DNA of 64,000 nucleotides from an uncultured Gammaproteobacteria bacterium (GTDB lineage: Bacteria; Patescibacteriota; Microgenomatia; UBA10105; UBA927). A program made the translations under genes and the position numbers. Positions 1 through 64,000 of the stretch are shown here, piece after piece. Positions within the stretch are counted from its first letter, which is position 1. The number at the start of each line of letters is the position of its first letter. The stretch covers positions 705,319 through 769,318 of the forward strand of contig CAZVTT010000001.1 of assembly GCA_964629685.1 (NCBI GenBank), in the 5' to 3' direction. Under the pieces are notes generated by a model that worked only from the letters and a program-made list of their open reading frames with translations, made no database searches and had not been told where the DNA came from.

Positions 1-1
1 C

Positions 2-226
2 TCGAATGTTTCTTCAATACCAGAAGTCGTGGGAAATTGTGGAATTCTTGTTGATCCTGACAATATTGCTCAAATAGCTACTGCGATGAAAGAAGTCCTG
101 AATAATGAACAAAAACGGAGTCTTATGCGTGAAAAAGGATTATCTCAATCTCGAAAATTTACGTGGAACAGAACAGTAGATTCCTTATTTCAAATATATA
201 ATGAAGTGTTACAGAGAGCTATTTGA
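2..226 (+). CDS. C-terminal fragment of a GT4 (GT-B fold) glycosyltransferase. The 5' end lies outside the window.
   Basis: Frame 2 is open from the window edge. The tail ...EVVGNCGILVDPDNIAQIATAMKEVLNNEQKRSLMREKGLSQSRKFTWNRTV... has the typical GT4 C-terminal pattern. It is convergent with the next gene and overlaps it by 18 nt. Confidence 0.5.
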   Translation, partial: SNVSSIPEVVGNCGILVDPDNIAQIATAMKEVLNNEQKRSLMREKGLSQSRKFTWNRTVDSLFQIYNEVLQRAI

Positions 227-1297
227 TAGAACTTTAGAGTATACCTTCACCGTCTCCATTGCCGCATGTTCCCAGGTAAACTGTTTTATATGTCTGTATC
301 CATTTTTACCTATTTTTCCTAATAATAATCTGTCTTTATATGCTGTAATCATGGCATTATTAAGTCCAAGATTTTGTGTATGGTCGTATAAATAGCCGAT
401 TTCATCCGGCAAATCTGTAATTGATCCCAATTTTGGAGCTATTATTGGTTTTCCAAATGAAAGAGCAAGTACAGCTGATCCACTGGTTGAAATTCGCGAA
501 AAAGGTAAAACTACTATATCTGCAGAATTAAAGTATATCTGGACATCATCATTATTAGCAGGGGTAGGGTCAAAAAGTATTTTACCAACTCCGTTTGTTA
601 AGCTGTTTAGTTTGACTTTATATTTTGGATCGGGACATTTCCCTTTAATAATCAGCAGGGAGTCCGGAATACTAACTAGAACTTTTTTATATTCGCGAAT
701 GAGTTCTTCAATTCCTTTATATTCTCTTAATTGACCAAAAAATAAGAAGATAAATGCATTTCCGGAAACTTTCAGCAGATTTCTAGCTTTATTCTTTGAT
801 AAATTGTTTTCGTAAGTTCCTATATAATTTGCATGGGGAATAACGGAAATATTCCTGCTATCTCCTTTTACTGACTCCAATTCAATACGAGTAGATTCCG
901 AGTGGACAATAATATGGTCAGCAAGGTTTAAAAGTATTTTTGTAATTTGTTGATCGTTTGAGGTCTCCGGTTCGTGGGGAACAACATTGTGTGCTGACCA
1001 GACAATTTTATATCCTAATAATTTAAGCCAATAGAGAGAGAAAATGGTGTTTATATACGATAAAAGCAGCATAAATGGATGTTTTGTTGGAAACGAAAAC
1101 ATAATCCAGTGTAAATGGAATAATTCGATGCCTTGAAGTCGATACATAAACACCTGAAAGTACCAAAAGAATAGATTTATGGTTGTGGACGATGTAAGTC
1201 GTTCTAAAAATGTAACGCTACAATTTTTCGTTGCCGTACTAGCATATAAAAGCGACAAATATGGATTTTCAACAGATGGATATACAAGTATTTTCAT
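209..1297 (-). CDS. GT4-family glycosyltransferase with an N-terminal membrane segment
   Basis: 362 aa ORF. The C-terminal half (FIFLFFGQLREYKGIEELIREY...IVVLPFSRISTSGSAVLALSFGKPIIAP) matches the GT-B nucleotide-sugar-binding pattern of GT4 enzymes. The gene is AT-rich. Confidence 0.55.
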   Translation of the reverse strand: MKILVYPSVENPYLSLLYASTATKNCSVTFLERLTSSTTINLFFWYFQVFMYRLQGIELFHLHWIMFSFPTKHPFMLLLSYINTIFSLYWLKLLGYKIVWSAHNVVPHEPETSNDQQITKILLNLADHIIVHSESTRIELESVKGDSRNISVIPHANYIGTYENNLSKNKARNLLKVSGNAFIFLFFGQLREYKGIEELIREYKKVLVSIPDSLLIIKGKCPDPKYKVKLNSLTNGVGKILFDPTPANNDDVQIYFNSADIVVLPFSRISTSGSAVLALSFGKPIIAPKLGSITDLPDEIGYLYDHTQNLGLNNAMITAYKDRLLLGKIGKNGYRHIKQFTWEHAAMETVKVYSKVLSNSSL

Positions 1298-1302
1298 AAT
1301 AA

Positions 1303-2184
1303 CTATAAGTGAATCAGTTCGCGATCGATTTTTTCAATAATTGAACTACTGTTGTCATCAAATTTTCGAGCAAATAAAATATCATGCGTTCCGAAATCAT
1401 TAGTAAAAGTACCTTTTTTTAGTATCGGAAAATCCTTTTCAGAAATGATTCTCGGGTTTGATTCACCCTTAATCCAGTTGGTATACATTACGTTCGGTTT
1501 AACACGATCCATAAACTTTGAATTTCCAATTATGGTATGGAAGAATGTTTCGTCCGGGATGAGTGTATGTTTCCAAAAGTTTACAAACTCAGGGTTATCG
1601 TCAATATATTCCAATATGTATTTAATGCATTCTCGGCTAAGTACCCACCACGAACTTCCACCAAATAACGTCATATGTCTATATTTTCGTGGTAATTCCC
1701 TTTTAATATCTAGGATGCGAATACTATGATTGAGTGCACGTTTTGTTAGGCCAAGTAGTGAGTCATTCCGATTAGCTTCCAACACACGAAAATATTGAAT
1801 ACGATCTAGCGTTTTTCCAGCCTCCGGCATTTTTACTATATTAATATGTTCTTTTTTTTGTTGACCCAAATATTTCTGAATATGCGCTTGGCTTCTGACC
1901 GGATAATCTGAACCATACAAAAGAATGAAATAGTCGTTACTTTTGTTGGTAATGGCATTTCTAAGTAGTTTTATTTGTGCTTCAACTTGACTAAATTCAC
2001 CCCAAAAGACTTTATGACTATTGGTTTCGAAATAAATATTACTTCCAGGTTTTATAGGGAAAGAATATTCGTGTTTTTTATCGATATGAATATACAAATA
2101 ATTGTTAACCGAAATTAATTCTTTTTGTAAACGGGTAAAATGATCGTGTTGATTATATGCTAGTAGGATATATGCTATTTTCAT
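1303..2184 (-). CDS. Core-2/I-branching (GT14-like) beta-glycosyltransferase
   Basis: 293 aa. The N-terminus MKIAYILLAYNQHDHFTRLQKEL is typical of bacterial 'Branch' (GT14) family members. The start ATGA-overlaps the upstream gene's stop. Confidence 0.45.
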   Translation of the reverse strand: MKIAYILLAYNQHDHFTRLQKELISVNNYLYIHIDKKHEYSFPIKPGSNIYFETNSHKVFWGEFSQVEAQIKLLRNAITNKSNDYFILLYGSDYPVRSQAHIQKYLGQQKKEHINIVKMPEAGKTLDRIQYFRVLEANRNDSLLGLTKRALNHSIRILDIKRELPRKYRHMTLFGGSSWWVLSRECIKYILEYIDDNPEFVNFWKHTLIPDETFFHTIIGNSKFMDRVKPNVMYTNWIKGESNPRIISEKDFPILKKGTFTNDFGTHDILFARKFDDNSSSIIEKIDRELIHL

Positions 2185-3734
2185 TTGTATTTTTGATTGA
2201 GAACTCCGTTTCTTTTTATTAGGTAACCTTTACCTAGAACAGAAGATTCAATGTAATTATTGTTAATCCATGTCAATACGGCATTGTGATATTCATTTTT
2301 AGGCTTAATTTCAGACAAATTGGTTCTATTGAGTGTGGGAATATTTAGTACTATAAGTTCTGGTGCACTAATGGATAAATCTTGGAGCAGTGTTTTTGTC
2401 GTAAGATCTGAATGACTTCCGTAGTCGAGAAAAGTCATAAAAGTAATTCCAGTAGGTAAAGGTCTTTTAGCATAGTAATACAAAATAGGATCGGATCCGT
2501 ATTGAAAAAAAGTTTCCGAAGCAGGTAGTATGGTATTAATGAATTCAGAAGTTTTTTTAGTTTCTACAAATGTATTACCGTATTTAATACGTGAGATATC
2601 ATTGGGGGTCCAGAAAATAAATCTGAATTGTACACAGGCAGAAAGAAACAATAATATAATTATTGTAAAATTTTGAAACTTTTTAACACTATTTGTTGTA
2701 ATATATTCAAATAGTAACCATGAACTTCCAATCGTAAATATTGGCAACCAGAGTTGATAATAGTGGGGATACCATTTTCCGGGTATAGAAATCATTAGTA
2801 TAACCGAGATTGTATAAACCAACAGGCTGTACCAGTAGTATTTTCGACTGATAATTCCGTTAATTAGTCCCATAATGAATAGTAATACAAAAGGTATAAA
2901 ACTAATAAAACGTTTTGTAAGTAATACTGTTGGTTTTAATCCAATTATAATATTTTTAACTATAGACGTTGTTTCTCCAGTGGCTTCTATTGTTCCCGAA
3001 TAACCCATATTAAAGTAAAAAACTGCGTATATAAAATTGTCCAGCCAGCCGTTGACAAAATAGTAACCAAATGTTCCAAACCAAAGTAAAACTGGTACAA
3101 CAGAAATCGGTAATACGGATAATAATTTTTTAGAAGATGAGGTGCTATCATTATTTAGTATTTGTAGAAGCGAAAAAAGGATGATTGGTACAAAAGTTAT
3201 ATGCTTAAATAAAGAGGAAATTCCAAGTAATAAACCTAAAATAGTATTTTTCTTTATTGAGTTATTTTTATTGTAAATAAGTAAAGCAAAGCTCGCTGTT
3301 AACAATGTATTTAAAAATACTTCAACATTAGGCTGATTTGCTTGTAAAGGTATATTTCCAGACAGAATTGTCCAGGTTAAGGCAGTAAGATAACCCGCTA
3401 ACTTGTTAAGTTTTAAACCTATAAAATATAATGCGATAAGTGTAAATATCGAAAACGTAACGTTAATTAGCCAGATTGTCCGGTCTCCATATCCGAAAAT
3501 GTATTCAAAGAAAGCATACGTAACATATACAAGTGGAGGTTTATGATCAAATAGGTCAATGTATAATAGTTTTCCGGAAAGTAACTCATGGCCATAAACT
3601 GCATATGTTCCAATATCTCGTTCAAAAGGTTCGTGAATAGTATGATATCTGACGAGACATATTATGATTGAACAGATAACAAGAAAGACAGTGGGATTTT
3701 GAGCGAAAGTTAAAAACTTAGAAAAAAGCTTCAT
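2181..3734 (-). CDS. Polytopic GT-C membrane glycosyltransferase, ArnT/PMT-like (GT39/83-like)
   Basis: The ORF is highly hydrophobic with more than 10 predicted TM segments. The first periplasmic loop carries ERDIGTYAVYGHELLSGKLLYIDLFDHKPPLVYV, the D-E...Y...KPPL motif of ArnT/PMT enzymes. The start was moved to the internal ATG at 3734, which ATGA-overlaps the upstream stop; the track starts the ORF at 3767. Confidence 0.5.
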   Translation of the reverse strand: MKLFSKFLTFAQNPTVFLVICSIIICLVRYHTIHEPFERDIGTYAVYGHELLSGKLLYIDLFDHKPPLVYVTYAFFEYIFGYGDRTIWLINVTFSIFTLIALYFIGLKLNKLAGYLTALTWTILSGNIPLQANQPNVEVFLNTLLTASFALLIYNKNNSIKKNTILGLLLGISSLFKHITFVPIILFSLLQILNNDSTSSSKKLLSVLPISVVPVLLWFGTFGYYFVNGWLDNFIYAVFYFNMGYSGTIEATGETTSIVKNIIIGLKPTVLLTKRFISFIPFVLLFIMGLINGIISRKYYWYSLLVYTISVILMISIPGKWYPHYYQLWLPIFTIGSSWLLFEYITTNSVKKFQNFTIIILLFLSACVQFRFIFWTPNDISRIKYGNTFVETKKTSEFINTILPASETFFQYGSDPILYYYAKRPLPTGITFMTFLDYGSHSDLTTKTLLQDLSISAPELIVLNIPTLNRTNLSEIKPKNEYHNAVLTWINNNYIESSVLGKGYLIKRNGVLNQKYK

Positions 3735-4597
3735 TTTGATTTTTCTCCTTCTAATAGAGCTATCCATAAGCCTAATCCGAAAGACAAATTATATGTTATT
3801 GTTTGAAAAGGATTATTTTTTATGTTTTTGATGAAAAGTGGAAGGAAAATAAGAAATAACATCGGAGAGTAAAATGAGACAATAAATACTGGTATTAATA
3901 CGAAATATGCTAGTACAACAATATCTGACCGTAGTATTTCTCCTCTTCTAGTCTTAAATTTTTTATATAATCTAAATCTAGCTTTACCATATCTGTAGGC
4001 TCTCTTAAATTCAGTTTGATAATTTCCCCAATTGTGGGTAACAATAGCAGTTGAGGCGAATTTAATTTTATATCCAGCAACTATAGCTCTCCATGTGAAA
4101 TCTACATCCGATCCATACTCGAACGTTTCATCGAAATATCCAATTTTGTTAAATACTTCTTTTTTTATTGCAAGATTTATGGTTGGTGCTTCCGAAAGAT
4201 ATTTTTTAGTATTTGATATACGGTCATGATTTCGAAAAGTATTTTGTTTATCAGATATCGTTTTACCAGCAACGATGTTTTCCTTGTCGCTATATATTGG
4301 TTTTAGTAAATTATTTAACCAATCCCTCTGCGGTATACAACTTGCGTCTATAAAGACAATTATTTCTCCTTTTGCGGCTTTTACACCTATATTCCGTTGC
4401 TCCGGAATTGTAATTTTCTTTTTATTTGCATGATACGGGATTACATGTATGTTTTTATTCTCAGGAAAAGATTCCAGCCTGTCAGAACCACTTACAACAA
4501 TAATCTCATGCTGCCTTGTTATATGCTGTTTTAAAATTGTTGCAACCGTTTGATATACGGATCTATCGTTTTTAGTAATTATTATTATTGAAATCAT
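3731..4597 (-). CDS. GT2-family glycosyltransferase
   Basis: 288 aa. MISIIIITKNDRSVYQTVATILKQ...IVFIDASCIP matches GT-A fold GT2 N-terminal motifs. Confidence 0.55.
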   Translation of the reverse strand: MISIIIITKNDRSVYQTVATILKQHITRQHEIIVVSGSDRLESFPENKNIHVIPYHANKKKITIPEQRNIGVKAAKGEIIVFIDASCIPQRDWLNNLLKPIYSDKENIVAGKTISDKQNTFRNHDRISNTKKYLSEAPTINLAIKKEVFNKIGYFDETFEYGSDVDFTWRAIVAGYKIKFASTAIVTHNWGNYQTEFKRAYRYGKARFRLYKKFKTRRGEILRSDIVVLAYFVLIPVFIVSFYSPMLFLIFLPLFIKNIKNNPFQTITYNLSFGLGLWIALLEGEKSK

Positions 4598-4598
4598 A

Positions 4599-6848
4599 TT
4601 AGCGAAAAATAGTTGACGATTTATTTGAATATATTTTGTTTTTGTTTTGTGTTAAGAAGTCGTACGGGTAAAGGTAGCTAATTGTTATTCCGGCAATATT
4701 TTTATATGAGATCCGTTTTACTTCGTTTGGATAACTTAAGAAAACATAGGATTGGATAAACATGTTAGCTGGGTGAATGTCTGTATTCGGATATAGAAAT
4801 TTATAGGAGGATGCAATATATTTAAAATTCGCATAGCCATCAGTGTAAACAGTAATCCCACTTTGCTCTTTATTTTTACTAAACCACTGAGAGGAAGCTT
4901 TTTCTGTTTCCAGCAAGTAATAGTTATTAAAGCCATCGCCAAAATTATTAAATTGTATAGTCGGATAAGTATTGCCCATTAGTTGACTAAGAAACCCTGT
5001 ATATATTAGAAAATAAGCAATACTGAGTGAGGAAGCTGAAATAAATAGAATTTTTTGTATTAATTTTTTAGTTATAAATGCGAATGGGAATAGTAATGGT
5101 ACTACCAGTAAGACTAAAAGTTGTTGAAATGTTCGAAGCAAGTCGTAGTCTAGTGTGAAAAAAGGAACAATCATAAAAATAAGAAGTACTGTTAATCCAC
5201 CGAGGGTAGAAGCTACAACGTCTATATGAAAGTGCTTTTTCCGTACATTTACTAACATTACGATTGCACCAATAATAATTATCAATTTGAATATCTTTTT
5301 CACTATTTCAGCTAAAAAGTTTATTTGATTGCTAATTTTAATAGGAATTTTTGCAGGAATAAATTCTGAAGATACTATAGTAGGTATATAGTCAGCATAA
5401 GTTGATGGGTTGTAATATCCAGAACTTCGATTCTTATTTGCAAACGAGTCCAGATAATCCTGGAAAATAACATTTCGGTCTTTTGGAGTGTACGACAGAT
5501 TAAATTGATCAAATGGGCTAGTTTGTTCTTTGCGGTTATCATCAGAAAAAATTGTATGTAACCTGCGGAATGAATTAGAGATATAACCTAAGATATTGCT
5601 TGAATTACTATTTAGATCGGAATACCAGAATAACGTCACTACTCCCAAAAACATTACCAAAAGAAATGAGAGATTACTTACTGCATGTGTTGTTTTAGTA
5701 ATTCTATGGATTAGTTTCAGAATTAAACTGTATCCATAAATACTGCTAAATAGAATTATGGCTACATAGGAAGTCGAATAGTGAGACACAATCATTCCTA
5801 AGGCAAAAAGAAAAATCATTGCTTTGTTTCCTGGAGAATTTACCTTATTGGTAAAAATAGAAAAGACGAGCAAAGCGAAAAAGAAAAACGATATTTCTTG
5901 TCTCATATGCATTGGAAGTGCATTTATGTATATTGGAAATGAGATAAAGAACAGTGAACCTATAAACGAATAGGTGTTAGTGAAGAACCGTTTAGCAAAT
6001 AGTAGAACAGTTACCGGAAGAAATGCTGTGAGAATCTGAAACAAAAACTTGAATACGATTAGCGGTTCAACGTCTAGAAGTTTCGCTATAAAAGTTGGGA
6101 ATAACGTAATACTTAAACAGGCATAATATGCGTGTTTTATACTGTTTACTACCCACTGGCCTTTTTGAAAAGTAGTCTGAAACATCATGTATTCCGTCAT
6201 AATGTCTGAACCGGCTATAAGCGTGTTTCTGGCAGATAGCATAAGGAGGATTGCCAATCCGATTGAATAAACTGCTGCGATATATACATACGTTTGAAGT
6301 CTTCTGGGGAATGAAAGTAGAGCCACTATATATACAGTTATAAAAGTGAGCATAAATAACGTTAGGGTGTTTGGTAGATTATTGGTGATTCTGTTAGCGC
6401 CGAAAATAGATAAAACAGGGAACAATAATGGAAGAAATGCCATTAGGACAGAGATTTTCTCTAGTCGTATTATTTGAGTAGAAAGTGTGACTGTTGTTTT
6501 TCTCAATAATATATATAACGCAAGAACGGCTATTGCAATGGAATAACCAGGTAACAGGTTGAGCTGGGATAATGGTTGAGTAATTCCCAGATAGGGTAAG
6601 GTTACATTAATACCTAGGCCCAAAAAAAGTAAAAAGGAAACACCTAAGCCTACAATATAAATACATTTTTCATAAATTGAGTCTGCATGAATCCGAAGAA
6701 TGAGTGATAGTAGGAATCCAGGTAATAAAAAAGACATTGGGAATGCATAAAAATAAACTCCTATCGGGTTTCTGATTAATACACTTAGGTTAAAAAATCC
6801 CAGTGCCAAAATAATCACTATGAACAACGATGTATACGATAGTTTCAT
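4599..6848 (-). CDS. Large polytopic membrane protein, DUF2206-like; a putative lipid-linked glycan transferase or polymerase
   Basis: 749 aa with many TM helices and a C-terminal soluble domain. Its general architecture resembles the DUF2206 family. The product call is weak. Confidence 0.35.
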   Translation of the reverse strand: MKLSYTSLFIVIILALGFFNLSVLIRNPIGVYFYAFPMSFLLPGFLLSLILRIHADSIYEKCIYIVGLGVSFLLFLGLGINVTLPYLGITQPLSQLNLLPGYSIAIAVLALYILLRKTTVTLSTQIIRLEKISVLMAFLPLLFPVLSIFGANRITNNLPNTLTLFMLTFITVYIVALLSFPRRLQTYVYIAAVYSIGLAILLMLSARNTLIAGSDIMTEYMMFQTTFQKGQWVVNSIKHAYYACLSITLFPTFIAKLLDVEPLIVFKFLFQILTAFLPVTVLLFAKRFFTNTYSFIGSLFFISFPIYINALPMHMRQEISFFFFALLVFSIFTNKVNSPGNKAMIFLFALGMIVSHYSTSYVAIILFSSIYGYSLILKLIHRITKTTHAVSNLSFLLVMFLGVVTLFWYSDLNSNSSNILGYISNSFRRLHTIFSDDNRKEQTSPFDQFNLSYTPKDRNVIFQDYLDSFANKNRSSGYYNPSTYADYIPTIVSSEFIPAKIPIKISNQINFLAEIVKKIFKLIIIIGAIVMLVNVRKKHFHIDVVASTLGGLTVLLIFMIVPFFTLDYDLLRTFQQLLVLLVVPLLFPFAFITKKLIQKILFISASSLSIAYFLIYTGFLSQLMGNTYPTIQFNNFGDGFNNYYLLETEKASSQWFSKNKEQSGITVYTDGYANFKYIASSYKFLYPNTDIHPANMFIQSYVFLSYPNEVKRISYKNIAGITISYLYPYDFLTQNKNKIYSNKSSTIFR

Positions 6849-9061
6849 AGAATTTGATTGTAAACCGTTATAAGTTTATCAATAGTGTTATTCCAGCTAA
6901 ATTTTTTCGAGTATTTGCTTACTTCTCTGCTTAAATGCATCCGCATAGGTACATTATCGATTAAAGTGTCAATGTCATGAGCAAATTGTACTGTGTTATT
7001 TATATTACCAAGAATACCCATACTATTAAGTATTTCCCGTACTTCTGGCGTATCATTCGCCACGATTGGTAGTCCCATTGCCATTGCTTCGAGTAAAACT
7101 AGTGGAAATGCCTCACGCTCTGAAGGTAGAATAAATATATCTGATGCTTTATACATTTCTATAAGCGCATTCCCTTTTAGAGTTCCATGAAATATTACGT
7201 TTGAAAGCTCAAGTTGTTTAGCAATATTTTCAGCTTTGCTTCTCAATTCTCCGTCTCCGACTATATGAAGTTCAACTGAGTTGCGGACGTGTGGTATTAC
7301 GTCAAGCAGTTTGAAAATATTTTTTTGGGTAGTAAGGCGGCCTACAAAAAGTAATTTGATGAACTTTTTAGGGCGAATAGTTCGTTTAAATAAATATTCA
7401 TTTTCAAAACCATTCGGAATTATGGTTATTTTTTCGGTTTTTAATCCATACAATTGTATAACTCTCTTTTTCTGAGTATTGTTTAAGACAATAATTTTGT
7501 TTGCATTTCGTAAAACGCGTTTTAGAAAGAGTTGCTTATATAACGGCAACAAAAAACCTAATTTTCCAGATGCACCCAAATCAATATGTATATGAGCAAC
7601 ATAAGGTATCCCTCTTACTTTAGCTATAAATGCCACAATTTCCGGAAAAAGCGCCTGGGCAATGTGTAAATGGATTATTGATCTTTTAGGTAATGAAAAA
7701 AGTTTTTTGATTAAGCCAAAGGGTATAGGAGTATGCGCAAGTTCAAACGCTTTTAACCGGGTAATTTCAAGTGATTCTGTTTTAAAATGATTATTAAATC
7801 CCAAAGATGTTGTAATCACTGATGTGTTTATATTATTAGCTTTGAGACCAGCAGTGATGTTTTCTACGCATTGTTCCATACCACCTAAGTGTGGGGGGTA
7901 ATATGGAGTGAGTTGAACTATGGATGGAATTCTTTCATTCTTATTCGCAATTTCGGATAACACATCCATATATTTTTGAGTTTTATTCTCCCATTGAAAT
8001 TTACTTGCTGTAATCAACCCGTTAGTTACTAAGTGATTAGCTTTTACTGTCTCTTTGAGCAGCGTACGAATTGCTGTTGCAAGTTCATGTGGATTCCCCG
8101 GTTCAACCAGTAATCCGTTTTTATTATGTGTTATTAGGTGTGGAATCCCGCCAATATTTGAGCCTATTACATTTGTTCCACAAGCCATAGCCTCCAGCAA
8201 TACCATACCGAAGGACTCAGCCTCAGATGTAGATGGTAGCACTAATATATTTGAAGATTGATATTCTTTTACTAAGTCCAGACCATTCCGTCTTCCTACA
8301 AATTTTACATGATTCTCTAGTTCGTAATTAACTGTCTGTTTTTTATATAGATCTACTGCATTCCCATCTCCAACTACGCGGAGATTAAGTGGAAAACCTT
8401 GCATATGTAAGATTTTTATGGCTGAAATTAATGTTGAAAGTCCTTTCCATTTGGTTGCATTGTCTATATTCCCGACGAAAAGTACAGTATTCTTTCGTTT
8501 TTTACCTGCAGCTTTATACTGGTTTAAATCAACTCCAGGTTGAATTAACCAGCTTGATCTAGCAATCGGAGCAATTTTTTCTTTTAAAAACGGTGGAGAT
8601 ATTGCTATTACTGCGTCTGAATTTTTTATTAGTTCTGGCAAAATGTTTTTTTCATAAACATTAATAATCGAATCTACAAGTAAATTGTTTTTTTTCATGC
8701 TCCCGGCATGATAGGTAAGAATAAAAGGGTTATTATTTTTTGCAAGATATGCCATATCCGCCATAAATGGAACGGGTGCGTGAGCATTAATAATGTCTGG
8801 CTTTTCTTTTTTAATAATTTCCCGTAAGTGAAAGTACCAATTCGGGTTTATTGGGGTATTCGAGAGTTTAAACAGCGTTGGTAGTCTATATATTTTTATA
8901 CCGTCCAAGGTTTCAGTAGTTATGGATTTATTATCAGACGAAGTCACTACAACAATCTCCATATGATAATCAAAACAAAGTTTTTGAGCTATTGAATATA
9001 CGTATCGTTCCAACCCTCCTACAGAAGGATAGAAATACGGAGTTGTAATAAGTATTTTCAT
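6845..9061 (-). CDS. Tandem double GT4 glycosyltransferase (GT4-GT4 fusion)
   Basis: 738 aa. Two GT-B units are present. The first begins MKILITTPYFYPSVGGLERYV and contains ...VLPSTSEAESFGMVLLEAMACGTNVIGS. The second begins SIVQLTPYYPPHLGGMEQCV and contains ...ILPSEREAFPLVLLEAMAMGLPIVA. Each carries an E-x7-E-like motif. Confidence 0.6.
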   Translation of the reverse strand: MKILITTPYFYPSVGGLERYVYSIAQKLCFDYHMEIVVVTSSDNKSITTETLDGIKIYRLPTLFKLSNTPINPNWYFHLREIIKKEKPDIINAHAPVPFMADMAYLAKNNNPFILTYHAGSMKKNNLLVDSIINVYEKNILPELIKNSDAVIAISPPFLKEKIAPIARSSWLIQPGVDLNQYKAAGKKRKNTVLFVGNIDNATKWKGLSTLISAIKILHMQGFPLNLRVVGDGNAVDLYKKQTVNYELENHVKFVGRRNGLDLVKEYQSSNILVLPSTSEAESFGMVLLEAMACGTNVIGSNIGGIPHLITHNKNGLLVEPGNPHELATAIRTLLKETVKANHLVTNGLITASKFQWENKTQKYMDVLSEIANKNERIPSIVQLTPYYPPHLGGMEQCVENITAGLKANNINTSVITTSLGFNNHFKTESLEITRLKAFELAHTPIPFGLIKKLFSLPKRSIIHLHIAQALFPEIVAFIAKVRGIPYVAHIHIDLGASGKLGFLLPLYKQLFLKRVLRNANKIIVLNNTQKKRVIQLYGLKTEKITIIPNGFENEYLFKRTIRPKKFIKLLFVGRLTTQKNIFKLLDVIPHVRNSVELHIVGDGELRSKAENIAKQLELSNVIFHGTLKGNALIEMYKASDIFILPSEREAFPLVLLEAMAMGLPIVANDTPEVREILNSMGILGNINNTVQFAHDIDTLIDNVPMRMHLSREVSKYSKKFSWNNTIDKLITVYNQIL

Positions 9062-10194
9062 AGAGAATATACTTCGGTAATTTCTTTAACTATTTGATCC
9101 CAGTCTTTTATTTTTTTTGACTTAACTGGTAGATTATTTTTTTTGGTACTCAGATATAAACCAATTGCAGACGCAATCGATTCAGGTGTTAATTTCGTAA
9201 CTATTCCATCATTTTTATCAGTAATTAGTGTTTTGGCAGCATTATTCGGTTCGTCAACAGTGACGACCACAAGTCCAACAGCTAAAGCTTCTATAACTAC
9301 AATTCCATAACCTTCACGACTTGAAGGAATAACCAGAATTTTTGATCCTTTTAGCAGACTATATAATTCTGTTTTTGTTGAGCAAAATTCTAGAAAGATG
9401 ATGTTTTTTTGTAAATCTAATGATTCTACTAGTAGGTTTAAATTATTTTTTTCCGGTCCATCTCCTATAATTAAGCATCGAATTGATGGTGTGGTTTTTT
9501 TTAGCACAGAGATAGCTTTGATAAGAATATCTACGTTTTTATGTTTCAGTAACCTGCCTGCAAAAATGACATCAGATTTTTGTATTGGTTTTGGAGCAGT
9601 CAGAATTTGTGCATAATTAACTCCATTATTAATAGTATGTATTTTTTTGTCGTCTACATATCTTAACAATCTTTCTTTTGTAACAAACGAACTGGCAATA
9701 AAAACATTTGGAAGTTGAAAACTAATATATTCAATTACACTTGAGATAAATCCGAGTACTCCCATATATTTCAACCAATATTTTTTCCCCCATACTTCAT
9801 GCCATGTGGCAAACATTTTTTTACCTTTTAACCAGCATGCTAGTCGTACTGAATACAGGGGGAAATACGGCATGTGATCAACGTCTATTACATCAAACTC
9901 TTCTTTAAACAATTTAAGACACGCGAGTCCAAACAGTATCCCTTGTTTAATGGATCTGCGTTCTCCTGAATAGAGCGGATAGAGGGGGGATATGGCATGG
10001 AGGGTAACCCCTTCCTCTATGCGAACCTTTTCCGGAGTAGTCCACCACTTCATGCAGTAGATGTGTACGTCGTATCCGCGTTTAGCCAGACGCATGGATA
10101 TTTCGTGGAGCCGGGTTTCTTTGCCCCCTTTGTTGTAGGGGTAAATAGCATCGGATACAAAAGCAATACGGTGAGCCGTTTTTGCATTAACCAT
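9058..10194 (-). CDS. GT4-family glycosyltransferase
   Basis: 378 aa with RIAFVSDAIYPYNKGGKETRLHEIS...VIPSSREGYGIVVIEALAVGLVVV. Confidence 0.6.
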   Translation of the reverse strand: MVNAKTAHRIAFVSDAIYPYNKGGKETRLHEISMRLAKRGYDVHIYCMKWWTTPEKVRIEEGVTLHAISPLYPLYSGERRSIKQGILFGLACLKLFKEEFDVIDVDHMPYFPLYSVRLACWLKGKKMFATWHEVWGKKYWLKYMGVLGFISSVIEYISFQLPNVFIASSFVTKERLLRYVDDKKIHTINNGVNYAQILTAPKPIQKSDVIFAGRLLKHKNVDILIKAISVLKKTTPSIRCLIIGDGPEKNNLNLLVESLDLQKNIIFLEFCSTKTELYSLLKGSKILVIPSSREGYGIVVIEALAVGLVVVTVDEPNNAAKTLITDKNDGIVTKLTPESIASAIGLYLSTKKNNLPVKSKKIKDWDQIVKEITEVYSL

Positions 10195-10206
10195 AGGCGT
10201 AGTAAT

Positions 10207-10956
10207 CTACAATGATTCTTCCTGTATTTGTCGAAGTTTTAACGGACGACGCGGATGAGGAGGTTGCCAGGAAAGATTTGTTATCAGCATGTGCATGATT
10301 TTGTAGCCGTCCCGGATAGAATCTATTTTTGACATCCCTTTGCGTTGGTCGTAGGTAATCGGAACAGAATATATTTTGTATCCCAGCTTTACCATTTTGG
10401 TAATCATTTCCATTTCCACGGCAAATCCGTTGGCATTTATATGTGGTTTTAGTACGTCTACTACTTCTTTTTTCCAGGCAAAATACCCGCTTAACACATC
10501 CGTAATATTGGCTTTGTAAAACTGCCGTACCATAAAGGTAAACATCCAGTTAGCTACACGGTGCTGAAAGCTGAGTGCATTGGCGTTTAATTTTCCACCC
10601 AATCGTGAACCCACGATTACATCACAAAAGTTACTGGACAATGGTTCGATAAGACGCAGTATCTCACTGGGTTTGTATGTATGATCCCCATCCAACATCA
10701 CTACATATCCGGCATCTTTGCTTACGGCGTTAAACCCTGCGCGGAGTGCATGGCCTTTGCCTTTGTTCCGTTCATGAATTATTTTTACTCCGAATTCTTT
10801 GGCTACTGCGGCGGTTTTATCGGTAGAATTGTTATCGATTACGATTACTTCCGTTTCCAGGCCATATCCCAGCATTTCCGCACGAGGGATTTCGGCCAGA
10901 ACGTGGCCGATACCGTCTTCTTCATTATGGCAGGGGATTAGAATAGAAATTTTCAT
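10207..10956 (-). CDS. GT2 polyprenol-phosphate sugar synthase (DPM1/GtrB-like)
   Basis: 249 aa. MKISILIPCHNEEDGIGHVLAEIP...VIVIDNNSTDKTAAVA...VVMLDGDHTY is the classic DPM1-like pattern. Confidence 0.6.
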   Translation of the reverse strand: MKISILIPCHNEEDGIGHVLAEIPRAEMLGYGLETEVIVIDNNSTDKTAAVAKEFGVKIIHERNKGKGHALRAGFNAVSKDAGYVVMLDGDHTYKPSEILRLIEPLSSNFCDVIVGSRLGGKLNANALSFQHRVANWMFTFMVRQFYKANITDVLSGYFAWKKEVVDVLKPHINANGFAVEMEMITKMVKLGYKIYSVPITYDQRKGMSKIDSIRDGYKIMHMLITNLSWQPPHPRRPLKLRQIQEESL

Positions 10957-10957
10957 A

Positions 10958-11401
10958 TTATTCTACAAATGTCCAAAAGTGGATATTTTGTTGTTGATCA
11001 GGTAAACTCACCTCAATTTTAGTACGTCCACTTACGGAGCTAATCATCGGATTTGCGTCAATAGTTTTCATATCGTTATGTGCCAAACGGATAAATCCTT
11101 CATCGAGTAATAATTTTCCGGACGACGTTGTTTCTGCAGTGATTTGGTATTTGTACTCCATAACCTTATTTTCTAAATTATGCAAGGTAAACCGGAACGG
11201 TATTTGTTCGTTTTGATTGCTAGTCTGAGGGAGTTCCATATGTCTCTCAAAATAGAGTTCCGAAAACTTTTCTGGTTCTGGAAGAAGGTGATACGTATTA
11301 AGTATACTTTTAATACTATGGGTATTCGCAGAAAGAAGGACTACAGCAGATAGAAGAGTGAATAATGTTGCGGATAATATTGCAATATTTCTGGTACTCA
11401 T
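10958..11401 (-). CDS. Small signal-anchored protein of unknown function
   Basis: A hydrophobic N-terminus (MSTRNIAILSATLFTLLSAVVLLS) is followed by about 120 aa of soluble sequence. The start was set at the ATG at 11401. It lies downstream of an extended -10 element. Confidence 0.35.
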   Translation of the reverse strand: MSTRNIAILSATLFTLLSAVVLLSANTHSIKSILNTYHLLPEPEKFSELYFERHMELPQTSNQNEQIPFRFTLHNLENKVMEYKYQITAETTSSGKLLLDEGFIRLAHNDMKTIDANPMISSVSGRTKIEVSLPDQQQNIHFWTFVE

Positions 11402-11486
11402 AAGCGAAAACACCGATTATGTTCTTAATAAATACAATAAACAGAGTCGTAGAAAGAAGACACTGGTTATTACTATAAGATTATTT

Positions 11487-11495
11487 GTGTCGCTA
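11487..11495 (-). promoter_or_regulatory. Extended -10 element (TGgTATAAT) for the minus-strand operon that begins at 11401
   Basis: The reverse complement of 11487-11495 reads TGGTATAAT. It sits in a 125-nt gap between two minus-strand genes. Confidence 0.35.
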
Positions 11496-11539
11496 AATTA
11501 TACCAGTTTTGTGTAGAGAAAGAAATATAGACTACGTTT

Positions 11540-13081
11540 CTATTGTATCAGATCTTTAATCATCCCCTCGATGGTCCTATTGGTATCGAAGAGTATTCCC
11601 ACCACTGATTGTTCGGGGACAGCAATTTTCATCGAAAGCGTGGTGTTTGCCGTTAAACTTTTAGCACCAAGTAATGTAAAACCGTCTTGTATATTTGAAG
11701 CTACATACGCACGGGCACGGACGTATCCTTTATATGGAGGGTTATTAATATTAACTGTAACTTCTTTTGGCGAATATTCGTCATTCACCAGAATAATACC
11801 GGTTTCGTTTCTGCTGTTTTTAAAAGCTAGTTGTGCAGCTAGATCTTTACCAGTAGAAAGAAAAATTCTACTATCGCCATTACCCAAACCAAGTGTTTTG
11901 CTTAAGAGTATCCAGCTTTTTGACTGAGGCAATAGTGTGGCTTGGTCATTTGTCCAACGGTAAAATGCATATTTTTCCTGGTCTATATTCGAATTTTTTG
12001 CATTTACCGGTTCAATAACGTGATAACTCGTACCTTTTATGCCATTTGTAAGGTAGTAGATAAGCCTTTTGGAAGTAAACGGTATAGCTAAATACGTATT
12101 GGTGTTGGGACTTGGTCTTCCTATATTCGTAGCAAAACTCCATTCTGTTACAAAAACAGGTAGGTCCTGACGGCCTCGCGAAAGCAATGTTTTTTGAATA
12201 ATTGGTAAGGCATCGTCATTTACGCCATAGTAATGGTAACTTACGAAATCGATATTGTTGGCAGTTCTTGGATCGACCAGAATCGTTTGTAAAATAGTGT
12301 TATTTTTTACATTCGAAAGCGTGGGACCTCCGATGGGTATCCGTTTCCCGTCGTTCATTTCTGCATCTACTTCCCTGATTGCCGTGGAAGCATAGTAATA
12401 AATGTTCGCATATGCCTGTTCTTTGGACATCCCACTGTTTTTTAAATCCAGAAATCGGGGATGATCTGGTTCGTTCCAAATTTCTATGTAATCAATTTTA
12501 GGACGAAAGTATTTATACGCTTTTTTTACAATATCTTTATAAACATCCCAGTCTTTTGGTACGCCGAACGTGGTTCCTGAGTACGTTAACCAGCTCGGAG
12601 CATAGGAAACTATGGCTATAGTAGTTAGGTTTCTGGATCGGGCATTATCAAAAAATATTTCCCTGCTTGCGATATTCGCTTTATTCCAATTTGTAACGTC
12701 CTGAATTCCGTTTACGTTCGCTTTATATGATTCCAAGGTAGTGTCTTTATGAAAAAAATATTCGAGTAAAAAGTCTTTTCGTATGGCTGTAACGCCCGCC
12801 GCAGTAATTTTATTCCACGCATCCTGGTGTTCCGGAAGGGGGGCATGGGCGCCGCCAAATACCAGAGGAGAACCTGTGGAAATTTGTTGGGCATAGTCTG
12901 CGTTCACAGTTGCAGTGGTGCTGGTAATTCCCAGTACGTCCGAGGTTCTATATACAATAAACTTACCTGATCGATATACCTGCTTGTATTCAGATATACC
13001 CGAGCTGAGAATCCTACCAATGGATATTGAAGCAATAATTAAGAGTACGAAAAATATGATTTTGGGTGGATTCAATTTCAT
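11540..13081 (-). CDS. Membrane-anchored glycoside hydrolase, clan GH-A (GH5/GH39-like)
   Basis: 513 aa with an N-terminal TM anchor. IEIWNEPDHPRF looks like an NEP acid/base motif. PVFVTEWSFAT looks like a TE(W) nucleophile motif. Confidence 0.45.
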   Translation of the reverse strand: MKLNPPKIIFFVLLIIASISIGRILSSGISEYKQVYRSGKFIVYRTSDVLGITSTTATVNADYAQQISTGSPLVFGGAHAPLPEHQDAWNKITAAGVTAIRKDFLLEYFFHKDTTLESYKANVNGIQDVTNWNKANIASREIFFDNARSRNLTTIAIVSYAPSWLTYSGTTFGVPKDWDVYKDIVKKAYKYFRPKIDYIEIWNEPDHPRFLDLKNSGMSKEQAYANIYYYASTAIREVDAEMNDGKRIPIGGPTLSNVKNNTILQTILVDPRTANNIDFVSYHYYGVNDDALPIIQKTLLSRGRQDLPVFVTEWSFATNIGRPSPNTNTYLAIPFTSKRLIYYLTNGIKGTSYHVIEPVNAKNSNIDQEKYAFYRWTNDQATLLPQSKSWILLSKTLGLGNGDSRIFLSTGKDLAAQLAFKNSRNETGIILVNDEYSPKEVTVNINNPPYKGYVRARAYVASNIQDGFTLLGAKSLTANTTLSMKIAVPEQSVVGILFDTNRTIEGMIKDLIQ

Positions 13082-13332
13082 TCTGAATTAGTTTTTGTAT
13101 TCTACACTATATATTTAGAATAAAACCAACAATTACTGTATCTTTGTACAATCCTTACACAATTCTTACAAGAGTGTATTACACTAAATATAGTGACCGC
13201 CCTATTATGGGATCAATTGAGTCATTCGTGAGGGATGGCTCTATCAGATAGGTCAAACGTCCCGCCAAGCGGGGCGAAATTATATTCATACATTTTTCTG
13301 GACCTGCTCCTTCATAAAAGAAAAAATACTAC

Positions 13333-13437
13333 GGTACAACCCTTTGGTACCTATACATAGGTATAAATAGATATATTTAGTACTAGTTAGGTATACATAT
13401 CTATACACTGCATGCTTCTATTGGGTACAACCATACC
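13333..13437. promoter_or_regulatory. Cluster of operator-like repeats just upstream of the plus-strand promoter
   Basis: There are two direct repeats: AGGTATAAATAGATATA (13359-13375) and AGGTATACATATCTATA (13389-13405). They match at 14 of 17 positions and are spaced 30 bp apart. They are flanked by two inverted repeats: GGTACAACC-N-GGTACC (13333-13351) and GGGTACAACCATACCC (13423-13437). Confidence 0.4.
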
Positions 13438-13443
13438 CCTGCG

Positions 13444-13472
13444 TTGACAGGATATGTGAGGAATGATACAAT
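13444..13472 (+). promoter_or_regulatory. Sigma70-type promoter: -35 TTGACA, 17-nt spacer, extended -10 TGaTACAAT
   Basis: TTGACA occupies 13444-13449. TGATACAAT occupies 13464-13472. The spacer is exactly 17 nt. It lies immediately upstream of the HTH gene and the large plus-strand operon. Confidence 0.55.
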
Positions 13473-13509
13473 GCCGGCCTATAAGTTTCGTTCTTATCTC
13501 GGTATTCTC

Positions 13510-13695
13510 ATGAGCTCAGACCAAGATCAACAATTTCTCACCGTAAAGGAAATAGCCAGATTTTTGAAGCTAAATCCGCTTACGATCTACGATTATATTC
13601 ACCTCAAACGCCTTCCGGCCGTTAAGTTTGGCCGCTACTATAGGGTAAGCAAATACGATTTACACAAGTTTATACAGAGTCAAAAAGTACGCTAA
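13510..13695 (+). CDS. Small helix-turn-helix DNA-binding protein (excisionase/MerR-type, HTH_17-like); a putative regulator
   Basis: LTVKEIARFLKLNPLTIYDYIHLKRLPAVKFGRYYRVSKYDLHKFI fits the excisionase-family HTH. The ATG at 13510 was chosen as start. The track ORF begins at a TTG (13444) that is actually the -35 hexamer. Confidence 0.5.
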   Translation: MSSDQDQQFLTVKEIARFLKLNPLTIYDYIHLKRLPAVKFGRYYRVSKYDLHKFIQSQKVR

Positions 13696-13697
13696 CC

Positions 13698-15992
13698 ATG
13701 AAAAAACCGACACTTTCCATTGTCATACCGGTATATAACGAAGAAGGGAACGTTAAACTTCTGCTGGAACGGATTAGCATGGCTATGAAGTCGGCAGGAA
13801 TAAAATACGAAGTCGTATTCATAGACGACCATTCTACCGATAAGACCGTAGAGATAATTAAATCCCTTTCTACCTCGTATCCGTTATCGCTCCTGAAAAA
13901 GAAAAAAGGTATGGCCCGCGGTAAAGCCAGCTCACTTCTGGCCGGATTTGCCTTTGCGAAAGCCGACGTTATTACCATGATCGATGCGGATTTGCAGTAT
14001 CCGCCCGAGGCTATTATTCCCATGTTTGAGAAAATCCTGCATGGAGCAGGGGTCGTAATCGCCAACCGCAAAAAACGTAAAACGGGATTTATCCGACAGG
14101 CAGCCAGCTTATCGTACCGCTACGTATTCGGAAACATCCTTTTGGGTTTTAAACATGACGTGCAGTCGGGGTTAAAAGTATTCCGCAAAGAAATAATCGA
14201 GCGGGTAGCTATAGCACCCAGCCAATGGATGTTTGACCTGGAATTTCTGGTCTTTGCCCGGGATGCGGGATACATTATTGAATCCCATGACATAGAATTT
14301 GCCCCGCGGCACACCGGTGCGGCCAAGATTAACGTGGTGACAGCTGCCGTAGAAATGGCACTCGCAGCAGTACAATTACGCGTCCGGAAAGACAATATTA
14401 TTCCGTTTCACGCTGAAACCAAAGAAAAACACGGAAACGGTTTCCATTTTAAAGGTCTGCCGTTCGTGAGTTATTCCGGCCTAAAACACTACGAAACTGC
14501 TTTTTTCCGGCTTTCTATCCGCCAAACCCTCTGGATTATCGGATTTTTGCTTATTTTAGCCGGAGCACTCATGATTTCGTGGCATGCGACCCTCGTCGGA
14601 CTCGTGGCACTGTTAACCGTGCTGTACTTTGTGGACATGGTGTTTAACTTTTCCCTTGTTCTCCGCAGCGTATCAAAAGATCGTGAGCTCATGATCGACG
14701 ATGAAGATACCAAAATTGCACCTGTTGGCGGTTGGCCGAAATACACTATTTTCTGCCCGCTTTATAAAGAATGGCAGGTTATTCCGCAGTTCGTCCGGGC
14801 TATGAGCCAACTGGATTATCCCAAAGACAAACTGCAGGTTATGCTCTTACTAGAAGAAGACGATACCGCCTCGGTAGAAAAAGTCGCCGAAATGGAATTA
14901 CCAAGCTACTTTACCGTGAAGGTTATTCCGCATAACAAGCCCAAAACGAAGCCCAAAGCGCTCAATTTCGGCTTACGCTATGCGACAGGGGAATATTCGG
15001 TCATTTATGATGCGGAAGACATTCCGGACCCGCTGCAGCTGAAAAAAGCCGTTCTGGCCTTTAAACGGTCTCCGTCTACGGTAAAGTGTATTCAGGCCAA
15101 GCTCAATTTCTATAATCCGCGTCAGAATTTACTGACTCGGATGTTTACCACGGAATATTCTTTGTGGTTCGACTTGGTGTTACCCGGATTACAGTCCATA
15201 GAAGCTCCTATTCCATTGGGAGGCACCTCCAATCACTTCCGCGTGTCGGATTTGCATATTCTGGGGGGCTGGGATGCCTTTAACGTGACCGAAGACTGTG
15301 ATTTGGGTATCAGGCTAGCCAAACGGGGATACCATACCGCCATCGTCAACTCAACCACTATGGAAGAAGCCAACAGTTCACTCTTGAACTGGTACGGTCA
15401 GCGTAGTCGGTGGATAAAGGGCTACATTCAGACATATATGGTTCACATGCGGGATCTGAGCCAGTTTTCGTTCTCCCGGGATAATCCTAACGGTTTTACC
15501 TTTCAGATGGTGGTGGGTGGCAAGATTTTGTCTTTGTTCATTAATCCGTTTATGTGGCTGATTACCATTAGCTACTTTTCGTTTAGGGCCACACTCGGAC
15601 CGATTATCGAAACATTCTATCCATTACCCGTGTTGTACATGGGTGTATTTTCCCTGGTATTCGGAAATTTCCTTTATATGTATTCATACATGATCGGCTG
15701 TTTCCGCCGGGAAGAATACGGACTGGTAAAGTTTGCCCTCATAACGCCATTGTACTGGCTGGCTATGAGCGCGGCAGCCTGGAAAGCCGTATGGGAAATA
15801 GTGTTTAACCCGCATTACTGGCACAAAACTACGCATGGGCTACATTTGGCTAAACAGCCTGAAGCTGCCGGTGCACATCGGTTCGGAATTGTGCAAAAGG
15901 TAAAAAAACATTTAGCCGCGCGTCGACAAAAAGCCAGACATTCACAGATCCTGCCACCGTATCGGAATATAGTCCATCCGAACGTTTCATAA
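13698..15992 (+). CDS. Two-domain GT2 fusion: an N-terminal DPM1/GtrB-like polyprenol-phosphate sugar synthase and a C-terminal processive beta-glycan synthase-like GT2 (PgaC/NodC/cellulose-synthase type), with multiple TM helices
   Basis: The N-terminal domain reads MKKPTLSIVIPVYNEEGNV...FIDDHSTDKT...MIDADLQYPP. A TM hairpin follows. The second domain carries DAED, TEDCDLG and the GQRSRWIKGY (QxxRW) motif. C-terminal TM helices follow that. Confidence 0.65.
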   Translation: MKKPTLSIVIPVYNEEGNVKLLLERISMAMKSAGIKYEVVFIDDHSTDKTVEIIKSLSTSYPLSLLKKKKGMARGKASSLLAGFAFAKADVITMIDADLQYPPEAIIPMFEKILHGAGVVIANRKKRKTGFIRQAASLSYRYVFGNILLGFKHDVQSGLKVFRKEIIERVAIAPSQWMFDLEFLVFARDAGYIIESHDIEFAPRHTGAAKINVVTAAVEMALAAVQLRVRKDNIIPFHAETKEKHGNGFHFKGLPFVSYSGLKHYETAFFRLSIRQTLWIIGFLLILAGALMISWHATLVGLVALLTVLYFVDMVFNFSLVLRSVSKDRELMIDDEDTKIAPVGGWPKYTIFCPLYKEWQVIPQFVRAMSQLDYPKDKLQVMLLLEEDDTASVEKVAEMELPSYFTVKVIPHNKPKTKPKALNFGLRYATGEYSVIYDAEDIPDPLQLKKAVLAFKRSPSTVKCIQAKLNFYNPRQNLLTRMFTTEYSLWFDLVLPGLQSIEAPIPLGGTSNHFRVSDLHILGGWDAFNVTEDCDLGIRLAKRGYHTAIVNSTTMEEANSSLLNWYGQRSRWIKGYIQTYMVHMRDLSQFSFSRDNPNGFTFQMVVGGKILSLFINPFMWLITISYFSFRATLGPIIETFYPLPVLYMGVFSLVFGNFLYMYSYMIGCFRREEYGLVKFALITPLYWLAMSAAAWKAVWEIVFNPHYWHKTTHGLHLAKQPEAAGAHRFGIVQKVKKHLAARRQKARHSQILPPYRNIVHPNVS

Positions 15993-15995
15993 CGT

Positions 15996-18488
15996 ATGTG
16001 GCAGATCAGATCGTTCGTACTATCCGGGCGCAAGCAGTTGTCTGCCAGTATAAAAACGGGCGGCGCATTTATTGCTGCCTCCATGATCGCCAATGTCGTG
16101 AACTTCCTCTACAGCGCATATCTGGGGCGTATTAGCGGATTTGAAGAGTTTGGACTTATCAGCTTGATTGCCAGCTTTCTGAATCTTTCGCAAATTCCGC
16201 TGCAGGCGTATTCCAGCACTATTTCCCACCGCACTTCGTATCTGTTCGGAAAATACGGAACACCGGCCAAGCCGTTTTGGGCTCATTTTCGGGGAGGAGC
16301 ATTAAAGCCGGCGTTACTGCTCAGTGGTGCCTGGCTGGTACTTATTCCGTTTATGGCGGCATTCTTTCAGACGGACAGATTGTTGCCGTTCTTACTGTTT
16401 ACTCCTATCTGGAGCGTAGGGGTAGCTGCTGCCGTAGATTCCGGCTTTTTGAGCGGGTCCATGCGGTTTAATACGCTGGCGGCCATGATGCTCTCCGAAG
16501 TTTCAGTGAAGTTTGCGGTAACAGTACTTATGGTGCTGATAGGCCTACCGCAATATGTGTATGTTGCGATTCCCGCCGGGATCATAACGTCGTACGTTAT
16601 CGGATGGCTCGTAGCGCGGGGGATTGTAACCAAACATATAGCACACGCGGATTTTCATTCTACCGTGTTGCCACGACGGTTTTATGCGTCATCCTTTTTA
16701 AGCAAGGTTTCCTTGGTAGCGTTTTTAACCATGGATGCCATGCTGGCCAAACATTATTTGCCGCCGAAAGAAGCGGGGCAGTATGCACTCCTTTCCCTGG
16801 TGGGAAAAATGGTATTTTTTATGGGAACATTATTTACTCAGTTCCTCACACCCCTGATCAGCAAGCATGAAGGTGCAGGCAGGAATTCGACTAAAATTTT
16901 TTGGGTAATATTACTACTCACCACTGCTGCAGTGTTGGGCGGCGTTACTACCGTCGGCGTATTCGGATATATTACTATTCCGTTCCTGTTGGGACCCAAA
17001 GCCTGGGACATTGTGGCGTATTTGCCCACATATACATTTGCCATGGGTTGTATGGCGATTGCCATGGGTTTTGTTTCGTACCATCAGTCACGACGGGTAC
17101 ACTTGTTCGCGGTTGCCAGCTTCGGCATGTCGCTGATCATGCTTACGGGCATAGTGCTGTGGCACGGATCGGTAGAAGAAATAGCCAAGGTGCTCACGGT
17201 GAGCGGAATTATTTTTCTGATGGTAACCATGTTTCTGCATCGGTTCCATGAGGCGGTTTCCACCGTAATCCGGAATATCCGTGATTTTTTGGAGCTGTTT
17301 CTGGACGATAAGCAAAAACGGGAGGGCATGCCTAATTCCCTCCGGATACTGATATTTAATTGGCGAGATACCCAACATGTTTGGGCTGGAGGAGCCGAGG
17401 AATATATTCATCAGCTCAGCAAACGGTGGGTAAAGGATGGACACAGCGTAACCGTTTTTTGCGGAAATGATCAGAAACACGCCCGGAATGAAGTAATAGA
17501 TGGTGTGCAGATGGTCCGGCGCGGGGGCTTTTACATGGTATATCTGTGGGCGGCACTGTATTATATTTTTCGCTTTCGTGGACAATTTGACGTCATCGTA
17601 GATGCCGAGAACGGAATTCCATTTTTTACCCCGCTTTTCGTGCGCAAACCCACTATATTACTTATTCATCATGTTCATCAGGACGTTTTCCGGGATCAAT
17701 TATGGTTACCGCTCGCCATGCTGGCTACATTCCTGGAAACAAAACTTATGCCCATGCTGTACCGGAATGTCCCGGTCGTAACCGTATCCGAATCATCCAA
17801 AAAAGAAATTCTGCGGGTAGGATTTGGTGTAGCCAATACGGTAACTATTGTGTATCCGGGAATAGAGCCTGAACTGTATAAAACCGTCCGCAAAACTGCG
17901 CATCCGTCAGTGCTATATCTGGGACGATTACGGCCGTACAAACAAGTAGATGTGCTTATCCGGGCATTTGCCAAAGCGCTTTCCGCTCATCCGGAAATGA
18001 AGCTGACGATAGCCGGGGAAGGCGTAAGTTTGAAAGAACTGGAAACACTTGCGAATTCGCTCAATATTTCCCACGCGGTGCAATTTACCGGCCGGGTTTC
18101 GGAACGGGAAAAAGTGGCGTTGCTTGGATCGCACTGGGTTATGGTACAGCCGTCTTCCATAGAAGGATGGGGTATTACCGTGATAGAAGCAAACGCCTGC
18201 GGTACGCCGGTGATTGCGTCTGACGTACACGGATTACGGGATTCGGTCGTAGACGAAAAGACCGGACTATTGGTGCATCCGGGAGACCATCAGAGTCTGG
18301 CTGCTGCCGTATCGTATGTGATTACCCATCATGAAGACCGGAAACAAATGACCGCTGCCGCTCTCGATTGGTCTAAATCATTTGATTGGGATCAAAGTGC
18401 CGCCGTATTTTTACAGGTTCTTAAACGCAGTATTACCGGACATAGAAAAACAATTTCCGGCAGACCAATTACGACTATTGCCCGATAA
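15996..18488 (+). CDS. Wzx-like (MOP superfamily) flippase fused to a C-terminal GT4 glycosyltransferase
   Basis: The first 430 aa or so are polytopic with flippase-like topology. The C-terminal region reads LRILIFNWRDTQHVWAGGAEEYIHQL...VQPSSIEGWGITVIEANACGTPVIASDVHGLRDSVVDEKTGLLV, which is the GT4 EX7E region. Confidence 0.6.
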   Translation: MWQIRSFVLSGRKQLSASIKTGGAFIAASMIANVVNFLYSAYLGRISGFEEFGLISLIASFLNLSQIPLQAYSSTISHRTSYLFGKYGTPAKPFWAHFRGGALKPALLLSGAWLVLIPFMAAFFQTDRLLPFLLFTPIWSVGVAAAVDSGFLSGSMRFNTLAAMMLSEVSVKFAVTVLMVLIGLPQYVYVAIPAGIITSYVIGWLVARGIVTKHIAHADFHSTVLPRRFYASSFLSKVSLVAFLTMDAMLAKHYLPPKEAGQYALLSLVGKMVFFMGTLFTQFLTPLISKHEGAGRNSTKIFWVILLLTTAAVLGGVTTVGVFGYITIPFLLGPKAWDIVAYLPTYTFAMGCMAIAMGFVSYHQSRRVHLFAVASFGMSLIMLTGIVLWHGSVEEIAKVLTVSGIIFLMVTMFLHRFHEAVSTVIRNIRDFLELFLDDKQKREGMPNSLRILIFNWRDTQHVWAGGAEEYIHQLSKRWVKDGHSVTVFCGNDQKHARNEVIDGVQMVRRGGFYMVYLWAALYYIFRFRGQFDVIVDAENGIPFFTPLFVRKPTILLIHHVHQDVFRDQLWLPLAMLATFLETKLMPMLYRNVPVVTVSESSKKEILRVGFGVANTVTIVYPGIEPELYKTVRKTAHPSVLYLGRLRPYKQVDVLIRAFAKALSAHPEMKLTIAGEGVSLKELETLANSLNISHAVQFTGRVSEREKVALLGSHWVMVQPSSIEGWGITVIEANACGTPVIASDVHGLRDSVVDEKTGLLVHPGDHQSLAAAVSYVITHHEDRKQMTAAALDWSKSFDWDQSAAVFLQVLKRSITGHRKTISGRPITTIAR

Positions 18489-18490
18489 AT

Positions 18491-19552
18491 ATGAAAAACC
18501 AACAAAAACCACCGGTAGAAGCGTCCATGATCACCAAATTATTTTCCGTGGTGTGGGCTCAATTCGGATTAGTTTGGGATAAGGCCAGGGGTATAGTCGT
18601 GGTGCCACATTTGCCTGACAGAGTAGAAGGATATCAATTTGTCCGGAGAATTCAGCCGGAAAAATCCGGCCCGATTGCCGTCGGCGTCTACGTGAACAAC
18701 CGCGGTGAACAGATTGCCGTAAAAGTGTGGGAAGGGCGATATAAAACCCGGGCGTATTTCGAAACAATACACGAAATTATTACCGTGTGGACGTTAAACC
18801 AGGTGGCTAAACGCGTGCATTTACGGATTCCGGCCGCCATTCGCCATGTAAACGTACCGAACGTGGTGACGTTCGAAGTTGCACCCCAAAAATTATTACT
18901 GGCCACGGAATGGAGTCATGGTGATTTATTTAAGACCGCAACTCCACAACAGCAGATTTCGTTATACGAACAGTGCCGGCAGTATTTTACGGCCTTATCC
19001 GCACATATTACTCCGGCGGAGCGCCGGGTATTCGGAGATAAAACCCGGAATTATATTTTCTGGTTATATCCGGCAATAATTCTGACTGCCTGCTTCCGGC
19101 ATCCGGAACTGATTCCGCCTATTCTGGGCGGTGCCATGAATACATTAAACGGGTTTAGGTATTTGGCCTCGGAGTTGGAACAGGGACTGGTGCATGGTGA
19201 TTTACACGGAAATAACGTGTTGTGGAATCAAAAAGAAACGGTGATTGTCGATACGGCGAACGTGATGTGGAGTTATACCATAATAGAATATTTAGCGACG
19301 TTGGCCTCTCCGTTAACCCCGAAAGCCCTGGAGGAATATGTAGCCATGACCGTGCGGGACCAGGTAAATAAAACGGTAAAACAGCGGGTAGCCGGAAAAT
19401 TCATATCTGCATTTATCGGTATATTCGACCTGACCATCAGACTTACGCCGGCGCATATGAACGCAGCATTACGGTTGGTGCGGGGAGAGTATTTCCCGAA
19501 TACCGTCACGGCGTTGCCGACAGCATCGAAAGTAAAACAGGTACGGGTTTAA
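18491..19552 (+). CDS. Protein-kinase-fold phosphotransferase (APH/Kdo-kinase-like); a putative glycan or small-molecule kinase
   Basis: IAVKVWEG provides a VAIK-like lysine. HGDLHGNNVLW is a Brenner/HRD-like catalytic loop. IVDTANV is a DFG-equivalent. Confidence 0.5.
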   Translation: MKNQQKPPVEASMITKLFSVVWAQFGLVWDKARGIVVVPHLPDRVEGYQFVRRIQPEKSGPIAVGVYVNNRGEQIAVKVWEGRYKTRAYFETIHEIITVWTLNQVAKRVHLRIPAAIRHVNVPNVVTFEVAPQKLLLATEWSHGDLFKTATPQQQISLYEQCRQYFTALSAHITPAERRVFGDKTRNYIFWLYPAIILTACFRHPELIPPILGGAMNTLNGFRYLASELEQGLVHGDLHGNNVLWNQKETVIVDTANVMWSYTIIEYLATLASPLTPKALEEYVAMTVRDQVNKTVKQRVAGKFISAFIGIFDLTIRLTPAHMNAALRLVRGEYFPNTVTALPTASKVKQVRV

Positions 19553-19554
19553 CT

Positions 19555-20271
19555 ATGAACTTAAAACAAATACTATTCTCATCACCCCTATTTTCTTTAT
19601 TCGGGAAGGTGGTGCGTATGCTAAAGCCGAAATCATCCTTTCGGCTGGGTACAAAAACGACTATACCGTTAAGCACAAAATACGGATTGGATCGGGGTAC
19701 ACCGGTAAACCGATATTGGATAAAAAAAGCTATAGCGTTATGGAAATCCGATATCAGGGGAACGGTACTGGAAATAGGCGACCGCCGTTATACGTCCGAA
19801 TTTGGTGGGCAGGCAGTTAAGCGGTCGGATATCCTGGATATAGTAAAAACAAACTCGGCTGCCACTATTATCGGCGATCTGCGGAATGTAAAAAAACAAA
19901 TTAAGAACAATACCTACGACTGTATTATCCTGACGCACGTATTGGGGATGATAGATGATTATTCTGCGGCCATCCGGGAATGTCACCGGATACTTAAACC
20001 GGGTGGAGTATTGCTGGTTACCGTAGCCGCGTTTAGCCCGGTACTTGAACAGGCAAGCTCGTACTGGCGATTTACCGAGGCAGGTGCCAAATATGCATTC
20101 TCAGGTGTGTTTTCGAAAACAACAGTACAAAGTTACGGAAACGTATACAGCGGACAGGCATTTTGGGTGGGAATGTCGCAGGAAGAACTCACGCGGGAAG
20201 AGCTTGATTTTGACGATGAGCGGTATCCCTGTGTCATTGCCATTCGGGCGGTGAAGGAGGACAACGTATGA
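19555..20271 (+). CDS. Class I SAM-dependent methyltransferase
   Basis: VLEIGDRRYTSEFGG is a glycine-rich motif I. LKPGGVLLVTV is a post-motif II feature. Confidence 0.55.
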   Translation: MNLKQILFSSPLFSLFGKVVRMLKPKSSFRLGTKTTIPLSTKYGLDRGTPVNRYWIKKAIALWKSDIRGTVLEIGDRRYTSEFGGQAVKRSDILDIVKTNSAATIIGDLRNVKKQIKNNTYDCIILTHVLGMIDDYSAAIRECHRILKPGGVLLVTVAAFSPVLEQASSYWRFTEAGAKYAFSGVFSKTTVQSYGNVYSGQAFWVGMSQEELTREELDFDDERYPCVIAIRAVKEDNV

Positions 20272-21194
20272 AGGCGTCCTTAAAAACCGTGACGGTAATA
20301 ATTCCGGCGCATAATGAGGCCGGCCAATTAAAAGACTTGCTTGGGGAAATACTTCAGCAAAAGCTGGTAAGCGGTGTGCTGAAGAAAATAATCGTATATT
20401 CGGACGGCAGTACTGACGGGACGGTTGCAGTGGTGAAGGGCCTGAAGGATTCCCGTTTGGAACTCCTGGTAGGAAAAACACAAAAAGGCAGAGCCGTCAG
20501 ACAAACACAGATGATGCAGACATGTACGTCTGATATTCTGATATTGCTGGATGCCGATATTGTCCTTACGGACGTAAATACCCTGGAACACCTGATTAAG
20601 CCTATTAGCACCGGAAAGGCAGAGCTTACTGCTGCGGCTATCCGGAATTTACCCCCTCAGACCTGGATAGAAAAAACGCTTTCCGCCAGTATGGAGCTGA
20701 AACATGAAATTTTCGCGTCGTGGAAGCAGGGAATAAATATATACAGCTGCACCGGACCGGCCAGGGCTATGGCTAAAACGTTTTACCGCAGTCTGCGGTA
20801 TAGTCATAGTGACGGGGAAGATATGTATACGTATTTGTCCTGCGTGAGTAAGGGGTTTCGGTTTGTGCCGGTACCATCATCCGTCGTGTATTACCGTCTG
20901 CCCACTAATCTGGCGGATTACTTTAAGCAATCGAAACGGTTTATATTTGCTCCCCAATATCTGTACGCTGAATTCGGAGAACACGCCGTACGCCGCGAAT
21001 TTGCAATACCGATATTTCACTCCGTCATTTGTTGCCTGAAAGCGGCACCGGGTATGTGGCACAAGGTGGGATATGTGTTGTCATACGTACTGGTTTTAGT
21101 AAGCAGCAGAATATTGAGTACATTCCGACCGAAGGTATCGGAAACCTGGCAGGCAAGTTCAACCAAAACGGTACGGGCGGGAGGGGCGGTATGA
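20268..21194 (+). CDS. GT2-family glycosyltransferase
   Basis: VTVIIPAHNEAGQLKDLLGEILQQ...LLDADIVL. The start ATGA-overlaps the upstream stop. Confidence 0.55.
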   Translation: MKASLKTVTVIIPAHNEAGQLKDLLGEILQQKLVSGVLKKIIVYSDGSTDGTVAVVKGLKDSRLELLVGKTQKGRAVRQTQMMQTCTSDILILLDADIVLTDVNTLEHLIKPISTGKAELTAAAIRNLPPQTWIEKTLSASMELKHEIFASWKQGINIYSCTGPARAMAKTFYRSLRYSHSDGEDMYTYLSCVSKGFRFVPVPSSVVYYRLPTNLADYFKQSKRFIFAPQYLYAEFGEHAVRREFAIPIFHSVICCLKAAPGMWHKVGYVLSYVLVLVSSRILSTFRPKVSETWQASSTKTVRAGGAV

Positions 21195-22012
21195 ACTGGC
21201 GGAGGAGACAGGTACTGCTGGCGGTATTTCGGGTCGTACGGTCCGGTATTTATCGGAGTTTGGCAACCTGGGATAAAGTGTGGGGAAATCAGAACCCGCT
21301 GGCTATATATTGTTATCACAGTATCGGCGATGACTGGCGGTTTAGCGTGCGGCAGTCCGAATTAAAAAAACAGTTATTTTACCTGGCCGGGCAAGGTACA
21401 CCCGTAACGCTTTCAGACGTCGAAGCCTACCTGCAGGGACGCAAAGAACTACCCCGACCGGCATTTGCCATTACGTTTGATGACGGCTATGCCGATATAT
21501 TTGAAAGCAAACACCTCTTTCGGCGGTTGGGGATTCGGCCGACTGTTTTTGTATTAAGTGACCGTAAGGCCGCCAACAGAAATATACTGGCCACCGAAAA
21601 GCCGTTACTTGAACCGGTGCAGATTAAATCATTGCGGAAATCGGGTTGGTACATAGGTTCACACAGCGCCACGCACAGCGTACTCACGAATTTAAATAAA
21701 GACAGATTACGGCACGAAATAACCGATTCCAAGCGGAAATTACAACGGATGATAGGTGCACCGGTGCGGTTTTTTTCCTATCCCAAAGGGAAATATTCCA
21801 ATTCGGTGATAGAAACTGTCAACCGGGCGGGGTACACCATTGCCGTATCCATGGATGACGGATTAATAGGGCGGGATACTTCCCGGGTACACGTACCCAG
21901 AATAGGCGTTGATCAGACACACAGTTTTTCGGAGTTTACTACCCTGGCTTCACCGTCTGTGGTGGCGTTCCGGAATATGGTAAAGCGTTCTGCCTTCGGT
22001 AAATACGTATGA
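21191..22012 (+). CDS. Polysaccharide deacetylase (NodB homology domain, CE4)
   Basis: AITFDDGYADIFE and IGSHSATHSVLTNL give the TFDDG and H-x-x-x-H motifs. The start was set at the ATG at 21191, which ATGA-overlaps the upstream stop; the track ORF at 21029 would overlap the previous gene by 165 nt. Confidence 0.65.
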   Translation: MNWRRRQVLLAVFRVVRSGIYRSLATWDKVWGNQNPLAIYCYHSIGDDWRFSVRQSELKKQLFYLAGQGTPVTLSDVEAYLQGRKELPRPAFAITFDDGYADIFESKHLFRRLGIRPTVFVLSDRKAANRNILATEKPLLEPVQIKSLRKSGWYIGSHSATHSVLTNLNKDRLRHEITDSKRKLQRMIGAPVRFFSYPKGKYSNSVIETVNRAGYTIAVSMDDGLIGRDTSRVHVPRIGVDQTHSFSEFTTLASPSVVAFRNMVKRSAFGKYV

Positions 22013-23196
22013 AACAAAAACAGATACATGCCGTTGTGAAATATTTTTATCCGGTGGCAGCCGGTATAGAAACAAACATGCTGGAAACGTACAGCGTGTT
22101 GGTACAACGCGGCTGGAACGTAACCGTACACACGTCTACGAACACCCTTACGGAAGAGAACATATTACCGTCAGCGGAAGAGGTTCGCGGTATCCAAGTA
22201 CAAAGGTATCGGTACAACTGGTGGAGTTTCTGGCCGCAGTTACCCTGGGATAGTGCGGATGTGATCGCTCTGCACAATTTTAATGTTATTCCCCACGGGT
22301 TTTTATTATTCTATGCCTGGTGGCGGAAGATTACCGGTAAACGCGTACCCGTGATGATTCTTACTCCACACGGCGGGTATACCCCTGACTGGTTAATATT
22401 CCATCCGGTAGTGGCTTGGGCAAAGCGAATGTATCACGCGACGGTGGGTCTCTGGTTGATCAGGATGGCCTTAAATGGTATCCGGGCTGTGTCTGAGTGG
22501 GAACGGTTGGAAATAGCCGGTATGGGCGTTCGTACGGCCTTAATCCGGGTAATTGCCAATGGGATAGAAGACGAAGCCTACGGAAATGTAGATCACGAGG
22601 CCGGTGATCGGATTAAAAAACGAGTGAAAGGGTTCGGGAAATACCTGATTCAGATAGGCAGAATTTACGATATAAAAAATTACGAAACGGTATTGCAGGC
22701 GTTAACACAAATGCCTGCGGATATTAACTTTGTAATTGTCGGGCCGGTGGGAAGTAATGAGTATTTAGCATCGCTCAAACGGTTGATTGCGGATCTGCAT
22801 CTGGAAAATAGAGTGTTTTTTGCCGGCGTCGTGCGCGGCTATGATAAATACTACCTCATCAAACACGCTGCCATGATGGTCCATATGGCACGTTGGGAAA
22901 GTTTCTGTAATGCCGTACATGAAGGCATGAGTCAGGCTCGTGTGTGTATCGTGGCAGATAATACGGCGCTGAGATTTTTGGTGGAAGACGGGATAAACGG
23001 GTATCGGGTTCCGACTACAGACAGTACGGCATTGGCAAATAAAGTGCTGTATGTACTGGATAAAAAACATGCAGCAGAAATAACCAAAATTACGGCTACG
23101 GCTAAGAAATTTGCTCTGGCACACTCCTGGAAAAACGTGGCCATAACTATCGAATCCTGGTTAATTGATTTACTGTCGGAAAAGGAGCGGAAATGA
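22009..23196 (+). CDS. GT4-family glycosyltransferase
   Basis: 395 aa. The N-terminus HAVVKYFYPVAAGIETNMLETYSVLVQRGWNVTVHT is GT-B-like. A C-terminal GT4-like region is present. The start ATGA-overlaps the upstream stop. Confidence 0.5.
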   Translation: MKQKQIHAVVKYFYPVAAGIETNMLETYSVLVQRGWNVTVHTSTNTLTEENILPSAEEVRGIQVQRYRYNWWSFWPQLPWDSADVIALHNFNVIPHGFLLFYAWWRKITGKRVPVMILTPHGGYTPDWLIFHPVVAWAKRMYHATVGLWLIRMALNGIRAVSEWERLEIAGMGVRTALIRVIANGIEDEAYGNVDHEAGDRIKKRVKGFGKYLIQIGRIYDIKNYETVLQALTQMPADINFVIVGPVGSNEYLASLKRLIADLHLENRVFFAGVVRGYDKYYLIKHAAMMVHMARWESFCNAVHEGMSQARVCIVADNTALRFLVEDGINGYRVPTTDSTALANKVLYVLDKKHAAEITKITATAKKFALAHSWKNVAITIESWLIDLLSEKERK

Positions 23197-24089
23197 AATT
23201 AACGCGGACCATTACCATAGGGATTCCGGCATACAACGAATCAGCCAATATTGTAAAACTGATTGAGGCAGTACAGGCTCAAAAGTTGTCCGGCTTCAGC
23301 ATAAAAGAAATATTGGTCATTTCGGATGCTTCAGAAGATAATACGGATTCACTGGTCCGGTCGGTGCATGATTCCCGGGTCAAATTGTTCCGGAATCGTA
23401 CCAGGCAGGGGCAATCATTGTCGCAAAATATACTGTTAAAAAAGGCTACCGGTGACGTACTGGTATTACTGAATGCCGATACGCTTCCTGCAAATCCGTA
23501 TGCAGTTCAAAAACTGGCCGAAACGATCATGGATGGCGCGGATTACGCTATTGCCCGGGCTTGGCCGGTAGCGGCACGTACCTGGTTTGAACGGGTCATT
23601 AATTACAGTGTGTATTTGCGGACGGCCATTTTCGAACGGTTTCCAAATTATGACACCATTTATTTGTGTGGCGGCCGGGGCAGGGCTATGAGTCAGCGGC
23701 TGTACCGTAAGTTCCGCTGGAAGAAAGTGTTTACGGAAGACGTTTTCGCGTTTCTTTACTGCAAAAAATACGGGTTTAAAACCCAATATCAGCCGAAATC
23801 GGTCATTCTTTTCCGATCGCCAATAGACTGGCATGATCACAGCAAGCAAAGTCGTCGTTTCCGAGCCGGGCCGGAAGAACTGTTTCCGTATTTTGGCGAA
23901 GAAACGGTGCGTCAGTCATTTAAACTCCCGCTATCCGTAGCCGTGCCACCTATCCTTTTTTACCTGTTGCGGCACCCGTTGTGGTCTTTGGCTTACCTAA
24001 GCGTCTATCTGTTTACTAAATTGGCAGCTCCCCCACAAGCTACCGCCACGTGGTCGGTGTCTACGTCATCGAAGGGGCTAACATCATGA
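23193..24089 (+). CDS. GT2-family glycosyltransferase
   Basis: ITIGIPAYNESANIVKLIEAVQAQ...VLLNADT. Confidence 0.55.
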   Translation: MKLTRTITIGIPAYNESANIVKLIEAVQAQKLSGFSIKEILVISDASEDNTDSLVRSVHDSRVKLFRNRTRQGQSLSQNILLKKATGDVLVLLNADTLPANPYAVQKLAETIMDGADYAIARAWPVAARTWFERVINYSVYLRTAIFERFPNYDTIYLCGGRGRAMSQRLYRKFRWKKVFTEDVFAFLYCKKYGFKTQYQPKSVILFRSPIDWHDHSKQSRRFRAGPEELFPYFGEETVRQSFKLPLSVAVPPILFYLLRHPLWSLAYLSVYLFTKLAAPPQATATWSVSTSSKGLTS

Positions 24090-25303
24090 AAGCACCCTTT
24101 GTATTTATTCCGAATGTAACTACTCCTACAAACCTGGGTGATGCTGCAATGTACAAAAGTCTCCGGGAGTTGATTAGACGGGCTTTTCCGCAGGCCAGGG
24201 TGGCAATCGGTACCGGCGATCCGCAATTGCAGACTGATACTACGGTCAAAAAGCAGTTAAGTGTGTTCGATTGGATGATTATGGACAGGCGTGATCCGAT
24301 TACCCGGATAATTCGGATGCTCTGGGTAAGCCTGTACTATGTAAGCTATGTTTGGCGAATGCCGTGGTTACGGCAGAATAAAGCCTTAAGTGATTTGCTG
24401 GTCTCGTATGAACAGGCAGATCTGGTTGTTACCGTTGGATGCGGGTTTCTACGCGCCAGACCGGGAATATCACAGGCGATTAATCTGTTTTTGGTTTTAT
24501 TCCTATTTCGCTTTGCCAAAGTACTGAAAAAGCAGGTAATTGTATCTCCGTTGAGTTTCGGCCCCTTTGCCTACGAGTGGGAAGCCAGGATGTGCGCACA
24601 GGTATTAGACGGATTTACCGTGGTAGGCGCCCGCGAAGAATATTCGTATATGGCCATGCAGAAATATGGAGTAAAAAATGTGGTTTTATCCTGTGACCAG
24701 GCGCTGCTATTGCCAAAACGCAAAGGGAATCAGTCTAAGCGTCCGGTGGTGGGGTTTGTGATCCGTCCGTGGCTACCTTTGGAAGGTCAGAATAGTCTGG
24801 AAAAGGCTTATGCTCTTGCACTCTTTTCACTGCAGCAAAAAACGGATGTTGAATTGTTACCGATTGTGCAGGTGCAGGCTCCGTACGCTCAAAAAGAAGA
24901 TGATTCCGTGGCTTTGGCTCGGGTTGTTAGCACTCTTGATATGCTAGGTGCTAGAGTGCGGAAGCCCATAATTTTACGTGATATTTCACACGCGGAAAAG
25001 ACATACGGAGCAACCGTGTTAGTTTTGGGTATGAGGATGCATGCAAACATAATTTCTGCCACTCAATACGTGCCGTTTGTGGCAATTGCCTATGAATATA
25101 AAACACAGGGCATAGCCGGGACGTTAGGGATGAACGATTTTGTGTTACCGTGTGAAGATGTAACTCCGGAAGTACTGAGCGGATTATTGGAACGGGCATT
25201 CAGACAACGGACGGCGTTACGGACCAGGATAAAAAGCCGGGTACTGACACTGCAGCGAACGGAAACGGAGAAATGGGTGCGAATTCTGAGGGCTGCCTTA
25301 TGA
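24086..25303 (+). CDS. Polysaccharide pyruvyl transferase (CsaB/WcaK-like)
   Basis: MKAPFVFIPNVTTPTNLGDAAMYKSL, with its N-x-GD-A motif, is typical of the PS_pyruv_trans family. The start at 24086 is preceded by GAAGGGG and ATGA-overlaps the upstream stop. Confidence 0.5.
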   Translation: MKAPFVFIPNVTTPTNLGDAAMYKSLRELIRRAFPQARVAIGTGDPQLQTDTTVKKQLSVFDWMIMDRRDPITRIIRMLWVSLYYVSYVWRMPWLRQNKALSDLLVSYEQADLVVTVGCGFLRARPGISQAINLFLVLFLFRFAKVLKKQVIVSPLSFGPFAYEWEARMCAQVLDGFTVVGAREEYSYMAMQKYGVKNVVLSCDQALLLPKRKGNQSKRPVVGFVIRPWLPLEGQNSLEKAYALALFSLQQKTDVELLPIVQVQAPYAQKEDDSVALARVVSTLDMLGARVRKPIILRDISHAEKTYGATVLVLGMRMHANIISATQYVPFVAIAYEYKTQGIAGTLGMNDFVLPCEDVTPEVLSGLLERAFRQRTALRTRIKSRVLTLQRTETEKWVRILRAAL

Positions 25304-26199
25304 CCACACCACATCCAAGCATAACCATCGGTATACCCACTGTTTTGGCTGGTAAGCATTTGGTTCGGACGGTGGCGTCCATTTTCGAACAAACGATCCC
25401 GGTGAGTGCCGCGAGCGTAAAGATAATGTTGGACGGACAACCTATGCCGGTAAGTACGCTGAGAGCCCTTTCTCCGGAAATCAGAGTCAGAAAAACAGCT
25501 TCCCGTCAGGGACAATCCGCTAAATTAGATGATTTATTGGCGACCTCCCGGAGTGAATTGATTATTTCTACCAATGACGATGTGGTGTGGGCTCAAAATG
25601 CGCTGGAGCGGATTTATGCTGTGAGGCAATCCTCCCGGGCGGATTTAATCTGTGTCGGCGTGCGTCCGCTTCCTGCGCATACGGTTATGGAGAAGATACT
25701 ATCTGTCGGTACGGATATAAAAAATGAGGTCATACGCCGAACGCCGGGTCAGCAAACGTACCTGGTGTGTAACGGTAGATTGCTTGCGGTTTCCGCAAAG
25801 TTAGCTTCAAAAATGCGGGTTCCGTATAACATTTGGAACAATGACGCATTTATGTATTTGTTTGCCAAGCGAAACGGGTTTACCGTGGCGTATATAGACG
25901 AACCACTTTGTGCGTTCCGTGATCCTGCAACGCTTAAGGAGTATATCTTACAGACACTGAAATTTCAGCAATCCCGAAAGGAAAATGAGGCTGTTTTTGG
26001 TCCGCTGGGTAGCGAATATAGTATACCCATGAAGGTCAGAATACCGGCAATATTTGCCGTATTACGGAAGCGCCCGTGGTGGGGGAGCATTTATTTGGTT
26101 TTGTATCTTATTACCCGCTTGGTAGCAGTAGTGGTACCGCTTCCACAAAAACACAAACCATACTGGCCTATAGACATGAGTACGAAAGAGTTGGATTAG
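25300..26199 (+). CDS. GT2-like glycosyltransferase
   Basis: SITIGIPTVLAGKHLVRTVASIFEQT...ISTNDDVV. The start at 25300 ATGA-overlaps the upstream stop. Confidence 0.45.
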   Translation: MTTPHPSITIGIPTVLAGKHLVRTVASIFEQTIPVSAASVKIMLDGQPMPVSTLRALSPEIRVRKTASRQGQSAKLDDLLATSRSELIISTNDDVVWAQNALERIYAVRQSSRADLICVGVRPLPAHTVMEKILSVGTDIKNEVIRRTPGQQTYLVCNGRLLAVSAKLASKMRVPYNIWNNDAFMYLFAKRNGFTVAYIDEPLCAFRDPATLKEYILQTLKFQQSRKENEAVFGPLGSEYSIPMKVRIPAIFAVLRKRPWWGSIYLVLYLITRLVAVVVPLPQKHKPYWPIDMSTKELD

Positions 26200-26287
26200 G
26201 CGCTTTTTTTAAAGGTCATAATAATACCTCAGGATCTGAGGGTAGTAATTTGAGGAAAATTTAGCTATAATAATAGTCTTATAGAAT

Positions 26288-27820
26288 ATGAAAATAGGTC
26301 TATTTGGTCCGACCGCAAACGGAGGACAACATCGAAAAGGTAGTCGTCTGCGCTTCGGTGAAATCCTTACCATTAACCATCTACTTGGTGGCGTGTTTGT
26401 GCTGCTGCTCCTTTTGCTGAAAGGAACGTTCGGTTCCGGATTACAGCAGGCTACTACGCTTTCCACACCAGGAAATGCTTTTGAATCATCCATCGTGCGG
26501 GGCAGGTATGCGTTAACGCTCAGTCTGGCAGAAAACGGTGCGTTTACGTTTTCCCGGCCTATCGCTGAATTTGCCGCCCCGGATGTAGCGTATCTCGGGC
26601 AAGGTAAATTTGCTTCCATGTTCCCTCCGGGAATAGGCGTGCTGGCAGTTCCGTTTTATGTGGTGGGCAGAATGGCCAATGCCGGACAGTTAGTGACCAT
26701 GTCTCTGCCCTTACTGCTTACGGTTTTAAACGTATTTTTGCTTTTCCGGGTATGCCGCGCTTTTGGATTTGATCAGGCGGTGAGTGCTCTCACCGGGTTA
26801 ATCGTTACCCTGGGGACGGCGGTTTTGCCGTACAGTACGCAGTTGGTACAGCACCAGGTGGCTCTGGCCGTAGTGTTGGGGATGATGCGGGTAAGTTTAC
26901 TGCCGCAAACCATTCGCCGCAGAATATTGTTGTGGGGTATAGCATCCGCATCCGTGGTGTTTGACTGGCCTAATGCAGTGCTGGTGCTGCCGTTTTTGCT
27001 GTTGGATATACGAAATATGGTGGTAAGGCACGGAAAATTCAGCCTGCAGACAATGCTGCGGGATATACTTTTTCTGTTTTCTGCCGTCGGTGTCCCACTC
27101 ACCGGATTTGCCATATATAACTCTATTGCTAACGGAAATCCGTTTCAGATCGGTCAGTTTGCTCCATCCGTAACCCAGTTCCCAAATCCTTTTTCCTGGT
27201 TGTGGGCTCTACTATTTAGCCACATCGGCGCAGCGTTTCAGTTTACCAGGATTCCTTTCGGGTTGTGGGTACTGGGTGGGAGTACGGAACGGGGAGTATT
27301 ATTTTTTGCTCCCGTTATGTTGCTTTCGTTGCTTGGTATTATGTCGCTCTGGAGAAAATACCCGATCGTTGTAACTGCGCAGATAACCAGCATCGCTTTA
27401 ACATTGGGTTTGTATAGTTCTTTCGGTGACGTCTGGGGCGGGGCTGCATTCGGACCACGGTACCTCATTCCGGTTTTCGGCCTGGCTGCTCCTTTTTTGG
27501 CTAGTGCGCTGCACACCTGGCGGAAAACCCGTTGGTTTACAGGGATACTAAGCGTTACGTTGCTTTGGAGTGTCGGCATAAACATGCTGGGTGCTGTAAC
27601 GACGGTACTGCTACCTGGTGCGGAAGATTTGGCCACCGGCGGTTTGGGATCTACGCTTTTACCCGCCTGGGAAGTTCTGGCTACCGGACAGATGGGTTCT
27701 TTTCTGTATCGTCTCGGGTTACAGTATATAGTGCCGGGTATTGGATTCTACGGTTTTATGCTGGTACTCGCGTTGGGACTAATAGTACCTGTTTGGTTGG
27801 CTGTTTTTACCGATAAATGA
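26288..27820 (+). CDS. Polytopic GT-C-type membrane glycosyltransferase (PMT_2/ArnT-like); paralog of the next gene
   Basis: About 12 TM segments. The first loop reads RGRYALTLSLAENGAFTF...FPPGIGVLAVPFYVVG. It is clearly homologous to the 27817 product. Confidence 0.45.
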   Translation: MKIGLFGPTANGGQHRKGSRLRFGEILTINHLLGGVFVLLLLLLKGTFGSGLQQATTLSTPGNAFESSIVRGRYALTLSLAENGAFTFSRPIAEFAAPDVAYLGQGKFASMFPPGIGVLAVPFYVVGRMANAGQLVTMSLPLLLTVLNVFLLFRVCRAFGFDQAVSALTGLIVTLGTAVLPYSTQLVQHQVALAVVLGMMRVSLLPQTIRRRILLWGIASASVVFDWPNAVLVLPFLLLDIRNMVVRHGKFSLQTMLRDILFLFSAVGVPLTGFAIYNSIANGNPFQIGQFAPSVTQFPNPFSWLWALLFSHIGAAFQFTRIPFGLWVLGGSTERGVLFFAPVMLLSLLGIMSLWRKYPIVVTAQITSIALTLGLYSSFGDVWGGAAFGPRYLIPVFGLAAPFLASALHTWRKTRWFTGILSVTLLWSVGINMLGAVTTVLLPGAEDLATGGLGSTLLPAWEVLATGQMGSFLYRLGLQYIVPGIGFYGFMLVLALGLIVPVWLAVFTDK

Positions 27821-29403
27821 TTATGAAGCTACTCGATCACATACTTATCGGTCTTGGAAAATTGACGGTAGCGTTATTACCGGTAATTTTGCTGCTCGCC
27901 ATGGGTATGGCGTTTTACGGTGTGACGCTGCGGGGTATTGCCGGTAAACCGGACATCGCTGCGGTAAAAGATAATTTAGACCAGGCAACACAACCCTTTG
28001 AACTTTCTCCGGAACGGGGTAGGTATGCAATTATTGTGTCTCTGGCAGAAGATGGTACCTTTTCGCTCCGTCCTGACTTGGGCATGATGGTGTATCCAGA
28101 CGTAGGATATTACAACGGTAAATTTTACTCTTACTTTGCTCCCGGTATATCCGTGTTTGCTCTGCCGTTTTATCAGTTGGGTTTACTGTATAACCTTCCT
28201 CAGGTAGCGGCATATGCATCAGTTGCCGTAACCGCAATACTTAATTTGGTTTTATTGTACGTAATCTGTCGGTGGGTGTTCCGGTTACCCCTTTGGGCAA
28301 GTTTGGCTGCACCCATTATTTTCGGTTTTGGAACCACATCCTGGAGCTATGCCATTACGCTCTATCAGCATCAAATGACCACGTTCTTAATATTAAGCAG
28401 TTTTATGGCGGTATGGAAAATTACCCAGGGAACCCGTTGGAATCCGATACTCGCGTCCTGGGTTTGGTTTGCCTTCGGGTTTGCCGTGTTTATTGATTAC
28501 CCCAATGTGTTGCTGATGGCTCCCGTGATGTTGTATTTTGCCTGGAGTCTATTTGAGCGGGTAAACATAGTCGGAAAAAAGCTGACGGTAACCATCCGTC
28601 CTTCGTTACTGCTAACATCTGTGGTATTAATTACCTGGATATTTGTACATGGGTATTACAACCAGGTGAACTTCGGCAGCTGGAAACGGGTAAGCGGCAG
28701 CTTGGTGGGATACAAATCGATTCTGGAAAAAGATCTGCAGAATCAGGAAAATCCTGAGGCTGTCATCGAAGGGGAAAAGGGCGAAAAAAATCCGGTTAAA
28801 TTCTTCTCTGAGGAAAAAACGCCTTTCGGCTTTTATACCTTACTCTATTCGGAAGACCGCGGACTATTATTGTACGCACCGATATTGGCCGTAGGTATTC
28901 TCGGGCTATTCTGGGCTGCCCGGCAAAAAAATGCTGCCATGAGCGCCTTAATCGGATCAGTAGGGGTAAACGTGTTTCTGTATTCCAGTTGGGGAGATCC
29001 TTGGGGTGGTTGGGCTTATGGACCGCGGTATTTGATTCCGAGCATGGCATACTTGTCTGTTTTCGCCATGCTGTGGCTGGTGCACGGTAAATGGCGACCG
29101 TTCTTCCGGATTATCTCCTGGCCATTGTTTGGATTTTCCAGTGCCGTTGCTTTACTGGGTGCGCTGACGACCAATTCGGTACCGCCGAAAGTGGAAGCCG
29201 ATTATTTAAAAACCGGGTATAACTTTTTCCGTAATTTGGATTTTTACCTTGACGGACGAAGCGGCAGCTTTGCACTGCGCGAATATTTATGGCCGTACGT
29301 TACTCTGGGTCAGTTATTCGGATATATCTGGTTATTTTTACTGGTGATAATGTTTGTGTTGTTGATCGTTATGCCGTTATTCCGGAGGCGAAATGGACAT
29401 TAA
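27817..29403 (+). CDS. Polytopic GT-C-type membrane glycosyltransferase (PMT_2/ArnT-like); paralog of the previous gene
   Basis: ERGRYAIIVSLAEDGTFSL...FAPGISVFALPFYQLG parallels the corresponding loop of the 26288 product. Its ATG at 27817 lies immediately upstream of the previous gene's TGA at 27818-27820, so the two ORFs are out of frame; the exact start/stop junction could not be pinned down. Confidence 0.45.
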   Translation: MIMKLLDHILIGLGKLTVALLPVILLLAMGMAFYGVTLRGIAGKPDIAAVKDNLDQATQPFELSPERGRYAIIVSLAEDGTFSLRPDLGMMVYPDVGYYNGKFYSYFAPGISVFALPFYQLGLLYNLPQVAAYASVAVTAILNLVLLYVICRWVFRLPLWASLAAPIIFGFGTTSWSYAITLYQHQMTTFLILSSFMAVWKITQGTRWNPILASWVWFAFGFAVFIDYPNVLLMAPVMLYFAWSLFERVNIVGKKLTVTIRPSLLLTSVVLITWIFVHGYYNQVNFGSWKRVSGSLVGYKSILEKDLQNQENPEAVIEGEKGEKNPVKFFSEEKTPFGFYTLLYSEDRGLLLYAPILAVGILGLFWAARQKNAAMSALIGSVGVNVFLYSSWGDPWGGWAYGPRYLIPSMAYLSVFAMLWLVHGKWRPFFRIISWPLFGFSSAVALLGALTTNSVPPKVEADYLKTGYNFFRNLDFYLDGRSGSFALREYLWPYVTLGQLFGYIWLFLLVIMFVLLIVMPLFRRRNGH

Positions 29404-30982
29404 TCTGAGCTGGATGCTTTCTATTGCAGAAAGACTAAAACGGTGGGCGCATGCACGGCCCGGGCTGTTTTTTGTACTGACACCTGCCATAAGTACGGCG
29501 GTGGTTAGTACACTGTATTTCCTGATGCAGGATACCATCGTGGCCTACGGGGACGCGGAATCGCATTTAAATATTGCCAAACGGGTTATTCATAGTATTA
29601 CCCCCGGTATTGCCCAGCTGGGAGGCATCTGGTTACCACTGCCGCACGTGATGATGGTGCCGTTCGTTGCCATAGACGCATTGTGGCGTACTGGCTTGGC
29701 CGGATCAATTGTTTCCGGTATGTGTTATCTGATTGCGGCAGTATTCCTGTACAAATTAGCCATGCTGGTGATCGGAAACAAATGGGCGGCGGTGCTTACA
29801 TCACTCGTATTTGTATTTAATCCCAATATTATGTATTTGCAGGCGACGTCCATGACGGAGCTGCCGTTAATCGCATTTTTTACATTATCCAGTTATTTCT
29901 TTATAAAATATCTGAAGGGTAAACAGCCGTTATACTCGCTGGTGTTGGCAGCATTCTTTGGATTTTGCGCCGTTTTGTCCCGCTATGATGGTTGGTTTTT
30001 GGTTCTTTTTGAGTCTTTGATTATTGGGATTCAGGGTTTTGTATTGCGTTGGAAATGGAAAAAAATAGAGGGTAGCGGAATTTTGTTCGTGACCTTGGCG
30101 TTCTTCGGTATTCTGCTCTGGCTATTGTGGGGACAGCTTATTCTGGGGAATGCGCTATATTTTACGCAAAGTCAGTTTAGTGCCCAGACCCAGCAACGGG
30201 CCTGGCTTGCCAAAGGTGAATTACCGGCGTATCACAATGCCTGGTTGGCAGCAGCATATTATTTTGTGACGGCGATGGGTAATGCCGGAATTTTATTGTG
30301 GTTTGTGGCTATCGCGGGTTTGATAGTATATTTGCGCCGGGGGACAGACAGAAAAAGATTTTTAATAGTGTTATTGCTGATGGTGCCGTTTCTGTTTAAC
30401 TTTGTAACCTTATTCATGGGGCAGTCGGTAATTTTTATACCGCACCTGACACCCGTGTCTTTTGAATGGCGGTTATTTAACGTACGGTACGGTGCCATGA
30501 TGATTCCCGTGGTCGCGTTTTTTATCGGAACGTTATTCAGCAGAGCCTCAAAATTCGGAAAAGTAGTTATACTGGGTTTGTTTATGGCGCAATTTGGATT
30601 ATTCGGAATCGGATATACCAATGTCATTAGTTATGCCGATGGTGTAGTAGGGTTATCCCATGCCAAACGGCCTGACGCCGAGCAATGGATGAAACAACAC
30701 TATGACGGCGGACTGGTACTTTTGGATGACTATGCACGTACCATGAGTATTATCCGGGCAGGCATTCCGATGCAGAATGTAATATATATTGGGAATAAGC
30801 CGTATTGGGAAGAGTCATTGCAGGACCCGGCCAAATATGCGGTATGGATCGTAATGCAGAAAGATGATGCCGTGTGGACGAGTTTAATAAACGATAAGGC
30901 AGTAGAAGGCAGACTTTACGCAACATTTGAAAAAGTTTATACTTCCCCGGAAATTCTCATTTTTCGCCGTCAGGAAAAATAA
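29393..30982 (+). CDS. Polytopic GT-C-type membrane glycosyltransferase (GT39/PMT_2-like)
   Basis: 529 aa and very hydrophobic. The N-terminal loop reads IVAYGDAESHLNIAKRV. Confidence 0.45.
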   Translation: MDINLSWMLSIAERLKRWAHARPGLFFVLTPAISTAVVSTLYFLMQDTIVAYGDAESHLNIAKRVIHSITPGIAQLGGIWLPLPHVMMVPFVAIDALWRTGLAGSIVSGMCYLIAAVFLYKLAMLVIGNKWAAVLTSLVFVFNPNIMYLQATSMTELPLIAFFTLSSYFFIKYLKGKQPLYSLVLAAFFGFCAVLSRYDGWFLVLFESLIIGIQGFVLRWKWKKIEGSGILFVTLAFFGILLWLLWGQLILGNALYFTQSQFSAQTQQRAWLAKGELPAYHNAWLAAAYYFVTAMGNAGILLWFVAIAGLIVYLRRGTDRKRFLIVLLLMVPFLFNFVTLFMGQSVIFIPHLTPVSFEWRLFNVRYGAMMIPVVAFFIGTLFSRASKFGKVVILGLFMAQFGLFGIGYTNVISYADGVVGLSHAKRPDAEQWMKQHYDGGLVLLDDYARTMSIIRAGIPMQNVIYIGNKPYWEESLQDPAKYAVWIVMQKDDAVWTSLINDKAVEGRLYATFEKVYTSPEILIFRRQEK

Positions 30983-32235
30983 TGAACTATCTTTTGTTTC
31001 TTTTTATCGTGTGCGGTTTGCTTCTGAAACCTGCACAGGTTTTTGCAGCTGAACGTTTTTGGCCGATAGTATCTATAGATACCATGAAATATTCCCGGGA
31101 CAGAGCCCGCGAGTCGGGAATGAGAGAGCAGATACCGGCGTATATTACCGCGGTGGCGGCACTTCAGCCCACTCATATAGCGATAGGGACTCCCTATGAT
31201 GAAGAATTTTATCCTGTGATGAAGGTTTGGGTTGACGAAATCAGAAAGCAGAACATGCATGTTTGGTTCCGGGGTAATTTTTCCGGATGGGAGGGGTGGT
31301 TTGATTATCCGAAATTAAAATCGGTGGCGGAGCATCATATAAAAACCCGGGCTTTTATTGAGAAGCATCCGGATTTATTTGAAAATGGGGATATTTTTAC
31401 TCCGGCTCCGGAACCGGAAAATGGTTTGATCCGGGATCCAAGGCATGCAGACGGTAATAAAACGGAGTTCTTAAAATTCTTGACGGATTCATATAGTACC
31501 TGTGCTACAGCTATGAAAAAAGTCAAAAAGGATGTGCGCTGCGGATATTTTTCCATGAACGGAGACGTAGCCAGGGAAATAATGACCAAAGAGGCGGTGG
31601 CTTCAAGCGGCGGTGTGTTGGTTATAGACCATTACGTAAAGGAACCGGAGAAATTAGTGAAGGATGTGGAGTTTTTGTATGAAAAATACGGGTATCCGGT
31701 GGTGTTGGGGGAATTCGGGGCACCAATTCCCGACATAAACGGCAATATGACTCCTGAGCAGCAATCCGGGTATATTACGGATGTGCTTACCGGATTGTTG
31801 CGGTTAAAAGAAAAAGTCGGCGGTATGAACTATTGGACCGCTTTTGACGGTACTACGCAGCTCTTTCAGAAAGATTTAGTTGCCAGACCGGCTGCCAGCG
31901 CCCTTTCACTCATGTATAAACCTTCGGTGTTACGCGGTACGGTAACCGATCAATTCCATGCACCGCTTAAAGATGTGACGTTAATGGTGGCCAAGGGAGC
32001 CGTAACCGTAAAAACGAATGCTGACGGTGTATACGAATTGCCATTACCGAATTTAGTCACAAAAGTAGTAGTTTCTCCTCCTGATGAGACTTTGGTGGCA
32101 GGCGTGGTTAACGTAGAGCTGGAAACCAGAAGCGATATGGAACGGAATATTATTTTAAGCAGGACGGATAACAGTTTTTATGGTCGGGTTGTGCGCTTTT
32201 TACGAAATTTTGTGGCTAAAATACTATCTCAGTAA
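30982..32235 (+). CDS. Secreted clan GH-A-like glycoside hydrolase with a C-terminal beta-sandwich (CarboxypepD_reg-like) domain
   Basis: A signal peptide is present (MNYLLFLFIVCGLLLKPAQVFAAE). PAPEPENG is a candidate acid/base motif. VVLGEFGAP is a candidate nucleophile motif. The C-terminus reads GTVTDQFHAPLKDVTLMVAKGAVTVKTNADGVYELP. Confidence 0.4.
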   Translation: MNYLLFLFIVCGLLLKPAQVFAAERFWPIVSIDTMKYSRDRARESGMREQIPAYITAVAALQPTHIAIGTPYDEEFYPVMKVWVDEIRKQNMHVWFRGNFSGWEGWFDYPKLKSVAEHHIKTRAFIEKHPDLFENGDIFTPAPEPENGLIRDPRHADGNKTEFLKFLTDSYSTCATAMKKVKKDVRCGYFSMNGDVAREIMTKEAVASSGGVLVIDHYVKEPEKLVKDVEFLYEKYGYPVVLGEFGAPIPDINGNMTPEQQSGYITDVLTGLLRLKEKVGGMNYWTAFDGTTQLFQKDLVARPAASALSLMYKPSVLRGTVTDQFHAPLKDVTLMVAKGAVTVKTNADGVYELPLPNLVTKVVVSPPDETLVAGVVNVELETRSDMERNIILSRTDNSFYGRVVRFLRNFVAKILSQ

Positions 32236-32326
32236 CCGGCACGTTTCGGTGAGGTAGTTTTGACATATATAGATATAGATATGATGTCTTGATGATTACT
32301 TGATACTCCTATAGTGTAAAAGCACT

Positions 32327-33220
32327 ATGAAAACTGCCCATTTCGTACCGTTAACCCTTGTTTTTGTTCTCTCTTTTTTTGTACTCGCCCGTTCGGTTTC
32401 CGCTGCTGCTCCCGATGGTGCAGGGCCTTGGGCTGACGCCGTTACCTCTTTCAGCCAGGGATTTACCAAAGACGGAAGCTCTGTCCCGGCACTCAGGAGT
32501 GATCCTGCGGCGGCGCTAGGGGTAGCCGAAGATGATACCGCAGAAGGTCATTTTGTTTCATTGGGATTCGGCGGAGTACTAACCTTACGTTTTGATAATC
32601 CGGTCCGGACCGGTGTGCTCGTGTTTGAGGCTACAAACCCCAATTATCCGGCGGAAAAGGCTACTATTTCTGTTTCTGCTGACGGGGTAAGTTGGACTTC
32701 CGCGGGAAGCATTTCCCAGGACGGACAGGTTTCGTTGCCGGAGGGGATTACCTGTGCCAAATACGTGAAAATTACGGACACCAGTATAAAGGAAGATTTT
32801 GTCGAAGGATCTGCTGATGCATATGATGTAGATGGGGTGAAAGCGGTTGGTACCGAGCCCTGTTCGAACCCAACTCCGACTCCGTCTCCCACGCCAACAC
32901 CTACACCGGACGGTTGTGGACCGGACACGAATGTAAATATTTCCGGGAACGGAGCCGGTTCGGTAAACAAGGTGATTAAGAATGGCTCGAATTCAACCAG
33001 CGTCGTGGTTGGTGCTCAATCCAAGGTCAAAACGACCGTAAAAACCAAAGCTGTTTCCGGAAATAATAAAGTTAAGAATAATACCGGAGGAGGGGTAACG
33101 GTAACGTCCGGCTCCAGTACCTCTTCTACCACCGTGGGAACGGTGGTGGGAGGTACCACTGTCAGTGTCACTAATTCCTGCTGCGGCTGCGGTGAATCCT
33201 GCTCCCATAAAACGGAGTAA
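32327..33220 (+). CDS. Secreted protein with an unknown beta-rich N-terminal domain, a PT-rich linker and a Cys-rich C-terminal tail; paralog of the next gene
   Basis: A signal peptide is present. The domain AAAPDGAGPWADAV...LGFGGVLTLRFDN...SADGVSWTSAGSISQDGQVSLPEGITCAKYVKITDTS is shared with the 33348 product. The linker is TPTPSPTPTPTP. The protein ends SCCGCGESCSHKTE. Confidence 0.45.
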   Translation: MKTAHFVPLTLVFVLSFFVLARSVSAAAPDGAGPWADAVTSFSQGFTKDGSSVPALRSDPAAALGVAEDDTAEGHFVSLGFGGVLTLRFDNPVRTGVLVFEATNPNYPAEKATISVSADGVSWTSAGSISQDGQVSLPEGITCAKYVKITDTSIKEDFVEGSADAYDVDGVKAVGTEPCSNPTPTPSPTPTPTPDGCGPDTNVNISGNGAGSVNKVIKNGSNSTSVVVGAQSKVKTTVKTKAVSGNNKVKNNTGGGVTVTSGSSTSSTTVGTVVGGTTVSVTNSCCGCGESCSHKTE

Positions 33221-33286
33221 AGGGTAAAGGCAAAGTGCAATAAAATCTACTGTTTTAGCCTCAATTATTTAGGCCTATAGCGCCTA

Positions 33287-33314
33287 TTGCTTTTTGTTCT
33301 TTGTGTGCTATAAT
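33287..33314 (+). promoter_or_regulatory. Putative promoter: -35 TTGCTT, 16-nt spacer, extended -10 TGcTATAAT
   Basis: TTGCTT occupies 33287-33292. TGCTATAAT occupies 33306-33314. It is preceded by a weak hairpin (TAGGC...GCCTA, 33270-33286) and a T-rich run, which may act as a terminator for the upstream gene. Confidence 0.35.
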
Positions 33315-33347
33315 ACATCTCTATTGTATAAGTTATAGGACACAATT

Positions 33348-34439
33348 ATGAACAAATTTTTCAGCTTGATTTTCGTATTGGCTTTCCTGGCTTTAACGCC
33401 TACTTTTGCATATTCTGCAGCTCCAGACGGTAATGGTCCCTGGGCAGATGGCGTAGTAACTTCTCACCAAACTACTATTCGAAACGGCGCTCTTGTTAGC
33501 GACGTAGCACCGGCCCGTAGCAATCCACAATCGGCCGTTGGTGTGGCAGAGAATGACACTACCGAAGGAAATTTCTTTTCTTTAGGATTCGGCGGATCAA
33601 TTACCCTGAGTTTTGATAACGGTATTCGTGGTGGTGTAATCGTAGTGGAAGCGACTAATCCACAGTATCCGGTAGAACATGCTCAAGTAGAGGTTTCTGC
33701 GGACGGATCTACCTGGTTTAGTGCAGGTTCTATAGATCAGGACGGTGAAGTGAATATGCCGGAAGATCTGGCATGTGCACGCTTTGTGCGGATTACCGAT
33801 ACCAGTAACGTAAATGATTTTGCTGAAGATACTGCAGATGGATTTGATGTCGATGGTGTACAGGCGCGTGATGCCGGTTCCTGTGAACCTACGGAAACTC
33901 CAAGCGTTACGCCTACACCCAGCCCAACTCAGGCTCCGTCAAACGACAACAATAATAACAACAATAATAATGGTGGTGGCAGTGGCCAGCCGGCACAATG
34001 TAATGCCGCTAAACCTCCTACCCCGACTTTAACATCGGTAAACCGTACCAGTGGAACAACGGCAAATCTTACCTGGACCGCCGTATCACCGGTAACGCAT
34101 TATGCAATATCGTACGGTTTAAAACCGGGTGAATATCAGTACGGCGTACCGAATACCGGAAACGTCACCAGTTTTTCCATTGGTGGTCTAGATCCAAACG
34201 CATCGTATTACTTTTCAGTTCGTGCCATAAATGACTGTACTCCTGGAGAAGCTTCCGGAAACGGATCAACAGGCAGCGTGCTGGGTGCCAGCACCGGCGG
34301 ACAGGTATTGGGGGCATCTACCGATACACTCGCGGCCACCGGATCATCTGCTGAATTGTTCAGAATACTGTCTGCAGTGGCAACTTCTGTTGTTACGGCC
34401 ACAGTTCTGCTACGATCAGTTCAGGATGAAAATAGGTAA
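33348..34439 (+). CDS. Secreted surface protein: unknown N-terminal domain, a poly-Asn/PT linker, a fibronectin-III-like domain and a C-terminal LAATG sortase sorting signal
   Basis: The N-terminal domain is homologous to that of the 32327 product. The linker reads TPSVTPTPSPTQAPSNDNNNNNNNNGGGSG. The FN3-like stretch reads LTWTAVSPVTHYAISYGLKPGEYQY...SYYFSVRAIND. The C-terminus has LAATG (nt 34329-34343), then a hydrophobic stretch, then RSVQDENR. Confidence 0.55.
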   Translation: MNKFFSLIFVLAFLALTPTFAYSAAPDGNGPWADGVVTSHQTTIRNGALVSDVAPARSNPQSAVGVAENDTTEGNFFSLGFGGSITLSFDNGIRGGVIVVEATNPQYPVEHAQVEVSADGSTWFSAGSIDQDGEVNMPEDLACARFVRITDTSNVNDFAEDTADGFDVDGVQARDAGSCEPTETPSVTPTPSPTQAPSNDNNNNNNNNGGGSGQPAQCNAAKPPTPTLTSVNRTSGTTANLTWTAVSPVTHYAISYGLKPGEYQYGVPNTGNVTSFSIGGLDPNASYYFSVRAINDCTPGEASGNGSTGSVLGASTGGQVLGASTDTLAATGSSAELFRILSAVATSVVTATVLLRSVQDENR

Positions 34440-34992
34440 GCTACCGGAAAAAATCAGACAAAACGTTATTCCGTTTCTTTTTCTATCGTTGTCTTCTGGG
34501 GTATTGGTGTATATTCTGTTGGGAACAGCTTCCCCGAATACCAAACCGATACCGGTTCCCACGAATCCCATCGTTACTGTTACCACTACACCGGTAGCGG
34601 AAACGAAACATCCGCCAGTTGCTATCCGTATTCCCGCTATAAAAAGTGAATTACCCGTTCAGGCGGCTTTGGTTCATGATAATCAGTGGGACATGTTTGA
34701 TAATGCAGTAGCGTGGTTGTCGACATCCGCAGTTCCCGGGGAAGGGAACGTAATTCTTTATGCACATAACCGCGCCAAATTGTGGCGGGATTTGTATAAA
34801 GTAAAACCCGGTGATGTTATAGAAGTTCAACAGCAAGATACCTGGTTACGGTACATCGTGACCGAGTCACGAACGGTAACACCCAAGGATATAGACGCGA
34901 TTCTGGCAAGTCAGGAACAGCTCACGTTGTATACCTGTGAAGGAACTTTTGACCAGAAACGCCGCCTTGTTTACGCTGCTCCGGAAAAATAA
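34426..34992 (+). CDS. Sortase (transpeptidase), membrane-anchored
   Basis: An N-terminal TM helix is present. ILYAHNR supplies a His motif. LTLYTCEG supplies the TLxTC catalytic Cys. An Arg lies 9-10 residues downstream (QKRRLVY). The start was set at the ATG at 34426, which overlaps the substrate gene's 3' end by 14 nt. Confidence 0.55.
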   Translation: MKIGKLPEKIRQNVIPFLFLSLSSGVLVYILLGTASPNTKPIPVPTNPIVTVTTTPVAETKHPPVAIRIPAIKSELPVQAALVHDNQWDMFDNAVAWLSTSAVPGEGNVILYAHNRAKLWRDLYKVKPGDVIEVQQQDTWLRYIVTESRTVTPKDIDAILASQEQLTLYTCEGTFDQKRRLVYAAPEK

Positions 34993-35049
34993 ATCCTGCT
35001 TGGTGTGGAATTTTTTTGTGTACCTCTATATAGTGGTAATAGAGACCTT

Positions 35050-36078
35050 ATGTTTGGGCTATTACGACATTTATTTCTTCCGCATCATACCAATAATCAT
35101 CGGGCTAAGTTGCTGCACCTCGATGCCCTTTGTGTATACGTCTTACTGTTTGCTATCTTTAACTTCACCATCAAAATCGGTCATCGTCAGTTTCCCGATA
35201 TATTGGGATACGCGACGGATATTCAGGTAGAACAATTGCTTTCACTGACCAATGCCAAGCGTGCTGAAAATGGATTAGGTTCACTCACGTATAATTCCAA
35301 ACTTGCTCAGGCAGCAGCCGGTAAGGCTGCCGATATGTTTGCCAAAGGATACTGGGCGCACGTGGCGCCGGATGGAAAAACGCCGTGGGATTTTATCAAA
35401 GGGGCAGGATATACCTATACCGTTGCCGGAGAAAATCTGGCGAAGAACTTCCAAAATAGCGGGGGCGTAGTGGACGCTTGGTTGGCATCTCCGTCACACA
35501 GAGAAAATTTACTTAAAGGAAATTACAAAGAGGTGGGTTTTGCTGTTGTAAACGGTGTATTAAACGGTGAAGAAACCACTTTGGTGGTCCAGATGTTCGG
35601 GACATCTACCGGTGCGGAAGTGGCCAGCGCTACTAAAAACAGTGTGGTAAAAGTTGTTCAGGCGCAGGAGCCTACAAATACGCCAACACCTACAAGCGTT
35701 ATAGCATTGGCGCAAGTTGAACCCACTTCAATTCCCGAAACTCCTACACCTACCGAAGAGTTAACACCGACGGAAACTCCCAATCCGGTGGAAGTTACAC
35801 CGGTAGCTTCCGTGATTGAACAATCACCTCCGTCTACCCCAATCGGAAGTGGAATGTTTTTGTCTTCATATAATCAGCCGATGGTAAATATACCGACACT
35901 GAGACGGGATGTTGCTATGGCTTTTGCCGGATTTATGATCGGAATACTGGCGCTGGATGTATGGCATATGACACGGAAAAAAGCCGTAAGGGCTACCGGT
36001 CATACGTTGGCACATATAGCGTTTTTGGCAGCATTAATTATTGGTATTAGTGCAGTTTTGCCGGGTAATATTTTATGA
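35050..36078 (+). CDS. CAP/SCP/PR-1-like (YkwD-type) extracellular domain protein with an N-terminal TM helix, a PT-rich linker and a C-terminal TM region
   Basis: TNAKRAENGLGSLTYNSKLAQAAAGKAADMFAKGYWAHVAPDGKTPWDFIKGAGYTYTVAGENLA...VDAWLASPSHRENLLKGNYKEVGFAVV matches the CAP superfamily. The linker reads PTNTPTPTSV...ETPTPTEELTPTETPNPVEVTPV. Confidence 0.55.
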   Translation: MFGLLRHLFLPHHTNNHRAKLLHLDALCVYVLLFAIFNFTIKIGHRQFPDILGYATDIQVEQLLSLTNAKRAENGLGSLTYNSKLAQAAAGKAADMFAKGYWAHVAPDGKTPWDFIKGAGYTYTVAGENLAKNFQNSGGVVDAWLASPSHRENLLKGNYKEVGFAVVNGVLNGEETTLVVQMFGTSTGAEVASATKNSVVKVVQAQEPTNTPTPTSVIALAQVEPTSIPETPTPTEELTPTETPNPVEVTPVASVIEQSPPSTPIGSGMFLSSYNQPMVNIPTLRRDVAMAFAGFMIGILALDVWHMTRKKAVRATGHTLAHIAFLAALIIGISAVLPGNIL

Positions 36079-36329
36079 AATCACATGTAGATAAAGTAAA
36101 TCTGCTGGTGCTCGTAGCCATATTGGGTTTGGGGATAGGTACATTTGTATACGCCCGCAGCGACAGGAGTCTGCAGCTTGCTGTAGGAATTGTTACCGCG
36201 GTGGCATATGTGCTCTGGGGACTGTTACATCATTCCCTGAAGGGTGACTTGTATCCGAAAGTCGTGGTAGAATATGTGCTCATTGGTGTGATTTCGATTC
36301 TATTACTGACGACTGTCGTAGGGTATTAA
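36075..36329 (+). CDS. Small two-TM membrane protein of unknown function
   Basis: 84 aa with two hydrophobic helices. The start ATGA-overlaps the upstream stop. Confidence 0.35.
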   Translation: MKSHVDKVNLLVLVAILGLGIGTFVYARSDRSLQLAVGIVTAVAYVLWGLLHHSLKGDLYPKVVVEYVLIGVISILLLTTVVGY

Positions 36330-36355
36330 CGGAAAACTGCGTAGAAGGAGGAGCT

Positions 36356-37096
36356 ATGAAAGGTGTAATTCTCGCCGGAGGACTTGCCACCAGACTTCGC
36401 CCATTAACGCTTGTAACCAACAAGCATTTACTTCCCGTGTATAACAAGCCCATGATTTATTACCCGTTGGAAGCCATGCAAAAGGCAGGGATTAAAGAAG
36501 TATTGTTAACGACGTCCGGTGACCATGTGGGTCACTTTGCCAATTTGCTCAAATCCGGAGATGATTTTGGTTTGCGGTTGTATTATGCGATTCAACAGAA
36601 CCCCAAAGGTGGTATAGCCGATGCGGTAGCGCTGGCGGAAGAATTCGCTCATGACGAACCGGTGCTCGTGTTATTAGGTGACAATATTTTTAACTTTAAT
36701 CTGGAAGCAGCCATAGCGGGATTCGAGAAGAACGGCGGTAAAGGCGCGATGGTGTTCGGTGTGCATAAAGATACGGAATCGCGGCAGTATGGCGTTATAG
36801 AAGTAGACGGATCGGGTAAAGTGCTGTCTATTGAAGAGAAACCGGAACATCCCAAGTCCGATATTGCCCAAACCGGAATTTATGTTTACGACAGTCGCGT
36901 GTTTGAACTTATTAAACAACTTGAACCTTCTAAACGCGGTGAGTTGGAAGTAACGGATTTAAATAATTTTTATCTGAAAGACAACAGTTTAACCTGTGAC
37001 ATTATTGATTGGTGGGTGGATGCAGGAACTTCCCATGAAGAATTACTGAGGGCCAGTAATGAAGTTGCCGAAATGGTCCAGAATGGGAAACTATGA
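36356..37096 (+). CDS. rmlA: Glucose-1-phosphate thymidylyltransferase-like sugar nucleotidyltransferase (short RmlA type)
   Basis: MKGVILAGGLATRLRPLTLVTNKHLLPVYNKPMIYYPLEAM closely follows the RmlA N-terminal consensus. A strong RBS (GAAGGAGGAG) lies 6 nt upstream. Confidence 0.65.
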   Translation: MKGVILAGGLATRLRPLTLVTNKHLLPVYNKPMIYYPLEAMQKAGIKEVLLTTSGDHVGHFANLLKSGDDFGLRLYYAIQQNPKGGIADAVALAEEFAHDEPVLVLLGDNIFNFNLEAAIAGFEKNGGKGAMVFGVHKDTESRQYGVIEVDGSGKVLSIEEKPEHPKSDIAQTGIYVYDSRVFELIKQLEPSKRGELEVTDLNNFYLKDNSLTCDIIDWWVDAGTSHEELLRASNEVAEMVQNGKL

Positions 37097-37566
37097 TTAC
37101 CGGAGTGGTAGTAAAAAAATTAGTCCGTCACCCTGACGAACGTGGCTATTTTGAAGAAATGATCAGAAATACCGACCCTTTTTTCCGTGAAGGATTCGGA
37201 CAGGTATCACATTCGCATATGGTAGACGGGGTCGTAAAGGCTTGGCATATCCATAAAACGCAAATAGATTGGTGGTATGTCGTAGCCGGTACAATCAAGG
37301 CGGTAGTATACGATGCCCGCAAAGACTCTGATACGTATAAACGAACGCAGGAATTCGTCATGGGTGAGAATGGGGAGGCGATAGTACTAAAAATTCCACC
37401 GGGCGTGGCACACGGATTAAAAGTAGTGGCGGGACCAGCCGATTTGGTATATGTCACCAGTTCTATTTATACTCCCGACGAAGAAGGCCGAATCCCTTAC
37501 GATGATAAGGAAATCGGATATGATTGGGTACAGGGTAAGCCGATAAGTAATAAAAAAATTACCTAG
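37093..37566 (+). CDS. rmlC: dTDP-4-dehydrorhamnose 3,5-epimerase (cupin)
   Basis: HPDERGYFEE...AWHIHKTQIDWWYVVAGTIKAVVYDARKDSDTY...IPPGVAHGL. The start ATGA-overlaps the rmlA stop. Confidence 0.65.
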   Translation: MITGVVVKKLVRHPDERGYFEEMIRNTDPFFREGFGQVSHSHMVDGVVKAWHIHKTQIDWWYVVAGTIKAVVYDARKDSDTYKRTQEFVMGENGEAIVLKIPPGVAHGLKVVAGPADLVYVTSSIYTPDEEGRIPYDDKEIGYDWVQGKPISNKKIT

Positions 37567-37581
37567 CAAACCGGTGAATTC

Positions 37582-38793
37582 ATGCCAAAACCTCATAAGC
37601 AGTCAACTTCGGCTGACGAAGTAAAATTCCCTCTGAAAAAAGTACTGGTGTTACTGTCTATCTGGAAAGTAGCATTACTCTGTTTTGCATGGTTGGGAAC
37701 GAAAGTCCTGACGTTGCAAACAATGTTTTTACCAGTACCGGATTTGCGCAGCGGTGTACCGTTTGGTCAATGGGTATGGGCAAATATGGACGGTGACCAC
37801 TACACCCGTATTGCCCGATGGGGGTACGCGGGAGGCCAACATATTTTTTTTCCGCTACTGCCGATTGCTATTCAATTTACCCATACTATTACCGGACTGC
37901 CGTATATTTCCAGTGGGCTGCTGGCGACACACGTTTTATTCCTTACCGCACTTTGGTTTGTCTATAAATTGTTAAAAGTTGAAGGTCAGCGGGCGCTGTT
38001 TCCCGTATTGTTACTTATAATTCTTTGCTTTCCGACATCCGGTTTTTACACAGCCATATATACGGATTCTATTTTCTTCCTGATGGCGACCATGACGATT
38101 TATTTCGGGCGAACCAGGCAATTTTGGCTGGCAGGATTAACCGGCTTTTTGGCGGGAATGACCAGATTAAACGGACTGGCACTCATCGGATACATCGGTA
38201 TTGAATATCTTTTCGGAGAAGTAGATGTATTTACTGTCGGATTCAAACACGTCATTGCAGCGATAAAAAGACAGTTACATCCGAAAACTTTGATGACAAG
38301 TGGCGCACTATTGGCAATCGGACCGGCTTTCGGACTCTTTATGTATTTATGGTATACCCAACAACAATACGGGGATTGGTATCTGGTATTTTCGGATGCG
38401 TCTATTTGGGGCAGGCAGCATATGGTATTTCCGCTGCAGACGTTCTGGCGCTATATCAAAATACTTTTTCTTTCTGATCACACTACATTTGTGTACTGGG
38501 TGGCCATATACGAACTTCTTTCAACGGTGTTTTATTTTGCTATTCTTGGGTGGTCGTGGAAAAAAATCAGAATTTCCTATTGGTGTTATACCTTATTTTA
38601 TTTACTGATCCCGTTAAGTACAGGCACTCTTCAAGGTATGAACAGATACGGATTGCATTTATTTCCGTTTTTTTTCGGATTGGCTTTGCTTTTTAAACGG
38701 TATCCCCGTTGGCTTTGGGTATATTGTGGCATCGGAATATTGCTACTCGCATTAACCGTGATGGCGTATACCCGTGGCTATTTTATTGCGTAA
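37582..38793 (+). CDS. Polytopic membrane protein; a putative GT-C mannosyltransferase-like enzyme
   Basis: 403 aa with about 10 TM segments. The loop WANMDGDHYTRIARWGYAGGQHIFFPLLP carries a D..Y motif. It is embedded within the rml genes. Confidence 0.35.
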   Translation: MPKPHKQSTSADEVKFPLKKVLVLLSIWKVALLCFAWLGTKVLTLQTMFLPVPDLRSGVPFGQWVWANMDGDHYTRIARWGYAGGQHIFFPLLPIAIQFTHTITGLPYISSGLLATHVLFLTALWFVYKLLKVEGQRALFPVLLLIILCFPTSGFYTAIYTDSIFFLMATMTIYFGRTRQFWLAGLTGFLAGMTRLNGLALIGYIGIEYLFGEVDVFTVGFKHVIAAIKRQLHPKTLMTSGALLAIGPAFGLFMYLWYTQQQYGDWYLVFSDASIWGRQHMVFPLQTFWRYIKILFLSDHTTFVYWVAIYELLSTVFYFAILGWSWKKIRISYWCYTLFYLLIPLSTGTLQGMNRYGLHLFPFFFGLALLFKRYPRWLWVYCGIGILLLALTVMAYTRGYFIA

Positions 38794-38822
38794 GACTGCG
38801 TGTTCCTGTTACTATACTGACT

Positions 38823-39839
38823 ATGAAACTACTCGTAACCGGCGGTGCCGGATTTATCGGTTCTAACTTTATTCTGTATTGGTTGGAACAGCATCCGGAA
38901 GATAGTATCGTTAATTTTGACGCGCTGACGTATGCCGGCAATCTGGAAAATCTCGTTTCGGTTAAAGACAATCCGCATTATACTTTTATAAAAGGTGACA
39001 TTTGCGACCGAGAGGCTGTACTGCAGGTCATGCAGGGAATTGATTGCGTGGTACATTTTGCAGCGGAAAGTCATGTGGACCGTTCAATTCTTGATCCGTC
39101 AGCGTTTGTCAGGACGAACGTGTTGGGTACGGACGTACTATTATCCGTAAGTAAAGAAATAGGGGTAAAACGTTTCCATCATGTGTCTACGGATGAAGTA
39201 TTCGGTGCACTGCCTTTGGGTACCACCGATAAATTTTCAGAAACTACCGCATATAATCCCCACAGTCCGTATTCCGCCAGTAAAGCCGGTTCGGACCATT
39301 TAGTACGGGCATATGCAGATACATACGGATTGCCGGTTACGATTACGAATTGTTCGAATAACTTCGGACCCTACCAATTCCCGGAAAAATTGATTCCCCT
39401 TGCCATTACCAATCTGTTGGAAGGGAAAAAAGTACCGGTATACGGAGATGGATTATATGTACGTGATTGGTTGTTTGTGGAAGACCATTGCCGCGGTATA
39501 GCAGCAGTGCTGGAAAAAGGTAAGTTAGGGGAAACATATTGCCTCGGTGGTATGACCGATGATGTGAGTAATTTGGATTTGATAAAAATGATTTTGGCGT
39601 TTATGGGTAAAAGTGAAGATCAGATTGAATACGTAAAAGACAGACCCGGACACGATCGGCGGTATGCCATAGACTGGTCAAAAAGTAAAAATGAATTAGG
39701 TTGGGAACCTCAGCATGACGTAAAAACCTGGATGGAAAAAACTGTGACTTGGTACCAACAACATCGTGATTGGTGGCAGAACGTTAAAACAGGTGCGTAT
39801 CAAACCTACTATAAACAACAATACGGAGGAAAAGTATGA
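38823..39839 (+). CDS. rmlB: dTDP-glucose 4,6-dehydratase
   Basis: MKLLVTGGAGFIGSNFILYWLEQHPEDSIVNFDALTYAGNLENL...YSASKAGSDHLVRAY carries the SDR YxxxK motif. The start was set at the ATG at 38823; the track ORF extends 5' across the upstream gene. Confidence 0.75.
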   Translation: MKLLVTGGAGFIGSNFILYWLEQHPEDSIVNFDALTYAGNLENLVSVKDNPHYTFIKGDICDREAVLQVMQGIDCVVHFAAESHVDRSILDPSAFVRTNVLGTDVLLSVSKEIGVKRFHHVSTDEVFGALPLGTTDKFSETTAYNPHSPYSASKAGSDHLVRAYADTYGLPVTITNCSNNFGPYQFPEKLIPLAITNLLEGKKVPVYGDGLYVRDWLFVEDHCRGIAAVLEKGKLGETYCLGGMTDDVSNLDLIKMILAFMGKSEDQIEYVKDRPGHDRRYAIDWSKSKNELGWEPQHDVKTWMEKTVTWYQQHRDWWQNVKTGAYQTYYKQQYGGKV

Positions 39840-40693
39840 AAATTCTGGGTACGGGACTATCGGGATTAGTCGGCGGACGTATAGTGGAGGTATTGCAGGA
39901 TCGTTATGAATTTGAAAACTTAAGTCTGGAAACGGGTGTGGATATTACTAAACCCGGGGTTGTGGATGAGTATGTTTCCAAATCGGAAGCTCCCTGGGTC
40001 TGGCATTTCGCAGCCAGAACGGATGTAGATGGAATAGAGGCCGAAAAAGTCCAGGGTGAACATAGCTTAACCTGGACGGTAAACGTAAAAGCGACGGAGC
40101 ATATAGTGGAGGCGTGTAAAAAATACGGGAAACGATTGCTCTATTTGTCGACCGACTTCGTTTTTGACGGCACCCATCCCACGTATACTGAAGACGATAA
40201 ACCAAATCCGCAAAGTTGGTACGCCCAAACGAAATATGAAGGTGAGCAGCGTGTACTGAGTTTGGGTGACCACGGACTGGTCGTTCGTATCGCCAACCCG
40301 TATCGTACTCCTTGGAGCGGGAAACCGGATTTTATTCAGCGGATAGTGGCCAGACTGGAAGCGAAACAACCGGTAAACGTTCCGGCCGGTCAATTGTTTA
40401 TTCCCACGTTTATAGATGATATTGCTATGGCCATAGATGCACTTATGACCCATACCGGAAACGGTATTTATCATGCAGTCGGCAGCGAAGCGTTAACGCC
40501 TTTGGCTGTTGTAGAGGCCTTAACCGTTGCCTATAAGATTACTCAGGCGGATATTAGTCAGGTGCCGTTTACCCAATATTTTGCCGGGCGTGCACCCAGA
40601 CCTTTCCAGGCAGTGCTGAGTAATGCTAAAATAACCAAATTAGGTCTTCACATGTCGACCTTCAGTGAAGGTCTGCGGAAGATACGTGTATAA
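39836..40693 (+). CDS. rmlD: dTDP-4-dehydrorhamnose reductase
   Basis: MKILGTGLSGLVGGRIVEVL...YAQTKYEGEQ...LYLSTDFVFDG. The start ATGA-overlaps the rmlB stop. Confidence 0.65.
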   Translation: MKILGTGLSGLVGGRIVEVLQDRYEFENLSLETGVDITKPGVVDEYVSKSEAPWVWHFAARTDVDGIEAEKVQGEHSLTWTVNVKATEHIVEACKKYGKRLLYLSTDFVFDGTHPTYTEDDKPNPQSWYAQTKYEGEQRVLSLGDHGLVVRIANPYRTPWSGKPDFIQRIVARLEAKQPVNVPAGQLFIPTFIDDIAMAIDALMTHTGNGIYHAVGSEALTPLAVVEALTVAYKITQADISQVPFTQYFAGRAPRPFQAVLSNAKITKLGLHMSTFSEGLRKIRV

Positions 40694-40726
40694 TCAATCA
40701 CGCCCGTTAAAGGAGGAAAGTATTGT

Positions 40727-42025
40727 ATGACTATTACGTTTATCGGTCACGGCTATGTAGGTCTAGTGACTGCTGCAGTTTTTGCTGATCTGGGAAATAC
40801 CGTTTGGGTAGTTGGCCGCACAAAAGAGAAAATAGAAAAACTGAAAAAGGGTATTGCCCCTTTTTATGAACCGGGATTGGCCGAGCTCGTGAAGCGGAAT
40901 GTTGACGCCAAACGATTAATCTTTACCCTGGATTATAAAGAAGCTGTCGTTCCCTCTTCCATTATTTTTATTGCCGTCGGAACTCCGCCGAAAGCCACCG
41001 GTGAAGCTGATCTTTCCAGTGTGTTTAGTGCGGCGGAGGATATCGGAAAGTCACTGGTCGGATATAAGGTTGTCGTTACCAAAAGTACCGTTCCTCCGGG
41101 TACCAACCGGAAAGTCGGAGATATATTGCAGAAAGTTAAACCGGAAGGTGCAACATTTGCTATTGCTTCGTGTCCGGAGTTTTTACGCGAGGGTACAGCT
41201 ATAGCCGATACCATGCATCCCGACCGGGTAGTAATCGGAACAACGTCAGACAGGGCCAAACAGCTGTTATTGGATTTACACAAATCCATAGACGGTAAAA
41301 CGGTTTTGTGTAATGTAGAAACGGCAGAGTTAATAAAATATGCCTCAAACTCGTTGTTGTCCACCAAAATTTCGTTTGCCAATGCTATTGCGTTTTTGGC
41401 CGAAAAAGTAGGTGCAGATGCTGAGCGGGTATTGGAGGGTGTGGGTCTGGATCGTCGCTTAGGGCGGAGCTTCCTCTATCCTGGAGTTGGATACGGCGGC
41501 AGCTGTTTCCCGAAAGACGTAAAAGCGCTCATTGCCTTGGCAACACAATATGATTATGACTTTAAACTGCTTAAGTCCGTGGATGAGATAAATAAAGAAG
41601 CAGTCCGTCATTTTATAGATAAAATAATCCGTCAGTATGGTGCGGGTATAAAAAAATCGACGTTTGCCATTCTGGGATTATCATTTAAACCCGATACCGA
41701 CGATATGCGCGAAGCACCGTCTATCGTGGTCATAAATGAATTGCTGAAGAAGGGTGCAAAAGTGGTGGTATATGATCCTATTGCCATGGAAAACGCAAAA
41801 ACGGTACTTCCTAAAGGTATCACCTACGCCAAAGATGCATATAGCGCTGCTAAAGGTGCAGACGGCGTAGTGGTTCTGACCGAATGGAACGAATTCCGGC
41901 AATTGGATTTGGTGAAACTAGCAAAAGGTCTGAATTCCTTAGTCTTATTTGACGGAAGAAACATATATGAGCCGGAAACCGTAAAGAAGCTTGGGTATAC
42001 ATATTTCGGTGTCGGCAGAATGTAA
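40727..42025 (+). CDS. ugd: UDP-glucose 6-dehydrogenase
   Basis: MTITFIGHGYVGLVTAAVFADLGNTVWVV...GGSCFPKDVKAL carries the catalytic Cys motif. The RBS is AAAGGAGGAAAG. Confidence 0.75.
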   Translation: MTITFIGHGYVGLVTAAVFADLGNTVWVVGRTKEKIEKLKKGIAPFYEPGLAELVKRNVDAKRLIFTLDYKEAVVPSSIIFIAVGTPPKATGEADLSSVFSAAEDIGKSLVGYKVVVTKSTVPPGTNRKVGDILQKVKPEGATFAIASCPEFLREGTAIADTMHPDRVVIGTTSDRAKQLLLDLHKSIDGKTVLCNVETAELIKYASNSLLSTKISFANAIAFLAEKVGADAERVLEGVGLDRRLGRSFLYPGVGYGGSCFPKDVKALIALATQYDYDFKLLKSVDEINKEAVRHFIDKIIRQYGAGIKKSTFAILGLSFKPDTDDMREAPSIVVINELLKKGAKVVVYDPIAMENAKTVLPKGITYAKDAYSAAKGADGVVVLTEWNEFRQLDLVKLAKGLNSLVLFDGRNIYEPETVKKLGYTYFGVGRM

Positions 42026-42066
42026 AGATTGGTATAAGATGGTATTAACAAACCCGTTAAGAAGCG

Positions 42067-42096
42067 GTTTGCGAAACTGGTGTTTGCAAACGTTTC
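42067..42096 (+). promoter_or_regulatory. Palindromic repeat / hairpin between ugd and the Gmd-like gene (GTTTGCGAAAC ... GTTTGCAAAC-GTTTC)
   Basis: GTTTGC (42067-72) can pair with GCAAAC (42086-91). A GUUUCU run follows. Its function is unclear; it may be an attenuator or an operator. Confidence 0.2.
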
Positions 42097-42109
42097 TGGA
42101 AAGGTATTT

Positions 42110-43066
42110 ATGGCAAAACGAGCCTTAATTACAGGAATTGCAGGATTTGTAGGGAGCCACTTGGCTGAATTGCTTATCCAGGAAGGATATGAAATTCATG
42201 GGCTGTGCCGTCCCCGCAGCAAAATGGATCATATAGAGTCCATTAGCGGTAAATTGCATCTGGAAGATGCTGATTTATTGGATTCACATAGTCTGTATAC
42301 GACCCTTTCACGGATAAAACCGGATTATATTTTCCATTTGGCTGCACAGTCATTCGTTCCCACATCATGGGTGTCACCATCCGTTACTTTGGAAGTGAAC
42401 ATTGTCGGTTCGGCAAATTTATTTGAAGCCGTTCGTCAGGCGGACATTGACCCGGTTATTCAGATTGCCTGTTCCTCAGAAGAGTACGGTTTGGTACACG
42501 AAGACGAAGTGCCGATTACGGAAAATAATCCGTTGCGGCCGTTGAGTCCATATGCAGTTTCCAAAGTGGCGATGGATTATTTGGGATACCAATATTATCA
42601 ATCGTACAAAGTAAAAATAGTACGCACCCGCGGATTTAATCATACCGGTCCACGAAGGGGCGAAACGTTTGCGGAATCAAATTTTGCCAAACAAATCGCC
42701 ATGATAGAAAAAGGTAAACAGGATCCGGTAATTCATGTGGGGAATTTGGATGCTAAGCGGGATTATACGGATGTACGCGATATGGTTCGTGCCTATCTTT
42801 TAGCCGTGCAGAAATGCGATCCGGGTGATGTGTACAACATCTGTACGGGGAAGGCTATCCGCATCGGTGACATGTTGGACATGTTGCTTTCTTACAGCAA
42901 AATAAAGGTAGACGTAAAACCGGATCCCTCCAGAATGCGGCCGTCAGATGTGCCGGTTTTGATTGGTGATAATTCAAAATTTGTCGCCAAGACAGGTTGG
43001 AAAGACACAGTGCCATTTGAGAAAACCATGGAAGATCTCCTGAATTATTGGCGGGAACGGGTTTAA
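42110..43066 (+). CDS. NAD-dependent sugar-nucleotide dehydratase/reductase, GDP-mannose 4,6-dehydratase (Gmd/Rmd)-like
   Basis: KRALITGIAGFVGSHLAELLIQEGYEIHGLCRPRSKMDHIESI...YAVSKVAMDYL. The start was set at the ATG at 42110, downstream of a GGAAAGG element. Confidence 0.55.
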   Translation: MAKRALITGIAGFVGSHLAELLIQEGYEIHGLCRPRSKMDHIESISGKLHLEDADLLDSHSLYTTLSRIKPDYIFHLAAQSFVPTSWVSPSVTLEVNIVGSANLFEAVRQADIDPVIQIACSSEEYGLVHEDEVPITENNPLRPLSPYAVSKVAMDYLGYQYYQSYKVKIVRTRGFNHTGPRRGETFAESNFAKQIAMIEKGKQDPVIHVGNLDAKRDYTDVRDMVRAYLLAVQKCDPGDVYNICTGKAIRIGDMLDMLLSYSKIKVDVKPDPSRMRPSDVPVLIGDNSKFVAKTGWKDTVPFEKTMEDLLNYWRERV

Positions 43067-43075
43067 CGCAGATAT

Positions 43076-44185
43076 ATGCACGTAGTTGTAATTCTACCCA
43101 CGTTCAACGAGCGTGAGAATATTGAGCTAATGCTCAACACGCTGATGGATGTGACTAAGGGTATACATGGTCATACCTTCTCGGTGTTGGTGGTGGACGA
43201 TAATTCCCCCGACGGAACCCAGGATGTAGTAAAGTCGTACCAAAAATCTCACAAGCAGGTCCAATTGTTAACCGGTGCTAAAGAGGGTTTGGGCCGGGCG
43301 CTTTTGCGGGGTATGACATATGCGGTAGATGAGATGAAAGCCGATATCCTGCTGCAGTTAGACGCGGATTTATCGCATAATCCTGCCGATATAAAAAAGT
43401 TTATAGCGGCGATAGATACGGGTGCGGATTTTGTGGTCGGCAGCCGCTATATCCCGGGCGGATCTATTCCGGAAAACTGGGGGATAAACAGAAAAATTTA
43501 CAGCATTATCGGTAATTCCATCGTCCGCTTCGGTTTGGGCTATCCATCGGTTCATGATTGGACCGGAGGATTTCGGGCGTTTTCGGCAAAATACTTTCAG
43601 GCCGTGAAACACAAAATGCATTCATATAGCGGGTATGTGTATCAAATTGCATTCTTGCATAAATCCATTCAGGAAGGTGCCCAGGTTACGGAAGTACCGA
43701 TTCACTTTACCGATCGACGTTACGGACATTCAAAAATCGCGCCATCTGAATATATCCGTAAAGTATTTGAATACGTTATCCGTCAGCGGGTAAAGCGGAC
43801 TATACGCGGATCATTTGGAAAATTTTTGGTCGTGGGATCAATCGGTTTCGTAATAAACACTATAATTTTGGAAATTATGGTGCATTCCGGATTCCATCCT
43901 TCGGTAGGAAGTGCCATTGGAGCGGAATTTGCAATTGTTTCTAATTTTTTTCTGAATAATGCCTGGACCTTCCGTCATAAAAAGGCTAATGGTTCGGGAA
44001 CTATGCTGCGAAAATTGTTAAAGTTTAACACGACCTCATTCGGTGCCATATTGCTGCAGGCCGTAACGGTATATATCGGTACGCATTTGATCGGTGTCGA
44101 GTTCTACCGTGTATTTTATTTAATGGGTATCGGTTTCGGTTTGGTTTGGAATTATTGGATGTACTCCCGGGTAATTTGGAAATAA
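43076..44185 (+). CDS. GT2 polyprenol-phosphate sugar synthase (DPM1/GtrB-like) fused to a C-terminal GtrA-like 4-TM domain
   Basis: MHVVVILPTFNERENIELML...VVDDNSPDGTQDVV...QLDADLSHNP. The C-terminal 120 aa or so are hydrophobic and GtrA-like (FLVVGSIGFVINTIILEIM...). Confidence 0.65.
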   Translation: MHVVVILPTFNERENIELMLNTLMDVTKGIHGHTFSVLVVDDNSPDGTQDVVKSYQKSHKQVQLLTGAKEGLGRALLRGMTYAVDEMKADILLQLDADLSHNPADIKKFIAAIDTGADFVVGSRYIPGGSIPENWGINRKIYSIIGNSIVRFGLGYPSVHDWTGGFRAFSAKYFQAVKHKMHSYSGYVYQIAFLHKSIQEGAQVTEVPIHFTDRRYGHSKIAPSEYIRKVFEYVIRQRVKRTIRGSFGKFLVVGSIGFVINTIILEIMVHSGFHPSVGSAIGAEFAIVSNFFLNNAWTFRHKKANGSGTMLRKLLKFNTTSFGAILLQAVTVYIGTHLIGVEFYRVFYLMGIGFGLVWNYWMYSRVIWK

Positions 44186-44237
44186 TATAGTAGTACCCGA
44201 TGCAGCGGCGGGACGATTTACCCGAAAAAGCCGACAT

Positions 44238-45914
44238 ATGCGGAAATATCTTGCGACAGTTAAACATATTCTTGGCGCTACTTCGACACGGACACTTTTT
44301 GTATTACTGCTGATACTGGCCGCAGCCGCTTTCTTACGGTTATATCGTATATCGGAGTATCTGACATTCTTGGGTGATGAGGGTCGCGATGTGCTGGTGG
44401 TAAAGCGCATAATCGTGGACGGAAAATTAACCCTGTTGGGTCCGACAGCGTCCGTGGGCGGATTTTTTTTGGGACCGCTGTATTACTACTTTATGGCGCC
44501 GTTCCTTTGGCTTTGGCGCCTGGATCCTACCGGTCCGGCAGTTATGGTGGCAATGTTCGGAGTCGCGACGGTATGGTTGGTTTATAGAGTGGGAAGGGCA
44601 TGGTTTTCTGAATCAGTTGGTTTATTTGCGGCGGGTCTTTACGCAGTATCACCGCTTACGATAGCCTATTCCCGATCTTCATGGAATCCGAATTTAGTAC
44701 CGTTTTTTTCTTTAGCAACAATGGCCTTGCTGTGGTATATGGCGGTAAAAAGAAACCCACGCTGGTGGTTCGTAATCGGGATGCTATTGGGTATGGGGCT
44801 CCAGTTCCATTATTTATTTTTGTTTTTATTTCCGGTAGTAGGTTTCTGGTTTATCGGACTACTGTTCTTTACCAAAAAATCCACGGACAAAAAAACGTTT
44901 TCCTGGAAAGAACGCATAGTTTCTTTTCTGACAGGAGTTGGCGGATTCCTGGTCGGAAATTCACTTTTTTTATTATTTGAATTGCGTCATGGTTTTCCCA
45001 ATGTCCGATCGATTATACGATTTCTGGGGGAAGGCAAAGATACCGGATTTTCCTGGACAACATTTATTCAGAATTGCTCAGAAGTCACGTTCCGTCTGTT
45101 CGGTAGATTATTGTACCGGTTACCGTCCGGTGAAATGTGGCATTTATACCCGGATTGGCAAACTCAACTTTGGCAACAGGTTACCTGGATTACCGTATTC
45201 GGAACTCTGGCATTGTCTGTATGGCTGGCGCTCGGTTCCGTAACCTGGTGGGGAAAACGGTTAACATTAAATGCCGTACAAATGAGACGTCTGCAACTTG
45301 CAGCACGATTATTACTATTATGGTTCGGCACGGTAATTATTTTATTCGGGTTTTACAAGCGCGGCATTTACGATTATTATTTTGGATTGTTCTTTGCATT
45401 ACCGTTTTTACTTCTGGCGGTAACCGCAGGAGTCCTCTGGCGCTGGCTGTATTCCTGGCGGGTAGGCAGTGCAGTTAAGTTGTATTGGGTAATACCGCTT
45501 GTATGGTTCGGATTACTTTGGTTTAACTGGCAAGGACGGCCTTTTTTGTATCCGCCGAACAATCAACTTGAACAAACTAAACGGATTGCCCGAGCGGCAG
45601 TCGATAAAGCGGAAGGAAAACCGTTTAACTTCGCGCTGATCACTGCGACGAATTCCGACCATGCGTACCGATACTTTTTTGAGATTTGGGGACACAAACC
45701 TGTTACGATTGAAAACACGGATGTTGATCCGGAGCGGAAATCGGTAACCGATCAGTTAATAATTATTTGTGAAGATACCGGTTGTCAGCCTCTTGGACAT
45801 CCGCTATGGGAAGTGGCAGGTTTCGGCCGGGCGGAAAAAGCCGGAGAGTGGGAAGTACCGTACGTTAAAGTATTCCGGATGGTTCATTATGTAGAACCTG
45901 CTAAATCATTATGA
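44238..45914 (+). CDS. Polytopic GT-C membrane glycosyltransferase, ArnT/PMT-like (GT39/83-like)
   Basis: 558 aa. The first loop reads FLGDEGRDVLVVKRIIVDGKLTLLGPTASVGGFFLGPLYYY. About 12 TM segments are present. It sits directly downstream of a GtrB-like GT2. Confidence 0.55.
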   Translation: MRKYLATVKHILGATSTRTLFVLLLILAAAAFLRLYRISEYLTFLGDEGRDVLVVKRIIVDGKLTLLGPTASVGGFFLGPLYYYFMAPFLWLWRLDPTGPAVMVAMFGVATVWLVYRVGRAWFSESVGLFAAGLYAVSPLTIAYSRSSWNPNLVPFFSLATMALLWYMAVKRNPRWWFVIGMLLGMGLQFHYLFLFLFPVVGFWFIGLLFFTKKSTDKKTFSWKERIVSFLTGVGGFLVGNSLFLLFELRHGFPNVRSIIRFLGEGKDTGFSWTTFIQNCSEVTFRLFGRLLYRLPSGEMWHLYPDWQTQLWQQVTWITVFGTLALSVWLALGSVTWWGKRLTLNAVQMRRLQLAARLLLLWFGTVIILFGFYKRGIYDYYFGLFFALPFLLLAVTAGVLWRWLYSWRVGSAVKLYWVIPLVWFGLLWFNWQGRPFLYPPNNQLEQTKRIARAAVDKAEGKPFNFALITATNSDHAYRYFFEIWGHKPVTIENTDVDPERKSVTDQLIIICEDTGCQPLGHPLWEVAGFGRAEKAGEWEVPYVKVFRMVHYVEPAKSL

Positions 45915-46660
45915 AACCCTATTTATCGGTAGTTATACCTGCATATAACGAAGAAAAAAACATCCGGTTAGGTGCCTTGGATAAAGTGTCGCGGTATTTG
46001 GAGCACCAAACGTTTTCGTGGGAAGTATTGATGGTAAATGACGGTTCAAGTGACGATACGAACGCGCTGCTTTCGGCTTTTGCACAAATGAATAAAGGTT
46101 TTTCAGTAATTAACGATCCCCATCGGGGGAAAGCTGCAACCGTAATGAGCGGAATGTTAAAAGCACAGGGCGAAATTGTCTTATTCACGGATTTGGACCA
46201 GGCGACGCCGTTAACGGAAGTGGAAAAATTACTTCCCTGGTTTTCGCAGGGGTATGATGTTGTTATCGGTTCCCGTAGTTCCAGGCGGGCAGGAGCTCCT
46301 TTTCTGCGCAGGTTTATTTCGCGTGGATTTATTTTATTGAGGAGATTAATATTGGGACTCCGGCGGATTTCCGATACGCAGTGTGGGTTTAAAGCGTTCA
46401 GACGAGAGGTGGCTGCCGAAATTTTCCATAAAATAAAGCTATATCGTGATATGCAAACGGTAAGCGGATCTATGGTGACAGCCGGGTTTGATATTGAAGT
46501 TTTATTTTTAGCGAAACAACTGGGATATAAAATAAAGGAAGTTCCGGTTGAATGGCATTATGTAGAAACCAGAAGGGTAAATCCGATAAAAGACTCCATT
46601 CAGGGTTTACTGGATATTATCCGGATCCGGATTAATGCTACCAGAGGACTTTACCGCTAA
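45911..46660 (+). CDS. GT2 polyprenol-phosphate sugar synthase (DPM1-like / dolichyl-phosphate beta-glucosyltransferase-like)
   Basis: LSVVIPAYNEEKNIRLGALDKV...MVNDGSSDDT...FTDLDQATP. The start ATGA-overlaps the upstream stop. Confidence 0.6.
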   Translation: MKPYLSVVIPAYNEEKNIRLGALDKVSRYLEHQTFSWEVLMVNDGSSDDTNALLSAFAQMNKGFSVINDPHRGKAATVMSGMLKAQGEIVLFTDLDQATPLTEVEKLLPWFSQGYDVVIGSRSSRRAGAPFLRRFISRGFILLRRLILGLRRISDTQCGFKAFRREVAAEIFHKIKLYRDMQTVSGSMVTAGFDIEVLFLAKQLGYKIKEVPVEWHYVETRRVNPIKDSIQGLLDIIRIRINATRGLYR

Positions 46661-46669
46661 AAACGATTC

Positions 46670-47827
46670 ATGAAGGCTAGACAATACATGCCGCTCATTC
46701 TTCTCGCCGGTCATGGTATCGGTGCGCTGGCGTTGCTATTCTATTCCTTTACCCAAATAGATTTGGCGTTAACTCTATCCCGCGCCAATGTGGTCCAAGC
46801 AGTACAACGGCAGTTTCAGTACATCGGATTTTTTAACCGGCCGCTTTCTACGGTATTGTATCTCGGTATTCTGATATGGCTGTTTGTTTGGTATGTATTT
46901 ACTGTGTGGGCAACAGTGAAACAGCGGCTGTCTGCCGGCCAGATTTGGCGACTGGTGGGGGCGGTTACTTTTTTACTGGTGTTTTCGTATCCGGCATTTT
47001 CTTATGACATTTTTAATTACATGTTTTCTGCAAAAACGGTCGTGTTTTATCACAAAAATCCGTATGTGGTAATTCCGCTGGAATTTACCGGTTATGAGCC
47101 GTGGTTGAGTTTCATGCGGTGGACACATCTTCCCACCGCGTACACACCGTTGTGGATTCTGTTAACGTTGCCGTTTTATGTGTTGGGTTTGGGTACGTTT
47201 ATCCTGACGTTGTGGAGTTTTAAAATTCTGGCTGCGTTATTCTACTTGGGAACGGTATTGGGAATAAAACGATTCCTTGATCGTGCTGCGCCCAAATATG
47301 CACTGACGGGAATGATCGTCTTTGCGCTAAATCCTCTCGTTTTGGTGGAAAGTCTGGTAAGTGCCCACAACGACATCGTGATGATGTGTTTGGCGGTATG
47401 GGGATTAGTGTTGTTGCAGGAACGTAAACGGTTTTCCGGATTATTAGTGGTTTCGCTTTCCGTGGCGATGAAACTAATGACCGTATTTTTGTTACCGGTA
47501 TTTGTATTGAAGTGGAAACGCTGGATGTTATTGATGCTTATGTTTACCGGATTTGTGTTAGTTCAATTTCAGCGCAGCGTACTGCCGTGGTATTTTTTAT
47601 GGGTAATCCCATTTGTGGCATTGTTGCCGGAATCCGTTCCGGTATTTATTGTTTCCTTGGGGTTTTCCATCGGTTTACTATTACGGTATGCCGCCCCCAT
47701 TTATTACGGGAATTGGAATGCTCCCGTACCGACGATCGAACTGTGGGTTACCTGGATTCCGGTGGGGATAGCGGTATTGTTGGCTGCTGTCTGGTTCATA
47801 ATTCAGAAATTTCGGTTAGCGAAATAA
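46670..47827 (+). CDS. Polytopic membrane protein; a putative GT-C-type glycosyltransferase (unclassified)
   Basis: 385 aa with about 11 TM segments. It lies directly downstream of a DPM1-like GT2. Confidence 0.35.
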   Translation: MKARQYMPLILLAGHGIGALALLFYSFTQIDLALTLSRANVVQAVQRQFQYIGFFNRPLSTVLYLGILIWLFVWYVFTVWATVKQRLSAGQIWRLVGAVTFLLVFSYPAFSYDIFNYMFSAKTVVFYHKNPYVVIPLEFTGYEPWLSFMRWTHLPTAYTPLWILLTLPFYVLGLGTFILTLWSFKILAALFYLGTVLGIKRFLDRAAPKYALTGMIVFALNPLVLVESLVSAHNDIVMMCLAVWGLVLLQERKRFSGLLVVSLSVAMKLMTVFLLPVFVLKWKRWMLLMLMFTGFVLVQFQRSVLPWYFLWVIPFVALLPESVPVFIVSLGFSIGLLLRYAAPIYYGNWNAPVPTIELWVTWIPVGIAVLLAAVWFIIQKFRLAK

Positions 47828-47836
47828 GTTCACGCA

Positions 47837-47863
47837 ATCACTCCCGGTGCACGCGGGAGTGAT
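47837..47863. terminator. Strong inverted repeat (10-bp arms, ATCACTCCCG / CGGGAGTGAT) between convergent genes; a probable bidirectional terminator
   Basis: Arms at 47837-47846 and 47854-47863, with a 7-nt loop. It lies between the stop of the plus-strand gene (47827) and the stop of the minus-strand gene (47881). There is no strong U-tract on either side. Confidence 0.4.
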
Positions 47864-47880
47864 GTACGATCGGCATTCGG

Positions 47881-48396
47881 TTACTGTGTTTCGGTCGGTG
47901 CGTCGGGTGGACCGCCTGCTCCGCGAAATCCACCATGCCCTTTCATGCCCATTCCTCCCATAAGATACTTTACGTCTATACCGTTTTGAGATGCCCAGGT
48001 CTCAAGTTCGGTCCGTTTGGTTTCCATAGCTGTCTTGCGTTCTGCAGCGGTTTTACCCTGCATGGTTTGCCTTTCGGTCTGACGGTTTGCCTGCATTTCC
48101 TTATGTTTTGTGATGATGAGCTGTTTTTGTGCTTCGGTTATTTTCCCTTCCGTAACATATTGGGTTAACTGTGTTTCATATTTTGCCTCCATTTCAGCTT
48201 GACGCTCGGTACGTTCCTGGTCAAATACGGCCTGGACGTCGCTCTTGTTCAATCCGAATTTATCGGCAATTTTTTGAACGATGGACGACATCGGGTCGGA
48301 TGAGGGTGTACTTTGCGCAAATACTTTTCCGGAGGTAAATAATCCTGCTCCGGCAAGAGTGATTGCCAAAGCTGTGATGGCTAATTGTTTTTTCAT
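47881..48396 (-). CDS. Secreted Lys/Glu/Gln-rich helical protein (DUF2680-like?) with a Gly-rich C-terminal tail
   Basis: The signal peptide is MKKQLAITALAITLAGAGLFTSGKVFAQS. The body is a charged helical repeat region (...EMEAKYETQLTQYVTEGKITEAQKQLIITKHKEMQANRQTERQ...). The tail is GGMGMKGHGGFRGAGGPP. The start at 48396 has a GGAGGTG RBS. It is the only minus-strand gene in block B. Confidence 0.5.
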   Translation of the reverse strand: MKKQLAITALAITLAGAGLFTSGKVFAQSTPSSDPMSSIVQKIADKFGLNKSDVQAVFDQERTERQAEMEAKYETQLTQYVTEGKITEAQKQLIITKHKEMQANRQTERQTMQGKTAAERKTAMETKRTELETWASQNGIDVKYLMGGMGMKGHGGFRGAGGPPDAPTETQ

Positions 48397-48523
48397 GTAT
48401 TTCACCTCCTTTCCGATTACCATGAGCCCATCATAAAACGGTAAACTGAATTTTTGCTTAATCATTAACCTTGCGCACTTGTCAGTTTGCTGTATTGCTG
48501 CAGACTCACGTATAATTGGCGGT

Positions 48524-50044
48524 ATGAAACTCAATCTCCGGAAACATTTTTCCGATACGGTAATTACGGGTGGACTTTCGCTATTTTACGCGGTTACCCG
48601 TTTAACTAATTTAACAGGATTACCTATTTTTACCGATGAAGCAATCTATATTCGCTGGTCACAAATAGGCGCCAGTGACGCAAATTGGCGTTTTATTTCG
48701 CTGACGGACGGGAAACAGCCTTTGTTTACCTGGATTATGATGGGGTTATTAAAAATAATTCCCGATCCGTTGTTTGCTGGAAGAATGGTATCAGTGCTTG
48801 CGGGAGCGGCCAGTTGCATTGGTTTGTGGATATTGGTAAAAGAATTGTTTAAAAATAAGAAAATTGCGTACATTACCGTAGCACTGTATTTAATTTCTCC
48901 CTTCTCTACCGTTTATGACCGTATGGCGCTTTACGATTCGTTGTCTGCGGCATTTGCTATCTGGAATTTATATTTGGCTGTTCGCTTGGTGCGTAATCCG
49001 CGTCTGGATTTAGCGCTCATATTCGGGATGGCATTGGGTGCCGGTATGTTAAATAAAACTTCTGGTTTTTTGAGTTTGTATCTCTTGCCGTTAACCCTGC
49101 TCTTATTTGACTGGAAATCCAAAAAATTGCAGTCACGGCTGCTTCAGTGGGGTATTTTTGTGGTGATAGCTGCAGGAATATCTCAGGCTATGTACGGCGT
49201 ACTTAGGTTATCGCCGTTTTTTCATATGATCGGTCAGAAAGATGCCGTTTTCGTATATCCGTTGCGTGAATGGCTTACCCATCCCTTTTTATTTTTCCGC
49301 GGGAATATGAATGGTTTATTTGATTGGGCAATTTCATATTTATCATGGCCGGTATTTCTAATCGCTTTGGTACCGTTATTCTGGCCGAGACAATGGCTGC
49401 GGGAAAAATTATTGTTATACGGTATGTGGCTGGCTCCCTTATGTGCTCTGGGTTTATTCGGTAGAATTCTTTATCCCCGGTATATTCTGTTTATGATAAT
49501 GCCTTTATTCGTATTGGCGGCAATGACTGTATATGAAATACTTAGAAAATACGGAAGGCAGGTTATCGGTATTGTGGCACTATTTATTATAGTAGCGCCC
49601 AGTATCTCCACATCGTATGTTTTCATTACCAATCCCAGATATGCGCCTATTCCTTTTGCCGATAGGGGACAATTCATTGACGATTGGCCTTCAGGTTGGG
49701 GCGTAGCGGAAGTAAATGAATATCTGCGGAAAGAAGCAGAAAAAGGGCATATAAGCGTATTTACGGAAGGGACGTTTGGTTTAATGCCGTATTCCGTAGA
49801 AATCGCTTTGGTTACAAATCCGAATGTAACCATAAAAGGAATTTGGCCGCTACCGGAAGAACTGCCGGCGGAAGTTATGGAAAAGGTAAAATCTGAACCA
49901 ATATACATGATACTCAATGAAACTCAGGAAGCGCCTCCGGCATGGCATATGGAGTTGCTCGCGACATACCAGAAAGGAACCCGTCAGGATCGTGCACTTA
50001 GATTATTCCGAGTGCATCTCCCGGTAGCCACCCGGTATGAGTAA
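48524..50044 (+). CDS. Polytopic GT-C membrane glycosyltransferase, ArnT/PMT-like (GT39/83-like)
   Basis: The first loop FTDEAIYIRWSQIGASDANWRFISLTDGKQPLFTWIMMG carries the D-E..Y...K(Q)PL motif. The start was set at the ATG at 48524, which is preceded by TATAAT at 48511-48516. Confidence 0.55.
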   Translation: MKLNLRKHFSDTVITGGLSLFYAVTRLTNLTGLPIFTDEAIYIRWSQIGASDANWRFISLTDGKQPLFTWIMMGLLKIIPDPLFAGRMVSVLAGAASCIGLWILVKELFKNKKIAYITVALYLISPFSTVYDRMALYDSLSAAFAIWNLYLAVRLVRNPRLDLALIFGMALGAGMLNKTSGFLSLYLLPLTLLLFDWKSKKLQSRLLQWGIFVVIAAGISQAMYGVLRLSPFFHMIGQKDAVFVYPLREWLTHPFLFFRGNMNGLFDWAISYLSWPVFLIALVPLFWPRQWLREKLLLYGMWLAPLCALGLFGRILYPRYILFMIMPLFVLAAMTVYEILRKYGRQVIGIVALFIIVAPSISTSYVFITNPRYAPIPFADRGQFIDDWPSGWGVAEVNEYLRKEAEKGHISVFTEGTFGLMPYSVEIALVTNPNVTIKGIWPLPEELPAEVMEKVKSEPIYMILNETQEAPPAWHMELLATYQKGTRQDRALRLFRVHLPVATRYE

Positions 50045-51593
50045 AATAAAAGCGTATCAGTGGTTGGGCGTTATAATTGTTTTACTGGCAGCTTTCGTTG
50101 TCCTTTCCCCGTTAATTAAACCGGGTTTTTTTATTACCGATGACGGTGACTGGATGGTGATCCGGTTAAGTGCGTTCTACCAAAGCTTACGGGAAGGTCA
50201 ATTTCCTGTTCGGTTTTTAGGGCGTCTCAACAGTAGTTACGGATATCCGGTCGCTAATTTCTTATATCCGGGATATCTGTATTTGGGATCGGTAATACAC
50301 GCGGTCGGAATTTCGTATGTGGATTCGGTTAAATTAATTTTTTTCGGATCTGTCGTTATAGGTAGTTTTGGCAGTTTTTTTTGGCTACGGCGCCGTTTCG
50401 GACCGTTAACCAGCACGGTAGGGGCAATAGGGTATGCCTGGTCTCCGTATTTGTTATTTGATATTTATAAAAGGGGTTCCGTGGGGGAAGTGTTGGCAAT
50501 GGGGATAGTGCCTTTAGCTCTGTGGGCTATGGAAACGGAACGCCGCGTATTATTTGCTGTATTTATAGCCGCGATAATAGTCAGTCATAATTCGCTTGCA
50601 GCATTATTCGTATCACTGTTGCTGATCCTGGTGCTGCTTAGGCAGCAGTGGAAGTTTTTGCCGTTTATTGTGAGCGGCCTGTGTATGTCCGCATTTTTTT
50701 GGTTTCCTGCATTATTTGAACAGCGGTATGTTATTTTTTCCCGGATTACCGTATCAGATCCGAATCAATATTTTGTTCCGCCTGCCCTGTTGGTGCAGTT
50801 GGGGGTGGTATATGTAGGAGCGTTTATTCTGGCTGCTAAACGTAACTTCGGAAAAGTGGGAAGTCGTTTGTATTTAGTAAGTTTTATTATTGCACTTATT
50901 TTGGCTACACCCCTTTCACTTATGGTCTGGAAATTGCGCATTTTTGCCCAGGTGTTTCAGTTTCCGTATCGGTTTCTATCATTGGTAACCGTATTGGGAC
51001 CATGGGTATTAGGGTTAGCTATGGAAGAGTTTTCCCAGAAATACCGGTGGTTGGTGGCAGTCATAGTGTGCTTCTTACTATTTTACCCGGCGTATCAAAA
51101 CCAGCATCGGATACAGATGGTAGATAGACCGGATGGATATTATTCAACCAATGAAGCGACAACTACCGTGGCAGATGAATATTTACCTATCTGGGCCAGA
51201 GTCAGGTCAGATAGTCGTGCCTACACTCGGATTCAGAGTTTTCAGGGTGATGCACAGATAGAAATTAAACAGGCAACTACGCAACGGGTTGATGCCGTAA
51301 TTCTTGCTAAAGAGCCAAGCACTATTCAGATAAACACATTGTACTATCCCGGGTGGGGTGTCATGCTGAACGGTGTACCCGTAAAGCCGGATGCCAGTAA
51401 TGAATTTGGTGTAATGCGGATACGGGTTCCCGCCGGTACTCATAGAATTTACGCGGAGTTTAGGGAAACCGTGTTACGGTTCTGTGCGGATATGGTTTCA
51501 CTTTTTGCGTTTGTAATTACTTTAGGATATCCCTTTTTTCGATCACGTATGATGAAAAATATGCTAACGGTGCGGAAAAAAGCTAAAAAATGA
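50037..51593 (+). CDS. Polytopic membrane protein; a putative GT-C-type glycosyltransferase; paralog of the next gene
   Basis: 518 aa. The N-terminus reads PGFFITDDGDWMVIRLSAFYQSLREGQFPVRFLGRLNSSYGYPVANFLYPG. It aligns with the 51590 product. Confidence 0.4.
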   Translation: MSKIKAYQWLGVIIVLLAAFVVLSPLIKPGFFITDDGDWMVIRLSAFYQSLREGQFPVRFLGRLNSSYGYPVANFLYPGYLYLGSVIHAVGISYVDSVKLIFFGSVVIGSFGSFFWLRRRFGPLTSTVGAIGYAWSPYLLFDIYKRGSVGEVLAMGIVPLALWAMETERRVLFAVFIAAIIVSHNSLAALFVSLLLILVLLRQQWKFLPFIVSGLCMSAFFWFPALFEQRYVIFSRITVSDPNQYFVPPALLVQLGVVYVGAFILAAKRNFGKVGSRLYLVSFIIALILATPLSLMVWKLRIFAQVFQFPYRFLSLVTVLGPWVLGLAMEEFSQKYRWLVAVIVCFLLFYPAYQNQHRIQMVDRPDGYYSTNEATTTVADEYLPIWARVRSDSRAYTRIQSFQGDAQIEIKQATTQRVDAVILAKEPSTIQINTLYYPGWGVMLNGVPVKPDASNEFGVMRIRVPAGTHRIYAEFRETVLRFCADMVSLFAFVITLGYPFFRSRMMKNMLTVRKKAKK

Positions 51594-53254
51594 AACGCCA
51601 AATTGTTGCTTATGTTTTGGTATTGCTGGCAGCGGTGTTAAGTGTCCGGATGTTGTTCCAACCCGGATTTTATCCAATGCATGACGATACACAGATAGCC
51701 CGCGTTGTTACCATGGGACATGCGTTACTCCGCGGGCAATTCCCGGTGCGATGGGTTTCGGATTTGGGATACGGATATGGTTACCCCATCTATAATTTTT
51801 ACGGACCGCTTCCGTATTATATAGGCGGTGGTCTATATGCTTTGGGAATGAGCGGTATTGCAGCCGCGAAGGGAATGATTTTCATTTCTTCACTGTTATC
51901 CGCGGTGTTTATGTTTACACTGTTGCGGAGGCTGGTAGGTAACTCCGGTGCAATCGTGGGGACCGTATTTTTTCTGTTTGCACCATACCGGGCAGTGAAT
52001 ATTTTCGTACGGGGTGCGGTGGGAGAAGCGTGGGCGATTTCATTTTTTCCATTACTTCTCCTGGGATTGGTACTTACGTATGTAAAAAAGCGGCGGTTTG
52101 ACAGTAGTGTAATCGGCGGTTTAGGTCTTGCAGGTATTATTGTTTCACACACACTGCTGGGTTATGTAACTGTGCTTCTGAGCAGTGTCGGGTTAGGTAT
52201 CGTGTGGGTATACGAGGTAGTTACCAAACGGTTTGACCTGTCACGGATGATACGCCAGGCTGGCGTACTCCTTTGCGGATTACTTCTGAGTGCTTTCTTC
52301 TGGCTGCCCGCTTTTGCGGAAAAACGTTTTACGAATGTAGATAGTCAGGTAAGCTTGACTGCGGATTATCATACTCATTTTGTTTGTCCCGAGCAGTTGT
52401 GGTATTCACCCTGGGGATTCGGCGGGTCGGTAGCCGGCTGTACTGACGGAATGTCTTTTAGCCTCGGTAAGATAACACTCTTTACCGCATTGTGGGGTAT
52501 TTTGCTGACGCTGTTATTCTGGCGTAAAGTGCCCAAACGGATACAAACGTTAGCGATTGTTGGTATCGGTATTGCCGGAATTTCGGTATTTTTGACGACG
52601 TCCTGGTCCCTGATTTTCTGGGAAAATTTGCCGAATTTTGCATATTTGCAGTATCCGTGGCGGTTCCTGGGACTTACGGGATTCGGATTGTCACTAGTAG
52701 CGGGGTTGGCGGTATTGCGTATCAAAACACCATTTCGTTGGATACTTGGTGGCGTACTCGTGACTGCGATAATATTCCGAAACGGTACCTTGTTTACTCC
52801 TCAATTTCCGATACCGCAGATCAGCAGTTTCTATGAATCTCCAGCGGATATCCGTTATCGGGTATCAAAAATATCCGATGAATATCTTCCTCCCGGCATT
52901 GTTAAACCCCGTACCCCGGCGGAAGTGGTGAGGGAAACGGTTCCGGGAAATAGTAGCCTTAGCGTGGGAACGGAAATAGATACGGAAACGTATGTAAAAG
53001 CTATTTTGCTGACTAAAACGGTACAGGATATCCGAATAAACAGGGCCTACTTTCCCGGATGGGAATATAGGGTAAACGGGACTATAGTTACGCCGAAAAT
53101 TGAAAACGGACTTCCCGTTTTGACGATTCCCGGAGAAGACAGTACAATGCAAATGTTCTTCCGGGACACGCCGATTCGCCGGTTGAGTAATGTAGTAACG
53201 CTCGGCGCTATTATTATTTTACTATTTTATTATGGCAGGAAAACCATCGCTTAA
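51590..53254 (+). CDS. Polytopic membrane protein; a putative GT-C-type glycosyltransferase; paralog of the previous gene
   Basis: 554 aa. The N-terminus reads PGFYPMHDDTQIARVVTMGHALLRGQFPVRWVSDLGYGYGYPIYNFYGP. The start ATGA-overlaps the upstream stop. Confidence 0.4.
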   Translation: MKRQIVAYVLVLLAAVLSVRMLFQPGFYPMHDDTQIARVVTMGHALLRGQFPVRWVSDLGYGYGYPIYNFYGPLPYYIGGGLYALGMSGIAAAKGMIFISSLLSAVFMFTLLRRLVGNSGAIVGTVFFLFAPYRAVNIFVRGAVGEAWAISFFPLLLLGLVLTYVKKRRFDSSVIGGLGLAGIIVSHTLLGYVTVLLSSVGLGIVWVYEVVTKRFDLSRMIRQAGVLLCGLLLSAFFWLPAFAEKRFTNVDSQVSLTADYHTHFVCPEQLWYSPWGFGGSVAGCTDGMSFSLGKITLFTALWGILLTLLFWRKVPKRIQTLAIVGIGIAGISVFLTTSWSLIFWENLPNFAYLQYPWRFLGLTGFGLSLVAGLAVLRIKTPFRWILGGVLVTAIIFRNGTLFTPQFPIPQISSFYESPADIRYRVSKISDEYLPPGIVKPRTPAEVVRETVPGNSSLSVGTEIDTETYVKAILLTKTVQDIRINRAYFPGWEYRVNGTIVTPKIENGLPVLTIPGEDSTMQMFFRDTPIRRLSNVVTLGAIIILLFYYGRKTIA

Positions 53255-53978
53255 TGTAGTTATTCCCGTATACAACGAAGAGAAAGAATTGGAAGATAGT
53301 GTCAGAACGCTTCATGCATATCTTAACGGTCATTTGCCGGATTTTGATTGGATTATTACCGTTGTAGATAATGCTTCAACTGACGGTACCTGGAGTATTG
53401 CCCAGAAGCTTGCCAAAAGCATAAAACAGGTAAAAGCGCATCGGTTACCGCAAAAAGGCAGGGGACGGGCAGTTAAGTACGTTTGGCAACAGCATAAAGC
53501 GGATGTAGTGGCGTATATGGATGTAGACTTATCTACAGATCTTAAGCATTTTCCGCCGTTAGTCAGATCTTTGCTGAGAGGGTATGATGTAGCCATTGGC
53601 AGTAGAAATGCCCGGGGTGCACGGGTGTACGGAAGAGGTTTACTACGGACAATTACGTCTAAAGGATATATTTTCCTGATCAAAATGTTCTTTTTTGTTC
53701 ACTTTTCTGACGCTCAGTGTGGATTTAAAGCCGTAAGCAGGAAAATAGTGGAAACGGTATTGCCTGCTATTGAAGATAATGAATGGTTTTTTGACACGGA
53801 ACTCCTTCTCCTGACAGAGAAAATGGGGTATCGTATATATGAGGAGCCCGTTACCTGGATAGATAATCCCGGCTCAACGGTTCGTGTAATGAAGACCGCC
53901 CAGGGAGACCTCGCCGGACTTTGGCGATTATTTGTCAGCCGTCCCTGGAATAGACCGCATGAACGAAATAGACATTAG
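53232..53978 (+). CDS. GT2 polyprenol-phosphate sugar synthase (DPM1/GtrB-like)
   Basis: LNVVIPVYNEEKELEDSVRTL...VVDNASTDGT...YMDVDLSTD. Confidence 0.6.
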   Translation: MAGKPSLNVVIPVYNEEKELEDSVRTLHAYLNGHLPDFDWIITVVDNASTDGTWSIAQKLAKSIKQVKAHRLPQKGRGRAVKYVWQQHKADVVAYMDVDLSTDLKHFPPLVRSLLRGYDVAIGSRNARGARVYGRGLLRTITSKGYIFLIKMFFFVHFSDAQCGFKAVSRKIVETVLPAIEDNEWFFDTELLLLTEKMGYRIYEEPVTWIDNPGSTVRVMKTAQGDLAGLWRLFVSRPWNRPHERNRH

Positions 53979-55413
53979 TCTCATCAAGAAAAAATCGCTT
54001 TCAGGGATCGTCGCCCTTACCAAACGGACGTTTTTGTTACAAGTATTTGGTTTTGTAACGATGTTCTTTTTGGGAATTTTCCTTAACCGGCCTGACTTCG
54101 GTGTGTTTGGTGTGGTTTCCGCATTTATTAACTTTTTGGCCTACTTTTCTGATGTGGGGTTAGCCGGTGCATTGATACAGAAGAAAGAAGAGCTTACTGA
54201 AGACGATTTAGCTACTACATTTACTATACAGCAGATTTTAGTCGGCGCTCTGGTTATAGGAGCATTGGTATTTTCAGGGCCGCTAACGTCGTTCTATAAA
54301 TTAAATTCGAACGGATTGTGGCTATTTCGCGCACTACTTTTATCGTTTTTTCTCTCTTCCTTAAAAACCATTCCTTCGATAATTCTGGAACGGAAACTTG
54401 ATTTTAACCGCCTGGTTATCCCCCAGATATTGGAAACAATGGCATTTAATGCCGTTACGCTGGTGTTGGCATGGCGCGGGTTTGGTGTGGCCAGTTTTAC
54501 CTGGGGTGCGCTTTCCAGGGCAATCATAGGACTAGTTGCGATGTATGTGGTTTGCCCGTGGAAAATCAGGGTAGGAATTAACAGGGAAGTGGCAAAGCAC
54601 TTATTCCGTTTCGGAATTCCGTTTCAGTGGAATTCCATACTGGCGTTACTGAAGGATGATCTGATGTTTTTATTCCTGGGGAAAATACTTCCGCTGGGGG
54701 ATTTAGGCTTTATCGTTTGGGCGAAAAAATGGGCAGAGGTTCCACTCAGACTGGTTATGGATAATGTCGTGCGGGTAACATTTCCCGCTTTCTCACGACT
54801 GCAGCATGATGTAAAAGTATTAGGCGATACCATAGAGAAAGCTTTATTTGGTGTCTCTATGGCAGTATTTCCGCTATACGGGGGAATGCTATTCTTTATG
54901 CTGCCGTTTATTCATGTCGTACCGAAATACGAAAAATGGGAGCCGGCCATGTTCTCGTTTTATTTGATGTGTTTATCATCAATATTTGCCAGTTTGTCTA
55001 CACCGCTTACCAATGCCTTGAATGCAATAGGAAGGATTAAAACGACACTGGTACTTATGGCCATCTGGGTGGTACTAACCTGGGTGCTCACGCTCACGTT
55101 CTTACATTTCTTCGGATACAATGGATTTTCTTTGGCTTTGTTTGCTATTTCGCTGTCACTCTTTGTAGTGATTCGACTGGTAAAGCGTACCGTTAATTTC
55201 TCATTTTGGCATAGCGTACGGTTTCCTTTACTGGGATTACTTCTTCAGTCGGGATTATATGCGGTATGTCTGTCATTCGGGCCGCAATCCATGTGGTGGC
55301 TTATACCTGTGGGATGCGCGGGTGTTATACTGTACGGAGGAACCGTGTGGCATTTTGAGCGACAGCGGATTCTTCCGATACTGTCCGGTCTACGCGGCAA
55401 ATACCAGGTATGA
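53932..55413 (+). CDS. Wzx-like oligosaccharide flippase (MOP superfamily polysaccharide biosynthesis protein)
   Basis: About 14 TM segments in the typical Wzx layout. An alternative start exists at the ATG at 53959. It overlaps the end of the upstream GT2. Confidence 0.5.
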   Translation: MSAVPGIDRMNEIDISLIKKKSLSGIVALTKRTFLLQVFGFVTMFFLGIFLNRPDFGVFGVVSAFINFLAYFSDVGLAGALIQKKEELTEDDLATTFTIQQILVGALVIGALVFSGPLTSFYKLNSNGLWLFRALLLSFFLSSLKTIPSIILERKLDFNRLVIPQILETMAFNAVTLVLAWRGFGVASFTWGALSRAIIGLVAMYVVCPWKIRVGINREVAKHLFRFGIPFQWNSILALLKDDLMFLFLGKILPLGDLGFIVWAKKWAEVPLRLVMDNVVRVTFPAFSRLQHDVKVLGDTIEKALFGVSMAVFPLYGGMLFFMLPFIHVVPKYEKWEPAMFSFYLMCLSSIFASLSTPLTNALNAIGRIKTTLVLMAIWVVLTWVLTLTFLHFFGYNGFSLALFAISLSLFVVIRLVKRTVNFSFWHSVRFPLLGLLLQSGLYAVCLSFGPQSMWWLIPVGCAGVILYGGTVWHFERQRILPILSGLRGKYQV

Positions 55414-56318
55414 GCACACTTGCAGTCGTGGTTTCCGCATGGAATGAGGAACAGCATTTAGCCGATTGTTTGGCATCTGCTCAATGGGCAGATGAACTTA
55501 TTGTAGTAGACAGTGCTTCAACGGATAAAACTCCGGAAATAGCTAAAACTTTCACTAAACACGTATATACCCAGCCGAATCAAATGATGTTGAACCTGAA
55601 TAAGAATTTCGGGTTTTCCCGGGCTACCGCTGATTGGATTCTTTCACTGGACGCTGATGAAGAACTTACGCCTGAACTTGCCCACGAAATACGTATGTGT
55701 ATGGAATCCGATACTGCAAATGGATATTGGTTACCCAGAAAAAACATTATTTTCGGTCAATGGATTAAGCATGGTTTATGGTGGCCGGATAAGCAATTAC
55801 GGCTGTTCCGGCGCGGAAAAGGAAAATTTCCCTGTAAGCATATACATGAATATATTGCCGTAGACGGGACTGTAGCTGAAATCAAGGAACCGTTCGTGCA
55901 TTATAACTACCGGTACATATCTCAATTTATCCGGAAAATGGATCAAATATATACGGAGAGCGAAGTGACTCAATATTTGGAAAAACACAAACAACTTCAT
56001 TGGCATGATGCCATCCGTATGCCCGTCGGAGACTTTGTGAAAATTTACTTTATGCTGGAAGGGTATAAAGACGGATTGCATGGGTTGGTACTCAGTATTC
56101 TTCAGGCTTTTTACGCATTTGTAATTTTTGCGAAAGCCTGGGAAAAACGGGGGTTCCCCTCACAGGATATTCCGTTAAATTCCGTGAACGCGGCGTTGTC
56201 TACTTCATTATCGGAAATTAAATATTGGCAGCTGACGGCCGCGATAAAACACAGCCGTTCTGTGTTCTCCCGGTTGTGGCTAAAGGTACAACGGAAATAT
56301 GTCACCCAAACTGAGTGA
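55410..56318 (+). CDS. GT2-family glycosyltransferase
   Basis: LAVVVSAWNEEQHLADCLASAQWADELIVVDSASTDKT...SLDADEEL. The start ATGA-overlaps the upstream stop. Confidence 0.55.
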   Translation: MSTLAVVVSAWNEEQHLADCLASAQWADELIVVDSASTDKTPEIAKTFTKHVYTQPNQMMLNLNKNFGFSRATADWILSLDADEELTPELAHEIRMCMESDTANGYWLPRKNIIFGQWIKHGLWWPDKQLRLFRRGKGKFPCKHIHEYIAVDGTVAEIKEPFVHYNYRYISQFIRKMDQIYTESEVTQYLEKHKQLHWHDAIRMPVGDFVKIYFMLEGYKDGLHGLVLSILQAFYAFVIFAKAWEKRGFPSQDIPLNSVNAALSTSLSEIKYWQLTAAIKHSRSVFSRLWLKVQRKYVTQTE

Positions 56319-56898
56319 CGTGTTATTGCCGCCACTCATATTATTTTTATCGTTTAATGTCCTGATACTTAATCTGGTAGTTTTTTCCCGCCATGCGGAA
56401 CAAGCTGCCGTTACCGTGGAATCCGTTACACCAACGGTAACTCCTTCGGCCTCACTCACTCCCACAGCCAGTCCTTCTCCTACGGCTATACCGCTTCCGG
56501 TAACAAAATTAAGCATTACCCCTACCGGTATTCCCGGTGTAAAGGAAATATATATTCCGTTGGGGACTGGTAGGACGACGAATAATGAATGGGAAGAACT
56601 TCCCGCAACGGAAGTAGCGGTAAATACAGCCAATTACCCGATAATATCCAAAGTGTATTTTGAAGTATTTATGCATATTACGACCGGAAACGGAACGATG
56701 CAGGCTAAACTGTATAATAGTACGGATCGTCATGACGTTTGGTTTAGTGAAGTATCTATGACCGGCGATCGTGTCACCCGTCTCGAAGTGCCGATATCTT
56801 TAGATGCCGGGAATAAGCGATATAAAGTTATGGTTAAATCATCATTAAAAGCCGAGGCGGTAGTGGATAATGCGCGAATTAAGATTCAGTTCAAGTAA
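56299..56898 (+). CDS. Signal-anchored secreted protein with a PT/S-rich linker and a beta-rich domain of unknown function
   Basis: N-terminal hydrophobic helix. The linker is TPTVTPSASLTPTASPSPTAIPLPV. A domain of about 130 aa follows. Confidence 0.35.
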   Translation: MSPKLSDVLLPPLILFLSFNVLILNLVVFSRHAEQAAVTVESVTPTVTPSASLTPTASPSPTAIPLPVTKLSITPTGIPGVKEIYIPLGTGRTTNNEWEELPATEVAVNTANYPIISKVYFEVFMHITTGNGTMQAKLYNSTDRHDVWFSEVSMTGDRVTRLEVPISLDAGNKRYKVMVKSSLKAEAVVDNARIKIQFK

Positions 56899-56901
56899 AG
56901 T

Positions 56902-57840
56902 ATGAATACGGATATGAAGGAATCAAAAAAAATTGCGGTTATACTGGTGAATTGGAATGGTAAACACGACACGTTAACCTGTCTGAAATCACTGGAGCTG
57001 TTGGATACCGGTGTGCACCACGTAAATATTATTGTGGTTGATAACGGTTCTACCGACGGATCGGTTGCTGCAATTTCGGAAAAGTATCCCGAGGTAAATA
57101 TTATCGAATCGTCTGATAATACCGGATTCACCGGAGGAAATAATTTGGGAATTGAACTGGCACTTACTCAGAGCGCAGATATCGTTTGGCTGCTGAATAA
57201 CGATACTATAGTAGATTCCCATGCCCTGTTACCGCTGGTGGATGAACTTACAAAAAAAGAAATCGGAATTGTAGGGTCAAAAATATTTTTTATGTCCGGG
57301 CGTGAGTTTCATAAAGAGCGATATAAAGAATCGGAAAAGGGTAAAGTTATTTGGTATGCAGGAGGAGTCATAGATTGGAAAAACGTGTATGCCAGTCATA
57401 AGGGCGTAGATGAAGTTGATGTGGGGCAATTTAAAGATACGGAATCAACTCCATTCGTGAGTGGTTGTTCCATGGCGATCCGTAGGGATGTGCTTGAGAC
57501 AGTGGGTGTGTTTGATACCAGGTACTATTTGTATTTTGAGGATATAGATCTTTGTCTAAGGGCAAAGCGGAAAAAATACCGACTACATTTCGTTCCGGAT
57601 TCTATCGTTTGGCATAAAAACGCCGGTTCATCGGATAAACCCGGTAATCCTTTGCATAATTATTACCTAACGCGGAATAGATTTTTGTTCGGTTTTACGT
57701 ATGCATCCTGGCGAACAAAACGGGCTCTCCTTATTGAAGCATGGCGTATATTTACAACCGGTACGGTAGAGCAACGTGCTGCCGTCCGCGACTTGTTTTT
57801 ACTGAGATTCGGAGGACGATTTACATGGCAGAGTCAGTAA
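56902..57840 (+). CDS. GT2-family glycosyltransferase (rhamnosyltransferase-like)
   Basis: KIAVILVNWNGKHDTLTCLKSL...IIVVDNGSTDGS...NTGFTGGNNLG...LNNDTIVD. Confidence 0.6.
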   Translation: MNTDMKESKKIAVILVNWNGKHDTLTCLKSLELLDTGVHHVNIIVVDNGSTDGSVAAISEKYPEVNIIESSDNTGFTGGNNLGIELALTQSADIVWLLNNDTIVDSHALLPLVDELTKKEIGIVGSKIFFMSGREFHKERYKESEKGKVIWYAGGVIDWKNVYASHKGVDEVDVGQFKDTESTPFVSGCSMAIRRDVLETVGVFDTRYYLYFEDIDLCLRAKRKKYRLHFVPDSIVWHKNAGSSDKPGNPLHNYYLTRNRFLFGFTYASWRTKRALLIEAWRIFTTGTVEQRAAVRDLFLLRFGGRFTWQSQ

Positions 57841-58580
57841 CGATTACTGCAATTATTATTGCCAAGAATGAAGCGGAACTTATTCCGCTTTGTTTGTCCG
57901 GCCTTTCCTGGGTAGACGAAATAATTGTAATTGATAATATTTCCAGTGATGAGACTGTATCACTTGCAAAAAAAGCTGGCGCGAAGGTGTTTACGGTTTC
58001 ATCGAATGATTTTTCCGTATTACGCACTGCGGGTTTACATCACGCTCGCGGCACCTGGGTTCTGTATATAGATGCAGATGAACGGGTAACCCCTGCATTA
58101 AAACAGGAAATATTGGGTATCATTGCAGCCGGAGAAAAAGCCCATATTACCGGATATTATGTACAACGAAATAATATTTATCTGGGGCACCCGTGGCCCA
58201 CGCGCGATAAAATGCAGCGTTTATTTTTGAAAAATGCGTTTAAGGGGTGGCATGGGAAATTACACGAAAGCGCGGAAATTGAAGGGAGCTATGGTACGTT
58301 AACAGAACCTTTACTGCACTATACGCACCGAAGCCTGGAGCAGATGGCGGCCAAAACAAATGAATGGTCGGAGGTAGAAGCCGATCTGCGACTGCAGGCA
58401 CATCATCCTCCCGTGGTATGGTGGCGCTTAATACGGGTATTTGTGACCGGTTTTTTTGCAACGTTTGTTGCTCAAAAAGGATGGAAAGCCGGTACGGTAG
58501 GTTGGATCGAAAGTATATATCAGGGATTCAGTTACGTCGTTACCTATGCCAAGCTTTGGGAAAAACAACAGACTGCATAA
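57825..58580 (+). CDS. GT2-family glycosyltransferase
   Basis: ITAIIIAKNEAELIPLCLSGLSWVDEIIVIDNISSDET...YIDADERV. The start at 57825 has a GGAGGA RBS 8 nt upstream. Confidence 0.55.
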   Translation: MAESVTITAIIIAKNEAELIPLCLSGLSWVDEIIVIDNISSDETVSLAKKAGAKVFTVSSNDFSVLRTAGLHHARGTWVLYIDADERVTPALKQEILGIIAAGEKAHITGYYVQRNNIYLGHPWPTRDKMQRLFLKNAFKGWHGKLHESAEIEGSYGTLTEPLLHYTHRSLEQMAAKTNEWSEVEADLRLQAHHPPVVWWRLIRVFVTGFFATFVAQKGWKAGTVGWIESIYQGFSYVVTYAKLWEKQQTA

Positions 58581-60894
58581 CTATTTAAAACCGGGAAAAC
58601 TACTGCCGTTTGCCGTGGTTATTTGCCTTTGGTTGTTTTTTTCTGCGCCGTTTTGGTTAAAAGACTTAATGCCTTTCCCGACCAAGTACCTGGTTTCATT
58701 TTTTCCGCCCTGGAGCGCTTCCTATGCTATGCCGGTTAAGAATGCGGCTATGCCGGATGTGATTACGCAAATATATCCTTGGAAATATTTAACCATACAA
58801 ACCTGGAGTCTGGCACAAATACCGTTGTGGAACCCGTATAGTTTTGCTGGAACATTTCAGGCGGCAAATTATCAATCGGCCGTATTTTCGCCGTTTAATA
58901 TATTTTATGCGATGTTTCCGCCGTCCGTCGCTTGGAGCGTGGTAGTGCTGCTGCAACCGTTACTGGCAGGTTGGGGTATGTATTTGCTGCTCAGAGCACT
59001 CGGACGATCCAGGTTGGCCCGTATTGTCGGCAGTGTCGCATTTATGTTTTGTGGTTTTATGACTACCTGGATGGCGTATGGAACGCTGGGGCATGCTGCG
59101 TTATGGTTACCCTGGATATTTGCCGTTGTGTTGCAGTACGAACGTAAACCCGGATTCTTGTGGGGGGCATGTCTGGCGTTCGGATTGGCATTATCTTTTT
59201 TATCCGGACATTTTCAGATAAGCCTGTATGTAGCTGCCGCCACGCTTCTATTTATTCTCTTCAGAATGCGTTGGGGTCTATTAGGACGCAAAGGGATAAA
59301 CGCTTTGGGGTTTGTTTTAACAGGAGTATTGATTTCGCTGCCTCAATTATGGCTTACGCTGGATGCCTACACGCAATCTGTCCGCAGCAGCAGTTTTGTG
59401 AAGGGTGAAATTATTCCCTGGTCATACCTGGTAACCATGATTGCTCCAGATTTTTATGGAAATCCGGTAACCAGGAATGATTGGTTCGGTCATTACGCGG
59501 AGTGGGCGACGTATGTTGGGGTTGTTCCATGGATATTGGCAATGGTTGCCATTTTTTTCCGTAGGACGAAAGAAACGGTTGTATTTATGTTGATTGCGCT
59601 GGGAGGTTTGTTATTGGCACTTCCTACCCCTTTTTCCGACGTGCTGTTTATGTTAAGGATTCCTGTTTTGTCCACTAGTGCCGCATCACGCATAGTCATA
59701 CTGGTGAGTTTCTCCTTGTCGGTTCTGGCGGCGTTCGGCTTTGACGTCATAAAAGAAACTATTCCTACAGTCCAGCGGAAACGCTATTGGTGGTTTATCG
59801 GGGGGATAGGCGGTTTGTGGATCATTATTTGGACAATATTGCTGGTGTTTCATCCGTTGGAAGCGGAAAAAATGGCAGTGGCAAAGCGGAATCTGATATT
59901 GCCGTCAATAACTATGATAACGGGTTTGGTTTGTCTTTTTTTCGTTACGTATACCCGGAAAGCATGGCGGAATATCGGACTGCTCCTGTTAGTTATCATT
60001 TCCGTTTTGGAAATGTACAGATACGTAACCAAATGGTTACCGTTTGAACCGGAAGAATATTTCTATCCCGAAACGGCAGTGCTTGGATATTTAACGAAGC
60101 GGGTAGGAAATGAACGTGTGTTCGGAAATATCGGTGGAGAAGTCGGTGTGCGCTTTAATATTCCTCTGATTGAAGGATATGATGCCATGTACCAGGGGAG
60201 ATATGGAGAATTTATCCGATCTGCAGGTTCCGGCAAATACGAACAGTCCGGCAGATCCGTAGTTAATTTAGAAAAGCATGGGTTATATGCGGAGCAGGTA
60301 CTACAAATGCTCGGCGTACGGTACGTGGTTCACCGTAAGAGTGATGGCAGAAGTCCCTGGGCTTATCCTGTTTGGCTGTTTGATCATTATAGACAGGTGT
60401 ACACGGATGACTATTATGAAGTATATGAAAATACTAAAGCGCTTCCCCGGGTTTATCTGGCCTCGGACATATTTGTCAGAAGCGCGAAAGAAGATATTCT
60501 TACTACCGTATTTTCACCGGAGTTTAATTACGCGACTACTGTAGTATTGGAATCGAGTCCAACACAAACGCCGGCCACGGGAAACGGCAGGGCACAAATA
60601 GTGTCGTATTCGCCAAACACGGTTAGCATCACGTCAGAATCTGAAGTCCCGAAAGTATTAGTATTATCGGATGTATACGAAAAGGGATGGAAAGCGACGG
60701 TAAACGGCGTTCCCGTTCCCGTATATAGAGCAAATTATGCGTTTCGGGCAGTGTCTGTTCCCGCCGGTAAAGTGACGGTAGAATTTATGTACCAACCGAA
60801 TGGTGTCCGTTATGGTTTACCGATAGCCGGATTGGTGATGATTCTGCTTTTTGGTGGGTTGATAAAACAATGGTATGAAAATAGGCATCTATAA
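58546..60894 (+). CDS. YfhO-family polytopic membrane glycosyltransferase (GT-C fold)
   Basis: 782 aa. The N-terminal membrane domain and C-terminal extracytoplasmic domain show the YfhO-like layout. It is a clear paralog of the 61922 ORF. Confidence 0.55.
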   Translation: MPSFGKNNRLHNYLKPGKLLPFAVVICLWLFFSAPFWLKDLMPFPTKYLVSFFPPWSASYAMPVKNAAMPDVITQIYPWKYLTIQTWSLAQIPLWNPYSFAGTFQAANYQSAVFSPFNIFYAMFPPSVAWSVVVLLQPLLAGWGMYLLLRALGRSRLARIVGSVAFMFCGFMTTWMAYGTLGHAALWLPWIFAVVLQYERKPGFLWGACLAFGLALSFLSGHFQISLYVAAATLLFILFRMRWGLLGRKGINALGFVLTGVLISLPQLWLTLDAYTQSVRSSSFVKGEIIPWSYLVTMIAPDFYGNPVTRNDWFGHYAEWATYVGVVPWILAMVAIFFRRTKETVVFMLIALGGLLLALPTPFSDVLFMLRIPVLSTSAASRIVILVSFSLSVLAAFGFDVIKETIPTVQRKRYWWFIGGIGGLWIIIWTILLVFHPLEAEKMAVAKRNLILPSITMITGLVCLFFVTYTRKAWRNIGLLLLVIISVLEMYRYVTKWLPFEPEEYFYPETAVLGYLTKRVGNERVFGNIGGEVGVRFNIPLIEGYDAMYQGRYGEFIRSAGSGKYEQSGRSVVNLEKHGLYAEQVLQMLGVRYVVHRKSDGRSPWAYPVWLFDHYRQVYTDDYYEVYENTKALPRVYLASDIFVRSAKEDILTTVFSPEFNYATTVVLESSPTQTPATGNGRAQIVSYSPNTVSITSESEVPKVLVLSDVYEKGWKATVNGVPVPVYRANYAFRAVSVPAGKVTVEFMYQPNGVRYGLPIAGLVMILLFGGLIKQWYENRHL

Positions 60895-61921
60895 TCCGTA
60901 TCTTAATACGCTTGGCGGTGGAGAATACTATCTGCTTTCCGTTGCGGCTGCTTTGGCAGAACGACACGATGTAAGTGTTTTTTGGAATGATTCCACAATA
61001 CTTTCCAAAATAGGAGTGCGGTTTGGTTTAGCTACGGAAAAAATCCGGATTGTCCCAAATTTCTGGACGGATTCACTGGTACGGAAACTTTCTGCCAGTG
61101 CAGACTATGACGCCATATTGTGGGTTACTGACGGAAGCATACCCGTTACGTTAGCACAAAAATTGATAGTAGTAGCACAGTATCCTTTTCCGGGTCCTGT
61201 CTCGCTCGGCCAAAGAATAAAGCTTCACAGAACGACAGCGGTAGTATGTTATTCGGAATTCGTAAAACAACACATTGATGTTCGCTGGGGCGTACAGGCA
61301 AAGGTTATTACCCCCGGTATAAATATTCATGAGTATGCTACCGAAGCCAAACAACCGGTAATACTGTCTGTGGGCAGATTTACCCGGGGAAAAAATGCAA
61401 AAAAGCACGAAGAAATGATTACGGCGTTTAAGCATGTTAGGCATAGGGGTATTCCCTTGTCACTCGTATTGGCCGGCGCGGTATTACCTGATGATGAAGC
61501 GTACGTGCGGGAAATTTCCACTTTGACCTCCGGGTATCCTATCAGCCTGAAAACAAATATTCCGGTTACTGAGCTCCGTAAGTTATATGCTTCCTCCTTG
61601 TTCTATTGGCATGCAGCAGGATATGGTGAAAATCTGGATACCCATCCCGAAAGGGCCGAACATTTCGGTATAACTACGGTAGAAGCCATGGCTTCCGGTT
61701 GTATCCCCTGCGTGTTTTCCGGCGGAGGGCAGAAGGAAATTGTCCGGAATGGTATAGATGGGTTTACCTGGACAACTATTCCTGAATTAGTAACTATAAC
61801 GGCATCGGCTTATCGGAACCGTACGGATTGGGAGCCTATGGCAAAAGCCGCCAGATTACGGTCCGAAGATTACAGAATAGAGAAAACGGTGCGGCAATTT
61901 ACAGCACTCATAGAAGGGTAA
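60875..61921 (+). CDS. GT4-family glycosyltransferase
   Basis: MKIGIYNPYLNTLGGGEYYLLSVAAAL...ILSVGRFTRGKNAKKHEEMI...FGITTVEAMASGCIPCVFSGGG. Confidence 0.55.
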   Translation: MKIGIYNPYLNTLGGGEYYLLSVAAALAERHDVSVFWNDSTILSKIGVRFGLATEKIRIVPNFWTDSLVRKLSASADYDAILWVTDGSIPVTLAQKLIVVAQYPFPGPVSLGQRIKLHRTTAVVCYSEFVKQHIDVRWGVQAKVITPGINIHEYATEAKQPVILSVGRFTRGKNAKKHEEMITAFKHVRHRGIPLSLVLAGAVLPDDEAYVREISTLTSGYPISLKTNIPVTELRKLYASSLFYWHAAGYGENLDTHPERAEHFGITTVEAMASGCIPCVFSGGGQKEIVRNGIDGFTWTTIPELVTITASAYRNRTDWEPMAKAARLRSEDYRIEKTVRQFTALIEG

Positions 61922-64000
61922 ATGATAACAAAACGCGTAAAATATTATATTGCTTTATTGGTATTGGTAATTGCTGCCTTAGGCTTTTTTAAAGATACCT
62001 GGGTGCAGGGAAAATTGCCGATTCCGACGGATGCTATGGTTGGTCTGTATCATCCGTATCGGGATACTTTTGCGGAGCAGTTCCCCCGTGGTGTTCCGTT
62101 TAAAAATTTTTTGACAACCGATCCGATCCGACAGCAAATACCTTGGCGTAAGTTAGCCGTGGACCAATGGAAACAAGGCAATATACCCTGGTGGAATCCA
62201 AGCTCCTTTTCCGGTATGCCCATGGCAGCAAACATTCAGGCAGCGGTATTTTATCCGTTAAATATTGTTTTTTTTGCGCTTCCGTTTCCGACTGCTTGGA
62301 CCATCCTTATTATCCTTCAGCCATTAATGGCTGCGTTATTCATGTTTGTCTATCTGCGGGGTCGATCATTTAGGTTGGCTTCTGCTACATTCGGAAGTGT
62401 AATCTGGGCGTTTTGCGGATTTCATATTTCGTGGCTTACATGGGGTACTATTAATCACGTTACTTTATGGATCCCGTTAGCACTATTCTGCGCCGACATA
62501 CTGCGAAAAGCGGCAGATGCGCCCACGCCAAAGGGATCCTTTCTTAAGCAAATGGTATCTCACGTAAATGTCCTGGCAGGACCGGCTCTGGCTCTGGGGG
62601 GAATCATGACTTTGCAGGTGTTTGCCGGCCATATCCAGATGGCGTTGTATAGTATTGTCCTTATTATTTGCTACATTATTTTTTTTCCTGCAGACAGAAG
62701 CAAACATAAAATTAATAGAGTACGATTAAGTATCGGCTTGGGCACCGTTGTTGTTTCTACCGCTCTGATATCCGCTATTCAGTTAATCCCATTGGGATTG
62801 TTACTGGCTCAATCCAGCAGAGTTGATCAGTTCTTGAATTGGCAAAAGGAAGGGTGGTTTTTACCGTGGCAACATCTGGTGCAGTTTATAGCTCCGGATT
62901 TCTTCGGGAATCCTGCGACATTAAACTATTGGGGAATATGGAATTATGGTGAATTTATCGGATATATAGGACTGATTCCGTTCACATTTGCACTTTCTGC
63001 GTTACTTCAAGCAAGGAGAAATCAGTTTGTCCGTTTTTGGGGAAGCATACTTGGGTTAACTTTGTTATTCATGCTCCCATGGTTCGGTTCTGAGATGCTC
63101 TATATTTTGCATTTGCCGGTTCTGTCCGTACTGCAACCTACCCGGTTGATGGTTATCGTTTCTCTTTCACTTGTGGTACTCGCGGTATACGGATTTGATG
63201 AATGGATGAAATTGCGGCTTATACCCAAAAAGACGGTTGCCATACTGAGTTTAGTTTTCCTATTGTTGTGGGGGTTTATTTATTTTTCAGGGCGTCACGC
63301 ATCCGGAGACCTTTTGACAAATATATTGGTTACCAAAAGAAACATGGTAATTCCTTCCGGATTATTTTTAATTGAGATAGTGGTGCTTATTGCAGCGCAG
63401 TTCAGTATACGACTGCATGATAGGAAATTTTTTTCCGGTTTGGTGCTGGTGGTATTTATGTTGGCATTAGCGGATTTATACCGGATGGGTTGGAAATTCG
63501 TACCATTTACGGATCCCCGGTATTTTTATCCGGAATCTAAAGCGATTACCTTTCTGCAGCTACAGCCTAAACCATTCAGGATAATGACTACAGATGACAG
63601 AATCCTGGCACCGAATATATCCGGATATTACCATCTGGAAAGTATAGAAGGATATGATCCCCTGTATCTAAGCAGATACGAACGGTTAATAGCCGCTTCG
63701 GAGAAGGGTTCTGCCGACGTAAATCCACCATATGGTTACAATCGGATTATTACTCCCCGCAATGTTACCTCACCTGTTATCCCGTTACTAAATGTGAAAT
63801 ATGTATTGTCTCTGACGGAAATTAATACTCCCAACTTGAGTGAAGTATTTCGCGAAGGGACTACCAGAATCTATGAATTAACATCCACATTACCCCGCGC
63901 ATATTTTGCTGCCACGGTAAAGCGCGTGGGTCCGGGGGAAGATGTTTTAGCAAAATTGTTTTTGCCAGAATTTACAGGAACAACAGCCTGGGTAGAAGAA
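61922..64000 (+). CDS. YfhO-family polytopic membrane glycosyltransferase, N-terminal about 690 aa. The 3' end lies outside the window.
   Basis: Frame 2 is open from the ATG at 61922 to the window end; it is absent from the ORF track only because no stop occurs in-window. Motifs match the 58546 product: IPTDAMVGLYHPYRD vs FPTKYLVSFFPPWSAS; IPWWNPSSFSGMPMAANIQAAVFYP vs IPLWNPYSFAGTFQAANYQSAVFSP; IAPDFFGNPAT vs IAPDFYGNPVT. Confidence 0.55.
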   Translation, partial: MITKRVKYYIALLVLVIAALGFFKDTWVQGKLPIPTDAMVGLYHPYRDTFAEQFPRGVPFKNFLTTDPIRQQIPWRKLAVDQWKQGNIPWWNPSSFSGMPMAANIQAAVFYPLNIVFFALPFPTAWTILIILQPLMAALFMFVYLRGRSFRLASATFGSVIWAFCGFHISWLTWGTINHVTLWIPLALFCADILRKAADAPTPKGSFLKQMVSHVNVLAGPALALGGIMTLQVFAGHIQMALYSIVLIICYIIFFPADRSKHKINRVRLSIGLGTVVVSTALISAIQLIPLGLLLAQSSRVDQFLNWQKEGWFLPWQHLVQFIAPDFFGNPATLNYWGIWNYGEFIGYIGLIPFTFALSALLQARRNQFVRFWGSILGLTLLFMLPWFGSEMLYILHLPVLSVLQPTRLMVIVSLSLVVLAVYGFDEWMKLRLIPKKTVAILSLVFLLLWGFIYFSGRHASGDLLTNILVTKRNMVIPSGLFLIEIVVLIAAQFSIRLHDRKFFSGLVLVVFMLALADLYRMGWKFVPFTDPRYFYPESKAITFLQLQPKPFRIMTTDDRILAPNISGYYHLESIEGYDPLYLSRYERLIAASEKGSADVNPPYGYNRIITPRNVTSPVIPLLNVKYVLSLTEINTPNLSEVFREGTTRIYELTSTLPRAYFAATVKRVGPGEDVLAKLFLPEFTGTTAWVEE

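Follow-up and report, generated by a model that had tools for sequence, protein, structure and literature searches.

The 64,000-nt stretch of DNA analysed here (hereafter the window), which comes from an ultra-small Patescibacteria (CPR) bacterium, raises the question of why a strongly AT-rich run of genes (block A) is followed, after some 13 kb, by a GC-richer one (block B) read in the opposite direction, and of whether strand and composition change at the same place. An earlier note, which judged the contrast by eye, had placed an abrupt switch in composition, strand and translation signals at 13082-13509, and offered as possible causes a horizontally acquired glycosylation island, a chimeric assembly join or strong local mutational skew. 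The compositional contrast is genuine: the sliding-window GC and tetranucleotide profiles are both non-uniform, with the core of block A deviating. GC in 1-kb windows stays at 0.30-0.35 over 1..10,000, the genes of block A have a GC3 of 0.23-0.30, and Asn, Lys, Ile, Tyr and Phe make up 0.32-0.40 of their residues, all of which agrees with the description of an AT-rich block with A/T-ending codons and Asn/Lys/Ile-rich proteins; block B (GC 0.42-0.50, GC3 0.37-0.53) is GC-richer, as had been stated. The strand change is equally real (10/10 genes of block A on the minus strand, essentially all genes of block B on the plus strand), and Pfam matches on either side confirm that both blocks encode glycosylation functions.

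The place of the compositional change, on the other hand, had to be revised. Change-point analysis of GC3 (negative coordinates lie left of the window) returned positions -1951, 9745 and 13539, and both sharp steps fall within genes, the right-hand one at ~9745 in the glycosyltransferase gene GT4-378 (codon ~150) and the left-hand one in a flippase gene ~1.95 kb outside the window. Between them lies an AT-rich core of 11.7 kb (about -1953 to 9744), with the 5' ends of the flippase and GT4-378 genes keeping host composition and host-like GC (0.46-0.49) being back about 2-3 kb past the left window edge. The core differs from the host in overall GC (about 0.33 vs about 0.47), in GC3 (~0.26-0.27 vs 0.44-0.51 in host-type genes; by segment, 0.27 in the core and 0.44-0.50 in block B) and in the GC-normalised tetranucleotide correlation with the host (0.50-0.65 vs 0.83-0.93 elsewhere, left flank included). 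Because the three gene segments preceding the junction (GH-like, 151-aa and GT2) are already intermediate or host-like in GC3, the GC step there is modest, and 13082-13509 is mainly a strand switch, the main compositional steps being those at 9745 and -1951. Block A, with ~3 kb left of the window, is a conserved, self-contained 13-gene surface-glycan cassette. The features are as follows:

Left of the window: convergent GT4, a cassette member like the Wzx-type flippase
Just left of the window: Wzx-type flippase, 421 aa (PF01943, Polysacc_synt; 8 hydrophobic segments)
1..9744, minus strand: in-window part of the AT-rich core (GC 0.30-0.35, GC3 0.17-0.30), which extends to about -1953
209-1297, minus strand: GT4 (Pfam)
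1303-2184, minus strand: GT14/Branch (Pfam)
2181-3767, minus strand: PMT_2-type GT-C (Pfam)
3731-4597, minus strand: GT2 (Pfam)
4599-6848, minus strand: DUF2206 polytopic membrane protein, 749 aa (Pfam; 13 hydrophobic segments)
6845-9061, minus strand: GT4-GT4 fusion (Pfam)
9058-9744, minus strand: GT4-378, 3' 229 codons (GC3 0.17), core side of the breakpoint
9745..10194, minus strand: GT4-378, 5' 150 codons (host-like GC3 0.45); the right-hand breakpoint lies inside the gene
10207..10956, minus strand: GT2-249, 249 aa, conserved flank gene (Pfam Glycos_transf_2, 1.7e-28; GC3 0.43)
10958..11413, minus strand: 151-aa protein with a weak DUF1616-like region (E=0.0013, below cutoff; GC3 0.32)
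11540..13081, minus strand: clan GH-A-like glycoside hydrolase, 513 aa, first cassette gene (Glyco_hydro_39 2.7e-7 and Cellulase 2.1e-5, weak GH39/GH5 matches; GC3 0.36)
13258-13276: GC-rich terminator-like hairpin within the divergent intergenic region
13348-13405: TAGGTATA-type direct repeats within the divergent intergenic region
13444-13472, plus strand: near-consensus sigma70-type promoter-like site (TTGACA-17-TACAAT, 11/12 matches)
13510..13695, plus strand: HTH_17 excisionase-type DNA-binding protein, 61 aa (Pfam HTH_17, 1.6e-13; NCBIfam excisionase-family, 7.4e-13)
13698..32235, plus strand: conserved CPR envelope-glycosylation operon (Pfam; GC3 0.50) with a double-GT2 of 764 aa, a GT4 of 830 aa, an APH-like protein, a methyltransferase, GT2s, a deacetylase, a GT4, a pyruvyl transferase and GT-C-like membrane proteins

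The GH-like gene (start at 13081, minus strand) and the HTH_17 gene (ATG at 13510, plus strand) diverge from each other, and the 428 bp that separate their starts coincide exactly with the junction (13082-13509), the shared divergent promoter region of the cassette and the plus-strand operon. Its earlier characterisation as a repeat-rich divergent promoter region stands as regards the divergent starts, the direct repeats (20 pairs vs 5.0 +/- 3.3 in shuffles, with 1/200 shuffles reaching the observed number) and the 11/12 promoter-like site, but inverted repeats within the junction were not enriched in the same shuffle comparison, and promoter-like sites there (3 vs 3.2 expected from shuffles) are as frequent as expected, only the 11/12 site being noteworthy. 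The supposed switch in translation signals disappeared on counting: duplex energies with the anti-SD sequence gave a strong Shine-Dalgarno (SD) site before 0/12 cassette genes and 8/48 host-type genes, a difference that is not significant (Fisher p=0.34), and the host rarely uses SD sites. An Rfam gathering scan and a tRNA/tmRNA scan of the whole window returned no match, and hence the window holds no RNA gene and no tRNA integration site. The HTH_17 protein, first gene of the operon and a candidate local regulator, has a homolog that immediately precedes the anchor GT2 in 11/69 relatives; its excisionase-type character is one of fold only, as it comes without a partner integrase and is part of a conserved operon. 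Patescibacteria homologs of the operon's 764-aa GT2 number in the hundreds (55-64% identity), and the genes downstream of this GT2 are syntenic in 40-50 of the 80 relatives kept.

The cassette proteins, whose biochemical roles we assign from sequence, resemble parts of a surface-glycan pathway. GT2-249 is likely a polyprenyl-phosphate hexose synthase of the AglJ/DPM1-like type (NCBIfam top match AglJ, 169 bits, under the 325-bit equivalog cutoff). The only hydrophobic segment of the 151-aa protein (residues 8-31) is an N-terminal membrane anchor; the protein has homologs at the same cassette position in L091, L092, L093 and L095-L098 (L091-L098 being the comparison loci), while the GH-like protein, predicted from its N-terminal hydrophobic anchor to be secreted or membrane-anchored, has orthologs at the head of the cassette in L091, L092 and L097; the flippase keeps its position in L091, L093 and L097. 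The DUF2206 protein is a candidate Wzy-type polymerase by position and topology only: compared with PDB sequences it gave no match even at E<=10, and the Wzy and O-antigen-ligase families had no match among the cassette proteins. For an initiating phosphoglycosyltransferase (WbaP/WecA type), no Bac_transf or Glycos_transf_4 (MraY-like) match was found among the scanned window and left-flank proteins, and the genome may encode such an enzyme outside these regions. No scanned protein matched an STT3-type oligosaccharyltransferase family, and GtrA had no match in the cassette; a GtrA match occurs elsewhere in the window (43076-44185).

Comparison with the homologous loci (L096 being the Woesebacteria MAG GCA_044223895.1, L093 the outgroup and L095 the closest relative found, with 78.5% nucleotide identity to the window) showed that cassette synteny extends over 11-12 genes in L091, L092 and L097 and partially in L093, the in-window core genes being syntenic in the first three and partly so in L093 and L096. 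Accessory genes (PMT_2, acyltransferases, pyruvyl transferase, fused or split GT4s) vary among the cassettes. L096 has the same divergent operon|cassette layout, which therefore is ancestral in the lineage and which is partly common to L091 too, and it has an AT-rich core of its own (0.25-0.29 vs flanks of 0.37-0.45); on its far side (16.9-21.1 kb) there is no open frame >=120 aa, and the boundary is uninformative there. In 6/6 loci the core has a lower GC than the flanks, with a dip of 0.011-0.144 (0.144 in the window), and this includes L097, a cassette-bearing AT-rich genome (flanks 0.37, cassette 0.31). The window, L095 and L096 have the right-hand GC3 step at one and the same codon (~150) of the GT4 gene, where the amino-acid identity of GT4-378 steps down as well (0.89 -> 0.66 vs L095; 0.78 -> 0.47 vs L096). 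Correspondingly, GT2-249 is 82% identical to its counterpart in L095 and 71% in L096, and between window and L096 the flank genes are 69% and 79% identical vs 26-30% for GT4-GT4 and DUF2206. Since core and flank are equally diverged from L095 at fourfold sites (identity 0.47 in the core and 0.43 in the flank; S/W autocorrelation 0.23 and 0.28), the core is old and predates the split from L095, since which about three quarters of the fourfold sites have been randomised. Furthermore, the core genes are phylogenetically incongruent with the flank genes: among flank genes L096 is nearest to the window (+0.097, CI 0.046-0.142), whereas among core genes it is the farthest (-0.078, CI -0.105 to -0.055). 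In GT4-GT4, L096 lies farther from the outgroup too (0.25 vs 0.39-0.43), for which reason part of the incongruence could be rate acceleration; DUF2206 shows no such acceleration relative to L093.

Taken together, these observations make it reasonably probable, in our view, that the AT-rich core, as the allele-specific centre of a locus resembling O-antigen clusters, arrived by an exchange of cassettes between members of the phylum. The conserved Patescibacteria glycosylation operon and the cassette sit back-to-back in their ancestral arrangement, and the anomaly belongs to the central 11.7 kb of the cassette. On the proposed reading this centre would be the serotype-like, allele-specific part; crossovers in the outer, conserved portions of the cassette would have allowed recombination to replace it from an AT-rich gene pool within Patescibacteria, in an ancestor older than the split from L095, and the centre would have been AT-rich ever since. 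Recombination as the mechanism and an AT-rich CPR donor pool are what we infer from these patterns; the need for conserved stretches in a crossover between sequences ~15% apart in GC speaks against the former. Genomic islands and intra-phylum horizontal transfer are documented for Patescibacteria, and the passages considered of a study on groundwater representatives (PMC12455944) describe hundreds of islands and transferred genes with mostly within-phylum exchange, which makes a CPR donor pool plausible. Against exchange stands the fact that neither a high-identity donor nor an alternative allele was found: full-length core homologs are at best 36-47% identical (the top values belonging to L097), so that the exchange is read from incongruence among distant taxa and was not directly seen. 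Moreover, as the low GC persists despite the randomisation of fourfold sites, some maintaining force may also act.

Such a force is the substance of the principal alternative, which we regard as unlikely when taken by itself: no transfer occurred, and the cassette centre lies at a locally different compositional equilibrium. Fast-evolving, weakly expressed and rarely recombining allele-specific genes would escape GC-biased gene conversion or selection on GC and drift to AT, driven by a general mutation pressure that is AT-biased, and the intragenic edges would mark where inter-allele homology, hence recombination, stops. This would account for the lower GC of the core in all six cassettes, for the coincidence of the GC step with the protein-conservation step, and for a boundary at GT4 codon ~150 that has persisted in three or more Patescibacteria genomes although synonymous sites have diverged almost to saturation (window and L095 having largely randomised fourfold sites). 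It is also favoured by a back-calculation in which passive retention of the core GC under amelioration demands an ancestral GC4 of about 0.00-0.20, although an old import from so extremely AT-rich a donor is still conceivable; and wzx/wzy genes in many polysaccharide clusters show the same unexplained tendency (PMC3715488). On the other hand, the core/flank incongruence (with no rate acceleration in DUF2206 that could mimic it) and an oligonucleotide signature that deviates even when GC-normalised speak against it, and the spread of the dip among homologous cassettes is hard to square with one intrinsic, function-linked equilibrium. Local mutational skew, as raised in the earlier note, may keep the core AT-rich but fails to explain its phylogenetic incongruence. 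A wider proposal, which we put forward tentatively and consider doubtful as a whole, is that the AT-richness is actively maintained in a CPR serotype-cassette system with recombination-proficient flanks and a recombination-free centre at two equilibria, its archaeal-type components (AglJ-like GT2, DUF1616, DUF2206) possibly serving protein or S-layer glycosylation. The shared intragenic GC step offers a small natural experiment on import from an AT-rich donor versus a locally maintained AT equilibrium, and the wider proposal, if true, would provide an independent phylum-level replicate on why wzx, wzy and glycosyltransferase genes are AT-rich.

Very unlikely, to our mind, is a recent insertion of the whole of block A at 13.1-13.5 kb as a glycosylation island whose donor was AT-rich and made no use of SD sites. 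The low GC and GC3, the AT-type amino-acid bias, the deviant tetranucleotide signature (the atypical composition by which genomic islands are recognised), the lack of strong SD sites before cassette genes and the absence of island-specific proteins near the anchor gene in the 80 relatives kept would all fit such an event. However, the sharp edges are intragenic and away from the junction, where GT2-249 and the 5' part of GT4-378 have host composition; the SD contrast carries no significance in a host that itself has few strong sites; and close relatives do not lack the cassette, as L095 and L096 carry it at the same place, L096 (and partly L091) with the cassette|operon layout, and L095 with the AT-rich core, its step and a fourfold divergence like that of the flanks. 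Integrase, recombinase and mobility Pfam families were absent from the 13 cassette genes and 6 left-flank genes, self-BLAST of the merged 73-kb sequence found neither repeat pairs flanking the core nor paralog conversion at the breakpoints, and no tRNA adjoins the block. A contrast in best-hit taxonomy between the blocks, another expectation of this scenario, did not appear, the named best matches being Patescibacteria on both sides (in the homolog lists there was no JGI relative above 55%). What survives of the acquired island is a core with a different history and a foreign oligonucleotide signature. A chimeric join of two organisms' contigs at 13.1-13.5 kb or 9.7 kb, suggested by the abrupt composition and strand change and by no tool result, has practically no probability left, since per-run assemblies from five sequencing runs (apparently of one study, to judge from consecutive accessions, and so independent assemblies of one population) match the window at 100% identity and span the junction (SRR14271365, -372, -339 and -333), the 9745 step (SRR14271365, -333 and -370) and the -1951 step (SRR14271365, -333 and -372), since proteins of both sides are recorded on a single 953,690-bp NCBI contig, and since L096 has the same gene order over the junction and L095 is collinear with the window over the 9745 step.

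For the study of these organisms, the locus implies that composition-based binning or quality-control splitting would wrongly cut the genome at the switch, and that the classic architecture of a low-GC variable centre, as in O-antigen and capsule loci, also occurs in Patescibacteria, in which surface glycans probably mediate host attachment and exposure to phages; current understanding is not overturned. The islands of the groundwater study, predicted by IslandViewer-type composition methods, differ from the cassette, which is without mobility genes, old and lineage-shared, and the passages considered name no cell wall, envelope or polysaccharide functions, with two unrelated mentions of 'glycos' (PMC12455944). 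With the archaeal Agl and the bacterial GtrB/GT-C three-component glycosylation systems the cassette shares a DPM1/AglJ-like GT2, DUF1616-like and DUF2206 proteins and polytopic GT-C-like enzymes. The Pfam families DUF1616 and DUF2206 were described from archaeal proteins. This combination suggests that lipid-phosphate-sugar donors may be used outside the membrane; unlike in Agl, the AglJ match stays below its cutoff, there is no STT3/AglB-type match among the scanned proteins, and the cassette gave no GtrA match.

A further parallel is capsule switching, in Streptococcus pneumoniae and in the group 2/3 capsules of E. coli. In pneumococcus, homologous recombination swaps the serotype-specific central genes of the cps locus, the crossovers lying in the conserved genes on either side. 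Recombination-driven diversity is reported for group 3 capsules of E. coli (PMC10433991). The replacement model proposed here is the same, except that the crossovers would fall within genes of the cassette itself (GT4, flippase) rather than in flanking housekeeping genes, and cassette switching is deduced, as no close-strain pair with different centres was found. The O-antigen (rfb) clusters of Salmonella enterica and E. coli resemble the locus further in that glycosyltransferase, flippase and polymerase-type genes are far AT-richer than the genome: Salmonella clusters have 28-37% GC vs 51-52% in the genome, in a GC mosaic (PMC3715488), as compared to ~33% vs 47% here. Differences lie in the host, a CPR cell presumably without outer membrane or LPS, in the cassette, which is without recognisable Wzy, WaaL or initiating phosphoglycosyltransferase and offers DUF2206 and the PMT_2 GT-C-like protein as membrane-enzyme candidates, and in the variation, seen here only among distant genomes (one population, with five identical runs). 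Common to both are a graded GC that is lowest nearest the specific centre, breakpoints of composition and divergence inside flanking pathway genes, and a variable centre between conserved flanks whose donors are generally untraced; with its conserved flanks and divergent centre, a centre that is AT-richer in every locus compared, and a Wzx-type flippase, the locus shares these features with variable surface-polysaccharide loci of the Wzx/Wzy type. We therefore consider the composition switch a genuine but fairly ordinary feature, of a kind familiar for a long time from O-antigen and capsule loci.

The region around 13082-13509 is the boundary region of an O-antigen/capsule-like locus in a CPR bacterium; the outer genes of this locus are conserved, and its old, allele-specific centre is AT-rich and has intragenic edges. 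GC (1-kb windows) is 0.30-0.35 across 1-10,000, 0.37-0.43 across 10,001-13,000 and 0.42-0.50 from ~14 kb to the window end; the genes of block A (the AT-rich, minus-strand side, left of 13082) up to 10,194 have a GC3 of 0.23-0.30 and 32-40% Asn/Lys/Ile/Tyr/Phe residues, as compared to a GC3 of 0.37-0.53 in the plus-strand genes of block B (from 13510). The contrast between the blocks, first noted by eye, is thus real, and since the mononucleotide-normalised tetranucleotide profile deviates too (correlation with the host 0.50-0.65 in the AT-rich part, 0.83-0.93 in host segments), it exceeds mere base composition. Likelihood segmentation of third-codon positions placed three GC3 change-points, at -1951, 9745 and 13539 (negative coordinates, to the left of the window, were obtained from loci L006 and L009).

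GC3 along the locus, left to right
Left flank: 0.44
EpsH-like exosortase, left of the window: 0.47
Flippase, first 75 codons: 0.43
Flippase, remaining codons: 0.25
Core genes: 0.27
Cassette GT4 gene, 9058-10194 (-), 3' 229 codons: 0.17
Same GT4 gene, 5' 150 codons: 0.45
AglJ/DPM1-like GT2 gene, 10207-10956 (-): 0.43
151-aa gene (-): 0.32
GH-like gene, start at 13081 (-): 0.36
HTH_17 gene, 13510-13695 (+): 0.47
Block B (+): 0.50, declining to 0.44

From these values it follows that the strong anomaly comprises a core of 11.7 kb, from about -1953 to 9744, and that this core has its two edges within genes (the flippase and the cassette GT4) whose 5' ends are host-like. The abrupt switch that the earlier note had placed at 13082-13509 holds for strand (10/10 block-A genes are called on the minus strand, block B essentially all on the plus strand), while in composition the junction is a modest GC3 step (0.36 to 0.50), with the sharp edges elsewhere. 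Across 14000-64000, block B forms a ~50-kb unbroken plus-strand run of envelope-glycosylation genes, in which GC slowly falls from 0.49 to ~0.43, GC skew is positive almost throughout and cumulative skew rises monotonically; skew and orientation are consistent with co-orientation with replication.

A switch in translation signals, also claimed earlier, could not be substantiated: scored by duplex energy with the anti-SD sequence (strong, dG <= -6), strong Shine-Dalgarno sites precede 0/12 cassette genes vs 8/48 host-composition genes (block B 6/41, normal-GC left flank 2/6, EpsH 0/1; Fisher p=0.34, Mann-Whitney p=0.14), these statistics being approximate for three ORFs that overlap their upstream neighbours and whose true starts are probably further downstream. 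As the host is a sparse SD user, no such switch is demonstrable. In the mechanical ORF listing, overlaps with upstream neighbours amount to 85-209 nt (pairs 33348-34439 and 34231-34992; 21029-22012 and 20268-21194; 38709-39839 and 37582-38793), and two of the three ORFs start with TTG.

The junction spans the 428 bp that separate the GH-like start codon from the ATG of the HTH_17 gene, which encodes a 61-aa excisionase-type protein and is followed two bases downstream by a 764-aa double-GT2. It holds a near-consensus sigma70-type promoter (13444-13472; TTGACA-17-TACAAT plus extended TG) and 20 direct ten-mer repeat pairs (5.0 +/- 3.3 in shuffles, equalled in 1/200), with TAGGTATA-type direct-repeat copies at 13348-13405; given these, its description as a repeat-rich divergent promoter region is fair. 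Inverted repeats in the junction were not enriched over shuffles. Amid the divergent intergenic region lies a GC-rich terminator-like hairpin (13258-13276, +; CGTCCCGCCAAGCGGGGCG) followed by an A/T tail, with no plus-strand gene upstream for termination and no Rfam match in the hairpin region; a weak promoter-like site precedes it (13165-13194, +), and a short transcript from this site to the hairpin is conceivable. Among 69 Patescibacteria relatives, 11 carry an excisionase-type HTH_17 gene immediately 5' of the double-GT2 on the same strand (reference loci L013, L029, L030, L032, L036, L050, L060, L074, L075, L087 and L090), which looks like a recurrent regulator-operon pairing; the gene is missing at L096, the closest long relative.

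Domain content agrees with the earlier observation of glycosylation functions on both sides: both are rich in GT2, GT4 and GT-C glycosyltransferases, and block B also encodes rhamnose-pathway genes, a UDP-glucose dehydrogenase, a flippase, YfhO and a sortase. Within 14000-64000, membrane proteins of the PMT_2/YfhO/GT-C type number five or more. The closest homologs of the cassette GT4 and of the GT4-GT4 fusion show that block A forms a single conserved module with two to three genes beyond the left window edge: GH-like (~515 aa), ~150-aa DUF1616-like membrane-anchored protein, AglJ/DPM1-like GT2, GT4, two GT4 domains (fused or split), polytopic DUF2206, GT2, GT14/Branch and GT4, ending in a convergent GT4 <- Wzx-type flippase. 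Synteny extends to L091, L092 and L097, and partially to L093 (Saccharimonadales), at 28-57% amino-acid identity, with varying accessory genes (a PMT_2 GT-C here; acyltransferases, pyruvyl transferase or deacetylase in other cassettes). Neither integrase, tRNA nor flanking repeat was found at the cassette (Pfam, tRNA/tmRNA scan of the window, self-BLAST), no initiating phosphoglycosyltransferase among the scanned proteins of window and left flank, and no recognisable Wzy among the cassette proteins. From domain content we infer that the cassette encodes a lipid-linked glycan pathway, in which a unit would be assembled by cytoplasmic glycosyltransferases and flipped by Wzx, two polytopic proteins, DUF2206 with 13 hydrophobic segments and PMT_2 with 7, would be active outside the membrane, and trimming of the product would fall to a secreted GH-like enzyme. 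Left of the window, a 209-aa signal-peptide protein (L006:9703-10332, about -3896 to -3267) adjoins the EpsH-type exosortase; its gene has 66-67% nucleotide identity to 32398-32664 and 33515-33861, i.e. to ORFs 32327-33220 and 33348-34439 (fn3 domain) just 5' of the sortase gene (34231-34992), so that, of these paralogous putative surface proteins, one has an exosortase as its neighbour and the others a sortase.

In best-match taxonomy, for which the earlier note had proposed a comparison of the blocks, both sides point to Patescibacteria: homologs of the 764-aa GT2 number in the hundreds in this phylum (55-64% identity), and the core GT4-GT4 protein likewise has its named best matches there (<=42% identity). 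The leading block-B genes are syntenic in 40-50 of 80 reference loci (mostly Microgenomates-type: Gottesman-, Levy-, Roizman- and Woesebacteria), and island-specific proteins are absent near the anchor in these neighbourhoods. Many of the reference records with this typically Patescibacteria operon (L014, L019-L021, L023, L026-L032 and others) bear titles such as 'uncultured Gammaproteobacteria', 'Bdellovibrionales' and 'Pseudomonadales bacterium'; since both their GC (0.31-0.48) and their gene content look CPR-like, this taxonomy is probably a placeholder or error. L096 (Woesebacteria MAG GCA_044223895.1) reads APH-like <- GT4 <- double-GT2 and, back to back with it, GH-like ... DUF1616-like, GT2, GT4, GT4, GT4, DUF2206, GT4, from which it follows that the operon-cassette junction is ancestral in the lineage and does not represent an insertion scar.

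Flank genes (AglJ-like GT2 and 5' part of the cassette GT4) and core genes (3' part of that GT4, GT4-GT4, DUF2206) were compared separately. For the former, L096 is nearest to the window (identity 0.73 vs 0.58-0.63 for the others; difference +0.097, 95% CI 0.046-0.142), and for the latter it is farthest (0.305 vs 0.365-0.383; -0.078, CI -0.105 to -0.055). Against the outgroup L093, the L096 DUF2206 is not accelerated (0.28 vs 0.29-0.30) and still lies at equal distance from all others, while the window forms a group with L097, L092 and L091; the L096 GT4-GT4 (0.25, others 0.39-0.43) may have undergone rate acceleration. The best full-length core identities are to L097, an AT-rich genome with the cassette (flanks 0.37, cassette 0.31). 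As far as these distant comparisons show, the core appears to have its own history, and they favour the view that at least one lineage had its centre replaced. We consider it reasonably probable that the cassette was exchanged within the phylum and then persisted for long.

Core GC lies below flank GC in 6/6 loci with enough context.

Core-minus-flank GC
Window: -0.144
L096: -0.129 (flanks 0.37-0.45, core 0.25-0.29)
L097: -0.060
L091: -0.053
L092: -0.042
L093: -0.011

The GC3 step at codon ~150 of the orthologous GT4 is common to the window, L096 and L095 (the closest sampled relative, with 78.5% nucleotide identity to 8337-11805). In the GC-rich L098 (10001-11125; flanks 0.50-0.54), GC3 of this gene dips to 0.20 at the same place (codons ~150-210) and partially recovers, and the next GH-like gene has a GC of 0.35-0.38. 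For the window-L095 pair, the AglJ-like GT2, GT4 and GT4-GT4 segments on both sides of the step have a dS of 1.2-1.7; that of the shoulder genes (GH-like and 151-aa) is 0.7-0.8. Fourfold-site identity (flank 0.43, core 0.47; expected if independent 0.26 and 0.30) and S/W-state autocorrelation (0.28 and 0.23) are similar, so core and flank diverged for equal time, and the common ancestor of window and L095 therefore already had the core, in AT-rich form. Given the GC4 values of this pair (flank 0.51/0.50, core 0.26/0.31), passive amelioration to the host value needs an ancestral GC4 of ~0.00-0.20, possible only with an extremely AT-rich source; since this is so low, a force maintaining core AT-richness may be involved. 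Beyond the AT-rich core of L096, 16900-21113 (~4 kb) has no ORF >=120 aa on any strand and includes, at 17898-18218, a 35% tblastn match to the window GT4 at 209-1297; the stretch may have degraded, or the assembly may be an indel-rich hybrid.

A purely local AT equilibrium, with no exchange, appears unlikely to us, beside the centre replacement that the core comparisons favour. A recent island inserted at the junction is highly improbable, the junction layout being ancestral and the core already AT-rich before the split from L095. A chimeric join has virtually no probability and is ruled out by contigs assembled separately from five sequencing runs (independent assemblies, presumably of one population, consecutive accessions suggesting one study; one contig of 90 kb) that match the window at 100% identity across steps and junction, by the joint record of both sides' proteins on a single 953,690-bp NCBI contig, and by the independent biological support of the same layout in other genomes.

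Runs with spanning contigs
13082-13509: SRR14271365, -372, -339, -333
9745 step: SRR14271365, -333, -370
-1951 step: SRR14271365, -333, -372

The overall pattern, for which we prefer exchange followed by persistence, is that expected for surface-glycan loci; the intragenic GC step, conserved in spite of largely randomised synonymous sites, is of mild specialist interest. For Patescibacteria, one study (PMC12455944) documents HGT within the phylum as well as genomic islands. In Salmonella, Reeves and co-workers (PMC3715488) describe glycosyltransferase, wzx and wzy genes of 28-37% GC in a 51-52% genome, with GC dropping toward the specific centre and a low wzx/wzy GC that "needs explanation"; this O-antigen mosaic displays the same pattern as the CPR cassette.

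Follow-up and report, generated by a model that had tools for sequence, protein, structure and literature searches.

[quoted passage not shown] The host is described as a tiny-genome, groundwater-type CPR bacterium. Encoded in the window are 32 sugar-transferring enzymes, 13 of which are GT-C membrane enzymes predicted to act outside the cell. Two conserved, operon-like envelope-glycan clusters lie next to each other on the plus strand, and a third cluster of low GC content (block A) lies on the minus strand (Table 1). The plus-strand region from 13698 onward (block B) consists of two separately conserved units. Across both clusters the genes overlap or abut at their starts and stops and gaps are few, so each cluster is likely to be an operon. 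The promoter candidate upstream of cluster 1 agrees with the sigma-70 consensus at 11 of 12 positions, by consensus match only. No description of either cluster was found in the searchable literature.

Table 1. Features of the window. Numbers used as gene names are positions in the window.
Feature	Coordinates	Strand	Evidence
Block A, low-GC (30-40%) glycan cluster: GT-Cs 2181 (PMT_2) and 4599 (DUF2206), GT2 10207, GT4s, GT14-like gene, GH-like gene	209..13081	-	Pfam, NCBIfam
Sigma-70-like promoter candidate	13444..13472	+	TTGACA-17-TACAAT with TG extension
Two-domain GT2	13698..15992	+	Pfam, two GT2 domains
MOP (Wzx-like) flippase domain (aa 1-450) fused to GT4	15996..18488	+	Homologues, Pfam, PDB
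Variable middle: APH-like kinase-fold protein, methyltransferase, PgaB/IcaB-like deacetylase 21029, CsaB-like pyruvyl transferase 24050; GT2s 20268, 23193, 25273; GT4 22009	18491..26199	+	Pfam, NCBIfam
GT-C 26288, extra divergent paralogue of core GT-C 27817	26288..27820	+	Fold
GT-C 27817, core, orthologue of conserved gene	27817..29403	+	Paralogy with 26288
GT-C 29393, core, PMT_2-like	29393..30982	+	Pfam, orthologues, hhalign
Secreted protein 30982	30982..32235	+	Signal peptide; CarboxypepD_reg beta-sandwich domain after a possible GH-A-like core
Two paralogous secreted proteins with Pro/Thr/Ser-rich linkers	32327..34439	+	Sequence
Sortase	34231..34992	+	Pfam Sortase, 79.5 bits
CAP-domain protein, Pro/Thr-rich linker, C-terminal transmembrane segments	35005..36078	+	Pfam CAP, sequence
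rmlA, rmlC (start of cluster 2)	36356..37566	+	Pfam NTP_transferase 201 bits, dTDP_sugar_isom 89 bits
GT-C 37582, Gpi18/GT76-like	37582..38793	+	Homologues with PF04188 (Gpi18-like family); fold
rmlB, rmlD, UDP-glucose 6-dehydrogenase, Rmd-like GDP-4-keto-6-deoxymannose reductase 42080	38709..43066	+	rmlB, NCBIfam RmlB 476 bits, above equivalog cutoff; rmlD, Pfam; dehydrogenase, NCBIfam NDP-sugar dehydrogenase 442 bits; reductase, PDB 2pk3, 4e-87
DPMS-type polyprenyl-P-sugar synthase with GtrA-like 4-TM domain	43076..44185	+	Pfam GT2 and GtrA_DPMS_TM
GT-C 44238, PMT_2/ArnT-like	44238..45914	+	PMT_2 49 bits; DE motif after first transmembrane helix
Short soluble DPMS/GtrB/ArnC-like GT2 45911	45911..46660	+	PDB, NCBIfam ranking
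GT-C 46670, GT87-like	46670..47827	+	GT87 26.7 bits (cutoff 25)
GT-C 48479, PMT_2 (true start probably ATG at 48524)	48479..50044	+	PMT_2 63.6 bits; DE motif
Paralogous PTPS_related-family GT-Cs 50037 and 51590	50037..53254	+	51590, PTPS_related 41 bits
Short DPMS-like GT2 53232, paralogue of 45911	53232..53978	+	PDB; 32% identity to 45911
MOP (Wzx-type) flippase 53932	53932..55413	+	Polysacc_synt_3 176 bits; NCBIfam MOP flippase
Cytoplasmic GT2s 55410, 56902 (rhamnosyltransferase-like) and 57741 (GmaR/SunS-like)	within 55410..58580	+	
Small Pro/Thr-rich membrane protein 56299	within 55410..58580	+	Sequence
GT-C 58546, YfhO	58546..60894	+	YfhO 92.5 bits
GT4 60875	60875..61921	+	Pfam
GT-C 61922, YfhO paralogue	61922..64000, continues past window end	+	Full gene 778 aa

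Composition and conservation of the clusters

The core of cluster 1, from 13698 to about 35000, is present with its order kept in 47 to 53 of 53 related genome loci, mostly from Patescibacteria. At its start, a DPMS-like GT2 and a BcsA-like processive GT2 are joined in one protein. Next comes a fusion of a MOP flippase with a GT4, then several GT2s and two GT-Cs, and last a secreted protein, an LAxTG protein and a sortase. In PDB searches the N-terminal domain of 13698 (residues 5-210) matches DPMS, ArnC and GtrB and so resembles a polyprenyl-phosphate-sugar synthase, and the C-terminal domain (residues 344-582) matches BcsA at 2.6e-16 and is that of a membrane-embedded, BcsA/PgaC-like processive synthase. 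The protein carries the motifs DAED (438), TED (531) and QRSRW (568), the last two being processive-synthase motifs in the C-terminus; its homologues occur at 47 of the 53 loci with a median identity of 48%. Homologues of the N-terminus of 15996 bear PF01943, under the name O-antigen/teichoic acid export protein, and its GT4 domain has Pfam matches and PDB matches to MshA, PimA and PimB (homologues at 51 of 53 loci). TAA plus 3 nucleotides separate the two genes in the window. Their homologues form one four-domain ORF of 1520-1640 aa in 22 loci, which links their activities to a single pathway. The middle of the cluster is more variable: the GT2 family of 20268, 23193 and 25273 is found at 37 of the 53 loci, and the deacetylase and the kinase-like protein at 17 each.

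Secreted proteins follow the GT-Cs of cluster 1. The 30982 family is present at 49 of 53 loci; its core may be a clan GH-A-like glycoside hydrolase, with the motif LGEFGAP and invariant E144, E146 and E244, and its orthologues match CarboxypepD_reg (25 of 47) and, weakly, Glyco_hydro_cc (4 of 47). The family of the two paralogous secreted proteins is found at 30 of 53 loci. One of them, 33348, has a sortase sorting signal at its end, made up of LAATG followed by hydrophobic residues and a basic tail; a loose L[A/P]xTG-type motif lies within the last 60 residues of 29 of 32 family members, in strict L[A/P]xTG form in 28 of those. A sortase follows the cluster at 27 of 53 loci.

Cluster 2 (about 23 kb, 38709-61921) combines genes for 6-deoxyhexose and UDP-GlcA with three DPMS-like GT2s, one flippase and between six and eight GT-Cs. 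In 23 of 25 long metagenomic contigs, every gene from 38709 to 60875 has a one-to-one orthologue (37-86% identity), with gene order and orientation unchanged. Cluster 1, at the front of block B, is distinct from it and is conserved across the genomes retrieved, which are largely from Patescibacteria. Paralogues within the locus are 28-32% identical, compared with 41-62% for orthologues elsewhere, which indicates that the duplications are old and fixed. The gene-for-gene collinearity of cluster 2 and the conserved order of cluster 1 together point to a fixed multi-step pathway, or to two.

Identity of the GT-C enzymes

The earlier note counted at least 12 GT-Cs in 50 kb. The whole window encodes 13 large, polytopic GT-C-superfamily membrane proteins, but only 11 of them lie in 13698-64000; the two that the note added from block A are borne out by their Pfam scores. 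Beyond the window, the same contig has two further GT-C genes at most 6 kb downstream, one PMT/PMT_2 and one a third PTPS_related-like gene.

For eight of the 13, the protein's own sequence scores at or above the Pfam gathering threshold: 2181(-), 44238 and 48479 (PMT_2), 4599(-) (DUF2206), 51590 (PTPS_related), 58546 (YfhO) and, marginally, 29393 (PMT_2, 26.8 bits; cutoff 26.1) and 46670 (GT87). Orthologues of 46670 match GT87 in 19 of 39 cases and those of 29393 match PMT_2 in 8 of 37, in neither case with any other family. The 29393 family also aligns with the fold-verified 26288 family (hhalign probability 94%). PTPS_related and DUF2206 are presumably members of the Pfam GT-C clan, a placing supported for PTPS_related by cross-matches in the family of 50037, whose 43 members match PTPS_related (28), YfhO (3) and PMT_2 (2).

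Two proteins were assigned by fold. The AlphaFold2 models of 26288, which has no Pfam match, and of 37582 (pLDDT 86 and 95) find GT-C structures as all of their top 33 and 28 Foldseek PDB matches, respectively, with TM-scores against solved GT-C structures of only 0.4-0.5. Matches of 26288 include ArnT, ALG12, Pmt4, EmbA/B/C, AglB, STT3 and AftB. Invariant residues include E66, R73, P98 and D99 in 26288, and D70 of the NMDGDHY motif is invariant in 37582. The remaining three were placed by full-length paralogy: 27817 with 26288 (31% identity over 459 aa, E 9e-42), 50037 with 51590 (28%, E 9e-46) and 61922, whose own Pfam match to YfhO is faint, with 58546 (30% over 699 aa, E 2e-80). It is 27817, not 26288, that better matches the anchor gene; genes of its type are present at 53 of 53 loci, and genes of the 29393 type lie immediately 3' of them at all 53. 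Most of the 13 have acidic motifs after their first transmembrane helix, transmembrane counts being from a crude hydropathy scan. By Pfam, fold and paralogy none of the 13 resembles a transporter, which supports their assignment as GT-C enzymes rather than permeases. Two other polytopic domains that might be mistaken for GT-Cs belong to the MOP (Wzx-like) flippases: 53932, and residues 1-450 of 15996.

A possible extracytoplasmic assembly line

Polyprenyl-phosphate sugar synthases rank first for five GT2 domains, the N-terminus of 13698, 43076, 45911, 53232 and, in block A, 10207, with P. furiosus DPMS, ArnC, GtrB, PgfS, AglJ and PpgS as top matches, all far below the NCBIfam equivalog cutoffs. 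The match of 43076 to P. furiosus DPMS (5mlz) is full-length and includes the GtrA-like transmembrane domain (E 2e-39), and 10207 is an AglJ-like, DPMS-type GT2 (AglJ, 169 bits). The best PDB matches of 45911 are DPMS, ArnC and GtrB (about 1e-14 to 1e-15), and PgfS, ArnC and Dol-P-hexose transferase rank first among NCBIfam models, each below its own cutoff; 53232 matches DPMS (1e-18), then ArnC. Both proteins are without a membrane segment, and no GacJ- or DPM3-like partner was identified for either. The earlier list of DPM1/GtrB-like enzymes thus holds for four of its members. Its fifth member, 57825 (gene 57741), is rejected, as it best matches the protein/peptide glycosyltransferases GmaR and SunS, not DPMS, ArnC or GtrB.

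The claim that nearly every GT-C is preceded by such a GT2 fails: it is true of only two of the 13, 44238 (behind 43076) and 46670 (behind 45911), and 53232 precedes the MOP flippase rather than a GT-C. With about five donor synthases for 13 GT-Cs, there is no one-to-one pairing. This ratio, the conservation of both clusters and the old duplications also speak against the many independent, combinatorial modules that had been proposed. Extracytoplasmic glycosylation from lipid-linked monosaccharides, proposed at the same time, is the natural reading of donor-synthase-like GT2s, GT-Cs and flippase candidates together, and homology supports it.

The best overall explanation, in which we place moderate confidence, is that two conserved envelope-glycan clusters form a fixed extracytoplasmic GT-C assembly line, whose product is probably a surface sugar coat of an uncharacterised kind. 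Judging from homology, cytoplasmic enzymes would make dTDP-L-rhamnose, UDP-glucuronate and a GDP-6-deoxyhexose, and the four block B GT2 domains would place single sugars on polyprenyl phosphate. Soluble GT2 and GT4 enzymes, joined in cluster 1 by the BcsA/PgaC-like domain, would produce a primer or backbone that is either lipid-linked or membrane-extruded. The flippases (15996 N-terminus and 53932) and the GtrA-like domain of 43076 would carry lipid-linked intermediates outward, where GT-Cs acting in a fixed series at the outer face, three from cluster 1 and eight from cluster 2, would each add one defined sugar from donors common to several of them.

A glycopolymer anchored to the wall or the membrane is our best guess at the acceptor. 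A serious alternative is that some of the enzymes glycosylate Pro/Thr/Ser-rich surface proteins encoded at the locus, including the sortase-anchored LAxTG protein; in its favour, Pro/Thr-rich linkers and the LAxTG protein with its sortase are conserved beside cluster 1, and the CAP-domain protein 35005 is a candidate substrate. The polymer made by the processive synthase may be a separate one that has nothing to do with the GT-Cs. Among all window ORFs of at least 150 aa, Pfam found no family of initiating phosphoglycosyl transferase, Wzy or LCP, which fits the preferred route through monophosphate-linked donors; a phosphoglycosyl transferase, Wzy or ligase could be encoded elsewhere in the genome.

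In its logic the proposed assembly line resembles mycobacterial LM/LAM and arabinogalactan synthesis, or else Gram-positive wall-polysaccharide glycosylation and the decoration of rhamnose-rich wall polysaccharides. GT-C-rich loci sharing a few lipid-linked donors are already known from mycobacteria. The locus is indeed larger than the gtrABC or csbB/yfhO units, as noted earlier, and the clusters are not sets of interchangeable three-gene units. The density of GT-C genes, which had been called unusual, is high next to that of model bacteria yet ordinary within this lineage: of 25 related metagenomic loci, 21 have six GT-C genes per approximately 21 kb, equal to the maximum in the window.

Two conserved gene clusters

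Block B of the window (13698-64000) consists of two conserved, tightly packed, operon-like clusters that happen to lie side by side in this genome. The parts of both clusters are of known kinds; their arrangement was not met with in the open-access literature searched. The window is almost fully coding, and 32 of its 52 genes encode glycosyltransferases (Pfam, every ORF of at least 150 aa): 13 candidate GT-C enzymes (polytopic membrane glycosyltransferases), 12 GT2, 6 GT4 and one GT14-like enzyme. Neither tRNA genes nor known RNA elements (Rfam) were found in the window.

Cluster 1, the core cluster (13698 to about 35000), was surveyed in one genome per species with the 26288/27817 family. The best 80 of 350 relatives gave 53 loci of about 21 kb, which share a recurring gene order (Table) and carry only 2-4 GT-Cs per 21 kb. 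The small secreted protein family and the sortase lie directly downstream of the core GT-C pair. In 22 of about 53 related loci or genomes, one ORF of 1520-1640 aa covers the homologs of both 13698 and 15996; its domains are a DPMS-like (polyprenyl-phosphate-sugar-synthase-like) GT2, a processive GT2 resembling BcsA, a MOP flippase and a GT4. In the window the two genes are split by a TAA codon and 3 nt (15990-15995). We know of no described enzyme with this synthase-synthase-flippase-GT4 architecture, and the fusion may show how the synthesis and flipping of lipid-linked sugars are coupled.

Cluster 2 (about 36356/38709-61921) was surveyed by scanning metagenomes with the 50037 family, which yielded 216 relatives; 25 loci of at least 18 kb were compared. 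Twenty-three of the 25 are collinear, gene for gene, with 38709-60875 of the window, and their genes are one-to-one orthologs with identities of 37-86%. Six GT-Cs per approximately 21 kb, the window's own maximum, are found in 21 of the 25. This comparison already indicates a GT-C complement that does not vary among or inside species of the clade, and the retention of both clusters in many uncultured relatives implies that a defined surface glycan is under strong selection.

The sole non-conserved insertion in cluster 2, absent from the 25 related loci, is a minus-strand gene located in the gap of 651 bp at 47828-48478. Its product is a small secreted protein, helix-prone and highly charged, whose signal peptide reads MKKQLAITALAITLAGAGLF. 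Separately, the metagenome contigs Ga0265293_10000204 (L157) and Ga0210057_1000411 (L160) hold variants of cluster 2 with up to nine GT-C-like ORFs in about 21 kb; they have extra PTPS_related-like and YfhO-like copies and are without the 43076/44238 pair.

Features of the window and of related loci. Numbers are gene starts or intervals in the window unless a locus name precedes them; (-) indicates the minus strand. Motifs are acidic motifs after the first transmembrane helix or invariant acidic residues of the family.
Position	Assignment	Cluster 1 loci (of 53)	Motif
2181 (-)	GT-C, PMT_2 (Pfam)		
4599 (-)	GT-C, DUF2206 (Pfam)		none clear by simple scan
10207	DPMS-like GT2		
13698	DPMS-like GT2 (N-terminus) fused to processive synthase	47 (median identity 48%)	
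13698-18488	counterpart of the single-ORF enzyme, split in the window		
L077:531-5453; L064:1366-6234; L008:715-5364	examples of the single-ORF enzyme		
15996	MOP flippase (N-terminal 450 residues), GT4	51	
18491-19552	APH/RIO-like kinase fold	17	
20268, 23193, 25273	GT2 family	37	
21029	PgaB/IcaB-like deacetylase		
24050-25303	CsaB-like polysaccharide pyruvyl transferase	2	
26288	GT-C		D99
27817	GT-C	53	
29393	GT-C, PMT_2, marginal (Pfam)	53	DAE
30982-32235	secreted protein, possibly GH-A-like	49	
32327, 33348 (region 32327-34992)	small secreted LAxTG protein family	30	
L024:14262-14852; L062:15037-15561	examples of the LAxTG family		
	sortase	27	
37582	GT-C		DGD; D70
38709-60875	order in cluster 2: rmlB, rmlD, ugd, 42080, 43076, 44238, 45911, 46670, 48479, 50037, 51590, 53232, 53932, 55410, (56299), 56902, 57741, 58546, 60875		
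43076	DPMS-like GT2		
44238	GT-C, PMT_2 (Pfam)		DE
45911	DPMS-like GT2		
46670	GT-C, GT87, marginal (Pfam)		none clear by simple scan
47881-48534 (-)	small secreted protein		
48479	GT-C, PMT_2 (Pfam)		DE
50037	GT-C		DDGD; D36
51590	GT-C, PTPS_related (Pfam)		DD
53232	DPMS-like GT2		
53932	MOP flippase		
58546	GT-C, YfhO (Pfam)		none clear by simple scan
61922	GT-C		none clear by simple scan
L004:8645-9589	Exosortase_EpsH family		

Enzymes of the clusters

Pfam, fold and paralogy agree that the 13 membrane proteins are GT-Cs and not transporters, as the earlier note had proposed. Its figure of at least 12 in 13698-64000 was slightly high: 11 lie in that interval, and two in block A (209-13081) bring the window to 13. 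Two further GT-C genes, one PMT/PMT_2 and one a third PTPS_related-like gene, lie within 6 kb downstream of the window. Eight of the 13 reach the Pfam gathering score for a GT-C family on their own sequence (Table). We take PTPS_related and DUF2206 to be members of the GT-C clan and GT87 to be the PimE family. The marginal assignments of 29393 and 46670 are supported by their orthologs and by profile comparison. All 13 have 5-18 hydrophobic segments in a crude hydropathy scan.

The other five (26288, 27817, 37582, 50037 and 61922) have no Pfam match even at E up to 10. Two of the 13 proteins were modeled with AlphaFold2, 26288 (25 homologs, pLDDT 86) and 37582 (pLDDT 95). Both models are all-helical membrane bundles, and their first 33 and 28 Foldseek matches in the PDB, respectively, are GT-C enzymes only, at probabilities of 0.9-1.0 and TM-scores of 0.4-0.5. 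Homologs of 37582 carry PF04188 (the Gpi18-like family), 27817 is a full-length paralog of 26288 (E 9e-42), and 61922 is a paralog of the YfhO protein 58546 (E 2e-80). 50037 is a full-length paralog of 51590 and belongs to a very large family (8,302 representatives at E up to 1e-3); in a sample of 43 members, PTPS_related was found in 28, YfhO in three and PMT_2 in two. Profile links between PTPS_related and the 26288 family, and between the GT87-like and Gpi18-like families, are weak (probability 23-24%). 26288 and 27817 represent a fold-verified GT-C family missed by current Pfam models.

Five GT2 domains with a GT-A fold and a DxD motif (Table) have DPMS, ArnC, GtrB, PgfS, AglJ or PpgS as their closest characterized relatives in the NCBIfam ranking and a PDB sequence search. 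43076 matches the DPMS of P. furiosus end to end, including the GtrA-like membrane domain (GtrA_DPMS_TM). All synthase-like GT2s score far under the NCBIfam equivalog cutoffs (for example AglJ, 169 vs 325; PgfS, 72 vs 500), so the assignment holds at the level of the family and does not name a sugar or a specific enzyme. In 13698 the N-terminal domain is joined to a membrane synthase. For 45911, 53232 and 10207 the crude hydropathy scan predicts no transmembrane segment, and no membrane partner was identified for them. The gene at 57825 (57741), previously listed as a DPM1-like GT2, is instead matched best by GmaR and SunS, as is its paralog 55410.

The C-terminal part of 13698 has the features of a processive family 2 synthase of the BcsA/PgaC/chitin synthase type. 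It contains DAED (438-441), TED (531-533) and QRSRW (568-572) with flanking transmembrane segments, and it matches BcsA (2.6e-16) and PgaC (1.5e-31 over model positions 33-353 of 407). Two polytopic domains outside the GT-Cs are MOP (Wzx-like) flippases, namely 53932 and the first 450 residues of 15996; the latter was considered as a twelfth GT-C of block B and rejected because its homologs are MOP flippases. No standalone GtrA gene was found in the window, where gaps of more than 80 bp were checked. Among ORFs of at least 150 aa in the window, none is a phosphoglycosyl transferase (Bac_transf, or Glycos_transf_4 of the MraY/WecA type) and none has a Pfam match to Wzy_C/O-antigen ligase, Wzz or LytR_cpsA_psr. 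ABC transporter genes were not found in the window either, which of the parts of a Wzx/Wzy locus holds the MOP flippases only.

Downstream of the core GT-Cs, 30982 has a signal peptide, a CarboxypepD_reg domain, invariant E144, E146 and E244, and a GEFG-type motif. The motif and the invariant glutamates are reminiscent of clan GH-A, and the protein may have a GH-A-like core; four of 47 orthologs give a weak Glyco_hydro_cc match, and no PDB relative was found by sequence or profile search. In the 32327/33348 family, 29 of 32 members have an L[A/P]xTG-type motif within the last 60 residues in a loose search. In 28 the motif is strict and is followed by a hydrophobic (TM) segment and a basic tail; the tails are Gly/Ser/Thr-rich. 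LAxTG is a sorting signal of the class E sortase type.

Three other genes are of note. The kinase-like gene at 18491 lies between the flippase-GT4 gene and the GT2s, and its product may be a sugar or lipid kinase of the pathway. In Bacillus, S-layer proteins with SLH domains are anchored by a wall polysaccharide that CsaB pyruvylates; the scarcity of homologs of the CsaB-like gene in related loci marks it as a lineage-specific addition to cluster 1. In cluster 2, 42080 is Rmd/GMD-like (PDB 2pk3, 4e-87) and is not a UDP-GlcA decarboxylase, so an Arn-like pentose (Ara4N) module of ugd, decarboxylase, ArnC and ArnT at 40727-44238 was rejected.

Proposed assembly route and alternatives

From gene identities, fold, synteny and motifs we infer the following mechanism. 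Nucleotide sugars (dTDP-L-Rha, UDP-GlcA and a GDP-6-deoxyhexose) would be made first, and polyprenyl phosphate would be charged with single sugars by the DPMS-like GT2s. A primer or backbone would come from the processive synthase and from GT2 and GT4 enzymes of the cytoplasm. The lipid-linked species would be exported by the MOP flippases and the GtrA-like domain, and sugars would be added outside by a fixed series of GT-Cs, several per shared donor. The absence of a phosphoglycosyl transferase, Wzy and LCP ligase from the window, together with the synthase-flippase-transferase fusion, favors this monophosphate-linked-donor route. The preferred candidate for the acceptor is a wall- or membrane-anchored glycopolymer; surface proteins rich in Pro/Thr/Ser, among them the LAxTG protein beside the core GT-Cs, are a credible alternative.

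Mycobacteria and corynebacteria build LM/LAM and arabinogalactan with Ppm1, the GT4 enzymes PimA and PimB, and the GT-Cs PimE, MptA/B/C, EmbA/B/C and AftA-D. The likenesses to the window are serial GT-Cs outside the membrane that share few polyprenyl-P donors, a GT4-made cytoplasmic primer and clustered GT-C genes; Emb, Aft and PimE are also structural (Foldseek) matches of the window GT-Cs. Unlike mycobacteria, the source organism is monoderm with a genome of about 1 Mb, and its locus has no decaprenyl-P-arabinose pathway genes and no one-to-one orthology. Its GT-C genes are denser, and a processive GT2 synthase and MOP flippases lie in the same clusters. In its logic the proposed route would come nearest to this assembly and to the way Gram-positive bacteria decorate wall polymers by multi-component transmembrane glycosylation (PMC8035078, PMC5836110, PMC11127046).

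The three-component systems GtrABC, CsbB-GtcA-YfhO, GtlA/GtlB, GacI/J/K/L and PgfS/PgfM have been reviewed (PMC8035078; also PMC5836110, PMC11127046, PMC11092751). Like them, the window has a GT-A polyprenyl-P-sugar synthase, GtrA- and Wzx-type flippases, PMT_2- and YfhO-type GT-Cs, two adjacent synthase-then-GT-C pairs, and short soluble GT2s as in GacI. Those systems are units of two or three genes with one synthase to one GT-C, whereas here fixed collinear, operon-like sets of 20 genes are found, with 11-15 GT-Cs per approximately five synthases. The window also adds GT87-like, Gpi18-like, PTPS_related and the unnamed 26288/27817 GT-C families, and a known acceptor pathway (LTA, WTA or O-antigen) is absent from it. 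The locus works like multi-component transmembrane glycosylation systems and is not a simple member of them.

Partial likenesses to other systems are also seen. The D,D,TED,QxxRW signature of the 13698 C-terminus is shared with synthase-dependent exopolysaccharide systems (BcsA cellulose, PgaC/IcaA PNAG). The PgaB/IcaB deacetylase and dedicated glycoside hydrolase of PNAG systems have counterparts in 21029 and perhaps, by a weak assignment, in the GH-A-like 30982. In contrast to these systems, the 13698 synthase shares its polypeptide with a DPMS-like GT2, to which many genomes add a MOP flippase and GT4; two GT-Cs, an LAxTG protein and a sortase are encoded alongside it, and the window is without PilZ, BcsB and outer-membrane parts. 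With the rhamnose-rich wall polysaccharide loci of streptococci and lactococci (PMC10821137, bioRxiv 10.1101/180810) the window shares rmlABCD, rhamnosyltransferase-like GT2s, a Wzx-type flippase, and GtrB-like/GT-C side-chain systems within the locus. It differs from them in far more GT-Cs, in added GDP-6-deoxyhexose (Rmd-like) and UDP-GlcA genes, and in the absence from the window of RgpA-F-type ABC export genes and of an initiating RgpG/TagO.

The core cluster could be an undescribed surface-glycoconjugate pathway, although we consider it doubtful. It would combine a four-activity enzyme (in many cases a single chain of about 1550 aa), a pair of dedicated GT-Cs whose family lies outside current Pfam models, a secreted GH-like protein, and an LAxTG protein with its sortase. 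It would be conserved in the retrieved, largely Patescibacteria, genomes; with a second line of eight GT-Cs, added in the window's lineage, it would build a polymer or glycoprotein that is a principal component of the surface of these episymbionts, by an architecture unlike characterized polysaccharide pathways.

Protein O-glycosylation, resembling actinobacterial Pmt or streptococcal PgfS/PgfM, is rather unlikely. The PMT_2, YfhO and other GT-Cs would move sugars from polyprenyl-P onto Ser/Thr in disordered Pro/Thr/Ser-rich linkers of secreted or sortase-anchored proteins, and the locus does encode five proteins with such linkers (32327, 33348, 35005, 56299 and the minus-strand 47881), although such proteins are common in secretomes and are weak evidence. 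The LAxTG family and the sortase directly downstream of two core GT-Cs, and PgfS among the top NCBIfam matches of the GT2s, are also consistent with it. One gene just downstream of the window carries PF02366 (PMT), but in Pfam scans the window proteins reach PMT_2 (PF13231) only, and neither PF02366 nor a MIR domain was found in them. Further, known systems for protein O-mannosylation or O-glucosylation need far less than the 11 or more GT-Cs, the processive synthase, the numerous cytoplasmic GT2 and GT4 enzymes and the three pathways to sugar nucleotides seen here.

Haloarchaeal Agl N-glycosylation runs on dolichyl monophosphate, and the AglJ/G/I/E-AglR-AglB-AglS pathway of Haloferax is the model for an archaeal-type route, which we regard as improbable here. 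A DPMS/AglJ-like GT2 would start an oligosaccharide on polyprenyl-P, GT2 and GT4 enzymes would extend it, a MOP flippase would flip it, one GT-C would transfer it as a block onto a protein or a polymer, and the others would finish it. The window shares with Agl the DPMS-like initiating or charging GT2s, a Wzx-like flippase, GT-Cs and the lack of a phosphoglycosyl transferase, and the flippase-GT4 fusion, joined also to a DPMS-like GT2 in 22 loci, fits such a route. NCBIfam matches to AglJ (10207, 169 bits), Agl16 (22009, 165 bits) and AglM (40727, 364 bits) point the same way, but all are under the equivalog cutoffs, and the strongest AglJ-like gene is in block A, outside both clusters. No AglB/STT3/PglB-type oligosaccharyltransferase with a C-terminal soluble domain was detected, AglB is no better a match to the GT-C models than ArnT, ALG and Emb are, and the context (sortase, LAxTG) is bacterial.

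The earlier note read the locus as many independent modules forming a combinatorial system. Spelled out, this would mean that every GtrB/GT-C module has a donor and a target to itself, that the modules were acquired or duplicated separately, and that the surface decoration varies between strains. Several distinct GT-C families, the differing GC of block A (which suggests separate acquisition), the extra or rearranged GT-Cs of some loci (L157 and L160) and two adjacent pairs, 43076/44238 and 45911/46670, agree with such modules. These are, however, the only cases (2 of 13) in which a DPMS-like GT2 directly precedes a GT-C, where nearly every one had been said to be so preceded, and approximately five donor synthases serve 13 GT-Cs. 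The paralogs are old, as their identities (28-32%) are below those of orthologs (41-62%). These observations, with the ordered one-to-one orthologs of cluster 2 across contigs and of cluster 1 in related genome loci, argue against independent or combinatorial modules, for which we see little chance. A reading of the locus as an ordinary Wzx/Wzy- or ABC-type polysaccharide cluster, with transporters or permeases as the majority of its polytopic proteins, has a negligible chance and is already refuted by the Pfam scans, the fold searches and the 50037 family matches: two polytopic domains are MOP flippases, but none of the 13 proteins matches a transporter family even with E allowed up to 10, the fold searches of 26288 and 37582 give transporters no probability above 0.16, and Wzy, phosphoglycosyl transferase and ABC transporter genes are absent from the window.

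Novelty, lineage and block A

The literature searched, which comprised open-access papers, contained no relevant description of these clusters in CPR bacteria. Nothing in it described a conserved operon-like cluster of eight GT-Cs, a four-domain enzyme in a core cluster that the retrieved CPR genomes share, a GT-C family invisible to Pfam, or linkage to an LAxTG protein and sortase. For Microgenomates, Méheust et al. note only that sortase is near-ubiquitous (PMC6744442). For one complete Microgenomates genome, 29 glycosyltransferases in all are reported (PMC7143001), fewer than the 32 of the window alone. A recent study terms the glycosylation processes of Saccharibacteria "unexplored" (bioRxiv 10.1101/2024.11.25.624915). 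CPR/Patescibacteria make up a large share of bacterial diversity and live attached to other cells, and their surface chemistry is essentially unknown. Core cluster homologs appear to be present in records labeled Saccharibacteria; some species of that lineage are in culture and genetically tractable. If the cultivated species carry the cluster, the hypothesis would be directly testable by knockout, Tn-seq essentiality, glycan analysis and host-binding assays.

Patescibacteria/CPR supply the overwhelming majority of core-protein homologs; among titled genomes, Candidatus Roizmanbacteria come closest (mean identity 48-49% over five proteins). The same proteins on an NCBI contig of 953,690 bp point to a very small genome. 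About 30 of 80 records with a CPR-type core cluster (L006-L085) bear the title "uncultured Gammaproteobacteria", "Pseudomonadales" or "Bdellovibrionales". Judged by gene content and contig size, which look Patescibacteria-like, they are probably mislabeled.

GC is 30-40% in block A (minus strand; 30-34%, up to 40% at 10-13 kb) vs 43-49% in block B (plus strand). The jump from 30-34% to 45-49% raised the suspicion of a chimeric assembly at the junction, which is not supported, since proteins of either block are recorded on an NCBI contig with the same length of 953,690 bp, and on a 90-kb Logan contig (SRR14271333). Block A has archaeal-flavored, sub-threshold matches: AglJ at 10207, DUF2206 at 4599 and a weak DUF1616 at 10958. 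These matches, the low GC and the opposite strand suggest that block A may be a horizontally acquired glycan island. In a related contig, L004, an Exosortase_EpsH-family gene lies approximately 2.4 kb beyond the counterpart of the window's first gene, upstream of position 1, beside further GT4, Wzx flippase and sugar-modifying genes. These neighbors place block A within a polysaccharide locus of greater length, which may include a second system for protein sorting.

Follow-up and report, generated by a model that had tools for sequence, protein, structure and literature searches.

We have characterised a fusion gene of Patescibacteria that joins two family 2 glycosyltransferases (GT2) in one membrane protein. 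The gene lies at positions 13698 to 15992 on the forward strand of the window, the whole stretch of 64,000 nucleotides that was analysed. It runs from an ATG start to a TAA stop and encodes 764 amino acids, and the single reading frame of the original prediction was recovered with exactly these coordinates. The product is almost certainly a bifunctional inner-membrane enzyme, in which a DPM1/GtrB/ArnC-type transferase (residues 1-235) is followed by a processive synthase resembling BcsA, HAS and PgaC (residues 245-725). Judged from sequence conservation and gene linkage, functional coupling of the two parts is supported, and comparison with related loci suggests that a GT-C-fold enzyme, not the synthase, would be the consumer of the lipid-linked sugar. 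The predicted GtrB-synthase fusion is common in Patescibacteria, yet its function is uncharacterised, and the database labels on its homologs are just 'glycosyltransferase' or, at JGI, 'XagB'.

The two Pfam regions of the protein, Glycos_transf_2 in the N-half and Glyco_tranf_2_3 with Glyco_trans_2_3 in the C-half, lie in one uninterrupted open reading frame (ORF). Three assemblies, that of the window and two further independent ones, encode an identical 764-residue protein and agree also in its stop and in the gene that follows. The same two-part architecture is shown by the best 120 database matches, by 113 orthologs that could be aligned to the protein (53-64% identity; 114 sequences in the alignment) and, at the DNA level, by dozens of metagenome contigs. 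Fusion of two genes through a sequencing or assembly error, of which a frameshift had been named beforehand as a possible refutation, is therefore extremely improbable; we found no point in its favour and no frameshift, and rejected it. All motifs quoted in the original prediction are present, being invariant or nearly so in the 114 aligned proteins. The AlphaFold2 model of the whole protein reached a pLDDT of 91.5 and a pTM of 0.89.

The first 235 residues (13698-14402, forward strand) form a polyprenyl-phosphate glycosyltransferase domain of the DPM1/GtrB/ArnC type, in agreement with the prediction for the first 230 residues or so. Pfam Glycos_transf_2 covers residues 7-169 (protein E 8.6e-41). 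A PDB sequence search matched residues 5-210 to the Pyrococcus dolichol-phosphate-mannose synthase PfDPMS (5mlz; E 9e-25) and also to ArnC and GtrB, and in sequence the N-half has its best matches exclusively among polyprenyl-phosphate transferases. The domain has a GT-A fold, which Foldseek superposed on PfDPMS with an rmsd of 2.5 Å over 237 columns, the range for PfDPMS, ArnC and GtrB together being 2.5-3 Å. The aligned proteins carry the motifs PxxNE (residues 11-15), DD (43-44) and DADLQY (96-101), the last of which, D96-A-D98-L-Q100-Y, has its PfDPMS counterpart in 89-DADLQH-94; in the alignment D98 never varies, D96 and Q100 being kept in 113 of the 114 sequences. The metal and donor residues D89, D91 and Q93 of PfDPMS thus correspond to D96, D98 and Q100, and E12 corresponds to E15. 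At the acceptor-phosphate site, R117, R131 and S135 of PfDPMS are represented by R124 (114/114), R133 (112/114) and S137 (97/114), and in the acceptor loop R202 and K208 are represented by R204 (114/114) and K210 (112/114). PfDPMS K178 has no conserved counterpart in the alignment, where its position is taken by T, A or M.

Amphipathic interface helices of the model (residues 131-148 and 213-229) lie at the IFH1 and IFH2 positions, and hydropathy shows residues 207-229 to be moderately hydrophobic. By hydropathy and by the model, the GtrB-like part is devoid of a transmembrane (TM) anchor of its own, compared with two TM helices in GtrB and ArnC and four in PfDPMS. Because TM-less DPM1 enzymes exist, human DPM1 being one, such helices are inessential to the family. 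The domain also matches an AglJ-type model (E 5e-12) and dolichyl-phosphate hexose transferase models, all far below the curated cut-offs. It is an independent and apparently catalytic domain, and the conservation of the metal and donor residues and of the dolichol-phosphate residues of PfDPMS led us to reject the reading in which it is only the usual N-terminal extension of a cellulose-synthase-like protein. At the cytoplasmic face it would use a nucleotide-sugar to load polyprenyl (undecaprenyl) phosphate with a sugar.

The synthase module begins with a beta-hairpin motif, GFHFKG..F (residues 246-257; 14433-14468, forward strand), with model strands at 248-251 and 254-257. Residues G246, G248, F249, H250 and G253 are conserved in at least 90% of the sequences, and the motif is found also in two homologs that have no GtrB-like part (P0138 and P0145). 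It is followed by a TM hairpin, TM1-TM2 (residues 275-321; 14520-14660, forward strand; hydropathy, with a model helix at 274-326), which would place both catalytic domains on the cytoplasmic side. The original prediction had set a TM hairpin behind the N-terminal domain; the hairpin is present, but since the GtrB-less homologs start before it, it belongs by homology to the synthase module, together with the beta-hairpin.

The GT-A core of this module spans residues 345-583 (14730-15446, forward strand). Pfam Glyco_tranf_2_3 matches residues 347-575 (E 1.4e-27), Glyco_trans_2_3 matches residues 435-651 (E 1.5e-21), and in a PDB sequence search residues 344-582 match BcsA (E 3e-16). Foldseek matched the C-half to BcsA (4p00; rmsd 6.1 Å over 452 columns), to hyaluronan synthases (HAS) and to PcManGT, a minimal cellulose-synthase-like enzyme (TM score 0.73, normalised to the target). 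The motifs D438-A-E-D441, T531-E-D533 and Q568-R-S-R-W572 are invariant in the 114 sequences, D389 is aspartate in 113 of them, and QRSRW sits on an interface helix. Membrane helices follow at residues 598-628, 630-640, 643-670 and 674-703 (15489-15806, forward strand; hydropathy and model), so that both the D, DxD, TED and QRSRW motifs and the C-terminal helices expected of a processive-synthase-like half were borne out. After the last helix stands a P-x-x-W-x-K-T-x-H-G motif (residues 705-717, with W708 to H713; 15810-15848, forward strand), which is invariant in the alignment. The W-x-K-T-x-H element occupies the place where cellulose synthases have FxVTxK and is possibly a counterpart of that gating loop; as W-x-K-T-T-H it aligns also in E. 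coli NfrB. The remaining tail (718-764) is basic and disordered, with low pLDDT at 728-750. The module would polymerise a nucleotide-sugar and pass the chain across the membrane.

With BcsA, class I HAS, PgaC/IcaA and NodC/chitin synthase the module has in common the GT-A core, the D/DxD/TED/QxxRW motifs, predicted interface and flanking TM helices and a match at the level of the fold. Unlike these enzymes, the fusion protein has no PilZ domain, no PgaD-like partner, about 4-5 TM helices and an extra N-terminal catalytic domain. It is not an equivalog of PgaC/IcaA or of BcsA/CelA, as its scores against the curated NCBIfam models are far under the cut-offs (TIGR03937, PgaC, 109.8 bits against 422.3; TIGR03030, CelA, 87.7 against 699.1). 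Among the homologs of the C-half, close ones with about 50% identity have three to four N-terminal MshEN c-di-GMP-binding repeats and no GtrB-like domain, whereas the window protein has no MshEN domain. Such homologs mark the C-half as an exopolysaccharide synthase whose N-terminal accessory domains can be exchanged. MshEN-GT2 proteins have been noted before (PMC5013675), and in NfrB, which is 25% identical to the window protein (E 1e-9), the MshEN domain is C-terminal.

The fusion gene heads a cluster on the forward strand. Upstream, a putative sigma-70-like promoter (TTGACA, 17 nt, TG-TACAAT; 11 of 12 consensus matches; 13444-13472) overlaps the TTG that an automatic ORF list had taken as the start of a small HTH_17 (excisionase/MerR-like) gene. 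This gene likely starts at ATG 13510 (13510-13695; 62 residues; Pfam HTH_17, E 1.7e-13) and stops 2 nt before the fusion gene's ATG; in eight related loci a homolog of it immediately precedes the fusion or synthase gene. Four nucleotides after the fusion stop, in the same frame, begins a gene for an 830-residue protein (15996-18488), followed by that of an APH-like kinase-fold protein (18491-19552), which recurs downstream of the former in related loci. A CE4 polysaccharide deacetylase (21029-22012) has its best curated matches among PgaB-type N-deacetylases, far below the cut-offs, and recurs in six related loci. A polysaccharide pyruvyl transferase, found by domain search (24050-25303), is present also in two other related loci. 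Two paralogous polytopic membrane proteins of unknown fold, M510 and M528 (510 and 528 residues; 26288-29403), have no Pfam match and are 31% identical to each other. M528 homologs precede the GT-C gene in several related clusters, and no relationship of M528 to the GT-C enzyme M529 was detectable. After the gene for M529, that of a CarboxypepD_reg-like domain protein (30982-32235; domain search) closes the conserved cluster, and it follows the GT-C gene in five related loci. On the reverse strand, a divergent clan GH-A-like glycoside hydrolase (11540-13081; weak GH39/GH5 matches) is conserved in the closest relative, and GH5 and GH113 genes flank the Chloroflexota version; its tie to the fusion system is suggestive only. 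A CE4 deacetylase together with a glycoside hydrolase is found in the Pga, Pel and Bcs systems as well. Elsewhere in the window there are two classical pairs of a DPM1-like GT2 adjoining a GT-C gene, and the window holds three other TM-less DPM1-like genes and at least eight GT-C-like genes.

M529 (529 residues; 29393-30982, forward strand) is a GT-C-fold glycosyltransferase. It matches Pfam PMT_2 with 26.8 bits against a cut-off of 26.1, its AlphaFold2 model reached a pLDDT of 89.8 and a pTM of 0.90, and every significant Foldseek match in the PDB is a GT-C enzyme (DPY19, STT3, ArnT, AglB, ALG9, AftA, Pmt4, PglB). An invariant Y-G-D-x-E-S-H motif stands at residues 52-58. In the window its gene lies about 13 kb downstream of the fusion gene and is not adjacent to it; in many loci M529 homologs come directly after the synthase or are fused to it. 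By fold and by these linkages and fusions, it is a GT-C transferase genetically linked to a polyprenyl-phosphate-sugar synthase, as in three-component glycosylation systems, and we propose that it may be the extracytoplasmic user of the lipid-linked sugar. A flippase candidate is offered by the 830-residue protein, in which a polytopic Wzx/MOP-like domain (residues ~1-455) precedes a GT4 glycosyltransferase (~465-810) identified by its Pfam matches. Among 17 orthologous N-terminal domains, ten match Pfam Polysacc_synt (best E 4.4e-10) and three match Polysacc_synt_3 (best 2.8e-13); the window copy has no Pfam match, and comparing profiles with the bona fide Wzx of the window gave no significant match. 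At least 13 loci have this gene and the fusion gene joined in a single ORF.

Across the 87 related loci compared, the synthase, GtrB-like and GT-C modules are fused in all three pairwise combinations. The GtrB-like part and the synthase are fused as in the window in about 40 loci. Synthase and GT-C enzyme share one ORF in 11; the next gene is GtrB/DPM1-like in four loci (L051, L053, L054 and L066), and in L049 a DPM1-like gene lies just upstream of such an ORF. The third combination, a GtrB-like and GT-C fusion of 1107 residues, follows the synthase gene in L043 and L044. In L074 and L078 the synthase, GT-C and GtrB-like modules occur together as three separate genes. The Ktedonobacteraceae (Chloroflexota) are rich in synthase-GT-C fusions, and in two genomes of this family the gene after the fusion encodes GtrA_DPMS_TM plus GT2, that is, a GtrA-type membrane domain with a GtrB-type enzyme. 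Unfused synthase homologs of other lineages are also adjoined by GtrB-like genes, and beside some synthase homologs neither a GtrB nor a GT-C gene could be recognised in the sequence available. The GtrB-like partners of other phyla share just 23-28% identity with the N-terminal domain; they are therefore independent recruitments and not orthologs. Of the 12 fused loci whose downstream sequence extends to 7 kb or more, nine have a downstream homolog of M529, M510 or M528.

These arrangements bear on the earlier idea of substrate channelling, in which the synthase would prime on, or use, the lipid-linked sugar. The conserved fusion and the GtrB-like neighbours support joint working of the two activities, but nothing shows the synthase priming on or consuming the lipid-sugar. 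We tentatively favour, at somewhat less than even confidence, a synthase-dependent polymer that is decorated outside the membrane by a built-in GtrB/flippase/GT-C three-component system. The pairwise fusions of the three modules, the GT-C fold of M529, the cluster linkage, the Wzx/MOP-like domain and the local DPM1-GT-C pairs are consistent with this. In such a system, the N-terminal domain would make Und-P-sugar, a flippase, in this lineage probably the Wzx/MOP-like domain of the next gene, would carry it outward, and M529 would attach the sugar to the emerging polymer or to the polymer's acceptor, during or after polymer export. The GT4 domain, the CE4 deacetylase and the pyruvyl transferase would supply further steps, and the deacetylase hints at a polymer of N-acetyl-hexosamine.

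The linkage pattern is equally expected under the main rival explanation, in which the synthase would elongate and translocate the Und-P-sugar of the N-terminal domain and the GT-C enzyme would move the Und-P-linked polymer en bloc to an acceptor such as cell wall, protein or lipid. We consider this reading unlikely. It accounts for the same three pairwise fusions, and a DPM1-like initiator is conceivable because the scan of window ORFs yielded no phosphoglycosyl transferase of the Bac_transf or MraY-like kind. Elongation of a lipid-linked primer is also seen in the Salmonella O:54 synthase WbbF. PcManGT is a good structural match of the C-half, and the oligosaccharyltransferases STT3, AglB and PglB are among the best structural matches of M529. 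Glycans begun on a lipid monophosphate by a DPM1-like enzyme are known as well, as indicated by the AglJ-type match and by AepG (PMC9943897). On the other hand, the GtrA-type domain of Chloroflexota and the Wzx-like domain of the CPR loci suggest separate flipping of a small lipid-sugar, which would be unneeded here. In addition, many close synthase homologs that lack the N-terminal domain and carry MshEN repeats look like ordinary primer-independent exopolysaccharide synthases.

A looser coupling, in which the N-terminal domain would feed a general Und-P-sugar pool for the GT-C enzymes of the island (protein or cell-wall glycosylation) and the fusion would provide anchoring and co-expression, appears improbable. 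It would suit the lack of TM helices in this domain, the other TM-less DPM1-like and GT-C-like genes of the window and the distance of M529 from the fusion gene. However, independent synthase-GT-C and GtrB-GT-C fusions beside or with synthase genes in other phyla are hard to account for unless a pathway is shared, the fusion and its catalytic residues are kept across the 114 aligned proteins, and the pTM of the model suggests a fixed inter-domain arrangement. The presence of two GT-A domains in one chain also recalls the Pasteurella hyaluronan and heparosan synthases and the E. coli K4 chondroitin polymerase, where two GT2 domains add alternating sugars. K4CP and PmHS2 do occur among the Foldseek matches, but they superpose poorly (rmsd 19-24 Å, TM score 0.2-0.3), whereas the N-terminal domain fits PfDPMS, ArnC and GtrB closely, conserves the lipid-phosphate-binding residues of PfDPMS and finds its best sequence matches among polyprenyl-phosphate transferases. 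Membership in the two-domain family of PmHAS, PmHS2 and K4CP was therefore rejected, and a co-polymerase using nucleotide-sugars in both domains is very improbable.

In the characterised systems the donor synthase and the polymer synthase are, as far as is known, separate proteins, in agreement with the original prediction and with the literature searched. We compared the three-component systems of Shigella/Salmonella O-antigen glucosylation (GtrA/GtrB/GtrC), CsbB-GtcA-YfhO, GacI-GacL and the Citrobacter pentofuranose system, the last of which uses a flippase of the MOP superfamily (MATE) (PMC11127046). A GtrB/DPM1-fold GT2 and a genetically linked GT-C transferase are common to these systems and the window cluster, and in the cluster a candidate flippase is linked to both. 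The GtrABC-type systems, with separate proteins, decorate Wzy- or ABC-transporter-dependent glycans or teichoic acids; the GtrB-like enzyme of the window differs in being covalently joined to a processive synthase and in the loss of its own TM helices. DPM1/GtrB-type GT2 enzymes tied to extracellular polymers are otherwise found in Haloarcula AepG, which makes Dol-P-GlcA for an archaeal exopolysaccharide (PMC9943897), in Haloferax AglJ, and in the GtrB/GtrA-like pair required for a glucan in Lactobacillus johnsonii (PMC7117936), but these act as separate proteins and without a processive synthase. The BcsA-BcsG pair of phosphoethanolamine cellulose is alike in concept alone, as a synthase coupled to an outside modifier that uses a lipid donor: BcsG does not belong to the GT-C enzymes, the group that it transfers is phosphoethanolamine taken from a phospholipid and not a sugar carried by polyprenyl phosphate, and no donor-making enzyme is fused to it. 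The structures 9fmv and 9fmz are among the Foldseek matches because of their BcsA chain.

In summary, the fusion gene heads a cluster that recurs in several lineages of Patescibacteria, ultrasmall organisms that make up a large, mostly uncultivated share of bacterial diversity and whose envelope chemistry is nearly unknown. It unites two logics that textbooks keep apart, synthase-dependent polymerisation and lipid-carrier/GT-C glycosylation. The GtrB-synthase, synthase-GT-C, GtrB-GT-C and synthase-Wzx-GT4 fusions provide a testable wiring diagram for an uncharacterised pathway, and the conserved residues give experimentally tractable point mutants. It seems doubtful that an Und-P sugar primes the synthase and that the exported lipid-linked polymer is ligated to the envelope by the GT-C enzyme in a self-contained, undescribed glycan route. 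If this were so, it would be a new way of starting and anchoring a polysaccharide, a synthase pathway whose start on Und-P needs no phosphoglycosyl transferase, and the otherwise metabolically minimal Patescibacteria might make their main envelope polymer by it. If instead the polymer is decorated outside the membrane, three-component glycosylation would extend to synthase-dependent polymers.

The gene at 13698-15992 on the plus strand is a single unbroken frame of 764 amino acids, which in the ORF listing and its translation starts at ATG and ends at TAA. The original prediction of two GT2 parts in one polypeptide was borne out by the domain annotation it proposed: Pfam recognized two distinct GT2 regions, Glycos_transf_2 at residues 7-169 in the N-half and Glyco_tranf_2_3 with Glyco_trans_2_3 at residues 347-651 in the C-half. 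Among PDB sequences, residues 5-210 matched best the Pyrococcus dolichol-phosphate mannose synthase (PfDPMS; E 9e-25), then ArnC and GtrB, and residues 344-582 matched BcsA (E 3e-16). The AlphaFold2 model, built from 114 sequences (pLDDT 91.5, pTM 0.89), gave the same division when compared with the PDB by Foldseek, with PfDPMS, ArnC and GtrB at 2.5-3 A for the N-half and BcsA, hyaluronan synthases and the minimal cellulose-synthase-like PcManGT for the C-half. In NCBIfam, the N-half resembled PgfS, ArnC, AglJ and dolichyl-phosphate hexose transferase, and the C-half PgaC/IcaA and CelA. All of these scores were far under the curated cut-offs, which rules out membership in the PgaC and BcsA families.

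A frameshift or misassembly as the source of the fusion is ruled out by two further sequencing runs, which yielded a protein identical to the window's that ends at the same stop and is followed by the same gene, and by the architecture of relatives and metagenome contigs. A word-indexed protein search returned 3533 relatives at E<=1e-10. The best 120 of these all carry both domains, confirming orthologous fusions in related genomes, at 54-64% identity to the window protein; nearly all are 698-780 residues long (five are longer, 854-1322), and their names include Patescibacteria, Saccharimonadales, Levybacteria and Gottesmanbacteria. A genome-collection scan with the single protein gave four loci, and further related loci came from a metagenome scan using an alignment. 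The closest genome match was a Woesebacteria MAG, which assigns the window, part of a 953,690-bp contig, to a Patescibacterium of Microgenomates type. Catalytic residues in both halves show little or no variation across an alignment of 114 fusion proteins, in which mean identity is 50% for the N-half and 62% for the C-half.

The donor and acceptor residues described for PfDPMS (PMC5526996) were transferred to the N-domain (residues 1-235) through a HMMER alignment. The DADLQ metal/donor motif is kept (D96, D98, Q100), and E15 is the counterpart of PfDPMS E12. In the alignment, the dolichol-phosphate site (R124, R133 and S137 for R117, R131 and S135) and the acceptor-loop residues (R204 and K210 for R202 and K208) are also kept. 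The two interface helices are present and a TM helix of its own is absent. Because homologs without the N-domain start there, the TM hairpin at 275-321 and a conserved beta-hairpin at 246-257 were assigned to the synthase module. With these residues kept, the N-domain is predicted to be a genuine DPM1/GtrB-type enzyme and not a mere extension of the synthase.

The synthase module (residues 245-725) proved promiscuous. HMMER, run exhaustively against 1.84 billion representatives, gave 2528 matches at E<=1e-30, and architectures were read in the best 150. Among these were plain GtrB-like and synthase fusions like that of the window, synthases without GtrB joined to GT4, 'mega-fusions' of 1100-1611 residues whose frame also covers the downstream gene's ortholog (polytopic domain and GT4), and proteins of about 1300 residues with the synthase as C-terminus behind 3-4 MshEN c-di-GMP receptor domains. 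Such N-terminal receptor domains in its homologs mark the module as a putative exopolysaccharide synthase. Two representatives, P0183 and P0194, share about 50% identity with the module, have a tandem of 3-4 MshEN domains at the N-terminus, and stand for an apparently large family of MshEN-regulated synthases that no curated NCBIfam model matched. E. coli NfrB, the characterized MshEN synthase (PMC8669469), has the opposite MshEN arrangement; at 25% identity it is only a distant relative of the module, which rules out membership in the NfrB family.

In the window, a CGT triplet separates the TAA of the fusion from the ATG of the 830-residue Wzx-like and GT4 gene (15996-18488, plus strand), which keeps the frame of the fusion (junction 15990-15998). 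Both genes are merged into one open frame of about 1370-1600 residues in at least 13 metagenome contigs (loci L015, L018, L020-L022, L024-L026, L034, L035, L037 and, on the minus strand, L009). This frame contains the GtrB-like domain, the synthase, the Wzx-like domain and GT4, placing three glycosyltransferase domains and a flippase-like domain in one polypeptide. For the mega-fusions a read-through artefact is ruled out, since at least 13 independent contigs have these frames uninterrupted when translated with the standard code. For the N-terminal domain of the next gene, a Wzx/MOP-like character finds support in 10 of 17 orthologs and not in the window copy; hhalign against the window's own Wzx was insignificant. 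Locus L009 (1-13000) carries the system twice in head-to-head orientation, a 1369-residue mega-fusion on the minus strand and, on the plus strand, a stand-alone 262-residue GtrB-like gene directly before a 742-residue fusion gene and a GT-C gene.

The comparison of the window's reference domains covered 87 related loci, by tblastn and by direct reading of the open frames. Behind the synthase module comes either the Wzx-like and GT4 gene, which at least 13 loci have as an in-frame fusion, or a homolog of ORF 29393-30982 (plus strand, 529 residues). This ORF matches Pfam PMT_2 at threshold, and its family has an invariant Y-G-D-x-E-S-H motif. For its AlphaFold2 model (pLDDT 89.8, pTM 0.90), all 23 PDB fold matches at E<=0.001 were GT-C enzymes (DPY19, STT3, ArnT, AglB, ALG9, AftA and Pmt4), with PglB next, just above that threshold; the family profile had no match among PDB sequences, and fold comparison alone gave matches. 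Judged by the model, ORF 29393-30982 is a predicted GT-C-fold glycosyltransferase.

All pairwise fusions of the GtrB-like, synthase and GT-C modules were found among the 87 loci. Synthase and GT-C form a single ORF in 11 loci, with a DPM1/GtrB-like gene next in L051, L053, L054 and L066 and a DPM1-like gene just upstream in L049. In L043 and L044, the synthase gene directly precedes a 1107-residue GtrB-like and GT-C ORF, and in L074 and L078 synthase, GT-C and GtrB-like genes stand in a row, all unfused. Synthase-GT-C fusions are abundant in Ktedonobacteraceae; in two genomes the gene after the fusion combines GtrA_DPMS_TM with GT2, with hydrolases of GH5 or GH113 in the vicinity. The compact Chloroflexota version (L088, 8001-14517, and L089, 6205-13004, both from Ktedonobacteria genomes) consists of a synthase and GT-C protein of about 1200 residues, a gene that pairs a GtrA domain with a GtrB-like one, and a gene for either a GH5-mannosidase or a GH113 hydrolase (beta-mannanase family). 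In PVC bacteria, a stand-alone synthase precedes a polytopic protein of about 500 residues, for which hhalign gave a weak relation to the GT-C family (probability 79%).

The fusion gene lies near the head of a tightly packed plus-strand cluster (13444-32235), in which a putative promoter close to the consensus and a gene for a small HTH_17 protein are followed by the fusion, the Wzx-like and GT4 gene, an APH-like kinase, a methyltransferase, GT2s, a CE4 deacetylase (best matches PgaB), a GT4, a pyruvyl transferase, three polytopic proteins and, at the end, a CarboxypepD_reg protein. Within 13444-13534, the TTG listed as the HTH_17 start coincides with the -35 box of the putative extended -10 promoter (by consensus match only), and the true start is probably ATG 13510, giving 62 residues, compared with 61 in the L006 ortholog. 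The CE4 ORF as listed (TTG 21029; region 20268-22012) shares 165 nt with the GT2 gene before it, and its true start is probably further downstream. Two paralogous polytopic proteins at 26288-29403 (510 and 528 residues, 31% identical) matched no family and could not be related to the GT-C gene; for the 528-residue protein, hhalign found no relation to the GT-C family. In several related clusters, the GT-C gene stands behind a homolog of the 528-residue protein. Twelve GtrB-fused loci have downstream sequence of 7 kb or more, and 9 of them carry there a homolog of the GT-C gene or of either polytopic protein.

The remainder of the window is a glycan island. It contains four more DPM1/GtrB-like GT2 genes (10207-10956 on the minus strand, 43076-44185, 45911-46660 and 53232-53978), three of them TM-less with about 249 residues and one with a GtrA_DPMS_TM domain, all only 26-27% identical to the fusion N-domain. 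Several adjoin GT-C genes (PMT_2 at 44238-45914, PTPS_related at 51590-53254). Membrane proteins of the GT-C type or resembling it (PMT_2, DUF2206, GT87, PTPS_related, YfhO) are unusually dense, at 2181-3767 and 4599-6848 on the minus strand and at 44238-45914, 46670-47827, 48479-50044, 50037-53254 and 58546-60894. A 738-residue protein (6845-9061, minus strand) consists of two complete GT4 units in tandem. In the rml gene set, a 157-residue RmlC-like (dTDP-sugar isomerase) ORF (37093-37566) also matches Pfam Polysacc_synt_C (E 4.6e-8), which is odd for a soluble epimerase.

Both domain families are well known, as is the 'three-component' logic by which a GtrB-type enzyme, a GT-C enzyme and a flippase decorate glycans after export (PMC11127046; the flippase of that study is a member of the MOP superfamily). 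In the searchable literature we found no described GtrB-synthase fusion, no synthase-dependent polysaccharide of Patescibacteria, and no covalent tie of both to a processive synthase with such a fusion network. The cultivated Saccharibacterium Southlakia epibionticum has, as described in the PMC10633639 supplement, a non-essential 863-residue PfDPMS-like GT2 and GT-C fusion (SEML1_0793) and an essential 564-residue BcsA-like GT2 (SEML1_0125), essentiality being by Tn-seq. The 'EPS' genes of that study, SEML1_0081-0083, are an ordinary Wzx/Wzy cluster and are ruled out as this system. Database labels of the fusion proteins are 'glycosyltransferase' or 'XagB'.

As a class, GT-C enzymes use polyprenyl-phosphate-linked donors on the external side of the membrane, and GtrB-type enzymes make such donors. 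Considering these activities, the three-component precedent and the Wzx/MOP-like partner domain, we favor, with somewhat less than even confidence, a synthase-dependent pathway that incorporates a three-component decoration system. The main rival extends the original prediction that the synthase may prime on or use the lipid-linked sugar: the Und-P-sugar would prime the synthase, and the GT-C enzyme would ligate the lipid-linked polymer. On the one hand, this fits the same fusion set, agrees with finding no phosphoglycosyl transferase among the window ORFs scanned, and has precedents in AglJ and AepG (PMC9943897). On the other hand, it leaves the GtrA-type and Wzx-like partners unexplained, and we consider it rather unlikely. 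That the parts are only loosely coupled is a weaker proposal, and we hold it to be improbable. A dual-GT co-polymerase has next to no probability and was rejected, given the poor superposition of the two-domain K4CP and PmHS2 on the model in Foldseek and the conserved N-domain residues.

Beyond fold, motifs and linkage, we infer every functional statement on the system. As leads only, the CE4 deacetylase, which recurs, is a hint of an N-acetylated polymer, and the GH5-mannosidase and GH113 neighbors in Chloroflexota hint at a mannan product there. In the favored decoration system, the synthase would make and export the backbone, the fused N-domain would supply the Und-P-sugar, and this sugar would be flipped outward and then passed to the polymer by the GT-C enzyme.
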